Source: an uncultured virus (IMG/VR IMGVR_UViG_2061766007_000736) (taxonomy: Duplodnaviria > Heunggongvirae > Uroviricota > Caudoviricetes). From it: 64,000 nucleotides of DNA. Shown piece after piece: positions 1-64,000 of this stretch. Every line of letters begins with the position of its first letter. Position 1 is the first letter of the stretch. A program made the position numbers and the translations under genes. Under the pieces are notes generated by a model that did no database searches, was not told where the DNA came from, and worked only from the letters and a program-made list of their open reading frames with translations. Location: the IMG/VR virus record IMGVR_UViG_2061766007_000736; one strand, written 5' to 3'.

Positions 1-21
1 CAAGGGGGAGAAAAAACATAA

Positions 22-495
22 ATGGAATTACTCTCAAAATACAACCTTTCGGAAATATTTATGTTTATTATTGTTTTAGCTGTTGCAATTCAACAATGTG
101 TGAATTTTTTTGAATGGGTTAAAGTGCGCATTGACCGCGTTTTTAACAAAGAACATAATAACATTATTGAAAAAAATTAGCTAGAACGTCGTCTTCAATA
201 GGGTGGCGAAATAATGGATAACCTACAAATGAATCAAAACCAAACCGATCAGATTTTGAGTGATTTATCAATGAAAATTGATATGTTAATTAATTCAGAT
301 AAAGATAGTATCAAAGCTTATATCACTCAACGTCATCATTGGTTCTGTTATGAACAAGGATGGATTGATGATTTTAGTTTGGAGTGTTTAGAAAAACGTT
401 TTCAGCATTATGAAGATGAAGGCGGTAATTCTTTTATTGGACATTTTATGGATGAGCTAAGAGCTCTACCTAATCAAAAGCCATCAGAACAATAA
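22..495 (+). CDS. Holin-like membrane protein (TAG read-through)
   Basis: RBS GGGGAG, ATG at 22, N-terminal hydrophobic helix (IFMFIIVLAVAI). In-frame TAGs at 178 and 199 join it to ORF 214..495. The C-terminal Y..EGGNS motif resembles that of 8928..9221. Confidence 0.65.
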
Positions 496-521
496 AAAAC
501 AAGAGATAAAAGGAGATAGAT

Positions 522-3312
522 ATGGCAATTACTTCAAATTTATATCCGCCAATAATGCAGGATACAATGCCTGCTTTTATCAGAACAAAAACTTGTAAAA
601 TTTATTTTGCTTTGTCTACCTATAATACAATAACAGATATTAAAAACGTTCAAATTTCATTGGTTAACCAAACAACCAATGCTTCTGCTTTAAAAACAAC
701 TGCATATCCATCAGGAATAAAAATTGCGAATATGTTTTATGACCCTACAATAAAAGGAGAATATAACTATTATGTACAAATTGAACCGTCTGATTTAGAA
801 GCGGGCAGCTTTGAATTAAATCAATTTTATAAAGTACAATTAAGATTTACCGCGGCAGNNNNNNNNNNNNNNNNNNNNNNNNNNNTACAATAATATGCAA
901 TATTTTTCTGAATGGTCTAAAGTTTGTCTATTAAAAGGAATTGAGCAACCCTATTTATCTATTCGAGGGTTTGACAATACAAATGAAAATCAAGAAACAA
1001 TATTGACCAATTCTACAGTAAGTGTTATTGGCGAACTTACTTATACAAATAATCAAAATTTAGAAGGAGAATATTTAAAAAGCTATAATATAAAAATTTA
1101 TTAGGCCGGACAGTCAGATAATATTCTCTTTGATAGCGGTGAAATATATACTAATGTATATAACCCAAATGAACTCAACTATGATATTCCATATGAGTTG
1201 TCAAACGGTATTAATTATGTAATGACTCTAACATATACAACTAATAACGCATATTCATAGACTATCAATTACAATTTTACTATTATCGAATATGGACATA
1301 ATGAATTAAATGCTACTATTTCCGCAACAGCGGATGAAGAGACAGGTAGAATTAGAATTGATATCGTGTCTACTGATCCTGAAGAACGATTTATTGGAAA
1401 TATTACGATTCGAAGAACTTCATCAGAATCTAATTTTCATAAATGGGAAGATGTTAATACAGTTGCATATGCGACTGGAACATAGTTAAATTACAGTTGG
1501 TATGATTCAACCATACAAAGCGGTGTGTGGTATAAATATTGCGCGCAAAGACGAAATGCCAAGGGCGACCGCGGCACAATTATACAAATAGAAGAGCCCA
1601 TCATGTGTTCTTTTGAAGATATACTTTTAACCAAAAAAGATAGCCAACTTAAAGTAAAATTTAATCCAACTTTAACAGGTTTTAAATATCAAGTAACAGA
1701 ATCACAGCAGCTAGCAATAGGCGGAAAATATCCTTATATTAAACGCAACGCCGCAACCTATTTTAGAACCTTTTCTCTTGGTGGATTAATTAGTTCTTTA
1801 GTGGATTTAACAGATTGGTATGACCCACATTTTTATGATGATAAATTCCATAATAATGAAAATGAAATTGGAGCTTTTATAACAAAAGAAAAAATGTACG
1901 GGCAAGCTACAAAAACATTATATTAGAATTTTAATCAAAAAAATCGCATATATGATTAGAATAACTACATTTATTAGAGAGATTTTAGAAATAAAGTTTA
2001 TGAGTTTCTTTATAAAAATGATGTTATTCTATTTCGTTCTAAGGCGGAAGGTAATATTTTAATTAAATTAATGGATATTAATTTTGAACCTATCGGAACA
2101 CTAGGAAGGATGTTATATTCTTTTTCTGCAACAGCTGTTGAAATTGATGATGCTACAATAGCTAACTATGATAAATATAATATTCAGAATTTAGGACATT
2201 ATGAACCTTATGTTATGTATGAACATAAAAAAATTGGTCAAATTTCTGGTACTTATACTTCTTCTGATGGAAATATTCTGAATAGTAAATTGGCGGAAAA
2301 GCATAAAAAATCATCTAATGAAGGATATATAAATCAAATTGGCGGATTAACTTCATTAAAATTAGAAATTGAATCTTAGCCTTATGTTATTATAGAGCAA
2401 AATGGTGAATTAGTAAAAGCAACGACCGCGTCAGCAATTAATGCGGCAGATGCTATTTCTGGTTATATAGTGATTCTGAATAATACAGAAATGATTATTC
2501 GTTCTACTCAAGAACGCCGTTCAAAAATAACTGAAAATAATCAATTTACACCTGAAATTATTCATATTGGACATTTTGAATTAAAAGAACCCAATACTTT
2601 AATTACAGATTTACGTTTTAAATATCCAACAACCGCAACTATTGATTATACAGTTCTTTTACAAGAAGTAGAGGATACATCAAAATTAGTGAGTAGAATT
2701 TATTATTATTACAAACCTGGTCAACTTTATGGTNNNNNNNNNNNNNNNNNNNNNNNNNNNNNNNNNNNNNNNNNNNNNNNNNNNNNNNNNNNNNNNNNNN
2801 NNNNNNNNNNNNNNNNNNNNNNNNNNNNTAATGATGTAGATATTAATCGACATGTATTAGAAAATGGATATTTACAATTAAAAGAACCTGATATTTCATT
2901 TCAAGATTTATATTTTCACGGTATTCACTTAAAAGAACAAAATCTTGCTAATTAGACAACTGATTTAAAAGATGATGAATTTGTTTATACAAATGAAGAA
3001 TATGATTCTTTTAGTGAAATTATTAATCCTATTTCAAATGGCGTGTATACAGTAAATTATGCAATGGTTATGAATCCAATCTCGTTTAATGAAGGAGAAA
3101 ATGGATTATTAACTGTTACAGAAGATGGTGTTGTTAAAAATAATATTAATCAAAACTATGCTTTATTACTTCAACAATAGCAAAATTAGGCTATGAAACG
3201 ATATATTTATTATCACAATCATTGGTATCATTTTACTTAGACTCATGAAGTTCTTTGTCCTATTGATGGAATTATAAATTATACCTGCGAAATTGTGAAG
3301 GAGGTATATTAA
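522..3312 (+). CDS. Large virion structural protein (baseplate/tail region, ~930 aa, TAG read-through)
   Basis: ORF pieces 895, 1525, 2071 and 2470 share one frame and are separated only by TAG. Ends at TAA 3310-3312, overlapping the next ATG. The frame changes only across the first N gap. Product inferred from context. Confidence 0.65.
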
Positions 3313-5332
3313 TGTCATATAATTTTCCATATTTAAAAGATAATAATTTTTTAAAACATTTTAATAAAATTAATTTAAAATAGCAATATGTAAAAATTAT
3401 AGTTCTTAGCTTCCAATAGGAAAAACCAATAAGAGAAATTCAGGGACGCGTATCTGGAGGAAATTTTAATTTAGATGGCTCTTCTGGAATGAGAAGAACT
3501 GGGAATATTTCTTTAATAGCAGATGAGTATGAAAATAATTTTACAGATATACAACATTTATTAACAATAAATAAAAAAATTGAAGTCTTAATTGGCTTTT
3601 CAAATACAACAGATGAATATAAGGAATATCCAATTTTATGGTTTCCTCAAGGTATTTATGTAATTCTTTCACCAAATATTACCTATGATTTTAATGGAAT
3701 TAATATTTCATTAACTCTTCATGACAAAATGGCTTTATTAAATGGAGAGTGCGGCGGCACCTTGCCTGCGTCAGTAATCTTCAGTTAGATAGAAGATATA
3801 GACGAAGATGGGAATACTCAAATTACACAACCCACTATCTTTCAAATTATTTTAGAGTTAGTGAACCATTTTGGTGGAGAGCAATTAGGAAAGATTTTAA
3901 TTAGTGATATAGATAATAAGATAAAAAAAGTTATGAAATGGACTGGTTCAATTCCTTTATATCTATATCAATAGGTTGCTCAAGATGGAACTATATATAA
4001 TAGCTTTAGTACAAATTATGCTGAATTAAAACAAAAACAATAGATAGGAAATGGTACAATCCGCGAATTTTCATATGGAGAAGATATAGGTTATATTTTA
4101 ACTGATTTTACTTATCCAGGTGAATTAATTGGAAATGCGGGAGACACTGTTGTTACAATTTTAGACCAGATAAAAAATGTATTAGGTAATTATGAATATT
4201 TTTATGATTTAAATGGAAATTTTAGATTTCAAGAAATTAAAAATTATTTAAATACATCTTATTCAACTTTTCTGATTAACGAAATTAATGCAGGTAATTA
4301 TTTAGTTGATTATACAAATGGTAAGTCTGTGTATGTTTTTGAAGATTCAGATATTATTCAGTCTTATTCAAAAACTCCTCAATACTAGCAGATTAAGAAT
4401 GATTTTATAATATGGGGAAAACGGACATCAATAGAAGGTAAATAGATTCCTATTAGATACCACTTAGCCATTGATAAAAAGCCAACAGTAGGAAATGAAT
4501 ATAAAGTTTTCTTTTACACAGACCCAGATGATGGGATCTTAAAAGCAAAGAAACCCGCATATTTCAATTCAAAGAATGATTTTCCAACAAAAGGTGAAAT
4601 TGGAACATACTATTACGCGGCGGACGTTGGTATAGTTTACAAATGGGCAGCTGATGTAAAAACTTATTAGCAGACTCCCTATACGATAGAAAATATAAAA
4701 GCCACAGATTATAGAACTTAGTTATATATGGCTGGTGTTGCCAGTTAGCCTTTTGGGTTAAATAGTAATTATTATTATACAGAATTAAAAAATGAATGGC
4801 CTAAAATATATGATTTAAGAAATTCTCAATTTTTTGAATCAACTTTAGCGCAACCGAGTGATATAGATTTCTNNNNNNNNNNNNNNNNNNNNNNNNNNNN
4901 NNNNNNNNNNNNNNNNNNNNNNNNNNNNNNNNAGATGATTATGTTAATTGTATTTTTGAACCAGATAATCCAGATATAGTAATTATTGAAGCGGGAAGTG
5001 ATGAAGCAGATTCTTTACAAAGAGATTGCGAAAACCGCAAACAAGAATATGCTCAAGTTCGCCCTGAAATTTATTCAATGTTGGCGAATGGTGGCGTTTT
5101 AAGGTCTGCCTATGAATAGATACGAAAAGAACTATATCAATATACAAATTATAATGAAGAAATTTCATTAACAGTTTTACCAATTTATTATCTAGAACCT
5201 AATACTAGGATTACAATAAAAGATAAAAAAACTGGTATTTATGATGATTATGTAATAAAAACAATTTCATTACCATTGGATATAAATGGAGTAATGAATA
5301 TATCTTGTACAAAAGTATTAGAAAGAATCTAA
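3312..5332 (+). CDS. Putative baseplate hub/tail protein (~670 aa, TAG read-through)
   Basis: GGAGG RBS, ATG 3312, open except for TAGs. Motifs RRTGNISL, LHDKMALLNGECGGTLPAS and LPIYYLEPNTRITI are typical of phage tail/hub proteins. One N gap. Confidence 0.7.
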
Positions 5333-5348
5333 TTAAGGAGGAAAATTT

Positions 5349-6050
5349 ATGAGTTATCAAATTGGTCAATTTAGACGACCTCAAATAAATTCCTATTATA
5401 CTCCTTTAACTATGGAATTAGATTATCAAGAAACTCAAAGATTAGCAAATGAAAATATAGTTTTTCATGATGCTTGTGGTTCTTTATCTGGAGATAATAT
5501 TATAAACAATAAAAATAACTATTATTTACGTTTTGGGATTAGACAAAGATTAGATGCTGAACAAACTTTTTCTTTAAAACTTCAGAATAGTTTTGAAGCA
5601 GAAGATAATGAGCAATTAATTGAAACTTATACAATAAAAAGAGGAAACGGAATTTCTTATTTTGAAAATATTTTATCTCCAAATGAAACTTATAATAAAA
5701 TTATTTGGGAATTAGAAAGAACTTCTTTAGATTATCAAATTGTAAATTAGGATGGGTCATATGGAAGAATGTTGTAGTTATAGATAGTAAACTATTCAAG
5801 ATTAATAGACGTATTAACTAATTTAAAAAGCACTTATTCTAATTTAAATTATTTTACAAAAATAGGTATTCAAGGACCTCCATCTCTGTTAATGTGTATA
5901 AATGGAGAGCAAATTAGAATTGGTAAATCTGGAATCTATGAATTAAATAATGAAGATATTAATATTATTTCTATAAGTTTTGTTCCTAAAGAATCGACAA
6001 CAACTTCAGATGGACTTGATTATTTTATTATGGATTTTGAATATGAGTAA
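5349..6050 (+). CDS. Virion structural protein, hypothetical (TAG read-through)
   Basis: AAGGAGG RBS. ORF 5349..5750 continues through TAGs to KIGIQGPPSLLMCINGEQIRIGKSGIYE and TAA 6048-6050. Confidence 0.7.
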
Positions 6051-6067
6051 AAGGAGAGTAAAATAAT

Positions 6068-7602
6068 ATGTATTCATTTTATGGCGGAAGACCGGGTAAT
6101 TCTTTCATTATAGTTGCCGCTTATGAAAGTATTGCAGATATGGTCGCAAAATTTAAATTAGGGCCAAATTATACGGATGTTCATTATGATGAGCATGTAA
6201 TTATAAATACAATAAATAAAAATAATCCTGAGAATGGAAAAATTTATCGCCGCGGATATGATTTTAATAATGATATGGGTGGCGCAGAATATATTGGAAC
6301 TATCGTAGGTCCTGCAGGTAATGCTCCTATGCTAGAAATGACAACTATTTAGGATATTGAATCTAAACAGGCAGAAGAAAATTATTAGGAAAGATATTCT
6401 GAAGGTACTTACACTTTAGAAAATGGAAATTTAGTACCTGGAAAAACTCAAAATGGAACTTTTAATGATGATATTTCTTGGGCTTGTTATTCTGTTAGAG
6501 ATGCTAATCACGAAGATACTATTGCTTATATTGGATTTAAAATTCCATATTTAGTTATAGAATTTCAATCTTCTCAAGTTGAACCATATGTAAATGGTGT
6601 TTATGGAGATACGAGTTCTATAACTAAAATTGATGATGGTCAACATCCTTTTTATCAAAAACTGCAAATTAATATCCCAAAAGGCATTAAAGGAGATAGT
6701 ATAAAAAATTTAAAAGTTGTAACTGCAACTTCAGATATTGAACCTTATGTGGGACAAGCTGATGATGTTAATGCTAGCAGGCAAGTATTAGTATATGATT
6801 ATTATGATTATAATATTAATCAAGATGGTTCACCTAAAAAAATATATTTAGGTGATTATAATATGATTGATGATATTTCTATTGCGGAAGATGGTACTAT
6901 TATTATTAATTATAGTCATAATGATAATGTAGTTTGGAATAAAAAATTAAAATGGATAAATTCTATTTCATTAAATGAAAATACTGGTGCGTTTAAAGTA
7001 ATTTATAACCAATCTACTAATGCTGATGGGCAAGCAACTGAATATAATGTTCAATTAGATTGGGTAAAAGACATATCTGTAAATAGTAATGGTACAGTTA
7101 CTATTGATTATACAAAAAGCGCAGATAAAGTTTATAATAATTTAATTAAATGGGTAACTGGAATTACATTATTAAATAATGGAACTATGCAAATTCATTG
7201 GAATACAGGTGCTACTGACACAGTTCTTAATAAAATTGTAAAATGGATTAGTTCTGTTAATATTGCAAACGATGGAACTTTAACAATAGAATATAATAAT
7301 GGAGCAAATCCAACTACTTATTCTAAAATGTTTAAATGGATAAGTGATGTTTCTTTAGATAATAATGGTACATTAACAATTAATTATAATAATGATTCAT
7401 CTCCATCTGTTTTTACTAATGCAATCAAAAGTCTTTCAGACATAACAATCAACACGGGAGCAAATGAAGGGTAGGGAAGTCAAAAACTTGCTATTACATG
7501 GAATAATTCAAACGCACCTATTGAAATTGGTAATCCTATTAATTATATTATGGAAACCAGAATTGATAATGATAACCATTTATTAGTATGGTATTCAGAC
7601 CC
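6068..7602 (+). CDS. Baseplate/tail-fibre-like protein with ~33-aa KWI repeats (runs into gap)
   Basis: ORFs 6068, 6749 and 7550 are in one frame joined by TAG. Tandem repeats of KW(I/V)xxIxxxxNGTxxIxYN. May continue into 7662..8379. Confidence 0.7.
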
Positions 7603-7661
7603 NNNNNNNNNNNNNNNNNNNNNNNNNNNNNNNNNNNNNNNNNNNNNNNNNNNNNNNNNNN

Positions 7662-8379
7662 TCAATATATTATATAGGATTATAACCAAACTTCTATTAA
7701 TGGAAAAAATCAAACTATTGAAGAAGCTTTATCATCCATGGATAGCGTAGTACAAAATGCAATTAGTTCAGGTCAACCAATTCCAGTAACAAGTTTATCT
7801 CAAATGATTGCTGATAAATCTAAAATTTATTTATATCAAGGCCCAACTACTATTACCGAAGATCAAGTTTCTCTTGAGCCTAGTTATTTATATTATTTTA
7901 TAAATAATGAATTGCATCAAGGAGCTTTTTATGGAAATAATATTACTGCTGATTCTACTTTAGATGATACTTCTATGAATCCAGTTCAAAATAGAATTCT
8001 TACACAATTAATTACAACCCTTCAATCTCAAGTTTCTGCTTTACAAGAACAAATTTCTGGTGAAAGTTCTTCAGGTCTTGGAGACTATATCATTGATTCA
8101 GGAACTGCACAAGTTGTAGATATTGCTAAAAATTCAACTAAACAATATAAATTTACTTTTAAAGAAAGTTTTCAAGATAAAGATATTTCTCCTATATATA
8201 TTACTTTATCTGTAGGGACAGCTCAAAATAACTCTGGCTATCATGACGTTGAAGCTTGTTTAATTCATGATTCTATAACTACAACTGGTTTTACGTGCTA
8301 TGTTTGTAATGGGACTGGAGCAGTAAGATCTCCAAGAGTAACTTATATAGCAGTTCAAAAACGAGTTAATTCAGAATAA
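7662..8379 (+). CDS. Tail-fibre-like C-terminal region (5' end in gap)
   Basis: The frame is open upstream of ORF 7738 apart from one TAG. Contains DSTLDDTSMNPVQNR and ends ITTTGFT...VTYIAV, resembling fibre-tip/H-lectin-like domains. Confidence 0.55.
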
Positions 8380-8393
8380 TAAGGAGACTTCAT

Positions 8394-8708
8394 ATGGCAG
8401 AAACTAATGGATTCTTTGGAAATCTACAAGGTCCTTTCTTAGCAAATGAAGAGTTATTCACAAAGATCCAAGAATAGTGCTCTAGTTAGATAAATTATCT
8501 TTCAAAATTAGGAATTCATTATGTTGGGGACTTTGATTTAGATTTAGAAGGAAAAAGATAGAATCGACAAATTTTTATAAGAATAAATGATATAGAGTTT
8601 CAATTAGGAAAAACTCGAATGTTAGAATTAGAAGATGTATAGATTACATCTATCCAATTTTAGCAAGATATGAATTAGATGTGTTATATTGATTATCAGT
8701 ATAAATAA
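8394..8708 (+). CDS. Small structural protein, hypothetical (6 in-frame TAG; absent from ORF track)
   Basis: AAGGAG RBS, MAETNGFFGNLQGPF...INDIEFQLGKTRMLELED...YIDYQYK then TAA. Resembles the C-terminal part of 5349..6050. Confidence 0.7.
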
Positions 8709-8753
8709 AAAAAATGGGTATAGACTTTTTATTAGTCTATACCCATTTTTTTT
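8707..8753. terminator. Bidirectional intrinsic terminator
   Basis: Perfect inverted repeat A8-TGGGTATAGACT / AGTCTATACCCA-T8 between convergent gene blocks. Confidence 0.9.
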
Positions 8754-8762
8754 ATGTTTTTA

Positions 8763-8849
8763 TTACCATCCCATAGTTTCTATTACAAAATAAGCCATTC
8801 CCATACAAAGAATAGCATTGGAAACATTTCTATATATAAATTTTGACAT
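8763..8849 (-). CDS. 28-aa hydrophobic peptide
   Basis: AAGGAG RBS, MSKFIYRNVSNAILCMGMAYFVIETMGW then TAA. Confidence 0.4.
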   Translation of the reverse strand: MSKFIYRNVSNAILCMGMAYFVIETMGW

Positions 8850-8927
8850 AATTTAACTCCTTATCCAATTACAGACGTGTTTAATGTCCTGATTCTGTAC
8901 AAAAGCGACAATTACACCTCTTTCTTA

Positions 8928-9221
8928 TTATTTGATTGGAAGTTTCTCTATCTCTTCCATCATCTTTTTTGCGAGTCCATTTCCTCCCATTTCCAAATAT
9001 GGAGCATAAATCTCATTCTTAAGGGAGTCATATTCGTCAGTCGTTATATAACCTTGTTCAAGAAACTTGGTTCCAAAGAATATAATCTCAATCTGACCAA
9101 TTCCACGAAGGAGCCGGATTTCTGGAGTAACTTTAGGTTTTGTCAAGAAGTGCATAACAATTACTTCAATTATTTTCCAAAACCCGGCAGAAACGAAAAT
9201 GGCCAAAGCAATGTCTTTCAT
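8928..9221 (-). CDS. Holin-like membrane protein
   Basis: N-terminal TM helix and YLEMGGNG motif. AAGGAG RBS. Confidence 0.6.
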   Translation of the reverse strand: MKDIALAIFVSAGFWKIIEVIVMHFLTKPKVTPEIRLLRGIGQIEIIFFGTKFLEQGYITTDEYDSLKNEIYAPYLEMGGNGLAKKMMEEIEKLPIK

Positions 9222-9287
9222 AATATATCTCCTTACTTTAGCGTAATATAAAACTCATTACTTTGTTAAATTTTTCTTTAGTCCGAC

Positions 9288-10049
9288 TTACAGCGTTTTC
9301 ATCCATGCCGTAATTTTGGGAACATAATAATCCCTGTAACCGTCCTCACTAGGATGAATACCGTCTGTAAGATATACTTCTGCAAGGGCAGCAATATATC
9401 TAATAGGTGGGACAAGAATATTAAGGTCACAAATCGGAATGCCCCACTTCTCACAGCACGATTTTGCCATTGCGTAATGAGAATTTGGTGTTCTTGAATC
9501 AAAATTCGGTGTGGTTTTAGGCACGATAATATATCCGATTTTTTTACCGGGAAACTTGTTGATAGCTGCCTTAAGCATAGTTTCAAATGCGCCTGCGAAT
9601 GTAGAAGTATCAAGGGTGTCACTGTATCCGCTTGTGATTGTCCCGATAGGAACATTATATCCGGCATCATTAAGTCCACCTTCAAGAATGATATAATCGG
9701 CATCTGAACGCATATCTGCTATTGATGCCCAAATTCCTGTGTTATTATCATAATCCGCTATACATCTACCATTTTCTCCAAGATTTTGAACAGTCATATT
9801 GTTCTCAGTTCCAATGATGCCAGCATACCCACCTGTATATGATGCTCCATAGCAAATGCTGTCACCTGTAAAAGTAGCGATTTTCCCGTTTAATGGATTG
9901 CTCATACTAATTTCTCCTGTTCCAAGGACTAATTCGCCCGTCTTAAGATAACCATATTTTCCAATAGGAATATCAGCAGATGATTCAATGTCAGTGTTTA
10001 ATAGATTGATTTTTGTCACACCATCAATCGTGACTTTATTTATTGCCAT
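9288..10049 (-). CDS. SGNH/GDSL hydrolase with phage adaptor N-terminus
   Basis: Blocks GDSI, GGLND and DGIHP. The N-terminus MAINKVTIDG is shared with neighbouring genes. Confidence 0.85.
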   Translation of the reverse strand: MAINKVTIDGVTKINLLNTDIESSADIPIGKYGYLKTGELVLGTGEISMSNPLNGKIATFTGDSICYGASYTGGYAGIIGTENNMTVQNLGENGRCIADYDNNTGIWASIADMRSDADYIILEGGLNDAGYNVPIGTITSGYSDTLDTSTFAGAFETMLKAAINKFPGKKIGYIIVPKTTPNFDSRTPNSHYAMAKSCCEKWGIPICDLNILVPPIRYIAALAEVYLTDGIHPSEDGYRDYYVPKITAWMKTL

Positions 10050-10062
10050 ATCATTACCTCCT

Positions 10063-10914
10063 TTATTCCACTTTTTCTTCGAGTTTCAGTGACAGGGTCC
10101 CCTCCGCTCTTGTTACGCCTACCATGTATCCTGAACCAAGATTATACATGATGAAAGGCTCGTCTGTTCCATTATCTTCATCAACAAGACTTGTATTGCC
10201 AATAATAGGAGTTGCTTCGTTGAGAAGTTCAACATCACAAATATACGCCGTTCCATTAAGTGTGACTCTCCATGTTTGACCAAGCGAAAACCAAATTTCA
10301 CTCATTTCCTCACTACGAAATACATTCCTTCCATTGTCATTTTGAATTGATGTTACTGACCCATCAAAGGCAGTTTCATAATTTCCGCTTGGTTCTGGTG
10401 GTGTAGGAGTAGGAGTATAATTGTACCATGTTACTCCATCTAATTGTGCTAATGTTACTGTTTTATTATTATAAGTAGTAGGAGTTGTCGCTGTAATTGC
10501 ATTTCCTACAAAGGTATTAGGGTAATAAACAGTCTCCGTTAAATTTGTATTATCTTCAAATTCCCAATATATAGTATGAGAAGGAACGGACGGTGTAGAA
10601 CTAGAACCAGAAGTAACAATTATCTCTGTCCCATAAGCATTTGCTACCTCAGACATAGAAGCACCGCCTTGTACATTAACTACAATAGAAGAATATCCAT
10701 CAGCATTGTCATCCGAAGCAAGATATGTTCCATTTAATGTAATAGTTTTAGTAGTTAGTGTAGATGAGCCACCTGTTTGTCCAGTTCCAAGTACTCTTTC
10801 ACCAGTATTTAAATGACCGTATTTTCCTGCGGCAATATCATTGGAGGAAGTTACAGTATCTGTAGTTAAATCAATTTGGGTGATACCATTTAATATAATT
10901 TTACTTATAGCCAT
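10063..10914 (-). CDS. Modular tail-fibre/adhesin-like protein
   Basis: MAISKIILNG..IDLTTDTV head, TKTITxNGTYxASxDxxDGYS module, HTIYWEF...AQLDGVTWY module. Confidence 0.7.
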   Translation of the reverse strand: MAISKIILNGITQIDLTTDTVTSSNDIAAGKYGHLNTGERVLGTGQTGGSSTLTTKTITLNGTYLASDDNADGYSSIVVNVQGGASMSEVANAYGTEIIVTSGSSSTPSVPSHTIYWEFEDNTNLTETVYYPNTFVGNAITATTPTTYNNKTVTLAQLDGVTWYNYTPTPTPPEPSGNYETAFDGSVTSIQNDNGRNVFRSEEMSEIWFSLGQTWRVTLNGTAYICDVELLNEATPIIGNTSLVDEDNGTDEPFIMYNLGSGYMVGVTRAEGTLSLKLEEKVE

Positions 10915-10928
10915 ATTGCCACCCCCTC

Positions 10929-11771
10929 TTACGCTGTTCTTATTAATGACATATAATTACTATTTGCACCAGTCGAACTTAATTTAACATAAGCAACATT
11001 TGATGGTAAATTTATTCCGTTTAATGTACCAGTACTCAGATTACTATCGTTTTGGTCAACAGTCCCACTACTAGATACATCAATAGTACGAACAAAAGTT
11101 TTATTACTATCATATAAACCAATGTTTGTCCAAGTTCCAGTTTTATAAGTAAATGTCATACTAGGGTCAACTAATGTAAAATCTGATGCATAGTACCACT
11201 CTTGTTCAATTTCTTCACCACTGTAATCAATAGTTGTGTTAGCAGTACACTTACTAAAATCAATTAGTTCCGTATTTAATGGAATATTTGAAAGTTCATA
11301 CCATGTTACACCATCTAACTGTGCAGTTGTCACGGTTTTACTATTATATGTTTGTGGTGTTGTTGTTGTGATTGCATTGGATATAAATGAATCGTCCCAA
11401 TATGCAGTAACTGTCGTATTTGTATTATCAGAAAATTCAAAATATATTGTATGTGCCGTAGCAGATGACCCGCTTCCGCCACTTGCTGTTCCCGCTGTCT
11501 TAACTCCCAATGATGTATAAAAATATTTTCCTTGTGCAACATCAGATGCTACTGCTGTTGTATCAGATATATCAACTGCTGTAATTTCTCTGACCGTACC
11601 GCCATGAGAATCAAGAGTATCAACTACCGAAATGGCAGGGGTACCACTACTTTGTGTCACATCAGTAATTACAATATCAGCTTCCATCCACTTCCCACTT
11701 GTAGTAAGTGTTCGTGTTTGATTTTCAACGGTTGTCAGTGTCTGACCTTTATAAGTTACTGTTGTACTCAT
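10929..11771 (-). CDS. Modular tail-fibre/adhesin-like protein
   Basis: DTTAVASDVAQGKYFY module plus a second copy of the HTIYFEF...AQLDGVTWY module. Confidence 0.7.
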   Translation of the reverse strand: MSTTVTYKGQTLTTVENQTRTLTTSGKWMEADIVITDVTQSSGTPAISVVDTLDSHGGTVREITAVDISDTTAVASDVAQGKYFYTSLGVKTAGTASGGSGSSATAHTIYFEFSDNTNTTVTAYWDDSFISNAITTTTPQTYNSKTVTTAQLDGVTWYELSNIPLNTELIDFSKCTANTTIDYSGEEIEQEWYYASDFTLVDPSMTFTYKTGTWTNIGLYDSNKTFVRTIDVSSSGTVDQNDSNLSTGTLNGINLPSNVAYVKLSSTGANSNYMSLIRTA

Positions 11772-13194
11772 GTCACACCTCCGTTATACACAGGAAGAGT
11801 AACACTGGAAGTCTGTCCGTCCGTTCCTGTCAACGTGATGACATTACTGGATATTGAAAGATCATACTTTGTGTCCGAATCAGTACCACCACCAGAGATG
11901 GGCTGATTGGGCATCAGCATGGCATACAATTCTGAAGGAGTGCAGAAATCATAATCTGTTCCTCTAGTATACTGACCCAGCTTCTGCATGAGATAACTGT
12001 ACATCGTTGCAGAATCAGAAGCATCATGTGTAGTCACAATAGCAAATCCATGATTCACACATACCTCTTCCACAAGGTCATCAATTTGGGACTGTCCTAC
12101 ATATTCAAGAATCACTCTGTCTTTGAAATACGGATATGCGTATCCGAAAAGGTCACCGTATTCATAATACATAGTTGCCCACGAATCGATCCGCTTATCT
12201 CGTCCATAGATGTATCCTTCGCCACCAGCCTTAAAAATACCGTTCACCGTGAATCCGTATGCTTCAAGTTCTTTCTTGTTGCCACGGAAATACTTATTGA
12301 TAAAATCAAAATCATCTACGTTTATATTTGTGATCTGTTCCGCATTGTGGGAGACAACCTCGCCACCAGCCGCTACGCATAAGCGCATATAATCCAAATT
12401 GGTCTTGTATGGGTCATCTGTCACGCAAGCCTTTACCGCCTCTGGGATTGCCGCAATGTAATAAGGAATATTTGCATTGGTATACAGCGCATGTAGAGAC
12501 TTGGTCTGGTCACGCCTTAAATCGTCCGTACCCATGCAAATATATCCCTTTGTTAACGTTTTAGTCACAGGGGGAGCAGAATTGATATATGTTCTGTAAT
12601 TGGAGTACACATCCGCAAGAATTTCGAAATTGTCTTCTGCCACTTCTTTTTTCTGCAAATAATAAGTTTGGTCATTGTAGTACAGAACAGCCATGTATGC
12701 CCCATTTGAGGGAATTGTAAACTCCGTCCACTCATCTTGATATGTCCGTACATATGCTTCAATTTCAACCTTGCTGGAATCAAAAATGATGATTGACGGC
12801 ATCTCTGCATTCTTGCTGTCAAAATGGATGGGGGAGTTCTGATAACGGTATTCCTCTCCGGGTTTGACAGAAATCAGATTGGAATAAGGGGTACAAGATG
12901 TATTTGTTCTTGCTGCCTGCGATTCCCATATAGTTTCTGTAGAAGGAATCTGAGTGTACGCATAATCATTATCCGGGTCATAATAATACCCAGCTGCCCA
13001 GTCGGAATATACATCATACCATTCCGTTTCCAGTGTGGGATTGTTGCCACCTGAGCTGCTTTGTGCTGTGCCTGTTGTCTGTACGCCATTTGCGGCAAAG
13101 AAAACTTTGCCGCTGGCCACATCTTCTNNNNNNNNNNNNNNNNNNNNNNNNNNNNNNNCGTCCCATCTGATAAAGCGACTTTATTAGTTGCCAT
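11768..13194 (-). CDS. Adaptor-fused polysaccharide deacetylase (NodB-like) protein
   Basis: Start MATNKVALSDGT at 13194 joins ORF 11768..13120 across a short gap. Motifs CMGTDD, GGEVVSH and IVTTHD resemble the NodB/CE4 fold. Confidence 0.6.
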
Positions 13195-13206
13195 AAGTCA
13201 CCTCCA

Positions 13207-13791
13207 TTATCCAATAGTTGCAGTCTGTCCCCCTGCTGAGTTATCACTATAAGCAATAGGAATCGCCGCAACAGTAACTGCAGACAAGTAATCATAGCCA
13301 GTATCTGGCTGAATTGTTTGAGCACTCCAAGTAGGTGTTGCGGATTTGCTTTGTGCGGAAATCGCTTCCCCTCCATAAGTACCGGTAACACCTAGCATTG
13401 TAACTCCGGCTTTAATATTTCCTGCAATGATTTTTGCTTGTTCTGTTGCATCAATAGTAACAGCACCAGAACCATCATGATAACCTTGTGGGACTGTATA
13501 AGCACCGTTGACTGTAGAAATTACACCAGTCACAGCACCATTATTTGTCATTGTACCAGTAAGTTGAGCTCCGCGGGCATGTGCGGTTCTGCCTGCTAAA
13601 ATCTCAGCAACGGCGGCTGTATCGTTTGAAGTATCAGAATCGTATGTACATGTACCGGTGATTGGTGCGCCATCTTTACCGTGGGCGGTGACACCCTCAA
13701 GCAGGTCTGCCGCAGTAATAGTATCGCCAGTTAAATCAATAAGCACCCTACCGTCGCTCAAAGCTACTTTACTTACATATTCATTAGCCAT
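13207..13791 (-). CDS. Phage tail-associated protein
   Basis: LIDLTGDTITAADLLEGVTAH, YTVPQGYHDGSG and NIKAGVTMLGVTG repeats are typical of phage tail proteins. Confidence 0.7.
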   Translation of the reverse strand: MANEYVSKVALSDGRVLIDLTGDTITAADLLEGVTAHGKDGAPITGTCTYDSDTSNDTAAVAEILAGRTAHARGAQLTGTMTNNGAVTGVISTVNGAYTVPQGYHDGSGAVTIDATEQAKIIAGNIKAGVTMLGVTGTYGGEAISAQSKSATPTWSAQTIQPDTGYDYLSAVTVAAIPIAYSDNSAGGQTATIG

Positions 13792-14023
13792 AATTTATAT
13801 TTCCTCCTATATAGACGGTTCTACCGCCGCTTAAATTTGACACTGATTCAACTTTAATCGGATTAATTTTAATATTATCTGTTAAAAATTTATCTTTAGT
13901 TTTAAGAGTTTTTTCTTCAAAATCAGGGTCAACAATATATTCTTCAGTGTAAGGGTTTTGTCCCCCTTTTATTTTTACAACTGTTTGTCCGAGGGTTACT
14001 TTAACTTTTATATCTCTTGCCAT
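13784..14023 (-). CDS. Small hypothetical virion protein
   Basis: GAGG RBS, motif SNLSGGRTVYIG, overlaps the next gene. Confidence 0.65.
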   Translation of the reverse strand: MARDIKVKVTLGQTVVKIKGGQNPYTEEYIVDPDFEEKTLKTKDKFLTDNIKINPIKVESVSNLSGGRTVYIGGNINYG

Positions 14024-14025
14024 AA

Positions 14026-14448
14026 TTATAACACCTCATTATATTTAGTTCCTACCACTAAAGTTTCACCTAGGTANNNNNNNNNNNNNNNNNNNNNNNN
14101 NNNNNNNNNNNNNNNNNNNTGCGGAAAAAGCTAAAGTTTCCTATTGAGTAAAATGATAAGAAATTGTTTTATTTTTCACATCAACATCTAAATCATTAAG
14201 AAAAAGAAATTTTCTTCTTCCCCTATGAGTAATAGTAAGAACTGCTCTAGAAATTTCTGACACGGAAATTCCCGTGTCAGAAAAATCTAGAATGNNNNNN
14301 NNNNNNNNNNNNNNNNNNNNNNNNNNNNNNNNNNNNNNNNNNNNNNNNNNNNNNNNNNNNNNNNNNNNNNNNNNNNNNNNNNNNNNNNNNNNNNNNNNNA
14401 ATCGACGGGGATAGAAAGAGGTAATGTAAAAATTATGTATCTTCTCAT
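14026..14448 (-). CDS. Hypothetical BppU-like protein(s), gapped
   Basis: ATG 14448 after AAGGAG, internal FTQ*ETLAF (TAG), TAA 14026. Two N gaps, so it may be two genes. Confidence 0.4.
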
Positions 14449-14495
14449 AGGCTCTATCTCCTTATGTTGCTCGATTAAATCGACCTTTAGTCCGG

Positions 14496-15986
14496 TTATG
14501 AAGCCGTAATAACAATATTCCCAGTTACACGAGAAATAAATATTCTGCCAGTAGATGCATCATACACACTTGCAGTTACATCTTCGCCACCCATGGTAAC
14601 AGTCACAGAAGATGCACCTGTGATGGTGTTGTCATAATACATATAATACTGAATATCAACGGCATTGGACGTATGGGTTACTCCGTTGCCATATGTAGCA
14701 GTAATAGTTGCTGTAACAAGGTTTTCCCATCCCTCAACAGCAGTGTTGTCTGCATCCGGATGATATGTTAAACCTGCGACCCACCACGCAATCGCTTTTC
14801 CTTTTGCTTCTGCAAAGTATCCACCGGGATGCGTTCCATCATTCTCTGTAAAATCGGAAGTCGCCGTTTTTCGCACGTATTCATTACCATAATTCGTAGG
14901 ATTAAACGGTGTATCTCCATCAATAGCAAGGAAATGATGTCGATTGTACTCAGCAATTTTTTTCATCCCTTCATAGATATTTCTGTTGGGATATACAATG
15001 TTAGGAGAAGGAGGATTCTGTCCATATCCGCTTGTTGTTTTTCTGTCATACCTCACTGAATCAGGCATGAAAGCAATTACACAGTTTGGGTATTTGGCCT
15101 TTAAACACCTCACAAGATAATTGATTCTCGCCGCCCATGTATTAACAGCGTTTTCCCCATCCATTTGGTCAGCAGGATTAACGGCTTCTGCGGTTTGAGT
15201 ATTGCTGTCACCTTGAAGCAAAATAAGGTCAGCAGATGCAGGAAAATCATTAGCAACAAGGGATTTGATACCTGCCATTGTTGTTTGACCGTGGCAAAGA
15301 TTTCCACCGCTTACACCAAGATTGACGAAATTCATGCCCAGTGCCTGTGCTGTGTACTGCCCCCAGTTAACAGAGTCAACAAGGCTGTTACCATCTGTAA
15401 CCAGAGTTTTACCATTCCATTTTGTAAGATTCCATAACAAACCATTAAAAATTGAATCCAGCTTATTGTAAATATCCCTTCTGACAGTAAGCTGATTCAT
15501 ACGATTTTTGTTGGTATCTACCCAGTCCCTAGTAACATACGTTGTAGGGACTTTAATATATATCACGTGTTCGCTTGTCTTGTATCCAACAGCCATGTTA
15601 ATACGGATATATGCGGTGTTTGCAGGCAAAGATGTAACATTCTCAACATTCGCTGTAGTATATCCAGTTCCAACTCTTGAAAGGAATGTTTTACTGGAAT
15701 CATAAGCGCAAATATTAAATGAATAGTTAGCCCTATCTGTAAGAAATTTCACAGTGTCAGAATCACTTACAACAAGGTAATCAGATAGTGTCCATAAATT
15801 ATTTATTGACAAAACACCATTCGCATTAGCATATTGCCCATCTTCCCATACATCCTGATTTTTATAATCCACATCATCAGTAATTATTGTTTCGCTGATA
15901 TTTTCGGCAGGAATTGCAGTACCACCACCAGCCCCACCAATGTTATACTCTATACCATTTAATGTGATTTTTTCTAACTTTGACAT
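14496..15986 (-). CDS. SGNH hydrolase-domain virion-type protein
   Basis: DGNSL (block I), NLGVSG, QGDSN, DGTHP. C-terminal TVTMGGEDVT...VTGNIVITA Ig-like module. Confidence 0.75.
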   Translation of the reverse strand: MSKLEKITLNGIEYNIGGAGGGTAIPAENISETIITDDVDYKNQDVWEDGQYANANGVLSINNLWTLSDYLVVSDSDTVKFLTDRANYSFNICAYDSSKTFLSRVGTGYTTANVENVTSLPANTAYIRINMAVGYKTSEHVIYIKVPTTYVTRDWVDTNKNRMNQLTVRRDIYNKLDSIFNGLLWNLTKWNGKTLVTDGNSLVDSVNWGQYTAQALGMNFVNLGVSGGNLCHGQTTMAGIKSLVANDFPASADLILLQGDSNTQTAEAVNPADQMDGENAVNTWAARINYLVRCLKAKYPNCVIAFMPDSVRYDRKTTSGYGQNPPSPNIVYPNRNIYEGMKKIAEYNRHHFLAIDGDTPFNPTNYGNEYVRKTATSDFTENDGTHPGGYFAEAKGKAIAWWVAGLTYHPDADNTAVEGWENLVTATITATYGNGVTHTSNAVDIQYYMYYDNTITGASSVTVTMGGEDVTASVYDASTGRIFISRVTGNIVITAS

Positions 15987-16001
15987 ATTCTACTTCCTTT
16001 C

Positions 16002-16556
16002 TTACCATACGTACCAGTAATATGTGACATTTGCTCTCGGTGCATAAGTGAGTAGTAGAGTAAAAATCCCATTTGCATATGTGGCACTGCTGTTCGGTTT
16101 TCTTGTCCCACTGTAATTACTTGCCCCATATCTTTGTCCGATTTGATAGTAGTCATCGGAGGAATTATACATGACATTCATTGTGTTCCATGTATTATCT
16201 ATCCCAATATCGCTTTCTTTTGCATATACAACTAAATGTGACGGAGGAGCATCAAGCGAAATGCCAAAAGATTTAGTTGTTCCGTCACCCACTAATGTAC
16301 CACTTGTTCCACCGCTATCTGACGAAACATTTACTATTACAGTAGAAAAACCATCAAGTGAATCATTAGATGCAGAATATGTTCCATTTTCAGTAATGGT
16401 CTTTGTACCAAGGACAGGCGTGCTACCACCTCCACTTATATTCAGTATTGCATCTGCCATCTGAAATGGTTTATATGTTTCCTGCGAACCATTTTTAGAA
16501 CGGATAGCATTAGCAATAGCAGATAAAGAGGATTCGCTGACTAATACGTTTGCCAT
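16002..16556 (-). CDS. Modular tail-associated protein
   Basis: LSAIANAIRSKNG head and TKTITENGTYSASNDSLDG module. Confidence 0.7.
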   Translation of the reverse strand: MANVLVSESSLSAIANAIRSKNGSQETYKPFQMADAILNISGGGSTPVLGTKTITENGTYSASNDSLDGFSTVIVNVSSDSGGTSGTLVGDGTTKSFGISLDAPPSHLVVYAKESDIGIDNTWNTMNVMYNSSDDYYQIGQRYGASNYSGTRKPNSSATYANGIFTLLLTYAPRANVTYYWYVW

Positions 16557-17320
16557 TAGTAGCTCACCTCATTTCCATTCACAAGATTTGTGTTGATGAC
16601 CAAAGCTGTTTCATCAACATAAATTTCCGTATCACTATTTGACCCTCCACTTTGTGCCGCTTCATTTATAGCTGCAACAAGATTCGATTTATTTGTTGTA
16701 TTAAGCCCAGATAAATCACCTAAACGCTCATTTAATCCAGTAAGCGCGTCTCCTGTAGCCTTGGCATCAGCCGCTGCGCCAGTAACAGATAACGTGTCAT
16801 CTATTGGAGAATGTTCTTCTAACCATTCATTAACTGCCTATTTTATATTTTCAGTATATCCAGTCTAAGAACTATTTTCAACCATGGTTGCAAGTAAATT
16901 AGCTTCTGTACTAGTCATATGATAATCACCAACTACTTTTGCATCTGCCGCTTTTCCCTTAATACTTAAAGTATCATCAATTTCAACTAAATTATCTAAT
17001 GAAGGTAAAATTCTTTCTAACCAATCAGTTATATCACTAGAAACTATATTTTTTAACTATTCTAAATCAATTTTAGTATCTACATAATTTTGAAGATTTG
17101 TTATGCTATTATTTAACTAAGTTATACTAGCTTTCTTGTCAGATAACTAATCTATCTGTTGTTGAATATCGCCTTTTTTTGCAACTTTAACATTACCTAG
17201 TATATCTATTAAAGTATGAGAGCTATCCCATACTATATGCTCTGCAAATGTACTGACAGGTATTTCATCAGAATAGGTTCCGTTATTATATTTAATTTTT
17301 ATGGCGGTTAATTTATTCAT
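16556..17320 (-). CDS. Modular virion protein with DDTLS-GAAADAK repeats (TAG read-through; absent from ORF track)
   Basis: ATG 17320 to TAA 16556 is 255 codons with 5 TAGs, all upstream of the LNERL site at 16720-16736. Confidence 0.75.
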
Positions 17321-17594
17321 AATTTNNNNNNNNNNNNNNNNNNNNNNNNNNNNNNNNNNNNNNNNNNNNNNNNNNNNNNNNNNNNNNNNNNNNNNNNNNN
17401 NNNNNNNNNNNNNNNNNNNNNNNNNNNNNNNNNNNNNNNNNNNNNNNNNNNNNNNNNNNNNNNNNNNNNNNNNNNNNNNNNNNNNNNNNNNNNNNNNNNN
17501 NNNNNNNNNNNNNNNNNNNNNNNNNNNNNNNNNNNNNNNNNNNNNNNNNNNNNNNNNNNNNNNNNNNNNNNNNNNNNNNCAGTTAAATCGGCCT

Positions 17595-18530
17595 TTAGTT
17601 CAGCACAAACTGATATCGATAATACCACGCCTGCGATGCATCCCTTTTAGATAGTATCATATCATACTGCTCTGTCTCGGAGTTGTAAAGGAAACTGATT
17701 CCTTCCCACTCGCCGCCTTCATTAAGTGGTATTGTCATATAAACCGACTGACTAACCACATCAATGAACTGCACATACTTAGTTTTGTCCGAAAGAAGAC
17801 ATATCATTCCGTCGAAATAGGCGGTTGACTGTGTTTCGGGGACAAATGGAATTGTAAATGACGAAAGTAAATCATTTAACACATAAAACCCATCCGAGGG
17901 ATTAGGTGTATAACTGGCATCGGATAATTCTGTCAATGTAGACATATCCCACGCATCAATATAGGTGTACTCTGCTTCGCCATAATAAGTGCTCGTATAA
18001 ATGTGATATAAGACATTGTTCTCAAAATCAATGTTGATTCGGTCTGTGCCCGATACCCATGAATATGACGGGACTGCAAAAACTCTCTTACACTGATAGG
18101 ATGACGATGTTACCATGAATTCGAGTATGTACGAATATACAGCATCATTAACCGTATATCTGTTCCCCGTTGATATATATAGCAAAGGGTATTCCTGATC
18201 GTCTGTTTTGGTAGGCGCAAACTGGCCTGTGTCACCATGTCCAAGCTTGACCGAGCTCGCAGGATGAGTATAGTTTCCGTCAGACAGGGCTATTAAATAA
18301 ATATGACCAGTATAAAACTGTGCAATAGTCTGAGTAATGCTGTCACACGCAATGCCCTGTGTTCCTGCCGGCAGATCAAGCAGATACATAAGGGATTTTG
18401 TGTAATTCTGTGAAATAGGGTGACCACGGAATATTTCATTGCCGTTCTTATCATATGCAAAGATAAGAGGATTTCCATTTTTGTCGCACACTGTTGACAG
18501 GACATTTCCGTTTTTATCGTATACTGGCAT
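17595..18530 (-). CDS. Hypothetical protein, possible beta-propeller
   Basis: 311-aa ORF with YDKNGN head repeats and QGIA, LGHGD and EWEGI motifs. Confidence 0.65.
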   Translation of the reverse strand: MPVYDKNGNVLSTVCDKNGNPLIFAYDKNGNEIFRGHPISQNYTKSLMYLLDLPAGTQGIACDSITQTIAQFYTGHIYLIALSDGNYTHPASSVKLGHGDTGQFAPTKTDDQEYPLLYISTGNRYTVNDAVYSYILEFMVTSSSYQCKRVFAVPSYSWVSGTDRINIDFENNVLYHIYTSTYYGEAEYTYIDAWDMSTLTELSDASYTPNPSDGFYVLNDLLSSFTIPFVPETQSTAYFDGMICLLSDKTKYVQFIDVVSQSVYMTIPLNEGGEWEGISFLYNSETEQYDMILSKRDASQAWYYRYQFVLN

Positions 18531-19763
18531 TTACATCACCCCCGCATAGACCCTGACCTTCTTGACTACACTGTTGGCAGGAAGGAAAGCAATCCCAAGG
18601 TATTTACGATTATTGAGACCAGCGTAAGGGCTTGTATCTTCCATCAAAAGAACGCCGTCAGCATAAACTCGCCAGACATTATCTCCAAGCAGGTCGTATA
18701 CAAATTTAAGAGTCTTATTGTTGAACGCATCAAGGCTTACAGTATTGAAGTATTTTCTACTATTTCCTGCTGTTACGAATGCCCATGACGATGTATAGGT
18801 TCTGACTCCGCATACGGTTCCAAAAGTAGTCCCTGTGCCAAGGGCGATAGGCCAAGATGCAGTGTTTCCTACTCCAGTAAACGCACCAAATTCCACTTCC
18901 ACAGTAAACTGGCTTGTGCCGTATGCGCTTACATCGGTCAGTGAAATGTAATCAGTAGTAGCGCCGAAAGTGATGCCATTGGAATCTCTGGTGGCTCCAT
19001 TAACTACAGCTTCTAGTCCCTGTTTGGAGTCTGTAAGAGACTGAGTGAAGTCCCAACTATATATTGATGTATCATAGTGTGTTACCGTCACGCTAAAAGT
19101 ATCCGTAAATCCACCATATCTGACCGTGATAGTAGACGTTCCTACCGTAAGCGTCCCAGACAGAGTGTAGTCCGTGATAACTGCCGTACTGTTGTCATCG
19201 TATGCCCCTGTGACGACAAGGTCGGCCTTCAGGTCATCTAAATTTGCCGTATCGTAGACCGTGCCAGACTGCGTATAAGTCGCTGTAATTCCGGTCAGAG
19301 TGGCAAATCCGCTTACTGTTACATTACAGGTTGCCTTCTTTCCGCCACAGGAAGCCATAATCTTTGCCGTGCCGTTGCTCACGCCTGTCACAAGTCCTGT
19401 ACTGGATACCGTAGCCACGGCAGGATTTGAGGATGACCATGTTACAAGACCACCGACAGGGCTTGTTGTTGCTGTAAGTTGACTTGTTCCTTCCCCTGTA
19501 ATGCTTTCGGAAGATTTGTTGAGGGTAATATCAGTTATTTCGGTTGCCCATGACTGAAGCACCGCAACATCAGAAGCAAAACCTGCATCTGAAGAAAATG
19601 CGTTGCTATTGAGCAGTCTGTAAAGAGCCTGTCTGACTTCCGTGGGAACATTCGCACCAATGCCACCACCCTCTAACTCGGTTAAACGCTCATTTAATTC
19701 CGCATCATTCGCAGCGAGTTTATCAATAGTCGGCTTGAGCTGATTGTAAAGTTTACTACTCAT
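18531..19763 (-). CDS. Ig-like (Big_2) and LamG/concanavalin-like domain protein
   Basis: VTWSSSNPAVATVSSTGLVTGV (Big_2), a second Ig module and a C-terminal beta-sandwich. Confidence 0.75.
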   Translation of the reverse strand: MSSKLYNQLKPTIDKLAANDAELNERLTELEGGGIGANVPTEVRQALYRLLNSNAFSSDAGFASDVAVLQSWATEITDITLNKSSESITGEGTSQLTATTSPVGGLVTWSSSNPAVATVSSTGLVTGVSNGTAKIMASCGGKKATCNVTVSGFATLTGITATYTQSGTVYDTANLDDLKADLVVTGAYDDNSTAVITDYTLSGTLTVGTSTITVRYGGFTDTFSVTVTHYDTSIYSWDFTQSLTDSKQGLEAVVNGATRDSNGITFGATTDYISLTDVSAYGTSQFTVEVEFGAFTGVGNTASWPIALGTGTTFGTVCGVRTYTSSWAFVTAGNSRKYFNTVSLDAFNNKTLKFVYDLLGDNVWRVYADGVLLMEDTSPYAGLNNRKYLGIAFLPANSVVKKVRVYAGVM

Positions 19764-19777
19764 TTGATACCTCCTTT

Positions 19778-21943
19778 TTACGATATATACATGAAAGTAG
19801 TGCCGATCATAGTATTAGCAGATGCGGCCGGTATGCTGACCTGTAAACTTCCACCGGATGTCACCCTGGCACGAATCAAAGTCCCAGAGTTTGTCAACAG
19901 GTTCGCAGGAAGAGTCTGTCCTTTGCCGGCTTTTGGAGCTCCATAATAAATTGTTGCCCACCCGCTTGTTGCTGCAACACAGGTCCCTTCGATACGCACA
20001 AGGCACAAAGAACCATTCTTGATAACACGCACGTTCGTTCCTGTAAAATATTCTTCCCCGCCTTCGTATGGAGTTAGCTCTATAAGCTCTGGAGTCCAAT
20101 CGCTAAACGTCGCAACACCATCAGTAATGGTCACGTATCTGCGATACTCTGTATTACTGACGATAACGTTCATTCGTTGTAACCTATATAAGGTGGAACC
20201 GCTATCCGCACCTCGGGGATTTTCTACAACCAGTCTGAACGCGCTTGTGGTGGGGCAATTCGCAAGGGTCGCTACTGTATTGTTAAGAAGGCAATAATAC
20301 TCTCCAATCTCGGTGTAATCATTGAGATCCGAATTCTTATAGATTGGAATGCCTCCGCCCAAACTAGCATTTAATGACAAATCAAAGCATCCGCCAGTTT
20401 TCTGAAAAAGCGTCCCGCCTTTTGATTGTATCATGCTGGTTCCGCCCCCCGTGAACAGTAATTTAGCGCCCCTGTCGCAGTATTTCCGAATCGGAGATAC
20501 AAGCTTCTCCACAGTATTGTAGGAGTTCTTTAACGCTTGCTCTACAACAATGAACTGTGGAATTATTCTCGCCATCCAAGTGGAATCGACGAGACTGTTC
20601 GCACCGTGGTGCTCAACCTTATACACATCGCAACGTTCGATATACTGATAGTTTTTTGACTGCGCGAGCTCATGTATATCGCCACTTAAAACAAATATAG
20701 ATCCACAATGATTTAGCACAGAAATCATACTGAAATTATTGTATATCGTGAAATTTGTTGTGCCGCCTCGTCCATCGACGTAGCAATCGTAATATTCATC
20801 GTAATCGCCAATGTTGTAAAAGCTAATGGAGCTGTAGGGGGTGAGCGTTACGGTTTGTCCATTGTTCGGCTCGACGTATGTGAAGTTATTGTTAGTAAGG
20901 GTGTTTTTAACAGCGGTTTCTTTTGCCGACTGATTGTCGCTTCCGGTAAATCTTGACCAGTCTATGCCCTTATGCGGAAGATAGAAAACACATTCCGAAA
21001 AATCAATACCACCATTCACAAGGGTTCCTAGTGCCGTAGCAAAATTGGAAGTTATGTGGTCTGCATGATAATGTGAAATGATAACGAAATTGATTTTAGT
21101 AATGCTGTTTGTCGTGAGGAAAGAAAGCAGGTCCGGAACGCTAGGGTCGGTTCCAAAGTCAACGATGCCGTTTACATCACCATAAAAAACAGTACAATCG
21201 CCGAGGGAATTTCCAGATCCATTTCTAAGGTCGATCGCTGCCATGTTAAGAACTGAGTTTTTTGCAGCACTTCTAAGTGACGACTCAAGCTTCGCATCTG
21301 TAATACTACCATCCTGTACCGCTACAGCTTCCGGATGGTTGTCAAGCCACGACAAGATGCCATCACCAATGAAATCTCGTTCTTCATCGTCAGAAGCCTC
21401 CGCTAAAAAATTCACAGCTTCAGCATCCGTCATAATATAATCCCCAACAGCTTTAGCATCAGCCGCAGCGCCTTGTATACTTAAACTAGTATCTACCATT
21501 ATAGCACTACCAGTTTCAATAATATTTTCCTCTAACCAATCAGTAACATCACTACTAATTTGATTATTTACATTTTGAGTTAAATCTTCTATCTAATTAT
21601 TTATATTATTTATTCTATCATCTAACTAAGAAACAACAGGTTTTAATTGATTATATAATATACTACTCTTATCTCCTAGAATATCATCCTAATTTTTATC
21701 AATTGGCATGCTCATAATTAAAAGATCAGCCGCCTAAACATTAGTCATATGATAATCTCCGACCGCTTTTGCATCCGCGGCAGCCCCTTGAATACTTAGA
21801 GTGTCATCAATTATTGAAGATCCCCAATCAGTTTCAATATCAGCAAGTTCTTGTCTAACATCTTGTAACTATTCTTTTACATTATTTATTTTATTATCTA
21901 GCCTAGAAACAACAGGCTAAAGTTGATTATATAACTTGCTCAT
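19778..21943 (-). CDS. Metallo-beta-lactamase-fold (ComEC-like) virion-type protein with TAG-containing N-terminal repeats
   Basis: ATG 21943 is in frame with ORF 19778..21499 via TAGs (722 codons). Motifs SHYHADH, LSGD, EHHG. C-terminal DLNDYTEIGEY fibre-like module. Confidence 0.75.
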
Positions 21944-22050
21944 AATTTTATTTCCTTTATATTTAAAATNNNNNNNNNNNNNNNNNNNNNNNNNNNNNNN
22001 NNNNNNNNNNNNNNNNNNNNNNNNNNNNNNNNNNNNNNNNNNNNNNNNNN

Positions 22051-22287
22051 CACAAGTTCCTATTGTTCAACAGTAAGAGAAACATTGTAGGAAAACATCG
22101 CGGCGTGGGTGATTTCATGACAAAGCACCTTCTTAAAAAGGTCTCCAGTCAGCGTCTCATTTATATATATGGTTCTTGTCAAGTTATCACACGCACCTAT
22201 AGAATATTCCCCAGACCTCCGCCTAAGAAGAGGGAAGTCTGGGGAAACGAAAGCTAATTTCCAATATATATTATTGATTAAAAACAT
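22051..22287 (-). CDS. Small HExxH metallopeptidase-like protein (3' end in gap)
   Basis: VLCHEITHA motif. Reads through TAG (VEQ*ELV) into the gap. Confidence 0.7.
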
Positions 22288-22837
22288 TAAGAAATTTTAC
22301 TTGCCAACGTTGTCATTTTCTGACGTAAAGTTGACCTTTCTTCGGGAGACGCATCCTTAATCATTTCTGTAATGTCAGTGGAAAGTTCTTGAAGATATGC
22401 TTCTAATTCACGGAGTTGTGAATTAGTGTCTTTATGCATTTCTTTACCTTCCATATACATGCGGCGACGCATTGGACTCCTACCTTCACGCGGGTCTCTA
22501 GACATCATACCTGGCATTTCGGTATAGTAACTCATGCCACTACGCCCCATNNNNNNNNNNNNNNNNNNNNNNNNNNNNNNNNNNNNNNNNNNNNNNNNNN
22601 NNNNTTATAATATGGAGTTGTATAATAATTTATATTAGTTTCACCTTGATTTGTTTTTTCATCAGCTTTTTCCATTGATTCAGTGATAGTACAATAATAA
22701 ATAGCTTCTGCTAAATCCTTTATCATATCTACCGCTTCACCAAGTTCATGTGCATCCACTTTAGATATATCACCTAATTGTCCTTGCACACAGCTCATAA
22801 GCTGTTCTTTCATCATTTTTAAAGCATCTGTTGCCAT
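22287..22837 (-). CDS. Conserved hypothetical protein
   Basis: ORFs 22532..22837 and 22287..22550 join across a gap. Motifs ELGEAVDMIKDL and RDPREGRS. Confidence 0.7.
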
Positions 22838-22847
22838 TTTATCCTCC

Positions 22848-23309
22848 TTATGCCGTTCTTATCACTGATAACGAAGCTTTACGTCTAATTTGAATAGACG
22901 GAGTTGGCGTCGTGGCTGGATCATCTTCTGTCCCATCTACGTATGCGCCAGCTACAGTTAAACAGCATCCGCAAGGAACTGTTACAGAAGCTGTAGTACT
23001 AACATGCCAATACTCTTCAACTGCCGCAGGCGTTACAATCGCAACACTTTCTGGTATTACAACTCCATTAAGAGTAATTCCTAAAGCTATTGGAGTAACC
23101 GCCCCTCCAGTTGGAATTTGAATATTTCCCTGAAGAGTTACATCATATCTTGCAAAACGATTAGAAGTATTGCCATTTAAGTTAAGAATCCCAGGAGCAA
23201 TAGGAATAACATTTCCCTTATTACAAGGAATAGAAACACTGTCAAATGGAATTGTTCCATTTAATGTTACTACCGCATCTGCGGTTGTTACATAACTAGA
23301 CATAGGCAA
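22848..23309 (-). CDS. Conserved hypothetical beta-sandwich (BclA C-terminal-like) protein
   Basis: GGAGG RBS. GNIQIPTGG...VPCGCC, predicted all-beta. Confidence 0.65.
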   Translation of the reverse strand: MPMSSYVTTADAVVTLNGTIPFDSVSIPCNKGNVIPIAPGILNLNGNTSNRFARYDVTLQGNIQIPTGGAVTPIALGITLNGVVIPESVAIVTPAAVEEYWHVSTTASVTVPCGCCLTVAGAYVDGTEDDPATTPTPSIQIRRKASLSVIRTA

Positions 23310-23314
23310 CCTCC

Positions 23315-24091
23315 TTAATTATAGAATCCGTTACCGCCGCATCCGTTATTATAGTAGCCGCAATTACATCCAATAGGATTAGGAACTACATAAGCAGGAA
23401 TTGGAGCAGGATTTAATGCTCTAAGTAAAGCTGTGGTCTGAGCGGCGTTGTCTGTCAGAATTTGTCCAGTCTGGGCGTTCTGCGAAGCCGCAAGACTTGC
23501 AAGATAACCTTGCATCTGAAGCTGTTGATTCTGTGCTTTCAGAGCATCAATTTCTTGTTGACATAACTTATCAAGAATAGCCTGAGTATTGGCTGTATTA
23601 GAAGCGATAACATCTCTTAAAGCATCGGTTACCGCAGCTCTATCTGCACATGCCTCTGTGGCAACTGTATATTTTAAATCAGCTAAACCAGCTCTATTTT
23701 CACAACAGCAATTCTGTTGATTCATAGCGATTGTATTTAATTGATTAGATAAATTACCCTGATTATTATTTAATGTTTGCAGAATATTTGCTTGTGTATT
23801 GCAACGAGAAACCTCTGCATTAGAAAACCCGGTATTAATAGCACTTGAAATACCTGATAAGCCATTGATTAATGCGCTCTGATCGAATCCTCTCTGGACA
23901 TCTGAAGCGACAAAATTGGTTCCGGCATTTCCGCCACCAAATCCGCCATATCCACCCCAGCCGCCAGCTAAGATAAGAATAAATAAAATCAGAACCCAAG
24001 CACCATCGCCATTAAAACCAAAACCACCATCATTGTTCCCTGTTGCAGCAGCTATATCCGCTAAAGAATAACCATTGTTACTATTAAACAT
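23315..24091 (-). CDS. Conserved hypothetical protein (Gly-rich TM, CCC motif, coiled coil)
   Basis: YSLADIAAA, TM segment, QQNCCCE, ILDKLCQ, PIPAYVVPNP. Confidence 0.8.
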   Translation of the reverse strand: MFNSNNGYSLADIAAATGNNDGGFGFNGDGAWVLILFILILAGGWGGYGGFGGGNAGTNFVASDVQRGFDQSALINGLSGISSAINTGFSNAEVSRCNTQANILQTLNNNQGNLSNQLNTIAMNQQNCCCENRAGLADLKYTVATEACADRAAVTDALRDVIASNTANTQAILDKLCQQEIDALKAQNQQLQMQGYLASLAASQNAQTGQILTDNAAQTTALLRALNPAPIPAYVVPNPIGCNCGYYNNGCGGNGFYN

Positions 24092-24133
24092 TTTTATCTC
24101 CTCTTACTTTCCAAAAAGATGAATCAAAAAAAT

Positions 24134-24370
24134 TTATCGTAGCTGGTTTCTAAAATTTGTAAACTATTTATCAAAATCTAATCCTCTTTGTGCGGCAAGA
24201 TTTCTAGCTAATTGCTATAATGCATTAGTATTTCCACCTTGCGCCAAATTCATGGCATTATTTAAAATAGGATTATTTTGACTCTGCTGTCGTAGAATGT
24301 TCATAACAAGTTGTTGAGGATTTTGTCCACCTTTAATTAACTGGATTAATTGCATTGGATTAACATTCAT
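24134..24370 (-). CDS. Gln-rich NPQQ hypothetical protein (2 TAG; absent from ORF track)
   Basis: AAGGAG RBS. MNVNPMQLIQLIKGGQNPQQL...AL*QLARN...DFDK*F then TAA, 79 codons. Confidence 0.75.
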
Positions 24371-24384
24371 ATCTTACTCCTTTA

Positions 24385-24888
24385 TTAAAAATTTGCGGCA
24401 ACCGCGGTTTTATTCTCAGCCTGAGGGCCTGTTGGCTGACCACTCTGAGTCCCCTGCCCCGCACTTTGAATAGAAGCCATCAGTGCTTGAATCACCTTAT
24501 TAAATTCATCTTTTGTTACAAACTAAGTATTTCCATAAGGGTTTTCGTCTTCAACAAAAGCATAAGTTCTAAATGTTGCTGTTCCATCATTATTCACTTG
24601 TTTTGTATAAATCTTCCCATTCCCAACATCAGTAAATACCCAAAGGGAACCATCTAAATCAATCTGAAATGCTCTAGCTTCTTCTTTTGATGAAACCGGT
24701 CGACACTTCAAAAACTGATTAGATAACAAATTTTGAGAACCATTCATTCGCCCCATATAATTATCATATGGAGTATTACTCAATAACATGTTATTGTTCC
24801 CATAAGGGAATTGTATTGGCGTTTGCGGTTGCCCCATCAAATTAGGCACCTGCTGTACGCCAATGTTAGGATTACTGTAATTTGCCAT
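24385..24888 (-). CDS. Conserved hypothetical protein (TAG read-through)
   Basis: GGAGG RBS, ATG 24888. RPVSSKEEARA..IDLDGS..IYTKQ, then NT*FVTKDEF to TAA 24385. Confidence 0.75.
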
Positions 24889-25023
24889 TACTTCCTCCCT
24901 GCGCGCTTTAAAAACAATATTTATAGTTACATCTTCGCGAAAATATAAAGACAAAAATAAAATTTTTATATCTATTATCTTTATCATAATAAATAAAAAA
25001 TCTTAATTTTATCTCTACATCTA

Positions 25024-25064
25024 TATATAAAAATTTTGATTTGTGTATTAATCAATTTTGACCA
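25024..25064 (-). promoter_or_regulatory. Phage-specific promoter-like motif TGGTCA-N8-TAA-N14-TTTTYATATW
   Basis: Identically spaced copies at 42707 and 56324. This copy lies upstream of the long leftward operon. Confidence 0.55.
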
Positions 25065-25077
25065 AAACATTTTCTAC

Positions 25078-25106
25078 TTGACGAACTAAAAAATTTTTAT
25101 TATAAT
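25078..25106 (+). promoter_or_regulatory. Sigma70/SigA-type promoter
   Basis: TTGACG-17bp-TATAAT upstream of the RuvC-like gene. Confidence 0.75.
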
Positions 25107-25131
25107 AGAGCCAAGAAAGGGGAACTAAATT

Positions 25132-25620
25132 ATGAAAATTTTATCACTAGATCTCTCAACGCACTCAAGCGGTTGGTGTGTTGGATAGGATGGACACCTC
25201 TAGACTCATGGATGCATTACAGCAACTTCTAAAGATGTTAAGAATCGCATCGTAAAAATGCGTGATTAGTTAATTACAATAATTAAAGAAAACAAAATAG
25301 AAAAGATTATTATGGAATAGGTGCGTCCAGATTATAATTCCCATACTAGCAAAGTTTTAATGTGGCTTCAAGCGACAGTGGTTATTGCGGCTTATGAAAT
25401 CAGTCCAAAAATTTAGTGCTAGTTTATTGGTGTGAATACCTGGCGCGCTGCCTTAAAAATAAAACAAGGCCGCGGTATAAAGAGAGATACACTAAAACCG
25501 CAAGATATTCAATATGTCAAAGATAAATATGGTATTACTGTAAATGATGATTAGGCAGATGCTATATGTATTTTTGATGCTTATTATGAAAAATTTGATA
25601 ATTAGATAAATTGGGGATAA
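25132..25620 (+). CDS. RuvC-like Holliday junction resolvase (8 in-frame TAG; absent from ORF track)
   Basis: MKILSLDLSTHSSGW...IIME*VRP...TWR...VNDD*ADAICI. The RuvC-fold acidic residues are in order. 163 codons to TAA. Confidence 0.85.
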
Positions 25621-25624
25621 AAAA

Positions 25625-25651
25625 GAGAGGGTTGACGTTTGTCAACCCTCT
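25625..25651. terminator. Terminator hairpin between convergent genes
   Basis: AGAGGGTTGAC-GTTT-GTCAACCCTCT. Confidence 0.75.
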
Positions 25652-25875
25652 TCTTCATTTAATCCATCTAATGGAATTATCGTCTATTCCTATGGCTCTT
25701 GACTTTTTATTGCAATTTCCAATTCTGCTTTTTTATCATGAACGCTTTCCCATATATCTTTAAAAAGATAATATTTCATTAAAAATGGAATAGATTTTTC
25801 ATTATTAAAAGTATCTATAATTTTCTTTTGAAAATCATAACATACAACATTAAAATCCTTATCATTTTTTTGCAT
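25642..25875 (-). CDS. Small hypothetical protein (TAG read-through)
   Basis: MQKNDKDF...EP*E*TIIPL to TGA, 78 codons. Confidence 0.55.
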
Positions 25876-25894
25876 ATTAACTATATCTCTTTTC

Positions 25895-28800
25895 TTAAGA
25901 AATCCGAAAATCTTTTCTACTACCATATTCTGAAGTACAAAGTGCATTTATTCGTGAATAACGTAAATATTTATGCCCATCTACATCCTCTATATCTAGA
26001 TACTGAATGACAGGTGCCCAATGAGCTTTTTTGCCTTGATAGCTTAATTTTTGCAAAACATTTAAATCTTCAATATCTGCTTTTTTTGCATATAAAGTAT
26101 TAAAATAACCTGTTAAAGTTTGATTGGTATTAGCACCCGCTCTAACCATACCTGGATTAATAAAAGAACTTCCAGACCCTATTCTTGCTCCACTTCCACT
26201 TAATGAGCCTCCGCCAGTTAAAGAGCCAGTCCCACTAAAATGAAAAGTATTAGTAAGATTAAAAGTATTTGAAAAAGTAGCAACGCCATCTTTGCTAATA
26301 GACCATTTACCGCCAGTATGGCTTATTGAACCATCACTATTAAGTCTTAAACTTCCACTTTGTAAATAGCCATCTCTAATAGCCCAGCCTCCAATACTTC
26401 CGCCTTTATTAGCAATAAGATTATTAAAAGTAGCTTTTCCACTTGGCTCAATCTACCAAGTTGAATTCTCAGAACCTCCACTCATTGAACCATTTGAATT
26501 TAATATAATATTATCATCAGCAGATTTTAATTGACTTCTAGTAATCTACCATCCGCCAATTTGTCCACTAAATGCCTTTAATTCACCTTGCGGATTCACA
26601 GAAAATCTTGAACCAAGAGAAATACCATCTGTACCTAAATAAACCTTTGCGGCAGTTCCTTCATCATCTTCAGCCTAGGCCCATGAATCTCCACCATACG
26701 CAATATAAGATTTATCATTATCTCCATCTATTGTCCAATGTTTTCCAGTTCCTGCAACTGCACCATTTCCAACATACATTTGTCCGGTATCAGTAATTTT
26801 TACCTTATTACCAAGAGATAAACCATCATGACCTAAATAAAAACCTTTATCAGTATTATCTAAAGTATTATGACTGTGTGAATAAATTTTACCCACGGCA
26901 GTCGCATCTAAAGTAATTCGACCATCTGCTTCTCTCACATCACTGTATAGACTATCTGTGCCAATTTTCCAGCCTCCGATGTCTCCACCCGCTGCCGCAT
27001 GCACATAACCTTCTTTTGTAACATAAAAATTTCCAGTTCCAAAATAAATCTAAGGAGTTGTTAAATCAATTATTAACCCCTCTCCTTTTCCATTTCCCGC
27101 AGGCTTGAAACTATTATCTCTATAAGTATAACTTGTAGGTAATCCAATATTATCCCCATCATCATTATAATTTTTCCAGAAATTACCACTATACAGCATA
27201 GCTTTCTTTTGAGAATCAGATGGGTCAATAATAATTTGTCCTTGTCCAGAACTACCAAATAATGCAGAACCATTTTTACTATTTAAAAAGAAACTTCTTT
27301 TACCAGAATTATATCCTAATAAACCAACTTGTTCAACACTCTTACCTGGTTCTCTGGTTTCACCCATTAAAACACCAGTAAAACTATTATCAGATTCTTT
27401 ATGACCTGCACCAACTTGCGGTGATAAAATAAATCCACCATCCGCATCTAATTGAACACTATTGCCATCCCATTCATTTATATTAGCCATACCATATTTA
27501 TTTAATAAATAATGAATAGGAACATTTATTCGACCAATTATAATACCATTGTTTTGTGTGTATATGCAACAGATTGCTACATTTACGCTAGTACCATCAT
27601 ATCTGGAAGCAGGGCGCGCTCTAAATTGATTCTTTGCACAATCTTTTCTATATACTTCGTTAGTTAAAATTTCTAATAAGTTACTATCTGTTGCACTTCC
27701 GTCTTTAGTTGAAAGATAATTACCAACCGCACTTACTTCATATTCAACAGCATGAGAACCTTCAACTGTTGAAATATCTTCCCATTGTTCATTAATTCTT
27801 TCTTTACAAATAAATTCAAAAGGATGTGAACTGTCATATTGAGGAGTCATACCATCAGAAGAATAAATAACATATCTAAATCCGCTGTAATCTTGTAAAT
27901 TGACTCTATAATATGACTATCTAGTCCATGCAGTTACAATAGGAATAGTCCCGTAATATGTCTTACCCTACCAATTAATACTACATTTAATAATATTAGC
28001 TAAAGGAGAATCTAATCCTTTTTCTAAATGATCTCCAGTATATTGAATTCTACCATTTAATCCATCTGTAACTTCAAAAGCAGATTCATCTTCAGTTGAA
28101 GCATTATATTTATTTTTTAACACTTCCCACATAACAAGAGAAGGTTTAGTAAAGCCATCTAATGCGGCGGTCTCTGCTGATATACCCTCCCAAACGAGGT
28201 CTCCGCTATGCCAGAGCTGAGCTTTAAATAATTGATAATTCCCGCCTGTTGTAATTACTGTCTCATCCGCCGGTGAATTTAATCCATAATTAAGAACATA
28301 TTCACTTCCAGCTTTTGTTATCATTGGATATAAAGGAGGATTATCCATTTGAGTATTAGGTATTAATTTAACTAAAAACTCAGTTCCATTTGTTCCTGGT
28401 TCACCTTGCTTAGTGAAAGTAAAATCAGTTTCCGCAGTTAAATTCATACCTTTATAATCAACTGTTAATTTAATTTGATTTCTCTGTTTCTTTATGTCAT
28501 ACTTTTGAGAAATTCCATAAATTAAACTAGGCTTATTATCATAATATTTATATGTTTGTTCAGCATTAGTCCCTGCATTTGGCTCATTTTCAGTCTGTTC
28601 AACTAACATAGTTCCTTCTATTGGAAATTGCCATCTAATTTTACAATTCTTTTCATTAGCTATAATAGATGAATCAATCGGTTCACCTAAGTTGTCATAA
28701 ATTGTAAAACTTAATGCTTGAAGCTACTGTGGAACATCTAAACTTTTATTATTTGGAGCAACACCATTTTCATTATATTGAAATACAGCAGAACCATTGT

Positions 28801-30490
28801 TAATAACAAGAGAATAAAGGTCTTCACCTTCTAAAGTGTTTGTTAAAGTAATTGCGGCAGTCCCTAAATAAATATCTCGGTCATTATAAACTGAACATTT
28901 AAAAGTTCCAAAATTAGTAATTTTATTTATTTGAGCATCATATATTTTATTACCATCTACTCTCTGAATAAAATCAAACTCTTTTATTTTTGATTCTAAA
29001 TTTCTTAAATTATCAGCTTCCGCATTTTCAAATTTAGTACCTGCGGCAACCTCTGCCTATAAGCTCACAAGGGCGGCAACCGCATTTTCATACTAAATAT
29101 TTTTATCAGTCGTTTCAGGTAATTGTTCAAGCACTCCTGCATTACTCTCATAGGCCCAACTATACGAGTATCCCACCGGCTCTCCGCCATTTACTTTGCA
29201 AGTTAACGTAGGATGCCCAATATCATAATAGAATTTAGTGCTTTTATCTGATTCTATTGTTAAAACTGGAATACTTGTTCCTAGATTTTGGATATTAATT
29301 GTTTTAGTAACTACATTCCCGTCATAAACAATCGCAACTTTTATTTTATTATCTCTAGCTGTTGCATCATCAAAATTTAGAATATAAGTCGCCCCACTAG
29401 GTACCCATTGAACAATGCCTTCATCTGCATCTATAATATTGCTATCATTTAAACATTTCCAACCGCGACCTAAATATTTATTATAATATTGGCTATTATT
29501 TGAAACTCCCACATTCTAAATTCCCCAATAGAAAGGAATCTTTTGAGCATCTGATACTAATTTTCCTTTAATTCTAACTTGTGCGGTGATAGTCTTACAA
29601 CTTGCAGAAGTTGATGATTCTGTAAAGAATGTACCTTGAGGAGTGTAAAATGAAATAGCTATTCCATTAATCTAACTTTCAGACATGCGATTTCCAGCAT
29701 TTAACTATAAAGCTATGATTTCTATATCTCCAGTCGCGAGTTTTTCTTCTGTTATCTATCCCGCCGCATTAGGAAAATCTTTATTAAAAATTTCAATAGA
29801 TTCAAGTCCAATAAAGTTTACACCATCTACGTCAAAAATTTGATATTGTCTAGTGCCGTAGATTAATCTATATGGATTATCTATCATATTATCCTAATCT
29901 ATTGTATAAGACCTAACTACCTATTGATTTGAGGTATTATCTAGGAATCTTAAATTATAAGTTATTCCATAATGACCTCTTGATTGTCTTTCTGGCGGGA
30001 TGGAGGTTTTAAAAGTGGCCCCTGCGATTAATGAAGAAGAAGCTTGAATATATCTACGCAAAGCTTCTTCATCTAAATTTATATCATCCGCAGTTAATAT
30101 ATATTTATAATCTTTATTTAAAGTATTTAAATAAAGCGTTTCGTTTAAAGCTATTGGATTAGCTCCAATAACATCGTATGCCTAATCTCCTTGGGCTTGA
30201 GATATATAATTAATACCAAGTTTATTCGTAGTTCCAAGAATAGTCTTTTCTTTGTTCATATCACTACCAGGAACTAATATATAAACATATGCGCCATTAG
30301 TGTATGTTATATCTGTATTATTTGTATAAGCATAGATTATAGCATCTTGATAACGACATCTATATTTTCCTATTGTAGCGTCCTAACATGATAAAACTTG
30401 AGCTTGAATAGTTTTATCATACCCCGCCTTTTTAACAGAATTATCGGCTAATAATTCAATCGCATCTAATATCTTATCATTTATGCTCAT
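25895..30490 (-). CDS. Large tail/central fibre protein, 1531 aa (TAG read-through)
   Basis: ATG 30490 after AAGGAGG. ORF pieces 29093, 27968, 27050, 26675 and 25895 all share one frame with no gap. GxIGGWxI repeats and the ILSPQVGAG motif. Confidence 0.85.
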
Positions 30491-30525
30491 TAAATTATAC
30501 CCTCCTTATATCTCCTTTATATTAT

Positions 30526-30554
30526 ATTATAACATAAAATTTTAAATTTTTCAA
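30526..30554 (-). promoter_or_regulatory. Sigma70/SigA-type promoter
   Basis: TTGAAA-17bp-TATAAT with an extended TG, upstream of the large tail gene. Confidence 0.65.
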
Positions 30555-30715
30555 GCGAATTCATAAGATTTTGTTATCCCATCATAATTATATCTTGTAA
30601 TTTCAAAAAAGTCACTTTTAGTGAGGGTTCCATCTTTTACAAAACTAATCATATCTTTTAATGAATAGATTCCATGAATCCATTTATGTTGAATTAAAAT
30701 TTTATCGTCTTCCAT
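30551..30715 (-). CDS. XkdX-like small protein
   Basis: MEDDKILIQHKWIHGIYSLKDMISFVKDGTLTKSDFFEITRY..., AAAGGA RBS. Confidence 0.55.
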   Translation of the reverse strand: MEDDKILIQHKWIHGIYSLKDMISFVKDGTLTKSDFFEITRYNYDGITKSYEFA

Positions 30716-30735
30716 TATTTATCCTTTCCAAAAAG

Positions 30736-30761
30736 ATAGCCAGGGGATAACCCCTGGCTAT
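30736..30761 (-). terminator. Intrinsic terminator after tape measure gene
   Basis: ATAGCCAGGGG-ATAA-CCCCTGGCTAT followed by CTTTT on the minus strand. Confidence 0.8.
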
Positions 30762-30763
30762 TA

Positions 30764-33700
30764 TTATCTTCTCATTGCGCGTTGTGCGGCAGCATTTACT
30801 AATCCAGTTAATGCTTCTTCAATCTCTCTCTTACTATCTACGTTAGGGAAAGTAGCTTCAATATGAACATTTTGATTAATTTCATCTTTATTATTACTAT
30901 TACCAAAGTCGATTCCAATACCACTCATTCGATTAGTTAAAGTTCCTCTAAGATTTGCAGTCATCTGTCTCAAAATTTTAATACCATTTAAGAAATTTTT
31001 GGTATCATCTTGATTTAAAACAATTTCTTTTTGATGGAGAATGGCTGGTCTACCTTCATCTGAATTCCAATTTCCAGTATAACCACCTGTAGAATATGAT
31101 ATTTTATTTTTCCATGACACAGTTCTACCAGATCCATCATAAATACTTGTAATTACATTTTTATATTTACTACCTCCTCCAGGATTAGAACTGCCTCCTT
31201 TTGAGCCTCCACTAGGACCAGAACCTTCACCAGAATTTCCTGAACTAGAATCTCCACTTTTACTACCAACAGGATAGTTACCATATGGATTTGCGGCATA
31301 TGCAGCATTAGCTCTTTGAATTCTATTAACCATGCTTTCATATGCGGCGGCCGTTTGTGCATATGCAGCAGCAGCTGCTCTCTCAGCTTGTACAAAATCA
31401 TGTAACTAGCTAACTGCTTGAGCAGCAGCAGTATAAACATTATTATAATCATTTACTAATGACTGAGCTTCTGCTCTTAGGGCTTCAATAGCAAACATCT
31501 ATGACGTCATACGATCTAATAAATCATCATTTTTCTCAATTAAGTTTTCAAATTCATCAGCTAAGTCGTATACACCATCCTGGATATCTTGCAGATTAAT
31601 ACCTGCGGCATCCGCCAGTTCTTCAAGTGATTCTTGATAAGTTAAAGTCTGTTCCTCAAGGCTTTCAAAGGCTTCTTCGCAAGTAGGAATAAAACCACCC
31701 TCACCCGCAACAGTATTAGCCATCTATTGAATACCACTTTGCCAAGCTGGAACTAATTCACCCATTAAGATATTTTGTTCATCAATAGACATCTGATTAT
31801 AATTAGCTACATCAGTATCATATAGGGCTGCTAAATCTGCAAATGCGGATTCCATTAAATTATTTCTAATATTCATGTTTTCCGCAGTTTTATCATTGAT
31901 ATACTCACCATACTGATCTCTTAATAGAGCCATCTTTTCAACTCTCTATTGTTCACTTAATGCAGTATCAGTAATAATATCTTTATATTTAGATTGAAAC
32001 TCCTTCCAGGCGGATAACATATCATCAAGATTAGACTGATACCTATCTTTATCAAAGTTATAAAGGTCATTTTGAGCGCTTGCTAAATTACCCCTAGCAT
32101 CTTCAATAGCACCACTATCCGCAACATATTCATACGAATAATTTCCTTGAGTATCTCTTTTTAATCTCATAGAAGTTTTTGCGGCTTGGGCATCTTCCAG
32201 CGCAGCTCTGGCCTGTNNNNNNNNNNNNNNNNNNNNNNNNNNNNNNNNNNNNNNNNNNNNTTCTTAAAATATCAAGCTGTTCGTCCATTAAGGTCTTTAA
32301 TGCTTGCTGATTCTTAATATTTTTAGCATCATTTAATGCTTGTTGATATTTTCTTTCAGTCTATTGAATAGCAAAAGCAGAATTAATTGTGTCTAAATAT
32401 TCATCTGCATTTTTATTCATTAACTACCATTCATCATTTAGATAATCAGTTCCTAAACCATTAGAAATCTTTTTATCTAACGCATCAAATATTTTATCAA
32501 TAGCATTAGAATATTTATCTTGAATAGTTTTTGCGGCATCCTCTATTAACTTATTAAGATTACTAATAGTATCTTTATAGTTCTTTTCAAACTATTTTGC
32601 GGCCTGGGTGTCACCACGCGCAACCGCGCTTTCCCATTGTTCTTTCCAGAAGTTCCTTTGTTGTTTTAATGAATCTAATTGTTTTAAATTATTTCTTTCT
32701 AATGTTGCATAATATTTCTACATAGCTTCATAGTTTTTATCACCATAAAGTAATCCTAATAAATCAATATTATGTTCTATTAATTCATTAACATATTCAT
32801 AATCATCAATTTGTTTATCAAATTGTTTATCTATATCATCAATAGTATCAAGATAAGCCTCATCAATATTGTCAATTAAATCTTCAACATCTTTCATTTG
32901 ACTCATTAATTCATCTAAGTCATTTTGAAGATCTTCCATTGCCTGGGCCTTATTATCTCCATATATTGCGGATTTACCTGTTTCATTAATAGCTTCAATC
33001 TATGCACGAGTGTTCATTAATTGGTTAGTTAACATTTCTAAACTACCAATACTTCCACCAACATTGAAGTAAGAAGTCATATCTCTAGCATCTTTTAAAG
33101 CATCACCAAAGATTTTATCAAAATCAGTATCTTTTAATACATCAGTATGTTCAAGAACCTCTCTACGGAATTCGTTCCAATCACGTTCAGCCTATCCCAT
33201 ATCAAGACGAATCTCAAGTTCCATTCTGAATTTCTTAATATTCAGTTCGATTTGCTTTTGAGTTTCTTCCTCAATTTGGTCAACTAAATCCTACATATCC
33301 TCGCGGAGACCATCATAATCTTTAATCTTTTTCTAAAGGTCTTTGTATTCATCTTCCATCTATTTGATATGTTTGTCGATTGCCGCAGCTTCATCTGCGA
33401 TATTCTTCTTCATATCTTTATTGGTAGACTCGTTATATGCTTCGATTAAGTTGTTATAATCTTTAGTTCTTGCATTAATTTCCGCTTGCTTTTGAGCTAA
33501 AATACTAAGATAATTAGAAATATTACCATACTCATCAAATGTAACACCAAGATTTTCAAGTGTTTCTCTTTGAGATTTTAAATCTTGCTATTGAAGCTCA
33601 TGTTTCTCTTCAAGTAATTCTTTATGTTGCTCTAAAAGACCTACTTGCTTAGTAAGATTATCAATAAGGTCTTTACCATATAAACGCTCTTGTTCTTTCT

Positions 33701-36700
33701 ATACTCTTTCAAGTTCACGATTAAGTTGGTCTAATTCAATATTAATATCATGGTAAATATCTCTCTAATCTTCTTTTTCTTTTTTAAGATCTTTTTTAGA
33801 GGTATCAGGTTGAGCGCCCTTTTTAGAACCACCTTTCTTTCCGCCACCGCCTTTTTTACCAGACCCGGCTCGACGCGCTGCTCCTTTAGAACCGCCGCCA
33901 TTTGCGGCTTGAGTATATTTGAATTTACCACCAGATGATTTATGTGCAGAAGTTACTTTTAAAGAAAATGCTTTATTTTCTTTAGTGGTTGTAATAGAGA
34001 CTGGATCTGGAACATACTATACACCAGTAACATATCCTTGCCCATCAACAGTGTCCATTAATAATCCATTAGCAAATGGAATACTATAAGGAAGATCTAC
34101 TCGACCAGATGCCTAAGGATGGAAACCCGCAGCTTCACTTACTTCTTGAGCTTCATTTTTTTGCTCAATAACTTCTGCATCTACACCCATTGAAGCTAAG
34201 TAATCTGTAGCTTGTTGAGCAGTCATTCCCGCAGCATTAACCATTTCAGTTAATCCAGCAAGGAAATTCTGATTATCTAATGATGCTCCAATTTGCATAT
34301 CATCAAGATTTTGACCTTGATAGTATAAATCCATTAAATGATCAAACCCAGCGTCAAATTGAGATGTATCTAATCCAATTTGAGTCGCTATATCTTGTTG
34401 AGCTAATTGCATTAACTGATCGTATGCATCAGTATTACCATCAATAGCCGCTTTCATTAGATTTAAATTATCTGCATTAGTCAGAAAATCATCAGATAAT
34501 GAAGTGCCGTCTAAATCTAGTAAATCTGCATACGCATCTCTTAATGCTTCAACAATTTCAGCTTGCTCTTGAATAGAACCATTATTTAAAGCCTTTATCC
34601 AATCATCATAATTATCAACTACATCAGTAATAGCATTATCAAACCTTAAAATAGATTCTGCAACATCTTCTGCATCTCTCTTATTCTCAATTAAATCAGT
34701 GCTTAATTCATCTGACTAATCTGCAATACTTTGAAGTGTTTTTGATAAAGATTCTAACGCTCCAGTATCAACGTCTTCATCTGTTGGAAACATTGCGTCA
34801 TGAAGCTGTTCGGCAGTTTTTCTTACGGTTTCTTCAAGTGCTTTTTGATCCTACTCTAAATTTTTAGTTTTATCACCGACATTTTCAATCTCTTTAGCAA
34901 TATCCTTAACATGGTCTGCATTAAGTTTATTTTTTTCAGCTAAATCTTGCCAAATATTGATTTGTTCTTTTAATTCAACATTACTATCTTCAACAGCAAC
35001 ATTTAAATAATCAAGTTGCTCATTTACTGTATCATAATCAATAGACTTTCCTAATCCCCAAAAGCCACCAGTAAAAGCCTATTTATTCAAATTATCATAA
35101 TTAAAATCTTTTTCTTGTAATGTATTTATTTGATTTAATCTTTGTTCTGCGGCAGCTAATGTATTTAAAAATCCATCTAATTTAAAATCATTAACGGTCT
35201 TATAAAATTCCTAGGCATCCCCAGTCATTTTAAAAGTGCCATTAGCCATCATACTAAAGTATGATTGAAATTCCGGATCTAAAGATTGATATTCGGTTTT
35301 AGAAACATTTTTTCCACTTTTAACTTGGTCTTCAAGAGATTGATAAATATTATATCTATCAGCAGCTGCCTCCATCATCTCCTATGGATTTTCTGTAATA
35401 GAGGCAACATTTTCTAAATCAATCTTAGAAATTCTCTAAATAATATCTCTTAAAGAATCCCAGCTCTTTATAGTTGAAGGATCTAATCCAGCTAATATAT
35501 CTAAATGATCTGCATCTAAATCTGATATAAGTTTCTCAATCTATTCTTGAGACTTGCTATCTGGTAGACGTTTTCTCATTTCTTCGATATATTTTGCAGC
35601 CGAATCATATTGGTCATAAGTATCCTTAAAATATTTACTTAAATATGTATCAACTGTTGATTCCGCATTTTCAGCTGATGCTCCCTCAGCCTAAAGCATT
35701 TTTCTAACTTCTTCAACAAACTAGGTTCTTTTTGTAAGATAATCAGAAGCACTTGTAATATTATCAAAACGATCAGAACTAAAACCTGCTAATTCAGTTC
35801 CATACTGAGCGATATTCGCTAAAGCATCTCTATAATGAGTAATTGGCTATTCCATATCAGCCAACCATTTTTTCATGGTTTCAAAATATTTAGAATTAGA
35901 CCTAACTCCACTATCTACATTTTCTTGAATTTCTTTAACAGCATCAGAAATTTTATCATAAAGTTCGACTATATCTTCTACCTAAGAACCAGTACTAAAT
36001 TGTAAAACTCCACCTTCTGTAACAGCTGCTCCTGCGTTTTTAATTATCTAAGTAATTTGACTATTCTATTTTCCAGGAGATAAATCTAAGAAATATTTTC
36101 CACCAGAAATTCTTTTATTATCAAAAGTATCTCCTTTTGCTGTAGATATTATCTAATCTTTCGATGCTTCATACTGTTGTTTCGCAGATTTTAATCCCTA
36201 ATCAGCCGCATCTTTTCTAGCATTTTTTATTGAATCAGCTAAATTATCATAATCTTTTGTTAAATTTTTTACAGACTAACCTTCTAATTCATATTTATCT
36301 ATTAATTCTTGAACAGAAGATTTTAATTCAGCTCTAGTAATCTAACCATCTTGATATTTTTTATTTATTTCTTCAATAGAAGAATAAAGCTATTTATTAC
36401 TTTCAATTTGTTCTTGTGTTTTCTTCTATGCTTCAACCGTTTCTTTAGCTTCTTTTTGACGCGCTTCATTTGCCTTATCAAGAGCCTTAACTAATCCTCC
36501 TAATGCAATTACGGCTGCAGTGATACCTATAATCCATCCACTAACAGGAGAAAAAGTTAATATATTATTAAAAAATTGAACTTGAAGTCCAGCCTGTGTT
36601 GCTGCAGCACCAACAGCTCCAAAAGATACAGCTTCTGCTCCATTAGCAGTAATAACTGCAGTTGCCTCAGCAACAGTTTTTTCTCGAGCTACATTTAATA

Positions 36701-39273
36701 AATGAAGACTTTTTAATACAGTTGATAGTCCTCTTGTTAACATAGGAAAAGAAAATGATATATTTGTAATGGTTTGAAGTAACCTTTGTCCTCCAGATAA
36801 ATCAGAATTTTTCCAAATACTTCCTAAATTTTGGACTTGTTGAATTCCCATAGCAACTTGAGAGATTCCACCTACCATTTGAGTTATATCTTGAGCATTA
36901 ATTTTCTTATTAAAAAACTCAGTTAAATTTTCATTTTGTTTTTGAGCTAAAATTAATGCAGAAGAAGCTTCTTGTAAACGCTTTTTTAATCTTTCAAGTC
37001 GTCCCTATTCAGCATCATCTATTGTTTGAGTGGTATCATTAATTATTCCTTGAATTACAGAAGCTAAATCAGAATAAATTTTTGAAATTTGATTTGAAGA
37101 CTGTTGCACATTAGATGGATCAAAGTGTAATGTACTTAATCTTGTTGTTATATCTCCAATAGAACGTTGTGCAGATTCAGTGAGGATATCAAAAAAGCTT
37201 CCCCCATCACTAGTGCTCATTGTCATAAAATCTTGTACGGTATTGTCTAATAAGATTTTAAAATTTTCAAAATTAGTGCTAAAATCAGCGCTTGAGAAAC
37301 TAGCTTGTAATTCTTCATACGCTTCTCCCAAATCTGTAATGCGTTCACGTGCTGGCTATAATTCTGATAACAAATTATTAAGAGCATTAGTAATTAAATC
37401 AACTCCAACAGAGCTTGCTAACATTTCATCTAAATCGCCATAGCCTAAAGCTACTATATCAATATTTTGACCTAATGAAAGAAAACTTTTTTCTAAAAGT
37501 TCTACTTTTTCATCTAAAATCATTTCTTTATTAGCAGCATCAACTAAATCTAATAAAGATTTACGCAAAGCATTTACATCTTCAGTAGGTAATCTTCCTG
37601 CAATATTTAGTATGTCTCCTGATTTATTAATTAATTCTTTAGTATAGTCATCTTCAGTAGCATTATTTAATTTTTCAACTTCAGCTAAAGCTAATTTTAC
37701 AGATTCTATATTTTGTTTATAAGCCTCTGCATTATTAATTGCGGTCTGAATACCATTTCCAATTTGTTGACTAAAAACAGTAATTCCAATAGCCCCCAAT
37801 GACTTAAAAACATTAACTCCGCCGCCTAAACTATCAACTAAATTTTCAATTAAAGTTGCTCCCTTAGAAAGTGCATCAATTAATCCATCAATAGTATCAG
37901 TATCAGCTAAGCTATCATATATACCTTCAACAGATGCTTTTAGTACCTTTAAATGTGCGGCAGTTGATTCCATATAAATATCGTTTTGCTCTTGTAAAGT
38001 ACCAACTGCACCTTGAGCAATCGCAAGTTCTTTGTTATATTGTTCAAAGTTATCAAATAAAGCTAACAGGTTATTGTATTGTCTTTGACCTGCCATGGTT
38101 TGTGCTAAATAGATTTGCTGTTCACGGGTCATAGTATCCCATTTAGCACCAATTTCCTCCATGACATCTCCCATATCACGAAGTTTTCCATTGACATCAA
38201 GCACACTAATTCCCATATTAGCCATTTTACCTGAGTAATTACCAAGAGTGACACCCTATTCATCTAATCCAGCTTGAATATCTGAAATACGTGCATAAAC
38301 AGTTCTTAATGCAGTACCAACTGATTCTGGAGCTTGTTTTGTAACAGAAATAATAGTTGCTAATTGAGCAGCAAGTTTATCTTCACCGACTCCCATTGCG
38401 GCAGCCGCACTCGCAACCTTACTCATACCTGTTGATAANNNNNNNNNNNNNNNNNNNNNNNNNNNNNNNNNNNNNNNNNNGTTCAGCTTCTTCTGCAGTA
38501 ACTTTATAACCATTCCACACAGCCGTTAACTGTTCAGAAATCGCATCTGTAGATTGTCCAGTAACGTTTGCTGCTTTTAAAGTGATTTTAGCACGCTCTT
38601 CAATTTCCGCATCACTTAAACCCTGTTGAGCATAAATTAACGCCGCATTTGTATAGTCAGTAGTTGATTTTCCTAATGATTTTGCGGCATTATTGGCTTG
38701 AACTGCAAAATTAGCCATCTCATCCGCCGATTTTCCAGTAACAACTCGAATGTCATTTAAAGATGAATCTAATGCTTTTGTATATCCCCAAGCCTGTTCA
38801 ATAGAACGAGTAACAGTATTTATAGCACTTGAGGCCATATGCCATTTTGCGGAATTAGCAAAGGTCTCTGCGACTTTATCTAATATTTGATGGCTTTCTT
38901 TTAATTGAGTATTAACTCCAGTTACTTGCATGGCCAAATCGCGGAAAGCTGCCTCTCCCTTTGCACCTGCTTGACTAAAACTTTGATAAACATCATTTAA
39001 ATTTAAATGCGATTTATTTAATTCTGCATTAAAAGTCTAAATATTAAAAGTATTTAATCTTGTATTAAATGCCTTATTTAAAGCTTTTTCAACTTCTCTA
39101 GCTTGATTGCTAATTTGTTTAAAAGACTCTCTTGCAGAAGAAATATCTGAATCATTAATCTTCATTATATCACTTAGCCTCATCCTCTGAAGCTATTGTA
39201 ATGAAGATTTAAGCTGATTCAAACTTTGTTGTTGGACCTCAAATCCAATACTATATTTAATTTGATTTGCCAT
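30764..39273 (-). CDS. Tail tape measure protein (~2830 aa, many TAG)
   Basis: ATG 39273. TP901-type core (LDSSLNDIRVVTGKS, APESVGTALRTVYAR, MAGQRQYNNL), long coiled coil, C-terminal TGGYTG...AILHQKEIVLN. Two N gaps. Confidence 0.9.
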
Positions 39274-39534
39274 ATCCTTTTATCTCCTTTATTATTAAAA
39301 AATAATAATTTANNNNNNNNNNNNNNNNNNNNNNNNNNNNNNNNNNNNNNNNNNNNNNNNNNNNNNNNNNNNNNNNNNNNNNNNNNNNNNNNNNNNNNNN
39401 NNNNNNNNNNNNNNNNNNNNNNNNNNNNNNNNNNNNNNNNNNNNNNNNNNNNNNNNNNNNNNNNNNNNNNNNNNNNNNNNNNNNNNNNNNNNTAGGTACA
39501 TTGAAAACTTAATATTTAAAAAAGGAGAAATTAT

Positions 39535-41058
39535 ATGTTGTAGAAAATCTTAATTATTTTGATTCCTATTATTGCAATCCTGGTCATAGGTTTACTCGTT
39601 GTATTAGCTAGTAAACTTATGTATAAAANNNNNNNNNNNNNNNNNNNNNNNNNNNNNNNNTTACAGGCCCAACAGGAACCCAAACAATCATTGGTAGAGG
39701 CTGTTTTGTAATTCCAATTCTTCAAAGAGTAGACTATTTATCTCTTGAAAATATGCAATCTGATTTTACATCTAAAGATGAAATTCCTACAAAAGATGCT
39801 ATTAACATTTATGTAGATGCTGTTGCAAACTTTTCTATTTCAACAAATCCAACACTACTTCCTAAAGCCGCTTCTAAATTTTTAGGGAAAAATGCTAGGG
39901 CTATTGAAGATATAGTAAGACCAGTTCTTGAAGGTAATATTCGAGAAATTATTTCTCAAACAACCCTAAAAGAACTTATTCAAGGGGATAAAAAAGTTTT
40001 TGCTGAACGAGTTATTCAAAATGTCACTCCTAACTTAGCAGATATGGGTCTTGAATTAACAACTTTTAATATCCAAAACTTTAAAGATAAAAATGGTGTA
40101 ATTCAAAACTTAGGTCTTGAAAATACAGTACAAATTAGTAAAGATGCTGCAATTTCAAAAGCAAAAGCTGAACAAGAAATTGCTATTGCAAAAGCTAACG
40201 CTCAAAAGACTGCTAATGAAGCTGAGGTGCAGGCAAAGACAGAAATTGCTGAACGTGAGAACTTACTTGCAATTAAAAAAGCTGAATTAAAGAAAACAGA
40301 AGATATTAAAAAGGCAGAAGCAGATGCTGCTTATCAGATTCAAGAAGAAGAACAACGTAAAACTATTGAAATTGCGACTGCTAATGCAAATCTGGCTCGT
40401 CAAGAGAAGGAAATTGAATTACAGGAACGTGCAGTTGTTATTCGCGAACGTAAACTGGAAGCAGAAGTAAAGAAAACTGCTGATGCTCAGAAATATGCTG
40501 CTCAGCAGGCATCTGATGCTCATCTTTATACAGTTCAAAAGGAATCTGAAGCTAATCTATTTGAAAGACAGAAAAAAGCTGAAGCTGAAAAATATGAAAC
40601 AGAACAGCAGGCAGAAGCAAAGAAAGCAAAAGCTGAAGCTGAAAAATTTGCTAAATTACAGGATGCAGAAGCCGTTCGCGCGGCTGGTGAAGCAGAAGCT
40701 GCTGCTATCTNNNNNNNNNNNNNNNNNNNNNNNNNNNNNNNNNNNNNNNNNNNNNNNNNNNNNNNNNNNAGCTGAAGCTATGAAGCAGTATGGTGAAGCT
40801 GCTAGAGACCAGCAGAAGTTAGATGCTATTAAAGTTTATTTTGAACAACTTCCTGCCATCGCCCAGGCTATTGGTGCCGGTTATGCAAATGTTGATAAAT
40901 TAATTATGTTTGGAGACGACACTTCAAAACTTAGTGGAAACATTATCAATAACATTACTCAGGTATCTGAAGGATTAAGTCAGTCACTTGGTATTGATAT
41001 GAAAGCACTAGCATCCGCAGTTATTGGTGGAAAGATTGTAGATTCAACAACTGAATAA
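39535..41058 (+). CDS. Flotillin/SPFH-domain membrane protein
   Basis: AAGGAG RBS, ML*KILIIL TM start, VLEGNIREII SPFH core, Ala/Glu coiled coil. Two gaps. Confidence 0.9.
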
Positions 41059-41230
41059 TGATATTAGCAAGGGAGATANNNNNNNNNNNNNNNNNNNNNN
41101 NNNNNNNNNNNNNNNNNNNNNNNNNNNNNNNNNNNNNNNNNNNNNNNNNNNNNNNNNNNNNNNNNNNNNNNNNNNNNNNNNNNNNNNNNNNNNNNNNNNN
41201 NNNNNNNNNNNNNNNNNNNNNNNNNNNNNN

Positions 41231-41440
41231 ATTATTTCAGAATCTGAGTTACTTGACCTTTTAACTACTTATCATTATGCTAATTGTTTAGATGCAGACG
41301 GAGTTGATAATTGGTCTTGGTATATGAATGGTAGAAAAGAATATCTAGGAGACTTTGAAGATTTCGAAGATAAGGCGAAAGATGATTTACAATATTATAC
41401 AAAAGTAGGAGAATAGAAAGGATGTGAAATAAATGCTTAA
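41231..41440 (+). CDS. Small phage protein, partial (GVDNW motif)
   Basis: IISESELLDLL...DGVDNWSWY. 5' end in gap. Ends at TAG 41414 or TAA 41438. Confidence 0.55.
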
Positions 41441-42699
41441 TAAAAACAAAGAAAGAGAACTTGCATATGTAGTTGTTATCGACGCGGTGACCCCGATTCC
41501 TGGTTACGATAGAGTGGAACTTGCTCATGTTGGTGGCTGGACTGTTGTAGTTGGTAAGGGCGAGTTTCATGCGGGAGACCCTGCAATTTATTTTGAAATT
41601 GACTCAAAACTTCCTGAGGTAGAGCCTTTTACTAACATGGAGTTTCTTGCAAAGAAAGGTTACAAAGTAAAAACTCAAAAGATGTGTAAATCCATCTCTC
41701 AAGGGCTTCTTATCTCTGCCGCAAGTTTTGGTTGGACTATTTGCAAAAAAAATAATGATAATCTTACTAATATTATAGTAGGAATTGTAGATAATAAAGA
41801 TTGTTATCATTGGACAAATGATGAATCTCGTTTCCTTACTAAGCAACTTGGTATAACTTATGCTGCTCCGGAAGATAATACTCGTAAGGCGAATTCTGTT
41901 GATAAATATAAGAAGATGGCACAGAGAAATGGTAAATTATTTTCTCATCAGCCTTTCCGCTGGCTTATGAAACGAGCTTGGGGTAGAAAACTTCTTTTCA
42001 CATTTTTTGGACGTAAAAGAGATAAAAATACAGGCTTCCCAACTCACTTTCCTTTTGTGAAAAAAACAGATCAGGAAAGATGCGAGAATATGAGTTGGGT
42101 ACTTAATGATAAAACTCCCTTTATTGTAACTCAGAAATGTGATGGAAGCTCTGGAACATATATTCTTGAAAAAAGAAAAAATTTCTTTGGAATTAAATAT
42201 GAATTCTATGTATGTAGCAGAAATGTACGACAGCTAACTCCTGAACAAAAATCTTTTTATGATGAAAACTACTATTGGGAATGTGCTATTAAATATGATA
42301 TTAAAAATAAGTTAAAAGATTATCTTGAAAAATACCCCTATCTTGACTATGTTTGTTGGCAAGGAGAGATATGTTCACCAAAAATTCAAAATAATCCGCA
42401 GGGTCTTACTGAAACCCACTTATTCTGTTTTCATATGATTGATTCTAAAATTGGTAAATATGATATTAGAGATGCAANNNNNNNNNNNNNNNNATATGGA
42501 AACCGTTCCTATTATTAATGAAAATTATATTCTTCCAGATGATTTTGAAGAATTTAAATTAACCGCAGATGGGATGTATGATTCGTCTGTTTGTGAGGGT
42601 AAGAAGAATCAAAAACGTGAAGGTTTTGTTTATTATAAAACAACTGATCCTAATTTTAGTTTTAAAAATGTAAGTAGAGATTATTTATTAAATCATTAA
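41433..42699 (+). CDS. ATP-dependent RNA ligase (DRB0094/Rnl2-like)
   Basis: N-terminal PIPGYDRVELAHVGGW..YFEIDS domain, nucleotidyltransferase motifs KCDGSS, VCSRN, QGE, REGFV, SFKNVS. Joined across a short gap. Confidence 0.88.
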
Positions 42700-42706
42700 A
42701 AAATTT

Positions 42707-42747
42707 TGGTCAATTTAAAATAACCTTATTTACAGAATTTTCATATA
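42707..42747 (+). promoter_or_regulatory. Phage-specific promoter-like motif (copy 2)
   Basis: TGGTCA-N8-TAA-N14-TTTTCATATA upstream of an endonuclease gene. Confidence 0.55.
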
Positions 42748-42783
42748 AAATAGACGGAAAATATTTTCCGTCTATTTTATATG
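42742..42783. repeat. Perfect 42-bp palindrome
   Basis: CATATAAAATAGACGGAAAAT/ATTTTCCGTCTATTTTATATG. Confidence 0.9.
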
Positions 42784-42803
42784 TTTTTAATAAGGAGAAA
42801 TAA

Positions 42804-43283
42804 ATGAGTAAAGTAATTGATATGACTGGACAAACCTTTGGAAAATTAACTGTTTTAAGTAGAGTGGAAAATGATAAATATGGTAAAGCTCAATGGCTTT
42901 GTCAATGTTAGTGTGGTAATCAAAAAATTATAAATGGAGCATCTCTAAGAAAAGGACTTACTCAATCCTGCGGATGTCAAAAATTAGCAAAACTTAAACA
43001 ATATAACGAAAAAAATGTTGTTAATTAGATAGGAAATAAATATGGAAAATTAACTGTAATAAGTAGAAATACAGATCCAAAATATGCAATAGATGGACGA
43101 GCAATGTGGAATTGTAAATGTGACTGTGGTAATATATGCGTTGTATCTGGAAAAAATTTAAGAAATGGTCATACCAGCTCATGTGGATGTAAAATTAAAT
43201 CAAAAGGAGAAAGTATTATTCAATGGCTATTAGATAAAAGTGATTTAAATTATAGCACACAATATACTGTAAAAATTAATCAA
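42804..43283 (+). CDS. Putative homing endonuclease with CxCxCG...SCGC repeats (3' part in gap; TAG read-through)
   Basis: DMTGQTFGKLTV, WLCQC*CGN, SCGC twice, SKGE. Paralogue of 56408..57136. Confidence 0.75.
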
Positions 43284-43995
43284 NNNNNNNNNNNNNNNNN
43301 NNNNNNNNNNNNNNNNNNNNNNNNNNNNNNNNNNNNNNNNNNNNNNNNNNNNNNNNNNNNNNNNNNNNNNNNNNNNNNNNNNNNNNNNNNNNNNNNNNNN
43401 NNNNNNNNNNNNNNNNNNNNNNNNNNNNNNNNNNNNNNNNNNNNNNNNNNNNNNNNNNNNNNNNNNNNNNNNNNNNNNNNNNNNNNNNNNNNNNNNNNNN
43501 NNNNNNNNNNNNNNNNNNNNNNNNNNNNNNNNNNNNNNNNNNNNNNNNNNNNNNNNNNNNNNNNNNNNNNNNNNNNNNNNNNNNNNNNNNNNNNNNNNNN
43601 NNNNNNNNNNNNNNNNNNNNNNNNNNNNNNNNNNNNNNNNNNNNNNNNNNNNNNNNNNNNNNNNNNNNNNNNNNNNNNNNNNNNNNNNNNNNNNNNNNNN
43701 NNNNNNNNNNNNNNNNNNNNNNNNNNNNNNNNNNNNNNNNNNNNNNNNNNNNNNNNNNNNNNNNNNNNNNNNNNNNNNNNNNNNNNNNNNNNNNNNNNNN
43801 NNNNNNNNNNNNNNNNNNNNNNNNNNNNNNNNNNNNNNNNNNNNNNNNNNNNNNNNNNNNNNNNNNNNNNNNNNNNNNNNNNNNNNNNNNNNNNNNNNNN
43901 NNNNNNNNNNNNNTTTATAAAAATGAATATAATGTTCATCTTCCTAAAATAATTATTAATGTTATTAATAAAGAAGAAGAGGGAGGTTTTACTTT

Positions 43996-44280
43996 TTGAC
44001 TTTTAATATTTCAGAAATGTATTGCATTTATTGTGGTAACAAAGGAATTGCTATTCCCAGAAGAAATGGCAGATATAAGGAGCCAGGTCACCTCAAAAAA
44101 CTATATTGTGTTCATTGTAAAACTGAAACAAATCATGTAGAAATTCGACCTTTTTGCAGCGATTATAATTATGAAGATTTTAAACTTGAAAAAGAATATC
44201 ATAATTTTGATGAACATGGCAATAGAAAAGAACCGTATAGAATTTTTAGAGGTAAATTAAAACAGGAAGGGGTTATTTAA
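43996..44280 (+). CDS. Zinc-ribbon protein, ribosomal bL33-like pattern
   Basis: CIYC...HLKKLYCVHCKTETNHVE. GGAGG RBS. Confidence 0.6.
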   Translation: MTFNISEMYCIYCGNKGIAIPRRNGRYKEPGHLKKLYCVHCKTETNHVEIRPFCSDYNYEDFKLEKEYHNFDEHGNRKEPYRIFRGKLKQEGVI

Positions 44281-44284
44281 AATT

Positions 44285-44788
44285 ATGACAATGAAGAACT
44301 TATTTATTATGTGCGGGCTCCCTGGGGCAGGAAAATCAACGCTTCTTAAAAACATCGTTAAATCAGAAAATTCTGTCATCATTTCTCGTGATGCTATTCG
44401 TTTTTCTTTAGTTCATCCTAATGAAGAATATTTTTCTCATGAAGATGAGGTAACTGCAACTTTTTGGGAACAAATTAATACAGCTCTCGCAGAAGGAAAA
44501 AATGTTTTTGCAGACCAGACCTCTTTAACTCCTAAAGCAAGAAAATGGTTACTTGACCATGTTCATGGCTATGAGAAAGTCCATATTATTTGGGTAGATG
44601 CAGACTCAGAGTCTTGCTTAGAAAGAAATGAAAACCGCAAAGGAACTCGTGCTTATGTTCCTAGAGGGGTCATCCGCCGCATGGACAATCAGTTTATTGA
44701 ACCCACTTTTGATGAGGGATTTGATTACATCTGGCGTTATGACCCCGAAACAAATGAATTAACTTGTAAAGGAAAGGAGATAAAATGA
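44285..44788 (+). CDS. Polynucleotide kinase-like P-loop protein (AAA_33)
   Basis: MCGLPGAGKST, ISRDAIR, DQT, CLERNENR. Confidence 0.85.
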   Translation: MTMKNLFIMCGLPGAGKSTLLKNIVKSENSVIISRDAIRFSLVHPNEEYFSHEDEVTATFWEQINTALAEGKNVFADQTSLTPKARKWLLDHVHGYEKVHIIWVDADSESCLERNENRKGTRAYVPRGVIRRMDNQFIEPTFDEGFDYIWRYDPETNELTCKGKEIK

Positions 44789-45324
44789 TTTACTTTACAT
44801 CAGATTTACATCTTAATCATAATAAAGATTTTATTTATAAACCCCGCGGATTTAATACTGTTTCAGAAATGAATAAAGCAATTCTTAAAAACTTTAAAGA
44901 AATAATTTCTCCGGAAGATGACCTTTATATTCTTGGAGATATTTTTCTTGGAGAACTTGAACCAGGACTTGAACTTTTTAAACAGCTTCCTGGGAAAATC
45001 CATATTATTTGGGGCAATCATGATACAAACAACAGAATAAAGAATATCGTTAATTGTGATAATGTTGTAGAAGTAATTGGCTATGCGGGTATGATAAAAT
45101 ATAAGAAACAAATGTTTTATCTTAGTCACTATCCCACTCTTACCGATAATTATGACACAGATAAGCCTCTTAAACAAAGAGTTCTTTGTCTTGCTGGTCA
45201 TACACATTTAAAAGAAAAATTTGATAATTGTGGTTCTTATAATGTTGCAGTAGATGCTCATAATTGTTTTCCTGTATCTATTGATGAAATCATTGAAGAT
45301 TTTAAAAATAAGGACAAGAATTAA
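44785..45324 (+). CDS. Calcineurin-like metallophosphoesterase
   Basis: FTSDLH, LGD, GNHD, SHYP, GHTH. Confidence 0.9.
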   Translation: MIYFTSDLHLNHNKDFIYKPRGFNTVSEMNKAILKNFKEIISPEDDLYILGDIFLGELEPGLELFKQLPGKIHIIWGNHDTNNRIKNIVNCDNVVEVIGYAGMIKYKKQMFYLSHYPTLTDNYDTDKPLKQRVLCLAGHTHLKEKFDNCGSYNVAVDAHNCFPVSIDEIIEDFKNKDKN

Positions 45325-45402
45325 TAATTGAATATCTATATTTTTAATATCCTTTAGAGAAGAACATTCTCTAAAGGATTTATTTTTTATGGAGGTATTC
45401 AA

Positions 45403-45672
45403 ATGAATTTAAAAATTAGATTTAGAAATCCTGTTTTTCTTGCTCAATTAGTTTTAGCAATTTTACTTCCAATTCTAACATATGCAGGTTTAACAGTTCA
45501 AGATTTAACATCATGGGAAATTCTTGGTGTTATTTTAGTTGATGCTATTCGTAATCCATATGTTTTATCTTTGATTGTGGTTTCTGTCTGGAATGCTCTG
45601 AATGACCCTACAACTGCAGGTCTTACAGATAGTGCTCAAGCCATGACGTATGATAAACCTAGAAAAGGTTGA
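45403..45672 (+). CDS. Holin, phiLC3 family
   Basis: MNLKIRFRNPVF...DPTTAGLTDS, two TM segments, precedes the lysins. Confidence 0.9.
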   Translation: MNLKIRFRNPVFLAQLVLAILLPILTYAGLTVQDLTSWEILGVILVDAIRNPYVLSLIVVSVWNALNDPTTAGLTDSAQAMTYDKPRKG

Positions 45673-45690
45673 TAAAAAGGAGAATAGTTT

Positions 45691-46662
45691 ATGGATATAG
45701 TTAATTTCATTATAAAAAATCAAATAACAAATGAAAATTGGAATGACATAAATGAGGCTCTTAATAATCACGATGACCTTATTACTCAAATGGCTCTTGC
45801 AGTATCTCAAGGTAAATATGGTACTGGAGAAGAGCGAGCTGCCGCTCTTGGAGTTTATAATAGTTAGGTTCAAGCAAAAATTAATTGGGCATATAAAACC
45901 GCTCAAGATGTATGGGCTGGTAAATATGGTTCTGGAGAAAAGCGCAAAGAAACTTTTGGCAAAGACTATGATTTAATTCAATATTGGGTAAATACATTAG
46001 TTCCATCCGCGATTTATGGACCATCAAATGTTAAATATACAACAGATAATGGTGGAAAAAGATATGTTATTAAAGATATTCCAACTGCAAAAGGAAAAAT
46101 GACATTAAAATCTTATAATCAACATAAACAAGGTGATAATCCATTTAAATTCGACGGTAGCGGCTGTGGCTTCATGAGTTTTTATAGTATTATATCTTCT
46201 GTAAATAAATTAGACACTTTGCCTAAAGATTATGCTACAAAAAATTTAAAACGTGTTACTAATGGTACTAAATGTCCAATCAGTCTCTGGGCTGGATGCA
46301 AACTTTTAGATGATGCAAGCATTAAATACACTTGGGTAAAAGGTCCTTTAAAAACAAAAGAAGTTGAAAAGGATATTCAAGCTCATCTCGAAAAAGGTAT
46401 GCCAGTTATTGTATCTTTATCATATGCCGACCGCGATGGAAAAATAACCAAAAAATATACCAATTATGCTCATTATAGCGTTATTTCTTTTGCCACAAAA
46501 GATGGTAAATGGTATTTAAATGATTCTGGTGCTAAACTTCCTAGATATGTAGACCCTGATGATATATGTAAATATATTCCAGGCACTAAGTTGAAACCTG
46601 ATTATGATCCGATTTGGAACGGTTGGACAAACGCGGGTGGTTATGTAAAAATCAATTTATAA
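45691..46662 (+). CDS. Cell-wall hydrolase: Cpl-7 (CW_7) repeats plus C39-like peptidase (1 TAG)
   Basis: GKYGTGEER and GKYGSGEKR repeats. Joined via TAG 45865 to ORF 46099 with SGCG, HY and LNDS. Confidence 0.75.
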
Positions 46663-46686
46663 TATTAAAGAAAGGAGATAAAAGGA

Positions 46687-48214
46687 TTGACAAAAATAAA
46701 AGGTATAGATATATCTTACTATCAAGGTAAAGTAGATTTTGAAAAAGTTGCAAATGATGGAATTAGATTTGCAATTCTTAGATAGGGATATAGAAAAACT
46801 ATTGATTCAAAATTTATTGAATATGTAAAAGGATGTCAAAATAATAATATCTATATTATGGTATATCATTTTATTTATACCGATGGAGCGACTCCTGAAC
46901 AAAATGCTCAGTCAACTTATGATAATATCAAAAAAGCTGGACTTGACCCAGCAAAAACCTGGATTGCCGCAGACCTTGAATATGATACTTGGAAAAAAAA
47001 TAAAGAGAAATGCACAAAAGCTAAATGCACTCAATATACCAAGGAATATTTATAGGCTTTAAAAGCATTAGGTTGTAATAAATTACTTATTTATACAAAT
47101 AATGATTATTACAAAAATTATTATGACTGGTCTCAGCTTTCATATCCAATTTGGTTAGCTGATTATGCTGGAGACCCTGACCGAAATTGCGTTATTCAAC
47201 AATATACCAGTTCTGGAAAAGTAAATGGTATTAATGGAAATGTTGATTTAGATTATTTATTTGATGAATCTATGTTACCAAAACAATAGTCACAAATAAG
47301 CAAAATAGTTGCGGCAACCNNNNNNNNNNNNNNNNNNNNAAATTGGTTATCTAGAAAAGAAAACCAATGCTTCTCTTGATAATAAAACTGCAAATGCAGG
47401 TTCTAATAATTATACAAAATTTGCAAGAGATTTTGACCAAAAATATCCTCGTTGGTACAACGGAAGAAAAAATGGATATGCTTGGTGTGATATGTTTGTT
47501 GACTGGTGCTTTTTACAAGCATTTGGTTATAATAAAGCATTAGAATTATTATGCCAACCAGAAAAATCTCTTGGCGCAGGTTGTAAATATTCTTATCGTT
47601 ATTTTAAAAACAAAGGACAAGCTGGAAGAGTTCCTTCTATTGGTGCCCAAATCTTCTTTGGTAATACCGAAGATACTATAAATCATACAGGATTAGTTTA
47701 TAAGATTGATGGAGCCTATGTTTATACTATTGAAGGTAACTCTGAGAACCAAGTTGCTTATAGAAAATATAACAGAGGCGCTCCAGGATTATGGTATGGT
47801 TATCCTAAATACGATTCTGAATCAACAGTAACGATCCCTGAGCAAAAAACAACGTCTGATTTATCTATTGGCTCAACAGGTGATGCAGTAAAANNNNNNN
47901 NNNNNNNNNNCTTGGTTATCCTTGTACAGTAGATGGTGTTTTTGGTAATAAAACTCAAGCTGCATTTAAAAAATTTCAACAAGAAAATAATCTTACAGTT
48001 GATGGTGTATATGGTCCCAAATCAAAAGCAAAGATGACTTCACTTTTAACAAAAGAAGAAACTACTACATCAGCTGAAACTGAAACAAATTATAATAGTT
48101 CTAAAATTGCGGCAGCTAAATCATTTAATTCAGCTATTGCTAAAACATATACTACAACCGCAAAATTAAATCTTCGCACAGGCCCAGGTATGTCATATGA
48201 TATTATTACTATGA
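46687..48214 (+). CDS. Multidomain endolysin: GH25 + CHAP + PG-binding + SH3b (TAG read-through; 3' end in gap)
   Basis: TTG start. GIDISYYQG, ADLEY, QYTSSG..GNVDLD (GH25); AWCDMFV, HTGLV, TIEGN (CHAP); VDGVFG..T (PG_binding_1); LNLRTGPG (SH3). Continuity across gaps is assumed. Confidence 0.8.
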
Positions 48215-49096
48215 NNNNNNNNNNNNNNNNNNNNNNNNNNNNNNNNNNNNNNNNNNNNNNNNNNNNNNNNNNNNNNNNNNNNNNNNNNNNNNNNNNNNNN
48301 NNNNNNNNNNNNNNNNNNNNNNNNNNNNNNNNNNNNNNNNNNNNNNNNNNNNNNNNNNNNNNNNNNNNNNNNNNNNNNNNNNNNNNNNNNNNNNNNNNNN
48401 NNNNNNNNNNNNNNNNNNNNNNNNNNNNNNNNNNNNNNNNNNNNNNNNNNNNNNNNNNNNNNNNNNNNNNNNNNNNNNNNNNNNNNNNNNNNNNNNNNNN
48501 NNNNNNNNNNNNNNNNNNNNNNNNNNNNNNNNNNNNNNNNNNNNNNNNNNNNNNNNNNNNNNNNNNNNNNNNNNNNNNNNNNNNNNNNNNNNNNNNNNNN
48601 NNNNNNNNNNNNNNNNNNNNNNNNNNNNNNNNNNNNNNNNNNNNNNNNNNNNNNNNNNNNNNNNNNNNNNNNNNNNNNNNNNNNNNNNNNNNNNNNNNNN
48701 NNNNNNNNNNNNNNNNNNNNNNNNNNNNNNNNNNNNNNNNNNNNNNNNNNNNNNNNNNNNNNNNNNNNNNNNNNNNNNNNNNNNNNNNNNNNNNNNNNNN
48801 NNNNNNNNNNNNNNNNNNNNNNNNNNNNNNNNNNNNNNNNNNNNNNNNNNNNNNNNNNNNNNNNNNNNNNNNNNNNNNNNNNNNNNNNNNNNNNNNNNNN
48901 NNNNNNNNNNNNNNNNNNNNNNNNNNNNNNNNNNNNNNNNNNNNNNNNNNNNNNNNNNNNNNNNNNNNNNNNNNNNNNNNNNNNNNNNNNNNNNNNNNNN
49001 NNNNNNNNNNNNNNNNNNNNNNNNNNNNNNNNNNNNNNNNNNNNNNNNNNNNNNNNNNNNNNNNNNNNNNNNNNNNNNNNNNNNNNNNNNNNNNNN

Positions 49097-49633
49097 GAAA
49101 AAGAATTAATAAATCATTTTCATTCAACGGAAGATACTTTTGGATATAATATTGCCTCTGGTGGAAAAAACTTTCATCACAGTGAATAGACAAAAAGAAA
49201 AATTGGAAAAGCCAATAGTATAGCTTTAAAAGGTAATCGTTGGTCTAAAGAACAACATGAATTAATGTCTAAAATTTTTTCTGGTGAAGGAAATCCTTTT
49301 TATGGAAAACACCATTCTGATGAAACAAAAAAGAAAATTTCTGATAGTTTAAAGGGAAAATATCAAGGTGAAAAACATCCATTTTATGGAAAGCACCATT
49401 CTAAAGAAAGTCTTCAAAAAATATCTAATAGCAGAAAAAGTAAGGGTGGTAAAAAAATTATTTGTTTAAATACTGGAGAAGTTTTTCCAACAATGATGGA
49501 TGCAGCTCGGTGGTGTGGATTATCGAATTCTTCATCTATTGGTCAAATTTGTAATCATACAGGACAAAGAAAAACCGCAGGAAAACATCCAATCACAAAA
49601 GAAAAATTAAAATGGGAGTTTTATAATGAATAA
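49097..49633 (+). CDS. NUMOD3-repeat homing endonuclease, probably GIY-YIG (5' part in gap)
   Basis: GYNIASGG followed by three HHSxExxxKI repeats and a KIICLNTGEVF NUMOD1-like end. Confidence 0.8.
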
Positions 49634-51539
49634 TATTCAAAATAAACATTTATATGATGAAAATAGTATACAGTCGTTATCACCATTGGCTTTTACACGA
49701 CTCCGACCAGGAGTCTATTGTGGTTCTACTGAATATTCAACTCAACTTTTAGTAGAAATTATTTCTAATGCTATTGATGAATTTAAAGCTGGGCATGGAA
49801 ATTTAATTGAAGTAAAAATTGATACAAAAGAAAATTCATATGCGGTAAGGGATTATGCTCAAGGGTTTTTAGTTAATTCAATTCGTGAAGATGGTAAAAC
49901 AATTCTTCAGGCTTCTTTTGATACATTAAATACTTCTGGAAAATTTTCAGATGATGGAGTATATGAAGGAACAGCTCTTGGTCTTAATGGAATTGGTTCT
50001 AAACTTACAAATTTTCTTTCACATAAGATGGAAGTTGAAACTTGGAGAGATGGACAAACTGAAAGTATCTTTTTTAATGAAGGAATTTTTGTTAATAGAT
50101 CCGTAGGGAAATCAAAAGAACCAAATGGAACTTATGTAAGATGGCAACCTTCAGAAGAATTCTTTACCCATCCAGAGGTTGATATAAATAAAGTAAAAGA
50201 ATTATTTCATATTCTTACTTGCTTATGTGTAGGACTGACTATTGAATTAACAATAGATGATAAAAAAGAAATTTTTACATCTAAACATGGATTAAATGAT
50301 TTAGTAGATGATGCAGTTGGAGATTCTGAAATTATCAACTCTCGTATGAATATGAATTTTGATGCAGGAAGAAATAAACTTGATATGGTTGTAACCTATA
50401 CATCAAAATATTCATTAAATATGATTTCATACGTTAACACAGGTGACACAGATGCGGGACCGCATATTACTCAAATTAAAACCATTTTAACCAGAGAATT
50501 TAATAAATTTTTTAAAGAAAAGAAATGGTTAAAAGAAAAAGATGAAAATTTAAGTGGCGATGATATTCAAGAAGGAATGTTTATTGCTTTTAATTTAACT
50601 GCACCTGGAGTTTCATATGATGCGCAAACAAAATCGCGTATTGTAAAAATTGATATGTCACCTTTTACAACTTCTATTGTAAATGCATTACATGATTGGT
50701 TTAATAAAAATGAAAAAGATATTAAAATAATTTTTGAAAAGGCGGCTGCTGCTCGTAAAGCGCGAGATGCTGCAAAAAAAGCAAGAGATAAAGCAAGAGA
50801 GCAGAATAAAAAGAAACAGAAAGCTCTTAAATTTGACAGTAAACTTGCAGATTGCTGGTCTAAAGATCGTATGAAATGTGAGATATATGTAACAGAGGGT
50901 AAGTCAGCCTCTGGTAACTTGAAGTTGGCTCGTAATAATGAATTTGTTGCGGTTATGCCTGTCCGCGGGAAAATTCTTAATGTAAGAAAAGCAACGCTTG
51001 ATAAAATTCAAAAAAATGCTGAAATTATGACGATGATTGATGCTTTTGGACTCACTGTTGACATGAAAACTATGAAACTGACTTATAATAAAGAAGATCT
51101 TCGTTATGGGAAAATCATAATCGAGTCCGATGCGGATGTTGATGGAAGTCACATTAAAAATCTATTCTATACCTTTATATGGACTTTCTGTCCACAATTA
51201 ATTCTTGATGGATATGTATATGCAGGAGTTCCCCCTCTCTATAAAATTACAGAAGGTAAAGATACTTACATCTATCTGAAAGATGATGCAGAACTTAAGA
51301 AATATAGAGCTAGTCATAAAGGAAAGAAGTATCTCGTTAATCGACTCAAAGGACTCGGAGAGATGTCACCAGATGAAACTTCAATTCTTGTAGATCCAGA
51401 TAAGCGAATTATTAAGCAAGTAACTGTAGAAGATATTGCGGCAGCTAATAAATTATTTGATGATTTGATGGGTACACAAATTATTCCTAGAAAAAGATTT
51501 ATTCAGCAGCATAGCGCGGAGGCAACGTATGGAAATTAA
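49626..51539 (+). CDS. gyrB: Type IIA topoisomerase subunit B (GyrB/ParE-like)
   Basis: RPGVYCGS, EIISNAIDE, GLNGIG, QTK, EGKSA, PVRGKILN, DADVDG, KGLGEM. Confidence 0.93.
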   Translation: MNNIQNKHLYDENSIQSLSPLAFTRLRPGVYCGSTEYSTQLLVEIISNAIDEFKAGHGNLIEVKIDTKENSYAVRDYAQGFLVNSIREDGKTILQASFDTLNTSGKFSDDGVYEGTALGLNGIGSKLTNFLSHKMEVETWRDGQTESIFFNEGIFVNRSVGKSKEPNGTYVRWQPSEEFFTHPEVDINKVKELFHILTCLCVGLTIELTIDDKKEIFTSKHGLNDLVDDAVGDSEIINSRMNMNFDAGRNKLDMVVTYTSKYSLNMISYVNTGDTDAGPHITQIKTILTREFNKFFKEKKWLKEKDENLSGDDIQEGMFIAFNLTAPGVSYDAQTKSRIVKIDMSPFTTSIVNALHDWFNKNEKDIKIIFEKAAAARKARDAAKKARDKAREQNKKKQKALKFDSKLADCWSKDRMKCEIYVTEGKSASGNLKLARNNEFVAVMPVRGKILNVRKATLDKIQKNAEIMTMIDAFGLTVDMKTMKLTYNKEDLRYGKIIIESDADVDGSHIKNLFYTFIWTFCPQLILDGYVYAGVPPLYKITEGKDTYIYLKDDAELKKYRASHKGKKYLVNRLKGLGEMSPDETSILVDPDKRIIKQVTVEDIAAANKLFDDLMGTQIIPRKRFIQQHSAEATYGN

Positions 51540-51906
51540 TGTATTAAATGAAATATATGATGCTTATAAGGGTTGTAAAGAAGAGGCTTCTTCAATGTGG
51601 AAAAGTGAATATTGCTGTAGTGCAAAAGAAGCAAAGCAAAGAGACATAGAAGATGAAGAAGATTTAAAATATTTTCAATCATTGCTTCAAAAAATAGACA
51701 ATAACATCTCTAATAAAGAAGAAAAAATTATAAAAATTTTAACAGATGAATTGTGTTATTGTTATTATGATAACTGTGAGTTTGGAAATTGGGACAAATA
51801 TCAAGATACAAGATGCGATGATTGTTATAGAAAATATCAAAATTGGCGGTTATCTGAAGAAACTGCAAAATCAATAGCAAAACAAATTATTAGGGAGTTT
51901 GAATAA
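51529..51906 (+). CDS. Hypothetical Cys-rich protein
   Basis: 125-aa ORF with GGAGG RBS, overlapping the gyrB end. Confidence 0.65.
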   Translation: MEINVLNEIYDAYKGCKEEASSMWKSEYCCSAKEAKQRDIEDEEDLKYFQSLLQKIDNNISNKEEKIIKILTDELCYCYYDNCEFGNWDKYQDTRCDDCYRKYQNWRLSEETAKSIAKQIIREFE

Positions 51907-51908
51907 AA

Positions 51909-52166
51909 ATGCAAAATGATTTAATATGTCCAAACTGTAATTCCCTACTTTATTGGAGTCTTGACGAATGGGGTAGAACACCATGGCATTTACATTGTGA
52001 TAAATGTTCTATTAATATTGGTGTAACTAAACAAAATAAAGCTATTGAATTAATTCAAAAATATCATAAACCAAACACTTGGATTGAATATTATAATAAT
52101 GAGATTAAAATATTATTTGAAAATAATAAACAAATAATATTTAAGGAGATAGATAATGCAAAGTGA
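51909..52166 (+). CDS. Hypothetical zinc-finger protein
   Basis: CPNC...CDKC. Confidence 0.6.
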   Translation: MQNDLICPNCNSLLYWSLDEWGRTPWHLHCDKCSINIGVTKQNKAIELIQKYHKPNTWIEYYNNEIKILFENNKQIIFKEIDNAK

Positions 52167-54456
52167 TTTAATAAAAGAATTAAGTACAAACTTTATTGAA
52201 TATGCCGCATCTGTTAATTCAGACAGAGCAATACCAAATGCTACTGACGGTCTTAAACCAGTTGCTAAAAGAATTCTTTATGGAGCTTTTACAGGAGGAA
52301 GGACTAGTAATAAACCTCATGTAAAGTGTGCGAAGATTGTCGGAGATGTAATGGGATCCTATCATCCTCATGGCGATTCATCTATATATAGTGCATTAGT
52401 TCGTCTTGCCCAAGACTGGGTAATGCGTTATCCTCTTATTGATTTTCACGGCAATGTTGGCAATCAGGCTGGAGATGAACCTGCCGCATCTCGTTATACA
52501 GAAGCAAGACTTTCTAAATTAACAGAAGAAGGTATGCTTCAAGGGTTAAAGAAAAATAATGTTGATTTCATTCCTAATTATGATGAAACAACAGAAGAAC
52601 CTATAGAGCTACCAAGTATTTTTCCAAATCTTCTTTGTAATCCCAATAGTGGTATTGGTGTTGCTATGGCTTGCTCTTGGGCGCCTCATAATCTTGGGGA
52701 AGTGGCCGCGGCGATTAATCAATATTTAATTGGTGAAGAACCAATGCTGCCGGGTCCAGATTTTCCAACAGGAGGAGTTATTATCAACTCAAAAGACATT
52801 CCTGTAATTATGCGGACTGGACATGGTAGTGTAAAAATTCGTAGTAAATATGAAATTGATAAGCAAAAAATCGTATTTACAGAAATCCCCTATGGGACAA
52901 CTATTGAAGGGTTAATGACAGAAATTGGTAAAATTTCTGATGATAAAGAAATTGAAGGAATTGATAATATTCGTGACGAATCTAATAAAAAAGGTATTAG
53001 AATTGTTATTGAATGTGATAAAGGCATTAATCCAGCAAATATTGTAAATAAATTATTTGCAAAAACAAATTTACAGAGTTCATTTAGCTATAATCAAGTT
53101 GCTCTTGTTAATAAGGTGCCAACTGAATTAAATCTTAAAAATTGTATTAAAATTTATGTTGACCATAATATTGATTGTATTGTAAGAGAGACTAAATTTG
53201 ATTTAAATAAAGCTATTGATAGACTTGAAATTGTTAATGGTTTGTTGCGGGCGCTTGAGGATATTGACAACATCATAACCCTGATTAAGAGTTCTGAAAA
53301 TGCGACTGCCGCAAAGGAAAAATTAATTGCAAAATATCAGTTTACAGAAAATCAAGCTAAGGCAATTTTAGCTATGCGTCTGTCTTCTCTTGCTAGACTT
53401 GAAAAGATAGAATTAGAGAAGGAAGCAAAAGAATTAGAAAATAAAATTGCAGATTTAAAAGATATTTTAACAAATGAAGAAAGGCAAAAAGGTATTCTTA
53501 AATCTCGCCTTTCTGATATTGTAAAGAAATATGGAGACGCCCGCCGCACAGAATTAACTCAGATTGATATTAAACCAGAAGATAAGGTAATTGAAGAAGT
53601 CATTCCAGAAGATTGCGTTGTAATTCTCTCTCAGGGTGGAAGTATTAAAAGAGTTCCGCAAAAATCTTTTAAGGTTCAGCGCAGAAATAGTAAAGGCGTA
53701 AAAACAAAAGATGATATTGTAATGTCTACTATTTCAACTAACACTATTGATAATTTACTTTTATTTACTAAAAAAGGTAAAATGTTTAAAATCATAGTTG
53801 ATGAAGTGCCAGTTGGAACTAATGCTTCAAAAGGAGTCCATGTGGGAACATTAATTAATATGGACCAGGATGATGAAGTAATTGCAATCACTTCTCTCGC
53901 AAGAAGCAATACAGCAAAATATGTAGTATTCTTTACTAAAAAAGGTTTAATGAAAAAGACCTATTTAGAGGAATATACAAAAGTAAAACGTAGTACAGGT
54001 ATTGCGGCAATTAAAATTAATGATGGTGATTCTATTGCTAATGTAGAATTTATTAATGAAGAAGATATTCTCGTAATTACTAAAAATGGAATGTCTATTC
54101 ATTTTGAAAGTAAACTTGTAAATCCCATTGGAAGAATTGCAGCAGGTGTAAAAACTATTAAACTTGATGACGATGATGAAGTCGTAGTTGGTATCCCGAT
54201 TAAAGCTGATGATAATATTGCAATCTTTTCAACAAAAGGATATGGAAAAAAGACTTCTGTAAAAGAATTTACAGTACAAGGACGCGGCGGCAAGGGCCTT
54301 ATGATTTATAGACCAAGCACTGTTTACGGTGAAATAGCTGGAGCGGCAGTTGTATCTAATGATGATACTATTTTACTCACAGGTCAGCCTAATTCTATAT
54401 GCATTGCTGCATCAGATTTACCTTCATTAACCAGAACCAGTTTTGGTAATATTATG
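52156..54456 (+). CDS. gyrA: Type IIA topoisomerase subunit A (GyrA/ParC-like; 3' end in gap)
   Basis: DGLKPV, YHPHGDSS, AASRYTE active-site Tyr, GPDFPTGG, C-terminal pinwheel repeats. Confidence 0.93.
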
Positions 54457-54693
54457 NNNNNNNNNNNNNNNNNNNNNNNNNNNNNNNNNNNNNNNNNNNN
54501 NNNNNNNNNNNNNNNNNNNNNNNNNNNNNNNNNNNNNNNNNNNNNNNNNNNNNNNNNNNNNNNNNNNNNNNNNNNNNNNNNNNNNNNNNNNNNNNNNNNN
54601 NNNNNNNNNNNNNNNNNNNNNNNNNNNNNNNNNNNNNNNNNNNNNNNNNNNNNNNNNNNNNNNNNNNNNNNNNNNNNNNNNNNNNNNNNNNNN

Positions 54694-54853
54694 NGTTGAA
54701 CATAATTATATGGATGATGTTGCTATTACATATGCCAAAACCAAAGAAGAAGCCATGGAAAAGTTCAAAGAATTTTATAATGATGTAAATAGTAAAAATG
54801 TATCTGAACCATATTTCAATTATGGTGGAGTTGCGATACTTACTGATTACTAA
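54694..54853 (+). CDS. Hypothetical protein, partial
   Basis: VEHNYMDDVAITYAKTKEEA...ILTDY then TAA. 5' end in gap. Confidence 0.45.
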
Positions 54854-54893
54854 TAGAAANNNNNNNNNNNNNNNNNNNNNNNGAGGAGAAAAA

Positions 54894-55211
54894 ATGTTTA
54901 AAAAAATTAGTCAAAAAATATTAGCCTATAAATACGAAAAAGCTAAAAATATTTATATAGTTGGTTGTTGGGCGCGATGGGGTGTGCTTCCCGCAAAATT
55001 TAGCGGAAAATTTGATAAAGAAGGAAATCCATTAACAATTTATTATACAGATTGTAATGGTACCCAAGACCTCTATTATATTCATGAATGGTATAAAGAA
55101 ACCACAGGGTCTACCATAGCTTATTTTTTTAATGAAGACCAAGCAGAAACTTTAGCAAGATATTTAAATGAAAAGGAGAATAAATGGAAGAGTGGACTAT
55201 TAGAAGTTTAA
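54894..55211 (+). CDS. Hypothetical protein
   Basis: GAGGAG RBS, MFKKISQK... Confidence 0.6.
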   Translation: MFKKISQKILAYKYEKAKNIYIVGCWARWGVLPAKFSGKFDKEGNPLTIYYTDCNGTQDLYYIHEWYKETTGSTIAYFFNEDQAETLARYLNEKENKWKSGLLEV

Positions 55212-56323
55212 TAGATGAATTAAATAGATTAACAGAACTTTATGACAAAGGGACTCCAGAAGTTTCAGATGAATATTGGGACAATCTTTATTTTAAACTA
55301 AAACAGATGGAGGAAGAAACTGGTCTTATTTATCCAGACTCGCCAACACAAAGTATTCATTTTGAGAAAGTTTCTGAATTAAAAAAAGTTAAACATAATC
55401 ATCCAATGCTTTCTCTTGATAAAACTAAAAATCTTGATGATATAAAATCATTTATTAAAGGATATAGCTGGATTTCTATGGCAAAATTAGATGGATTAAC
55501 TTGTTCATTAAAATATGTTAATGGTGAGTTAGTTTCTGCTGAAACAAGAGGAAATGGCATCGAAGGTGAGGATATTACTCATAATGCAAAAGTTATTTCG
55601 TCAATCCCTCAAAAAATTAATTATATAAATGAATTAGTTGTAGATGGTGAAATTATTTGCACATATGAGGATTTTGAGCAATTTGAGACTTTATATAAAA
55701 ATCCTAGAAATTTTGCAAGCGGAAGTATAAGGCTACTTGATTCACAAGAATGTGCAAGAAGACATCTTACATTTGTTGCTTGGGATTTCTTTTGTAATAG
55801 TCAAATTTATGAACAATATTTTTATAATGAATATCTTAATTGGCCTCATAATATTCAAAAAACACTTTCTTTAAAACTTCAAATTTTAGGAGATTTAGGA
55901 TTTACTGTTGTTCCCAATTTAACAGATTGTGATGTGGATTCGGTCGATAGGGCGGTTTCTATTATTAAAGAAAATTGCGTTTATCCCATTGATGGAATTG
56001 TTTTTAAATATGATGATGTTGATGATTATGCGGCGGCTGGCCGCACAGATCATCATTTTAAAGGCGGTTTAGCATATAAGTTTTATGATGAAACTTATGA
56101 AACTAATTTAAAAAATATTGAATGGACAATGGGGAGGACAGGAGTTCTTACTCCAGTAGCAGTATTTGATCCTATTAATATTGATGGTTCAACAATAGAA
56201 AGAGCCTCTCTTCATAATATAAGTATTATGAAAGAACTATTAGGAACTCCATATATAGGACAAAAAATTCAAGNNNNNNNNNNNNNNNNNNNNNNNNNNN
56301 NTGCAGAAAAAATTCCACAATAA
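55184..56323 (+). CDS. ligA: NAD-dependent DNA ligase, N-terminal part (adenylation + OB)
   Basis: HPMLSLDK, KLDG, TRGNG, NPRN, DGIVFK, AYKF, GRTG, ASLHN. Ends at TAA 56321. Confidence 0.9.
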   Translation: MEEWTIRSLIDELNRLTELYDKGTPEVSDEYWDNLYFKLKQMEEETGLIYPDSPTQSIHFEKVSELKKVKHNHPMLSLDKTKNLDDIKSFIKGYSWISMAKLDGLTCSLKYVNGELVSAETRGNGIEGEDITHNAKVISSIPQKINYINELVVDGEIICTYEDFEQFETLYKNPRNFASGSIRLLDSQECARRHLTFVAWDFFCNSQIYEQYFYNEYLNWPHNIQKTLSLKLQILGDLGFTVVPNLTDCDVDSVDRAVSIIKENCVYPIDGIVFKYDDVDDYAAAGRTDHHFKGGLAYKFYDETYETNLKNIEWTMGRTGVLTPVAVFDPINIDGSTIERASLHNISIMKELLGTPYIGQKIQXXXXXXXXXXAEKIPQ

Positions 56324-56364
56324 TGGTCAGATTCTTTTAATTTAAAGTTTTTATTTTTTATATT
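56324..56364 (+). promoter_or_regulatory. Phage-specific promoter-like motif (copy 3)
   Basis: TGGTCA-N8-TAA-N14-TTTTTATATT, directly after the ligase-N stop and upstream of the endonuclease. Confidence 0.55.
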
Positions 56365-56407
56365 ATAATGAAAAATAGAAACTTTAAATTCAAGGAGAAG
56401 AAATTAT

Positions 56408-57136
56408 ATGGCAAAAACACAAGATTTAACAGGGATGAGTTTTGGAAGATGGAAAGTTTTAAATTTAGCATTTAGAAAAAATGGAAAAATATATTGGCAT
56501 TGTCAATGCCAATGTGATAAAAAAACAGAAAAAGATATTCAAGGACAACATTTAAAAGAAGGACGCTCTAAAAGTTGCGGTTGTTTAAGAAAAGAACTTA
56601 TCTCTTAGAAAACTAAAATTAATATGATAGGACAAAAATTTGGACATTTGATTGTTATTGCTTAGGCAAAAAGCAGTAAAGATAGACATGCTCAATGGCT
56701 TTGTCAATGTGATTGTGGAAATCAAAAAATTATTTTAGGAAAAAGTTTAAGAAATGGTAGCACTCAATCATGCGGATGCTTAAAATCAAAAGGTGAAGAA
56801 AAAATTATAAAACTTTTGAAAGAAAATAATATTTCTTTTTAGACAGAAAAAAGTTTTAATAATTGTAGATATACTGATACTAATTTTAAAGCAAAATTTG
56901 ATTTTTGGGTTAATAACTAGTATATTATCGAATATGATGGAAAACAGCATTTTGGAATTGGAGGATGGAATGATGAAAATAATTTTAAAATTATTCAATA
57001 GCATGATTATTTTAAACAAGCATGGTGTAAAGAAAATAATATTCCATTGATTCGTATTCCATATACTCATTTATCTTCTCTTTCTATAAAAGATTTATTA
57101 TTAGAAACATCTCAATTTAAGGTATAGGAGGTATAA
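56408..57136 (+). CDS. Putative homing endonuclease: Cys repeats + Vsr/DUF559-like nuclease (TAG read-through)
   Basis: WHCQCQC/WLCQCDCG, SCGC twice, FDF..IEYDGKQH..HD..LIRIPY. 243 codons to TAA. Confidence 0.8.
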
Positions 57137-57141
57137 TTATT

Positions 57142-57978
57142 ATGTATAAATTTTTAGAAATTCCAAAAATATGTCCATATTGTAATCAACCTACTGAAAT
57201 AATTATTTCAGAAGCAAATGTAGAAAAATTATTTTGTACAAATCCAAACTGTAATGCTAAATTGATTAATCGTTTAGAAAATTTTGCAGGTAAAAAAGGT
57301 CTTGATATAAAAGGACTTTCAAAAGCAACTTTTGAAAAACTTATTGATTGGGGTTGGATAAATAATATCGAAGATATTTTTAATCTTTATACCCATAAGA
57401 ATGAATGGATTAATAAGCCAGGCTTTGGTGTAAAATCTGTTGATAAAATACTTAAATCAATAGAAGAACATAAACATACAACACTTGATGCCTTTATATC
57501 TTCTATTGGTATTCCTTTTATTGGTAAAACAGCGGCAAGGGATTTAAGCAATTATTTTGAAACTTATGAAGATTTCCGTAATGCTATAAAAGATAATAAT
57601 TATCATTTTTATGATTTAGATAATTTTGGCGTAGAAATGGATAATAGTTTAAAAATTTTTAATTATGCGGAAGCTGATAGAATTTCTAAATTTTTAATTA
57701 TTGATGCCCCTGTTGTTAACAACGATTTAATAAAAAATAATCTTGTGGGAAAAACTATTGTCATTACAGGAAAACTTACAAAATTTAAGAATAGAGACGA
57801 ATTAAAAGCCGCCATTGAAAAACATGGTGGTAAAGTATCAAGTTCTATTTCAAAGAAAACTTTTTTACTTATTAACAATGATTTTGAAAGTCAGTCATCA
57901 AAGAATAAAACTGCAAAAAGCTATGGAATACCAATTATCACAGAACTCGATTTTATGACACAATATCTTGAAAATTAA
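57142..57978 (+). CDS. ligA: NAD-dependent DNA ligase, C-terminal part (Zn finger, HhH, BRCT)
   Basis: Own GGAGGT RBS. CPYC..CTNPNC, LDIKGLS, GFGVKS, GIPFIG, GKTIVITGKL BRCT. Confidence 0.9.
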   Translation: MYKFLEIPKICPYCNQPTEIIISEANVEKLFCTNPNCNAKLINRLENFAGKKGLDIKGLSKATFEKLIDWGWINNIEDIFNLYTHKNEWINKPGFGVKSVDKILKSIEEHKHTTLDAFISSIGIPFIGKTAARDLSNYFETYEDFRNAIKDNNYHFYDLDNFGVEMDNSLKIFNYAEADRISKFLIIDAPVVNNDLIKNNLVGKTIVITGKLTKFKNRDELKAAIEKHGGKVSSSISKKTFLLINNDFESQSSKNKTAKSYGIPIITELDFMTQYLEN

Positions 57979-57996
57979 AAAAATTTTTGTTATTAT
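57968..57996 (+). promoter_or_regulatory. Sigma70/SigA-type promoter
   Basis: TTGAAA-17bp-TATTAT with the same AAAAATTTTT spacer as at 25078 and 61584. Confidence 0.55.
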
Positions 57997-58065
57997 AAAT
58001 ATAGATGAAAAAGATAAATCATCTAGTAAGTATATAGATTAATTTTAAATTATAAGGAGAAAAAA

Positions 58066-58347
58066 ATGAAACAAAATAGTATTGATGTTTTTAATTATGT
58101 GAAAAACCATGCTGACTAGAATCTAACAGCTAATGATATTGCAGAAGGACTAGGTTTATCACCAAGATCTGTAAATGCAATTATTACTTCTGTTTTTGTT
58201 CGTCATAAGGACGAAGATAAAAATGTTATTCCTCTCATGGAAAGAGTACCCGCAGAAGTATTTGATGATGTAACTGGATTCCATAAAGCTGTAAAGTTCA
58301 TCAAACTGACAGATGATGGCGAAGTTTTTGAACCCGTTATTGACTAA
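58066..58347 (+). CDS. Winged-helix DNA-binding protein (1 TAG; absent from ORF track)
   Basis: AAGGAG RBS. NHAD*NLTANDIAEGLGLSPRSVNAII...KFIKLTDDG, 94 codons. Confidence 0.75.
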
Positions 58348-58361
58348 GCACATTTTACGAA

Positions 58362-58396
58362 AGAGGATTGGATTTTAAAATCTAATCCTTCTTTTT
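58362..58396 (+). terminator. Intrinsic terminator
   Basis: AGGATTGGATTT-TA-AAATCTAATCCT followed by TCTTTTT. Confidence 0.65.
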
Positions 58397-58410
58397 GTAT
58401 AAGGAGAAAA

Positions 58411-59335
58411 ATGGTTCCAATAATTTTTAGTATTATATTTTTAATATGCGGTGGTATACTCTATTATAAGGCCCACCGCATAAAAATTGAAAAAAATATA
58501 TAGCAATAGCAGTATAATAAAGAATTATTTGAATATAAAACCAATTTAGAACAAGAAGTTGAAAGAGTTCAACAGAGAAAGAATGATGAACAACTTTTAG
58601 TTCAGCAAATTTTAGAGCTTAAAAAACAAAGAAAATAGGAATTAGAAAATGATTTTTAGAAAGAACAAAATCTAATTCAATTAAAACTTCAAAAAGCGCA
58701 AGATAATTGTGACCGCTAGATTGNNNNNNNNNNNNNNNNNNAAAATAAGATAGTCTGCTCGCGAGTAGGCTAAACAAATACAAGAAGATATTAATAAATT
58801 AAAAAATTCTTTAAGTGCCAGTGTCGAAGCACGTCTCCGCGAACAAGAGAAAAAAGAAAAAATTAATTTTTATAAGTTATCTATCACTGATGCGGATTTA
58901 GCAGATGTTAAAATGTTAGAAAACTTAAAAGTATCTTTTCATAAACCTGTTGTTTTAAGTAAACTTATTTGGACTCAATATTTTCAAAAGCAAATGACAG
59001 AATTATGCGATAGGGTTTTGGGAAAGAATGTAATTTGTGGAATTTATAAAATTACTAATTTATTAACTGAACAATGTTATATTGGACAAAGTGTTAATAT
59101 TGCAGATAGATGGAAGCAACATTGTAAATGCGGTTTAGGTATTTAGGCATCTGCAACAAATGTTTTATATAATGCTATGCAGCGAGATAAAATTTGGAAT
59201 TTTTCTTTTGAATTACTGGAGGAGTGTCCAAGAGAATTATTAAATGAGAAAGAGCGTTTTTGGATAAATATGTATCAAAGTAATAACTATGGTTATAATA
59301 GTAACGCAGGAGTAAAGAGTGCCAGCAAAAATTAA
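58411..59335 (+). CDS. TM + coiled-coil + GIY-YIG nuclease-domain protein (TAG read-through)
   Basis: N-terminal TM segment, long coiled coil, CGIYKITN..CYIGQS..RWKQH..E..WI..GYN. One gap. Confidence 0.8.
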
Positions 59336-60024
59336 ACATTAGATAGGTTAGATTATTAATACAAATAAAATATTAGAAGAAATAAGAAAAAATCATAAAA
59401 TTTATTATAGAGTAGAATGTATTTTATGTCATAATATTAGATAGGTTAGAGCAGATAATTTAAATCAGACTTGTCGTTCCTGTGCAGCAAAAATTAGAGA
59501 TAAAAAATATTCTAAAGTAAAAAAAGATTTAACAGGTCAACGATTTGGTAATTGGATAGTTATAAATAAAGCCTAGAAAACTAATTATTGGCATTGCAAA
59601 GACATTGAAACCGGAACGGAAAGAGATGTTTTTAGAGGCAATTTAACACAGGGCCTATCTAAAGGAGACGGTTCTGTTTTTTCTTGGGGACAAAGGCAAA
59701 TTATTTATTTACTAAATTAGAATAGTCTTTCATATATAACAGAATGTACTTTTTCAGATTTAAAAACAGATAAAAATGGGACTCCAAGATTTGATTTTGC
59801 TATTATGGACACGCATAATAATGTCTATTGTTTAATAGAATATGATGGAAGACAACATTTTTATTATGATAAAAATTGGAAAATGTCAAAAAAAGATTAT
59901 TAGAGATTACAATATATAGACAATTTAAAAAATTAGTATTGTAAAATCCATAATATAAAGTTATATAGATTTAATAAAAATTCTATTTTATAGGAATAGA
60001 TTAATCAAATTGCACAAGAATTTT
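59319..60024 (+). CDS. Putative homing endonuclease, Vsr/DUF559-like (9 TAG; absent from ORF track; ends in gap)
   Basis: GTG start after AGGAG. CILC/CRSC, DLTGQRFG, RFDFAI..LIEYDGRQH..KN*YCK. Confidence 0.75.
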
Positions 60025-60040
60025 NNNNNNNNNNNNNNTA

Positions 60041-60913
60041 ATGAAATTTGAACATACTTAGGTATTTAATTTTTAGGGAGCTTTTAGAGGACTTAGAAAT
60101 CCCAAAAATAGTTGGAATAAAAGCGACAGCTTTTTTGGAATTATACCTATTGATTCTTATGATTACGAATCTGATGTAGCAGATAAATGGATCGGTTTTT
60201 CACATCCATAGTTAAAATGGCCTCAAGAATATACTGAAGAAGGATATAATCTTGAAGAACAGTATTGTGAAAAATTAATTAAAGATGGTGTATTAAGATT
60301 AAATGATAATGATGAAATGGCAGAGGTTGCTTTTATTGGTCCTAATGATATGAAATTAGCACAAACCTTAATTAAAGGCGGCCCTGAACATCGTAAGTTT
60401 TTACGACAGATTTTTGTTTCTGTTGACATTACCGCGCCGCTTTATTGGTGGAAATAGATGGACACTTATAAAGTAGGAACAGTTGCCAACAGTACATCAA
60501 CAATGCACAAATTGGCAAGTAAGCCAATCACTCTTGATTGTTTTGAAACAGATGATTTTAATTAGGATTTAGTATATTACGAAATTCCAGGTGCGGCAAA
60601 TGAAGTTGGTATGTTTGCAGACTTTATGATTGAACAACTTGAATTTCTTCGCCAGAAATATCTTGAAACAAAAGATAAAAGATATTGGAAAGAACTTGTG
60701 CGATGGCTGCCTTGTGGATGGCTCCAGACGAGAACTTGGACAGCTAATTACGAGACTATCCGCGCTATTTGTCACCAACGCCGCGACCATAAATTAAATG
60801 AATGGAGTGGTAAAGATGATTCGTCTAAGGATACTTTTATCGCGTGGGCGCGTACATTACCATATGCTCAATATTTAATTTTTGATGATTAGAATGTTCC
60901 TTTTCAAATTGAA
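60041..60913 (+). CDS. ThyX-like (thymidylate synthase complementing) phage protein (TAG read-through)
   Basis: RGLRNPKNSW, GPEHRKFLRQI, TAPLYWWK*MDTYKVGT..STSTMHK, LPCGWLQTRT, QRRDHKLNEW. End is at TAG 60890 or in the gap. Confidence 0.75.
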
Positions 60914-61219
60914 NNNNNNNNNNNNNNNNNNNNNNNNNNNNNNNNNNNNNNNNNNNNNNNNNNNNNNNNNNNNNNNNNNNNNNNNNNNNNNNNNNNNNNN
61001 NNNNNNNNNNNNNNNNNNNNNNNNNNNNNNNNNNNNNNNNNNNNNNNNNNNNNNNNNNNNNNNNNNNNNNNNNNNNNNNNNNNNNNNNNNNNNNNNNNNN
61101 NNNNNNNNNNNNNNNNNNNNNNNNNNNNNNNNNNNNNNNNNNNNNNNNNNNNNNNNNNNNNNNNNNNNNNNNNNNNNNNNNNNNNNNNNNNNNNNNNNNN
61201 NNNNNNNNNNNNNCAAGAA

Positions 61220-61594
61220 ATGACTAAAAGAGAAGCATTTATTCAAATTGTAGATGATTTTTTTGAAAAAGCGATTTTAACAGGTGTAGATGATAAATAT
61301 GATTTAAATGCTGCGCTGGATTTTTTTAATGACTTTAAAAATGGTAAAACAAAAAATTCTGGAGCTATGACTGAAAATGGTCAGAAAATTCTTATTTGGA
61401 TGCAGGAAAATGTAGATTCAATGAATAACATTTTCACATCTAGGGAGGCGGCAGAGGCACTCTTTACCAGCGGCCGCTCCATCGCAGGTTCTATGAGAAA
61501 ACTTGTTAATGATGGTTATGTAGATAAAATTGGTAAAGACCCTGTCCAGTATTCACTGACAGATGCTGGTAAAAACTACCAGTTTGACAATTAA
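61220..61594 (+). CDS. Winged-helix DNA-binding protein
   Basis: FTSREAAEALFTSGRSIAGSMRKLVNDGYV...YSLT. Confidence 0.75.
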   Translation: MTKREAFIQIVDDFFEKAILTGVDDKYDLNAALDFFNDFKNGKTKNSGAMTENGQKILIWMQENVDSMNNIFTSREAAEALFTSGRSIAGSMRKLVNDGYVDKIGKDPVQYSLTDAGKNYQFDN

Positions 61595-61612
61595 AAAAAT
61601 TTTTGATATAAT
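61584..61612 (+). promoter_or_regulatory. Sigma70/SigA consensus promoter
   Basis: TTGACA-17bp-TATAAT with extended TG. Confidence 0.85.
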
Positions 61613-61650
61613 ATAAGAGTAAAAGTTAGTTGATTAACGAGGAGAAAAAA

Positions 61651-62637
61651 ATGAAAACAAATGCAAATTTTATTAATACAGAAAAGATTGAAGGATATGT
61701 TTATAGCACAGGCAGTAATTTTAATCAGCTTTCTGAAAGAGTTTCTGGAGCGAATTCTAAAAATCCAGGTACGCCATATATCGCGGGAGACCTTGATATT
61801 GCCGTAGATGAAGCAGGTTTAAATGTAATTACCGTTCATTACACTTATGTAACAAAAACCTATAAAAATGGACAGGTTAATAACACTTATGTTGCTCTGA
61901 AAAGAATTATTGATAATCCCGATAAGACTTGGTTAAATGGTGGAAAAGAAAATGCGTTTAAGGTTCAGTGCACCGGAGTTTCTATTGCTCTTAACGATTT
62001 CATCGCTGGTGATGGTTCCAAGGTTGCAGCAATTAGAAATGAAAACGGATTTTGTTCTATTGTGAATGAACTCGGTCCTGAAGAAAAAAGAAATACCTTT
62101 ACAGCAGATATGTTAATTACAAGAGTAACTCATATTGATGCAGACGCAAATAAAAATAATACAAAAGATTTTACTGCTGTTGGTGGTATTATCTTTGGAT
62201 ATGGTCCAATTATTCTTCCTATTGCCTTCGTTGTTCATAACGAAATGGGAATGAATTATTTTGAAAATCTTGATATTACCCCTTCAAATCCTATTTTTAC
62301 AAAAGTTTGGGGACGTATTAATTGCATGACTGTTAAGACTGAGAGAGTTGAAGAATCTGCTTTTGGTGAAGCTGCAGTTCAGACTTATGAGAGAAAGAGT
62401 CGTGAATATGTTATTACTGGAACAGCAAAAGTTCCTTATGATTTTGGTGACGAACAGGTTCTTACACTTGCGGATGTTAATAAGATGAGTCAGGATCGTC
62501 AGACTATGTTAGCAGAAATTGAGAAAAGATATAACGAACGTCAGGCTAATAAAGCTGATGGAGTTAATTTTGATGTGGCTGGCGTAACTAAGCCCGCTCA
62601 GCAGGCGCCGGTTTCTATCGGAGATTTTAAATTTTAA
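61651..62637 (+). CDS. Putative single-stranded DNA-binding protein
   Basis: AGGAG RBS before ATG 61651. Beta-rich two-OB-like body, flexible tail ending in DFKF, adjacent to the Sak4-like ATPase. Confidence 0.55.
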   Translation: MKTNANFINTEKIEGYVYSTGSNFNQLSERVSGANSKNPGTPYIAGDLDIAVDEAGLNVITVHYTYVTKTYKNGQVNNTYVALKRIIDNPDKTWLNGGKENAFKVQCTGVSIALNDFIAGDGSKVAAIRNENGFCSIVNELGPEEKRNTFTADMLITRVTHIDADANKNNTKDFTAVGGIIFGYGPIILPIAFVVHNEMGMNYFENLDITPSNPIFTKVWGRINCMTVKTERVEESAFGEAAVQTYERKSREYVITGTAKVPYDFGDEQVLTLADVNKMSQDRQTMLAEIEKRYNERQANKADGVNFDVAGVTKPAQQAPVSIGDFKF

Positions 62638-62639
62638 TA

Positions 62640-62664
62640 AAAAGGGGATTTAATCCCCTTTCTT
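62640..62664 (+). terminator. Intrinsic terminator
   Basis: AAAGGGGAT-TTA-ATCCCCTTT-CTT. Confidence 0.7.
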
Positions 62665-62682
62665 ATTATAGAAAGGATAATT

Positions 62683-64000
62683 ATGGCAAATATTGATATT
62701 CTTAGTATTTAGCCTCATCAAGTCAGTAGAGATTTAAGAGGATATTCTATCTTTTTCTATGGTGAGAGAGTTTAATGGTTGGCTCACCCTATATAGTAAT
62801 ATATAGTAAAAAATTCTTAGAAAAATAGGGGACGGCTGAGATGCTTGCCCTAGCGGAAGTTATTAAGTAATATTAATAACACGCACAACGCATTGGTATG
62901 AAACTAATTTTAAGGGAGATTGCTCAAAAATGAACAACCAAGAAATAATAAAGGCTTATGAAGATGGCGCTTCTTTAGCTTCATTAAGCAGACAAACAGG
63001 TTTATCTACTTATAAAATTAAAAAAATATTACAAAATAATTCAGTTAAAATTAGAACTCGTTTTGAACAGACTATTTTTACAAATATGTCAAGAGGAAAA
63101 CAGATTAATCATAATTATTTTGATGAATTAAATAATGAAAAAGTATACTATTTAGGTTTTCTTGCGGCAGATGGATGCGTAAGACCAAATAGAAATGAAA
63201 TTAAAATAGGATTATCTGCAATAGACCGAGAATGGCTTGAAGAATTTAAATTAAAATTAAATTCAGAACGAGAAATCGAAGACTATATTACTGGTAAAGG
63301 ATTTGCTGTTAGTGAATTAAAATTTTCATCATTAAAAATAAAAACTGAATTAGCTAAATACAGTATTATTCCTAATAAAACTTATTTAGGAATTACAATG
63401 AAAGCTATTCCAGATAAATATAAATTAGCTTTTATTAAAGGATATTTTGATGGTGATGGTTGTTTTGTTTTTAATAAAAACACAAAACAGTGTTCTTNNN
63501 NNNNNNNNNNATTTTAGAAGAAATATCTTATTTTTTTAGAGCTGGTAATATTTATTCACATGGGAAAAATTTTGAATTAGATTTTTCAACTAACCCAACA
63601 TTAAAAATAATGGAATTATTTTATAATTTANNNNNNNNNNNNNNNNNNNNNNNNNNNNNNNNNNNNNNNNNNNNNNNNNNNNNNNNGGACGCCTCAAAAG
63701 AGGATGAAAGTTTATGCTGAACTTATACGAATATGAAGTATAAGAATTATAAGATAAAAAACTTATAAGATAACAAAATGCCAAAAAGCGGTAAAACAAC
63801 AACTGCTTCAAAATTTTAGAATAATTTGCTTCTGGCTTTTGAAAAAGGTTACAATGCTATTCCAGGGGTTATGGCTCAACCCATTAATAACTGGGCTGAA
63901 TTTAGAAAAGTTCTTAGACAATTAAAAGACCCAAAGGCAAAAGAAAGATTTTATACTATTACAATAGACACATGTGATATTGCATATGATTATTGCACAA
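62683..64000 (+). CDS. Sak4-like/AAA_24 ATPase; exons 62683-62766 and 63781->64000
   Basis: Joining the exons restores Walker A FFYGE|PKSGKTT, followed by LLLAFEKGY and Walker B TITIDT. Two TAGs. Runs off the window. Confidence 0.85.
62767..63780 (+). mobile_element. Group I intron
   Basis: Interrupts Walker A and ends in G. Internal guide TTGGCTCACC (62779-62788) is the exact reverse complement of the spliced junction GGTGAG|CCAA. GTAA-loop hairpin 62789-62806, P7-like GCAT/ATGC pair (~62890/~63714), two 3' hairpins. Confidence 0.85.
62930..63720 (+). CDS. Intron-encoded LAGLIDADG homing endonuclease
   Basis: Two motifs, YYLGFLAADG and AFIKGYFDGDG, with an N-terminal HTH. Two gaps near the 3' end. 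Confidence 0.85.

Follow-up and report, generated by a model that had tools for sequence, protein, structure and literature searches.

TAG as a sense codon in a cattle-gut phage fragment

The window, the whole 64-kb stretch of DNA analyzed here (positions 22..64000), is a fragment of a cattle-gut phage with a G+C content of 31% and 3573 masked bases (N) in 29 runs. It is collinear with the related phages G001 (113.5->59.7 kb), G002 (58.5->4.1 kb), and G003 (71.2->127.7 kb). With TAA and TGA called as the only stops, 68 ORFs with 166 in-frame TAGs were identified; the ~160 in-frame TAGs are spread over roughly half of the window genes, and ~30 genes are TAG-free, with TAA or TGA as their terminator. 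The genes and sites discussed below are as follows:

895..8708, + strand: baseplate and tail module of six genes, 895-3312 (11 TAGs), 3312-4982 (11), 5078-5332 (1), 5349-6050 (3), 6068-7789 (4), and 8394-8708 (6)
9288..21500, - strand: tail-fiber and esterase cassette, TAG-free, with a higher G+C of 35-46%
21732..21734, - strand: TAG in GDYHMTNV[TAG]A, with Glu in two paralogous repeats, GDYHMTSTEA and GDYIMTDAEA
24134..24370, - strand: Gln-rich protein, 78 codons with 8 CAA, 4 CAG, 0 GAA, 0 GAG, and 2 TAG (codons 52 and 69, at 24215-24217 and 24164-24166)
25132..25620, + strand: RuvC-like resolvase gene, 8 TAGs and only 5 GAA/GAG; TAG at codons 19, 24, 46, 63, 95, 97, 141, and 158 (first bases 25186, 25201, 25267, 25318, 25414, 25420, 25552, and 25603)
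25895..30490, - strand: virion or tail protein gene, 1531 codons, 17 TAGs
32130..38513, - strand: tape-measure protein gene with a PhageMin_Tail domain, 2127 codons, 36 TAGs
42909..42911, + strand: TAG in AQWLCQC[TAG]CGNQKII, opposite AQWLCQCDCGNQKII
49187..49189, + strand: TAG in a NUMOD3-type repeat, HHSE[TAG]TKRKI, with Glu in the next repeat, HHSDETKKKI
49626..56323, + strand: TAG-free replication genes (GyrB-like, GyrA-like, and the N-terminal half of DNA ligase)
56408..57136, + strand: homing-endonuclease-like gene, 6 TAGs, with one half of the NAD-dependent DNA ligase gene on either side
59319-60041, + strand: second endonuclease-like gene, 9 TAGs
60041-61594, + strand: conserved gene of unknown family, 6 TAGs

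Coverage of the window by non-overlapping ORFs of at least 60 aa rose from 69.9% under code 11 to 92.3% with TAG as sense, the corresponding values being 71.3% for TGA and 85.0% for TAA as sense. Among ORFs with little masking, 49 ended in TAA and 12 in TGA, and one left the window end. TAGs were placed evenly along genes without enrichment at 3' ends. A special +4 context after TAG, as a sign of programmed read-through, was looked for and none was found: the following base (A63, G47, T31, C16) resembled that after GAA/GAG (A368, G321, T237, C156). Among the strain differences listed within called genes of 24100-38400 (four runs), 27 of 39 were synonymous. Only TAG interrupts otherwise intact conserved genes, and the phage is confirmed as stop-codon-recoded, with TAG as sense.

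Several site-level statements of the first-pass annotation were checked. The description of dozens of genes as broken only by TAG and restored by read-through held, and 25895-30490 is, as claimed, a single open frame with TAG as sense, in which most alignable TAG sites have E or TAG in relatives. Codon counts agreed for the Gln-rich protein, said to use CAA/CAG for every Gln, no GAA/GAG, and two TAGs; in relatives these two sites read E,E,TAG and TAG,E,E. Under a Glu reading, the two TAGs are the only Glu residues of this protein. Three internal alignments were also reproduced as described, with Glu opposite the TAG at 49187 (in a NUMOD3 gene visible in part only because of N masking), Glu opposite that in GDYHMTNV[TAG]A (the complement of 21732-21734), and an acidic residue opposite that at 42909, which faces Asp both in the 56408-57136 paralogue and in the second module of its own protein. 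In other internal paralogue pairs, TAG stood opposite Lys, Arg, or Met, not Glu, as read from translations in YNQL[TAG]PVV vs YNQLKPVV, VVS[TAG]LD vs VVSRLD, and VVN[TAG]IGNKYGKL vs VIDMTGQTFGKL. The last of these does not fit the proposed Glu site N[E]IGNKYGKL, since the window's own paralogues have Met or Leu opposite TAG. For 60041-61594, labeled "ThyX-like" in the first-pass annotation, a Pfam search gave no ThyX match. Codons 12, 139, and 284 of this gene are invariant Glu in relatives, and in eight cultured-phage homologues codon 7 was E in 4 of 8 and codon 139 was E in 3, D in 3, and Q in 2. Nearly all of the 9288..21500 cassette had no counterpart in five relatives, and TAGs in that region were confined to 16556-17320 and 19778-21943, where they lie in the N-terminal, low-G+C portions.

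Residues opposite TAG in relatives and distant homologues

We compared in-frame TAGs with the aligned codons of five related IMG/VR phages, keeping ungapped positions with at least 4/10 identical flanks. In the window, 191 TAG-vs-sense codon pairs at 89 sites had E in 50.3%, Q in 11.5%, D in 7.9%, and K in 7.3%. With substitution profiles taken from the window itself, log-likelihoods were -404 for E, -558 for Q, -585 for D, and -673 for K. In the calibration of the window against relatives, true E codons faced E in 68% and Q in 2.8% of cases, and true Q codons faced Q in 65% and E in 6.9%. The all-against-all comparison of the clade gave 1290 pairs at 629 sites, with E at 51% and Q at 12.7% (log-likelihood E -2594, Q -4111), and 462 TAG-TAG pairs, i.e., TAG positions are conserved among relatives. 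Sites unanimous in at least 3 sense-codon relatives were E at 11, Q at 1, and Y at 1 in the window and E at 84, Q at 9, D at 6, K at 2, and G at 1 in the clade. Invariant-Glu sites in the baseplate and tail module include codon 361 of 895-3312 and codons 378 and 470 of 3312-4982; codon 359 of 3312-4982 is the invariant-Gln site and codon 355 of 895-3312 the invariant-Tyr site. The central proposal of the first-pass annotation, that TAG stands for Glu and not Gln, agrees with these counts, Glu being first and Gln far behind in every comparison with enough sites.

Distant homologues of the RuvC-like protein comprised 125 representatives, 80 at 35-45% identity and 45 below 35%. Its eight TAG columns held E 270 times and Q at most 32 times, with E 185, D 69, I 63, K 54, and Q 19 in the 35-45% bin and E 85, D 39, K 30, and Q <14 in the <35% bin, at background frequencies of 6.8% for E and 3.9% for Q. 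Among the 80 representatives at 35-45% identity, the codon 63 column had E 44, D 27, and Q 1, and the codon 141 column had E 37, I 20, and V 10. Pfam bit scores for six window genes did not separate Glu from Gln: RuvC scored 19.7 with Q, 19.5 with S, 18.4 with K, and 18.2 with E at TAG; DUF5048 scored 33.7 with Q and 32.2 with E; GIY-YIG scored 35.4 with K and 33.5 with E; AAA_24 was equal for E and Q; and CW_7 (E 53.1, Q 52.4) was the sole family with E on top.

Against the outgroups phAss-1, PMBT24, and CB473P3, 233 pairs at 202 sites had E 65, D 29, and R 22 (log-likelihood E -592, Q -639). The two cultured Enterocloster phages with the standard code, PMBT24 and CB473P3, gave a weak result on their own, with E 11, L 8, and D 7 in 48 pairs (E -130.7, D -132.7, Q -134.9) and, under a stricter flank filter, D 7 and E 0 in 11 pairs. 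The published TAG->Gln (code 15) phage phAss-1 (OQ749652), used as a positive control, is distantly related, with 25 genes matching G001 at ~34% amino-acid identity. Its own TAGs faced Q 30, N 17, K 15, A 14, D 13, S 9, and E 7 of 132 times, with Gln as the best model; in alignments of phAss-1 and the clade, TAGs of this clade faced E in 43 of 150.

Suppressor tRNA and decoding genes

No suppressor tRNA was found inside the 64 kb, in line with the first-pass annotation, which saw no decoding tRNA there. Each of the 3 complete relatives has one tRNA-CUA, in a tRNA array that by synteny lies 2-3.4 kb past the left end of the window, which would explain its absence from the window itself. A tRNA-CUA was identified in 11 IMG/VR contigs. 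The E. coli GluRS identity set comprises G1:C72, U2:A71, U11:A24, U13.G22, and a four-base variable loop; U11:A24 was present in all tRNA-CUA, U13.G22 and the four-base variable loop in the G003 form only, and pair 2:71 was G.U, the same as in the phages' tRNA-Glu.

A weak first pair, U1:A72, together with G73 marks Gln-type tRNAs (E. coli GlnRS, bacterial GatCAB). The phages' own tRNA-Gln(UUG) has both. In the distinct tRNA-CUA sequences of the clade, parsed by hand, pair 1:72 was C:G, G:C, or G.U, never U:A, and base 73 was A or C; by these marks, the clade tRNA-CUA is not of Gln type. The body of this tRNA points to no single type, with features of Glu, Asp, and Lys tRNAs. Apart from base 36, the D stem (GUGG/ACAC) and anticodon loop are those of phAss-1 tRNA-Glu(CUC), and the anticodon loop CUCUAAA differs from tRNA-Lys(CUU) at position 36 only. 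The 23-mer of the T arm and 3' acceptor had exact matches in 27 bacterial loci, where all tRNAs called by ARAGORN (25/25) were tRNA-Lys. By identity, the nearest phage tRNAs were tRNA-Asp of G001 (0.59) and phAss-1 tRNA-Glu(CUC) (0.586), with small margins. The ARAGORN label "Pyl" derives from the anticodon only. Pyrrolysine tRNA has a short D loop, a three-base variable loop, and a six-pair anticodon stem; this candidate was rejected on tRNA architecture, as tRNA-CUA forms a canonical cloverleaf whose D loop has nine bases, its anticodon stem five pairs, and its variable loop five bases. RF-1 and tRNA-synt_1c domains were absent from 5/5 relatives searched.

Readings of TAG and known recoded systems

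TAG is a sense codon, TAG columns are Glu-like, and relatives carry tRNA-CUA. From comparative sequence evidence, we consider it likely that this phage and its cattle-gut clade of ~130-145 kb genomes read TAG mainly or wholly as Glu, with TAA and TGA as stops and a phage tRNA-CUA charged by the host. TAG would provide ~13% of Glu codons. Its main places are the genes for tail, baseplate, and tape-measure proteins, nucleases, and homing endonucleases, whereas the topoisomerase and ligase genes and others that are probably early have none. Decoding would be performed by the phage-encoded tRNA-CUA from the array just outside the window; because no phage synthetase or release factor was found, this tRNA is probably charged by the host, possibly by its glutamyl-tRNA synthetase. 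The bacterial amidotransferase GatCAB uses the U1:A72 pair, and since this pair is absent, Glu on tRNA-CUA would stay Glu. TAG may hold back full-length late proteins until suppressor expression begins.

Ordinary code 15, in which TAG is Gln as assumed for all TAG-recoded phages, is a very improbable reading here. Public databases translate the phage with Q, Gln is the second-commonest TAG partner (11.5-12.7%, 4-5x its share opposite true Glu codons) and invariant at nine sites in the clade and one in the window, and Pfam RuvC and DUF5048 score 1.5 bits more with Q than with E. However, the Gln profile falls behind the Glu profile by ~150 log units in the window and ~1500 in the clade, TAG faces Glu in 50% of pairs whereas true Gln codons face it in only 6-8%, RuvC outgroups have acidic residues or Glu in columns 63 and 141 (Q in 1/80 at column 63), the suppressor lacks U1:A72 and G73, and phAss-1 yields Gln by the identical method. 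Ambiguous decoding, mostly as Glu and partly as Gln, with TAG positions as statistical mixtures, is unlikely but less so; it could arise by partial amidation of Glu-tRNA or competition from near-cognate host tRNA-Gln. The mixture fit of TAG sites (E 0.64-0.70, Q 0.14 in both the window and clade data sets) is consistent with it. Gln partners of TAG are also not CAG-enriched (33 CAG vs 131 CAA, with 195 CAG and 490 CAA among window Gln codons overall), so the Gln excess is not obviously explained by a CAG->TAG mutation path. The same excess, however, is expected if TAG arises where Glu and Gln are both tolerated, and tRNA-CUA has no U1:A72 pair, which GatCAB needs.

A Lys or Asp reading, after the Lys-like acceptor and T arm or the Asp-like D arm, would draw on tRNA-Lys at all 25 called loci over the 23-mer, on the single loop difference from tRNA-Lys(CUU), on tRNA-Asp of G001 as nearest phage tRNA, and on Lys or Arg opposite TAG in some internal paralogues. 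It is less probable still than code 15, as Lys stands opposite TAG in only 7-9% and Asp in 8% of pairs, both log-likelihoods lie below that of E, and clade invariant sites number E 84 vs K 2 and D 6. That there is no recoding, the interrupted genes being pseudogenes or subject to context-dependent read-through, is next to impossible: apart from the window itself having no suppressor tRNA, nothing favors it, and frames are interrupted by TAG only (coverage 70% -> 92%), TAG positions are kept in relatives, the +4 context is ordinary, and strain variants in TAG-containing frames are mostly synonymous.

The phage stop-recoding literature searched, as far as its available text goes, treats TAG as glutamine without exception. 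We found in it no report of a phage TAG->Glu code and no description of a phage tRNA that naturally and efficiently inserts Glu at UAG. In the accessible parts of one survey, only TAG->Gln and TGA->Trp are seen in phages whose code is unlike that of the host, and only the Gln and Trp synthetases are argued to be open to hijacking (bioRxiv 10.1101/2021.08.26.457843). TAG->Glu, if true, would be new among the genetic codes described for bacterial viruses, would break this synthetase rule, and would raise the questions of which host enzyme puts Glu on the CUA tRNA and why amidation is avoided. Table-15 gene callers and databases would then mistranslate clade proteins, with "code 15" annotations placing Gln at ~1/8 of Glu positions; the window RuvC is stored in the public protein database with Q at all 8 TAGs, some of them acidic across the family. 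Genetic-code engineering would also gain a naturally occurring amber suppressor that inserts Glu.

E. coli amber suppressors (supE and the engineered tRNA(CUA) series) insert amino acids at UAG through host synthetases, and CUA anticodons in E. coli are mostly taken by GlnRS or LysRS; the clade resembles them in having a CUA-anticodon tRNA that would insert an amino acid at UAG. UAG is Glu in the nuclear codes of peritrich ciliates and Blastocrithidia (NCBI tables 30 and 31), where UAA is also Glu, and eukaryotes with UAG as Glu carry changed release factors. The proposed clade code shares with them UAG as glutamate but differs in that TAA is the main terminator (49/61 in the window) and that a virus would bring the code into a standard-code host.

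In code-15 gut phages (crAss-like, Lak, and the clades of Borges et al.), in-frame TAG aligns with Gln in the portions of the reports at hand (bioRxiv 10.1101/2021.08.26.457843; PMC9523058). This clade resembles them, as far as those portions describe them, in TAGs in many, mostly late, structural, or lytic genes, TAG-free early and replication genes, a phage tRNA-CUA without its own synthetase, and a gut habitat; unlike in those phages, TAG here aligns with Glu and the suppressor lacks Gln-type U1:A72 and G73. By the available text of its description (PMC10607447), the phAss-1 group is predicted to infect Clostridia; its ~136 kb genome includes a large tRNA array, and ~40 ORFs contain TAG. 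The clade shares with phAss-1 this genome size, the large tRNA array, TAG in many ORFs, and the predicted type of host, whereas phAss-1 TAGs face Gln, as its authors assumed in that text, and those of the clade face Glu. phAss-1 has three suppressors, two with U1 and G73, but the complete clade relatives have one tRNA-CUA each, without U1:A72/G73; G+C is 44.5% in phAss-1 and 30-32% in the clade, and TAG positions are almost never shared (2 TAG-TAG pairs). It is likely, though slightly less so than the Glu reading itself, that this ~130-145 kb cattle-gut Clostridia phage clade uses a TAG = Glu code through a non-Gln suppressor, undescribed in viruses or prokaryotes, and that, with Gln in phAss-1, the assignment varies among related lineages, where it would hinge on the host synthetase engaged by the suppressor tRNA.

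TAG as a sense codon in the window and its relatives

Read-through of in-frame TAG in the window (64 kb, G+C 31%, 3573 masked bases in 29 runs) is confirmed. With TAA and TGA as the sole stops, we identified 166 in-frame TAGs in 68 ORFs, and ORF coverage rose from 69.9% under code 11 to 92.3% with TAG as sense, compared with 71.3% for TGA and 85.0% for TAA as sense; the first-pass annotation had rightly described dozens of genes broken by TAG only. Terminators were TAA (49) and TGA (12). In-frame TAGs were spread evenly along genes, with the same downstream base pattern as GAA/GAG. RNA editing of UAG was set aside, as nothing pointed to editing. Contigs from four public runs were also placed on 24100-38400, and among 40 listed differences of 2553, 27 of the 39 inside called genes were synonymous and none fell on a TAG codon, giving no TAG-specific information.

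DNA searches found no close relative of the window among GenBank phages. In IMG/VR, 39 loci matched the protein of 61630-62634 at 66-85% amino-acid identity, including 3 records rated 99-100% complete (G001, G002, and G003; 133-144 kb), all collinear with the window, and 2 fragments (G004 and G005). The complete relatives use TAG likewise, with 278-411 TAGs per genome, and TAG stood opposite TAG in 462 aligned pairs among relatives. Public sequencing runs containing window DNA were labeled as bovine or other animal gut metagenomes, two of which may be the source of the window itself, and an exact-match search of IMG/VR and JGI metagenomes with the left end of the window returned no match.

Pfam identified tape-measure, holin, CW_7/peptidase and CHAP lysin, GyrB-like and GyrA-like topoisomerase subunit, NAD-dependent ligase, RNA ligase, and GIY-YIG and LAGLIDADG endonuclease genes in the window. 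Homologues in cultured Clostridia phages, along with the Gram-positive-type holin and lysins, point to a putative host among Clostridia; the endolysin had no relative in the bacterial genomes searched.

The residue at TAG positions

It is quite likely, judging from sequence comparison and as the first-pass annotation had proposed, that TAG is read as Glu and not as Gln. Each window protein, with the residue at TAG left open, was aligned to the DNA of the relatives by tblastn, and the codon opposite TAG was read off. The 39 subjects pooled gave 672 pairs (E 268, TAG 86, Q 48, D 48, and K 44). Because many of these subjects are fragments covering the same few sites, only the five large records were kept for the next count, with at least 4 of 10 flanking residues identical and no gap. 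TAG then stood opposite a sense codon in 191 pairs from 89 sites (E 50.3%, Q 11.5%, D 7.9%, and K 7.3%). As an internal yardstick, true Glu codons of the window stood opposite E in 68% and Q in 2.8% of cases, and true Gln codons opposite Q in 65% and E in 6.9%. The log-likelihood of the window TAG data under each residue's own substitution profile was -404 for E, -558 for Q, and -585 for D. By majority residue, the 89 sites were divided into E 43.5, Q 11.1, D 7.5, and K 5.9, and where at least 3 relatives agreed on one sense residue, it was E at 11 sites and Q and Y at 1 each. Comparing the five relatives all against all extended this to 1290 pairs at 629 sites (E 51%, Q 12.7%; log-likelihood -2594 for E versus -4111 for Q), with the invariant TAG sites of the clade giving E 84, Q 9, D 6, K 2, and G 1.

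More distant outgroups were available for the RuvC-like gene (25132-25617), which has 8 TAGs and only 5 GAA/GAG codons. Among 1.84 billion cluster representatives, HMMER recovered 150 proteins at approximately 30-72% identity. In the more distant of these, the TAG columns were rich in Glu: E 185, D 69, I 63, K 54, and Q 19 in 80 proteins at 35-45% identity, and E 85, D 39, K 30, and Q <14 in 45 proteins below 35%, against background frequencies of 6.8% for E and 3.9% for Q. The IME[TAG]V column, directly after the catalytic-motif Glu, held E 44, D 27, and Q 1, and the NDD[TAG]ADA column E 37, I 20, and V 10. The 120 best database homologues were left out of the evidence: they are close relatives whose translation used code 15, which makes their Q an artefact. 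The public protein collection likewise shows the window protein itself with Gln at all eight TAGs, a table 15 translation, and close homologues have columns of E and Q alone, as expected if Q is the same artefact. Searched against PDB sequences, the RuvC-like and "ThyX-like" proteins gave chance-level matches only, and the ThyX label given in the first-pass annotation had no Pfam support. For the conserved gene at 60041, eight homologues came from cultured phages of Clostridium, Clostridioides, Enterocloster, Fusobacterium, and Desulfovibrio; codon 7 was E in 4 of these and codon 139 was E in 3, D in 3, and Q in 2, with the remaining TAG sites variable.

The phage phAss-1 (OQ749652), whose authors recoded TAG as Gln (PMC10607447), is a distant relative of the clade (25 of its genes match G001 at approximately 34% identity) and served as positive control. 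By the same method, its own TAGs gave 132 pairs at 48 sites (Q 30, N 17, K 15, A 14, D 13, S 9, and E 7), with Gln as the best model, whereas the clade TAGs in those alignments gave 150 pairs (E 43, D 17, S 14, and R 14). Gln is therefore an outcome the method can give, and phAss-1 differs from the clade. When clade and window TAGs were compared with phAss-1 and two cultured Enterocloster phages, the result was 233 pairs (E 65, D 29, R 22, S 18, and K 18; log-likelihood -592 for E and -639 for Q); the Enterocloster phages alone gave a weak result (48 pairs; E 11, L 8, and D 7).

Some results fit less well. A mixture fit assigned a Gln-like share of 0.14 to the window and clade data alike, and since the Gln partners of TAG were not enriched for CAG, the obvious mutational explanation of this share was not shown. 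Pfam bit scores with TAG set to E, Q, D, K, Y, S, L, or W in seven window genes, one of which had no Pfam match, placed E, Q, D, and K within about 2 bits in the other six and did not discriminate, leaning slightly to Q for RuvC and DUF5048, to K for GIY-YIG, and to E solely for CW_7. Beside the internal alignments of TAG with acidic residues in the first-pass annotation, some other internal paralogue pairs set TAG against Lys, Arg, or Met.

The putative decoding tRNA

We showed that TAG is a sense codon of Glu-like character and that the relatives carry a tRNA-CUA that is not of Gln type. The window has no tRNA gene; by synteny with the complete relatives, the tRNA array would start 2-3.4 kb past its left end. 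In every complete relative the array comprises 9-24 tRNAs, exactly one of them a tRNA-CUA. A pattern search found this suppressor in 11 IMG/VR contigs. It folds into a canonical cloverleaf, on which ground pyrrolysine was set aside, with the anticodon loop CUCUAAA, a 1:72 pair of C:G, G:C, or G.U, mostly G.U at 2:71, U11:A24 in all forms, and A or C at position 73. The tRNA-Gln(UUG) of the clade phages has U1:A72 and G73; the suppressor lacks these and is thus not Gln-type, unlike 2 of the 3 phAss-1 suppressors, which have U1 and G73.

Beyond this, its sequence suggests mixed Glu, Asp, and Lys likeness. The D stem and anticodon loop equal those of phAss-1 tRNA-Glu(CUC) save base 36, and the G003 form has the GUCU/GGAC D stem and four-base variable loop common to G003 tRNA-Glu. 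The T arm and 3' acceptor strand matched 27 bacterial loci exactly, where 25 of 25 called tRNAs were tRNA-Lys. The phage tRNAs closest to it in overall identity were tRNA-Asp (0.59) and tRNA-Glu(CUC) (0.586), with narrow margins, and BLAST against GenBank phages gave scattered, uninformative matches to tRNA-Trp, tRNA-Arg, and other suppressors.

Most suppressor forms (L131-L141) have a T before base 1 that could pair with A73, so ARAGORN draws an eight-pair acceptor stem. In G003, a tmRNA (tag peptide ADNYTYQMAA; 5804-6081 of stretch L073) neighbors the tRNA array. The three tRNA-CUA genes of phAss-1 (OQ749652 62442-62610 and 105744-105820) differ from one another: the two with U1 and G73 are short, and one, of 91 bases, has a long Ser/Leu/Tyr-like variable arm, which raises the question of whether more than one residue is inserted at TAG there.

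The first-pass annotation had also suggested looking for a GluRS-like synthetase or release-factor gene; the five relatives encode neither a release-factor domain nor a synthetase domain for Glu or Gln. The tRNA-CUA would then be charged by a host enzyme, with GluRS the simplest candidate. A non-discriminating GluRS that takes either C36 or G36 is present in many Gram-positive bacteria, and amidation by GatCAB requires U1:A72. If its first pair is G:C or C:G, a tRNA-CUA could be glutamylated and then remain Glu.

Gene-wise distribution of TAG and known recodings

TAG is absent from the genes for topoisomerase, ligase, RNA ligase, and kinase and common in those for tail, baseplate, nuclease, and homing-endonuclease proteins. 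Regions discussed here are as follows:

9288-21500, tail-fibre-like cassette (GDSL/SGNH esterase, Big_2 domains) without TAG
22287-24091, four TAG-free genes
42804-43952, homing-endonuclease-like gene
48034-49630, homing-endonuclease-like gene
55184-56323, NAD-dependent DNA ligase ORF, adenylation and OB
56408-57136, TAG-rich endonuclease-like gene between the ligase halves
57142-57978, NAD-dependent DNA ligase ORF, HhH and BRCT
58709-60041, homing-endonuclease-like stretch (including the endonuclease-like gene 59319-60041)
62930-63604, homing-endonuclease-like gene

The cassette has a G+C of 35-46% versus 24-33% elsewhere and is nearly all without counterpart in the five relatives; nearby TAGs are confined to the N-terminal parts, conserved and low in G+C, of 16556-17320 and 19778-21943. 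It looks like a host-range module recently acquired from a standard-code source. The four TAG-free genes, 73-90% identical to relatives in most comparisons and lying amid TAG-containing structural genes, may encode abundant virion proteins kept TAG-free. Homing-endonuclease-like genes, including the one between the ligase halves, are unusually dense and all in the replication module; three share the AQWLCQC.CGN cysteine motif and others are of NUMOD3, GIY-YIG, and LAGLIDADG types. All carry TAGs and so are adapted to the code of the phage. The ligase halves are also matched as separate pieces in G001-G003, approximately 110 bases apart, and the arrangement may therefore reflect an intron or a ligase that is naturally split.

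The gene-wise TAG pattern of the window resembles the early/late split of recoded phages described by Borges et al. (bioRxiv 10.1101/2021.08.26.457843), a preprint that gives TAG->Gln and TGA->Trp as the sole recodings seen. A 2026 jumbo-phage survey and a 2022 metaproteomic validation (PMC9523058) treat TAG as Gln, and the full texts searched contained no report of TAG/UAG as Glu in a phage, although supplements could hold exceptions. If true, TAG read as Glu would be a new form of an already known phage stop-codon recoding.
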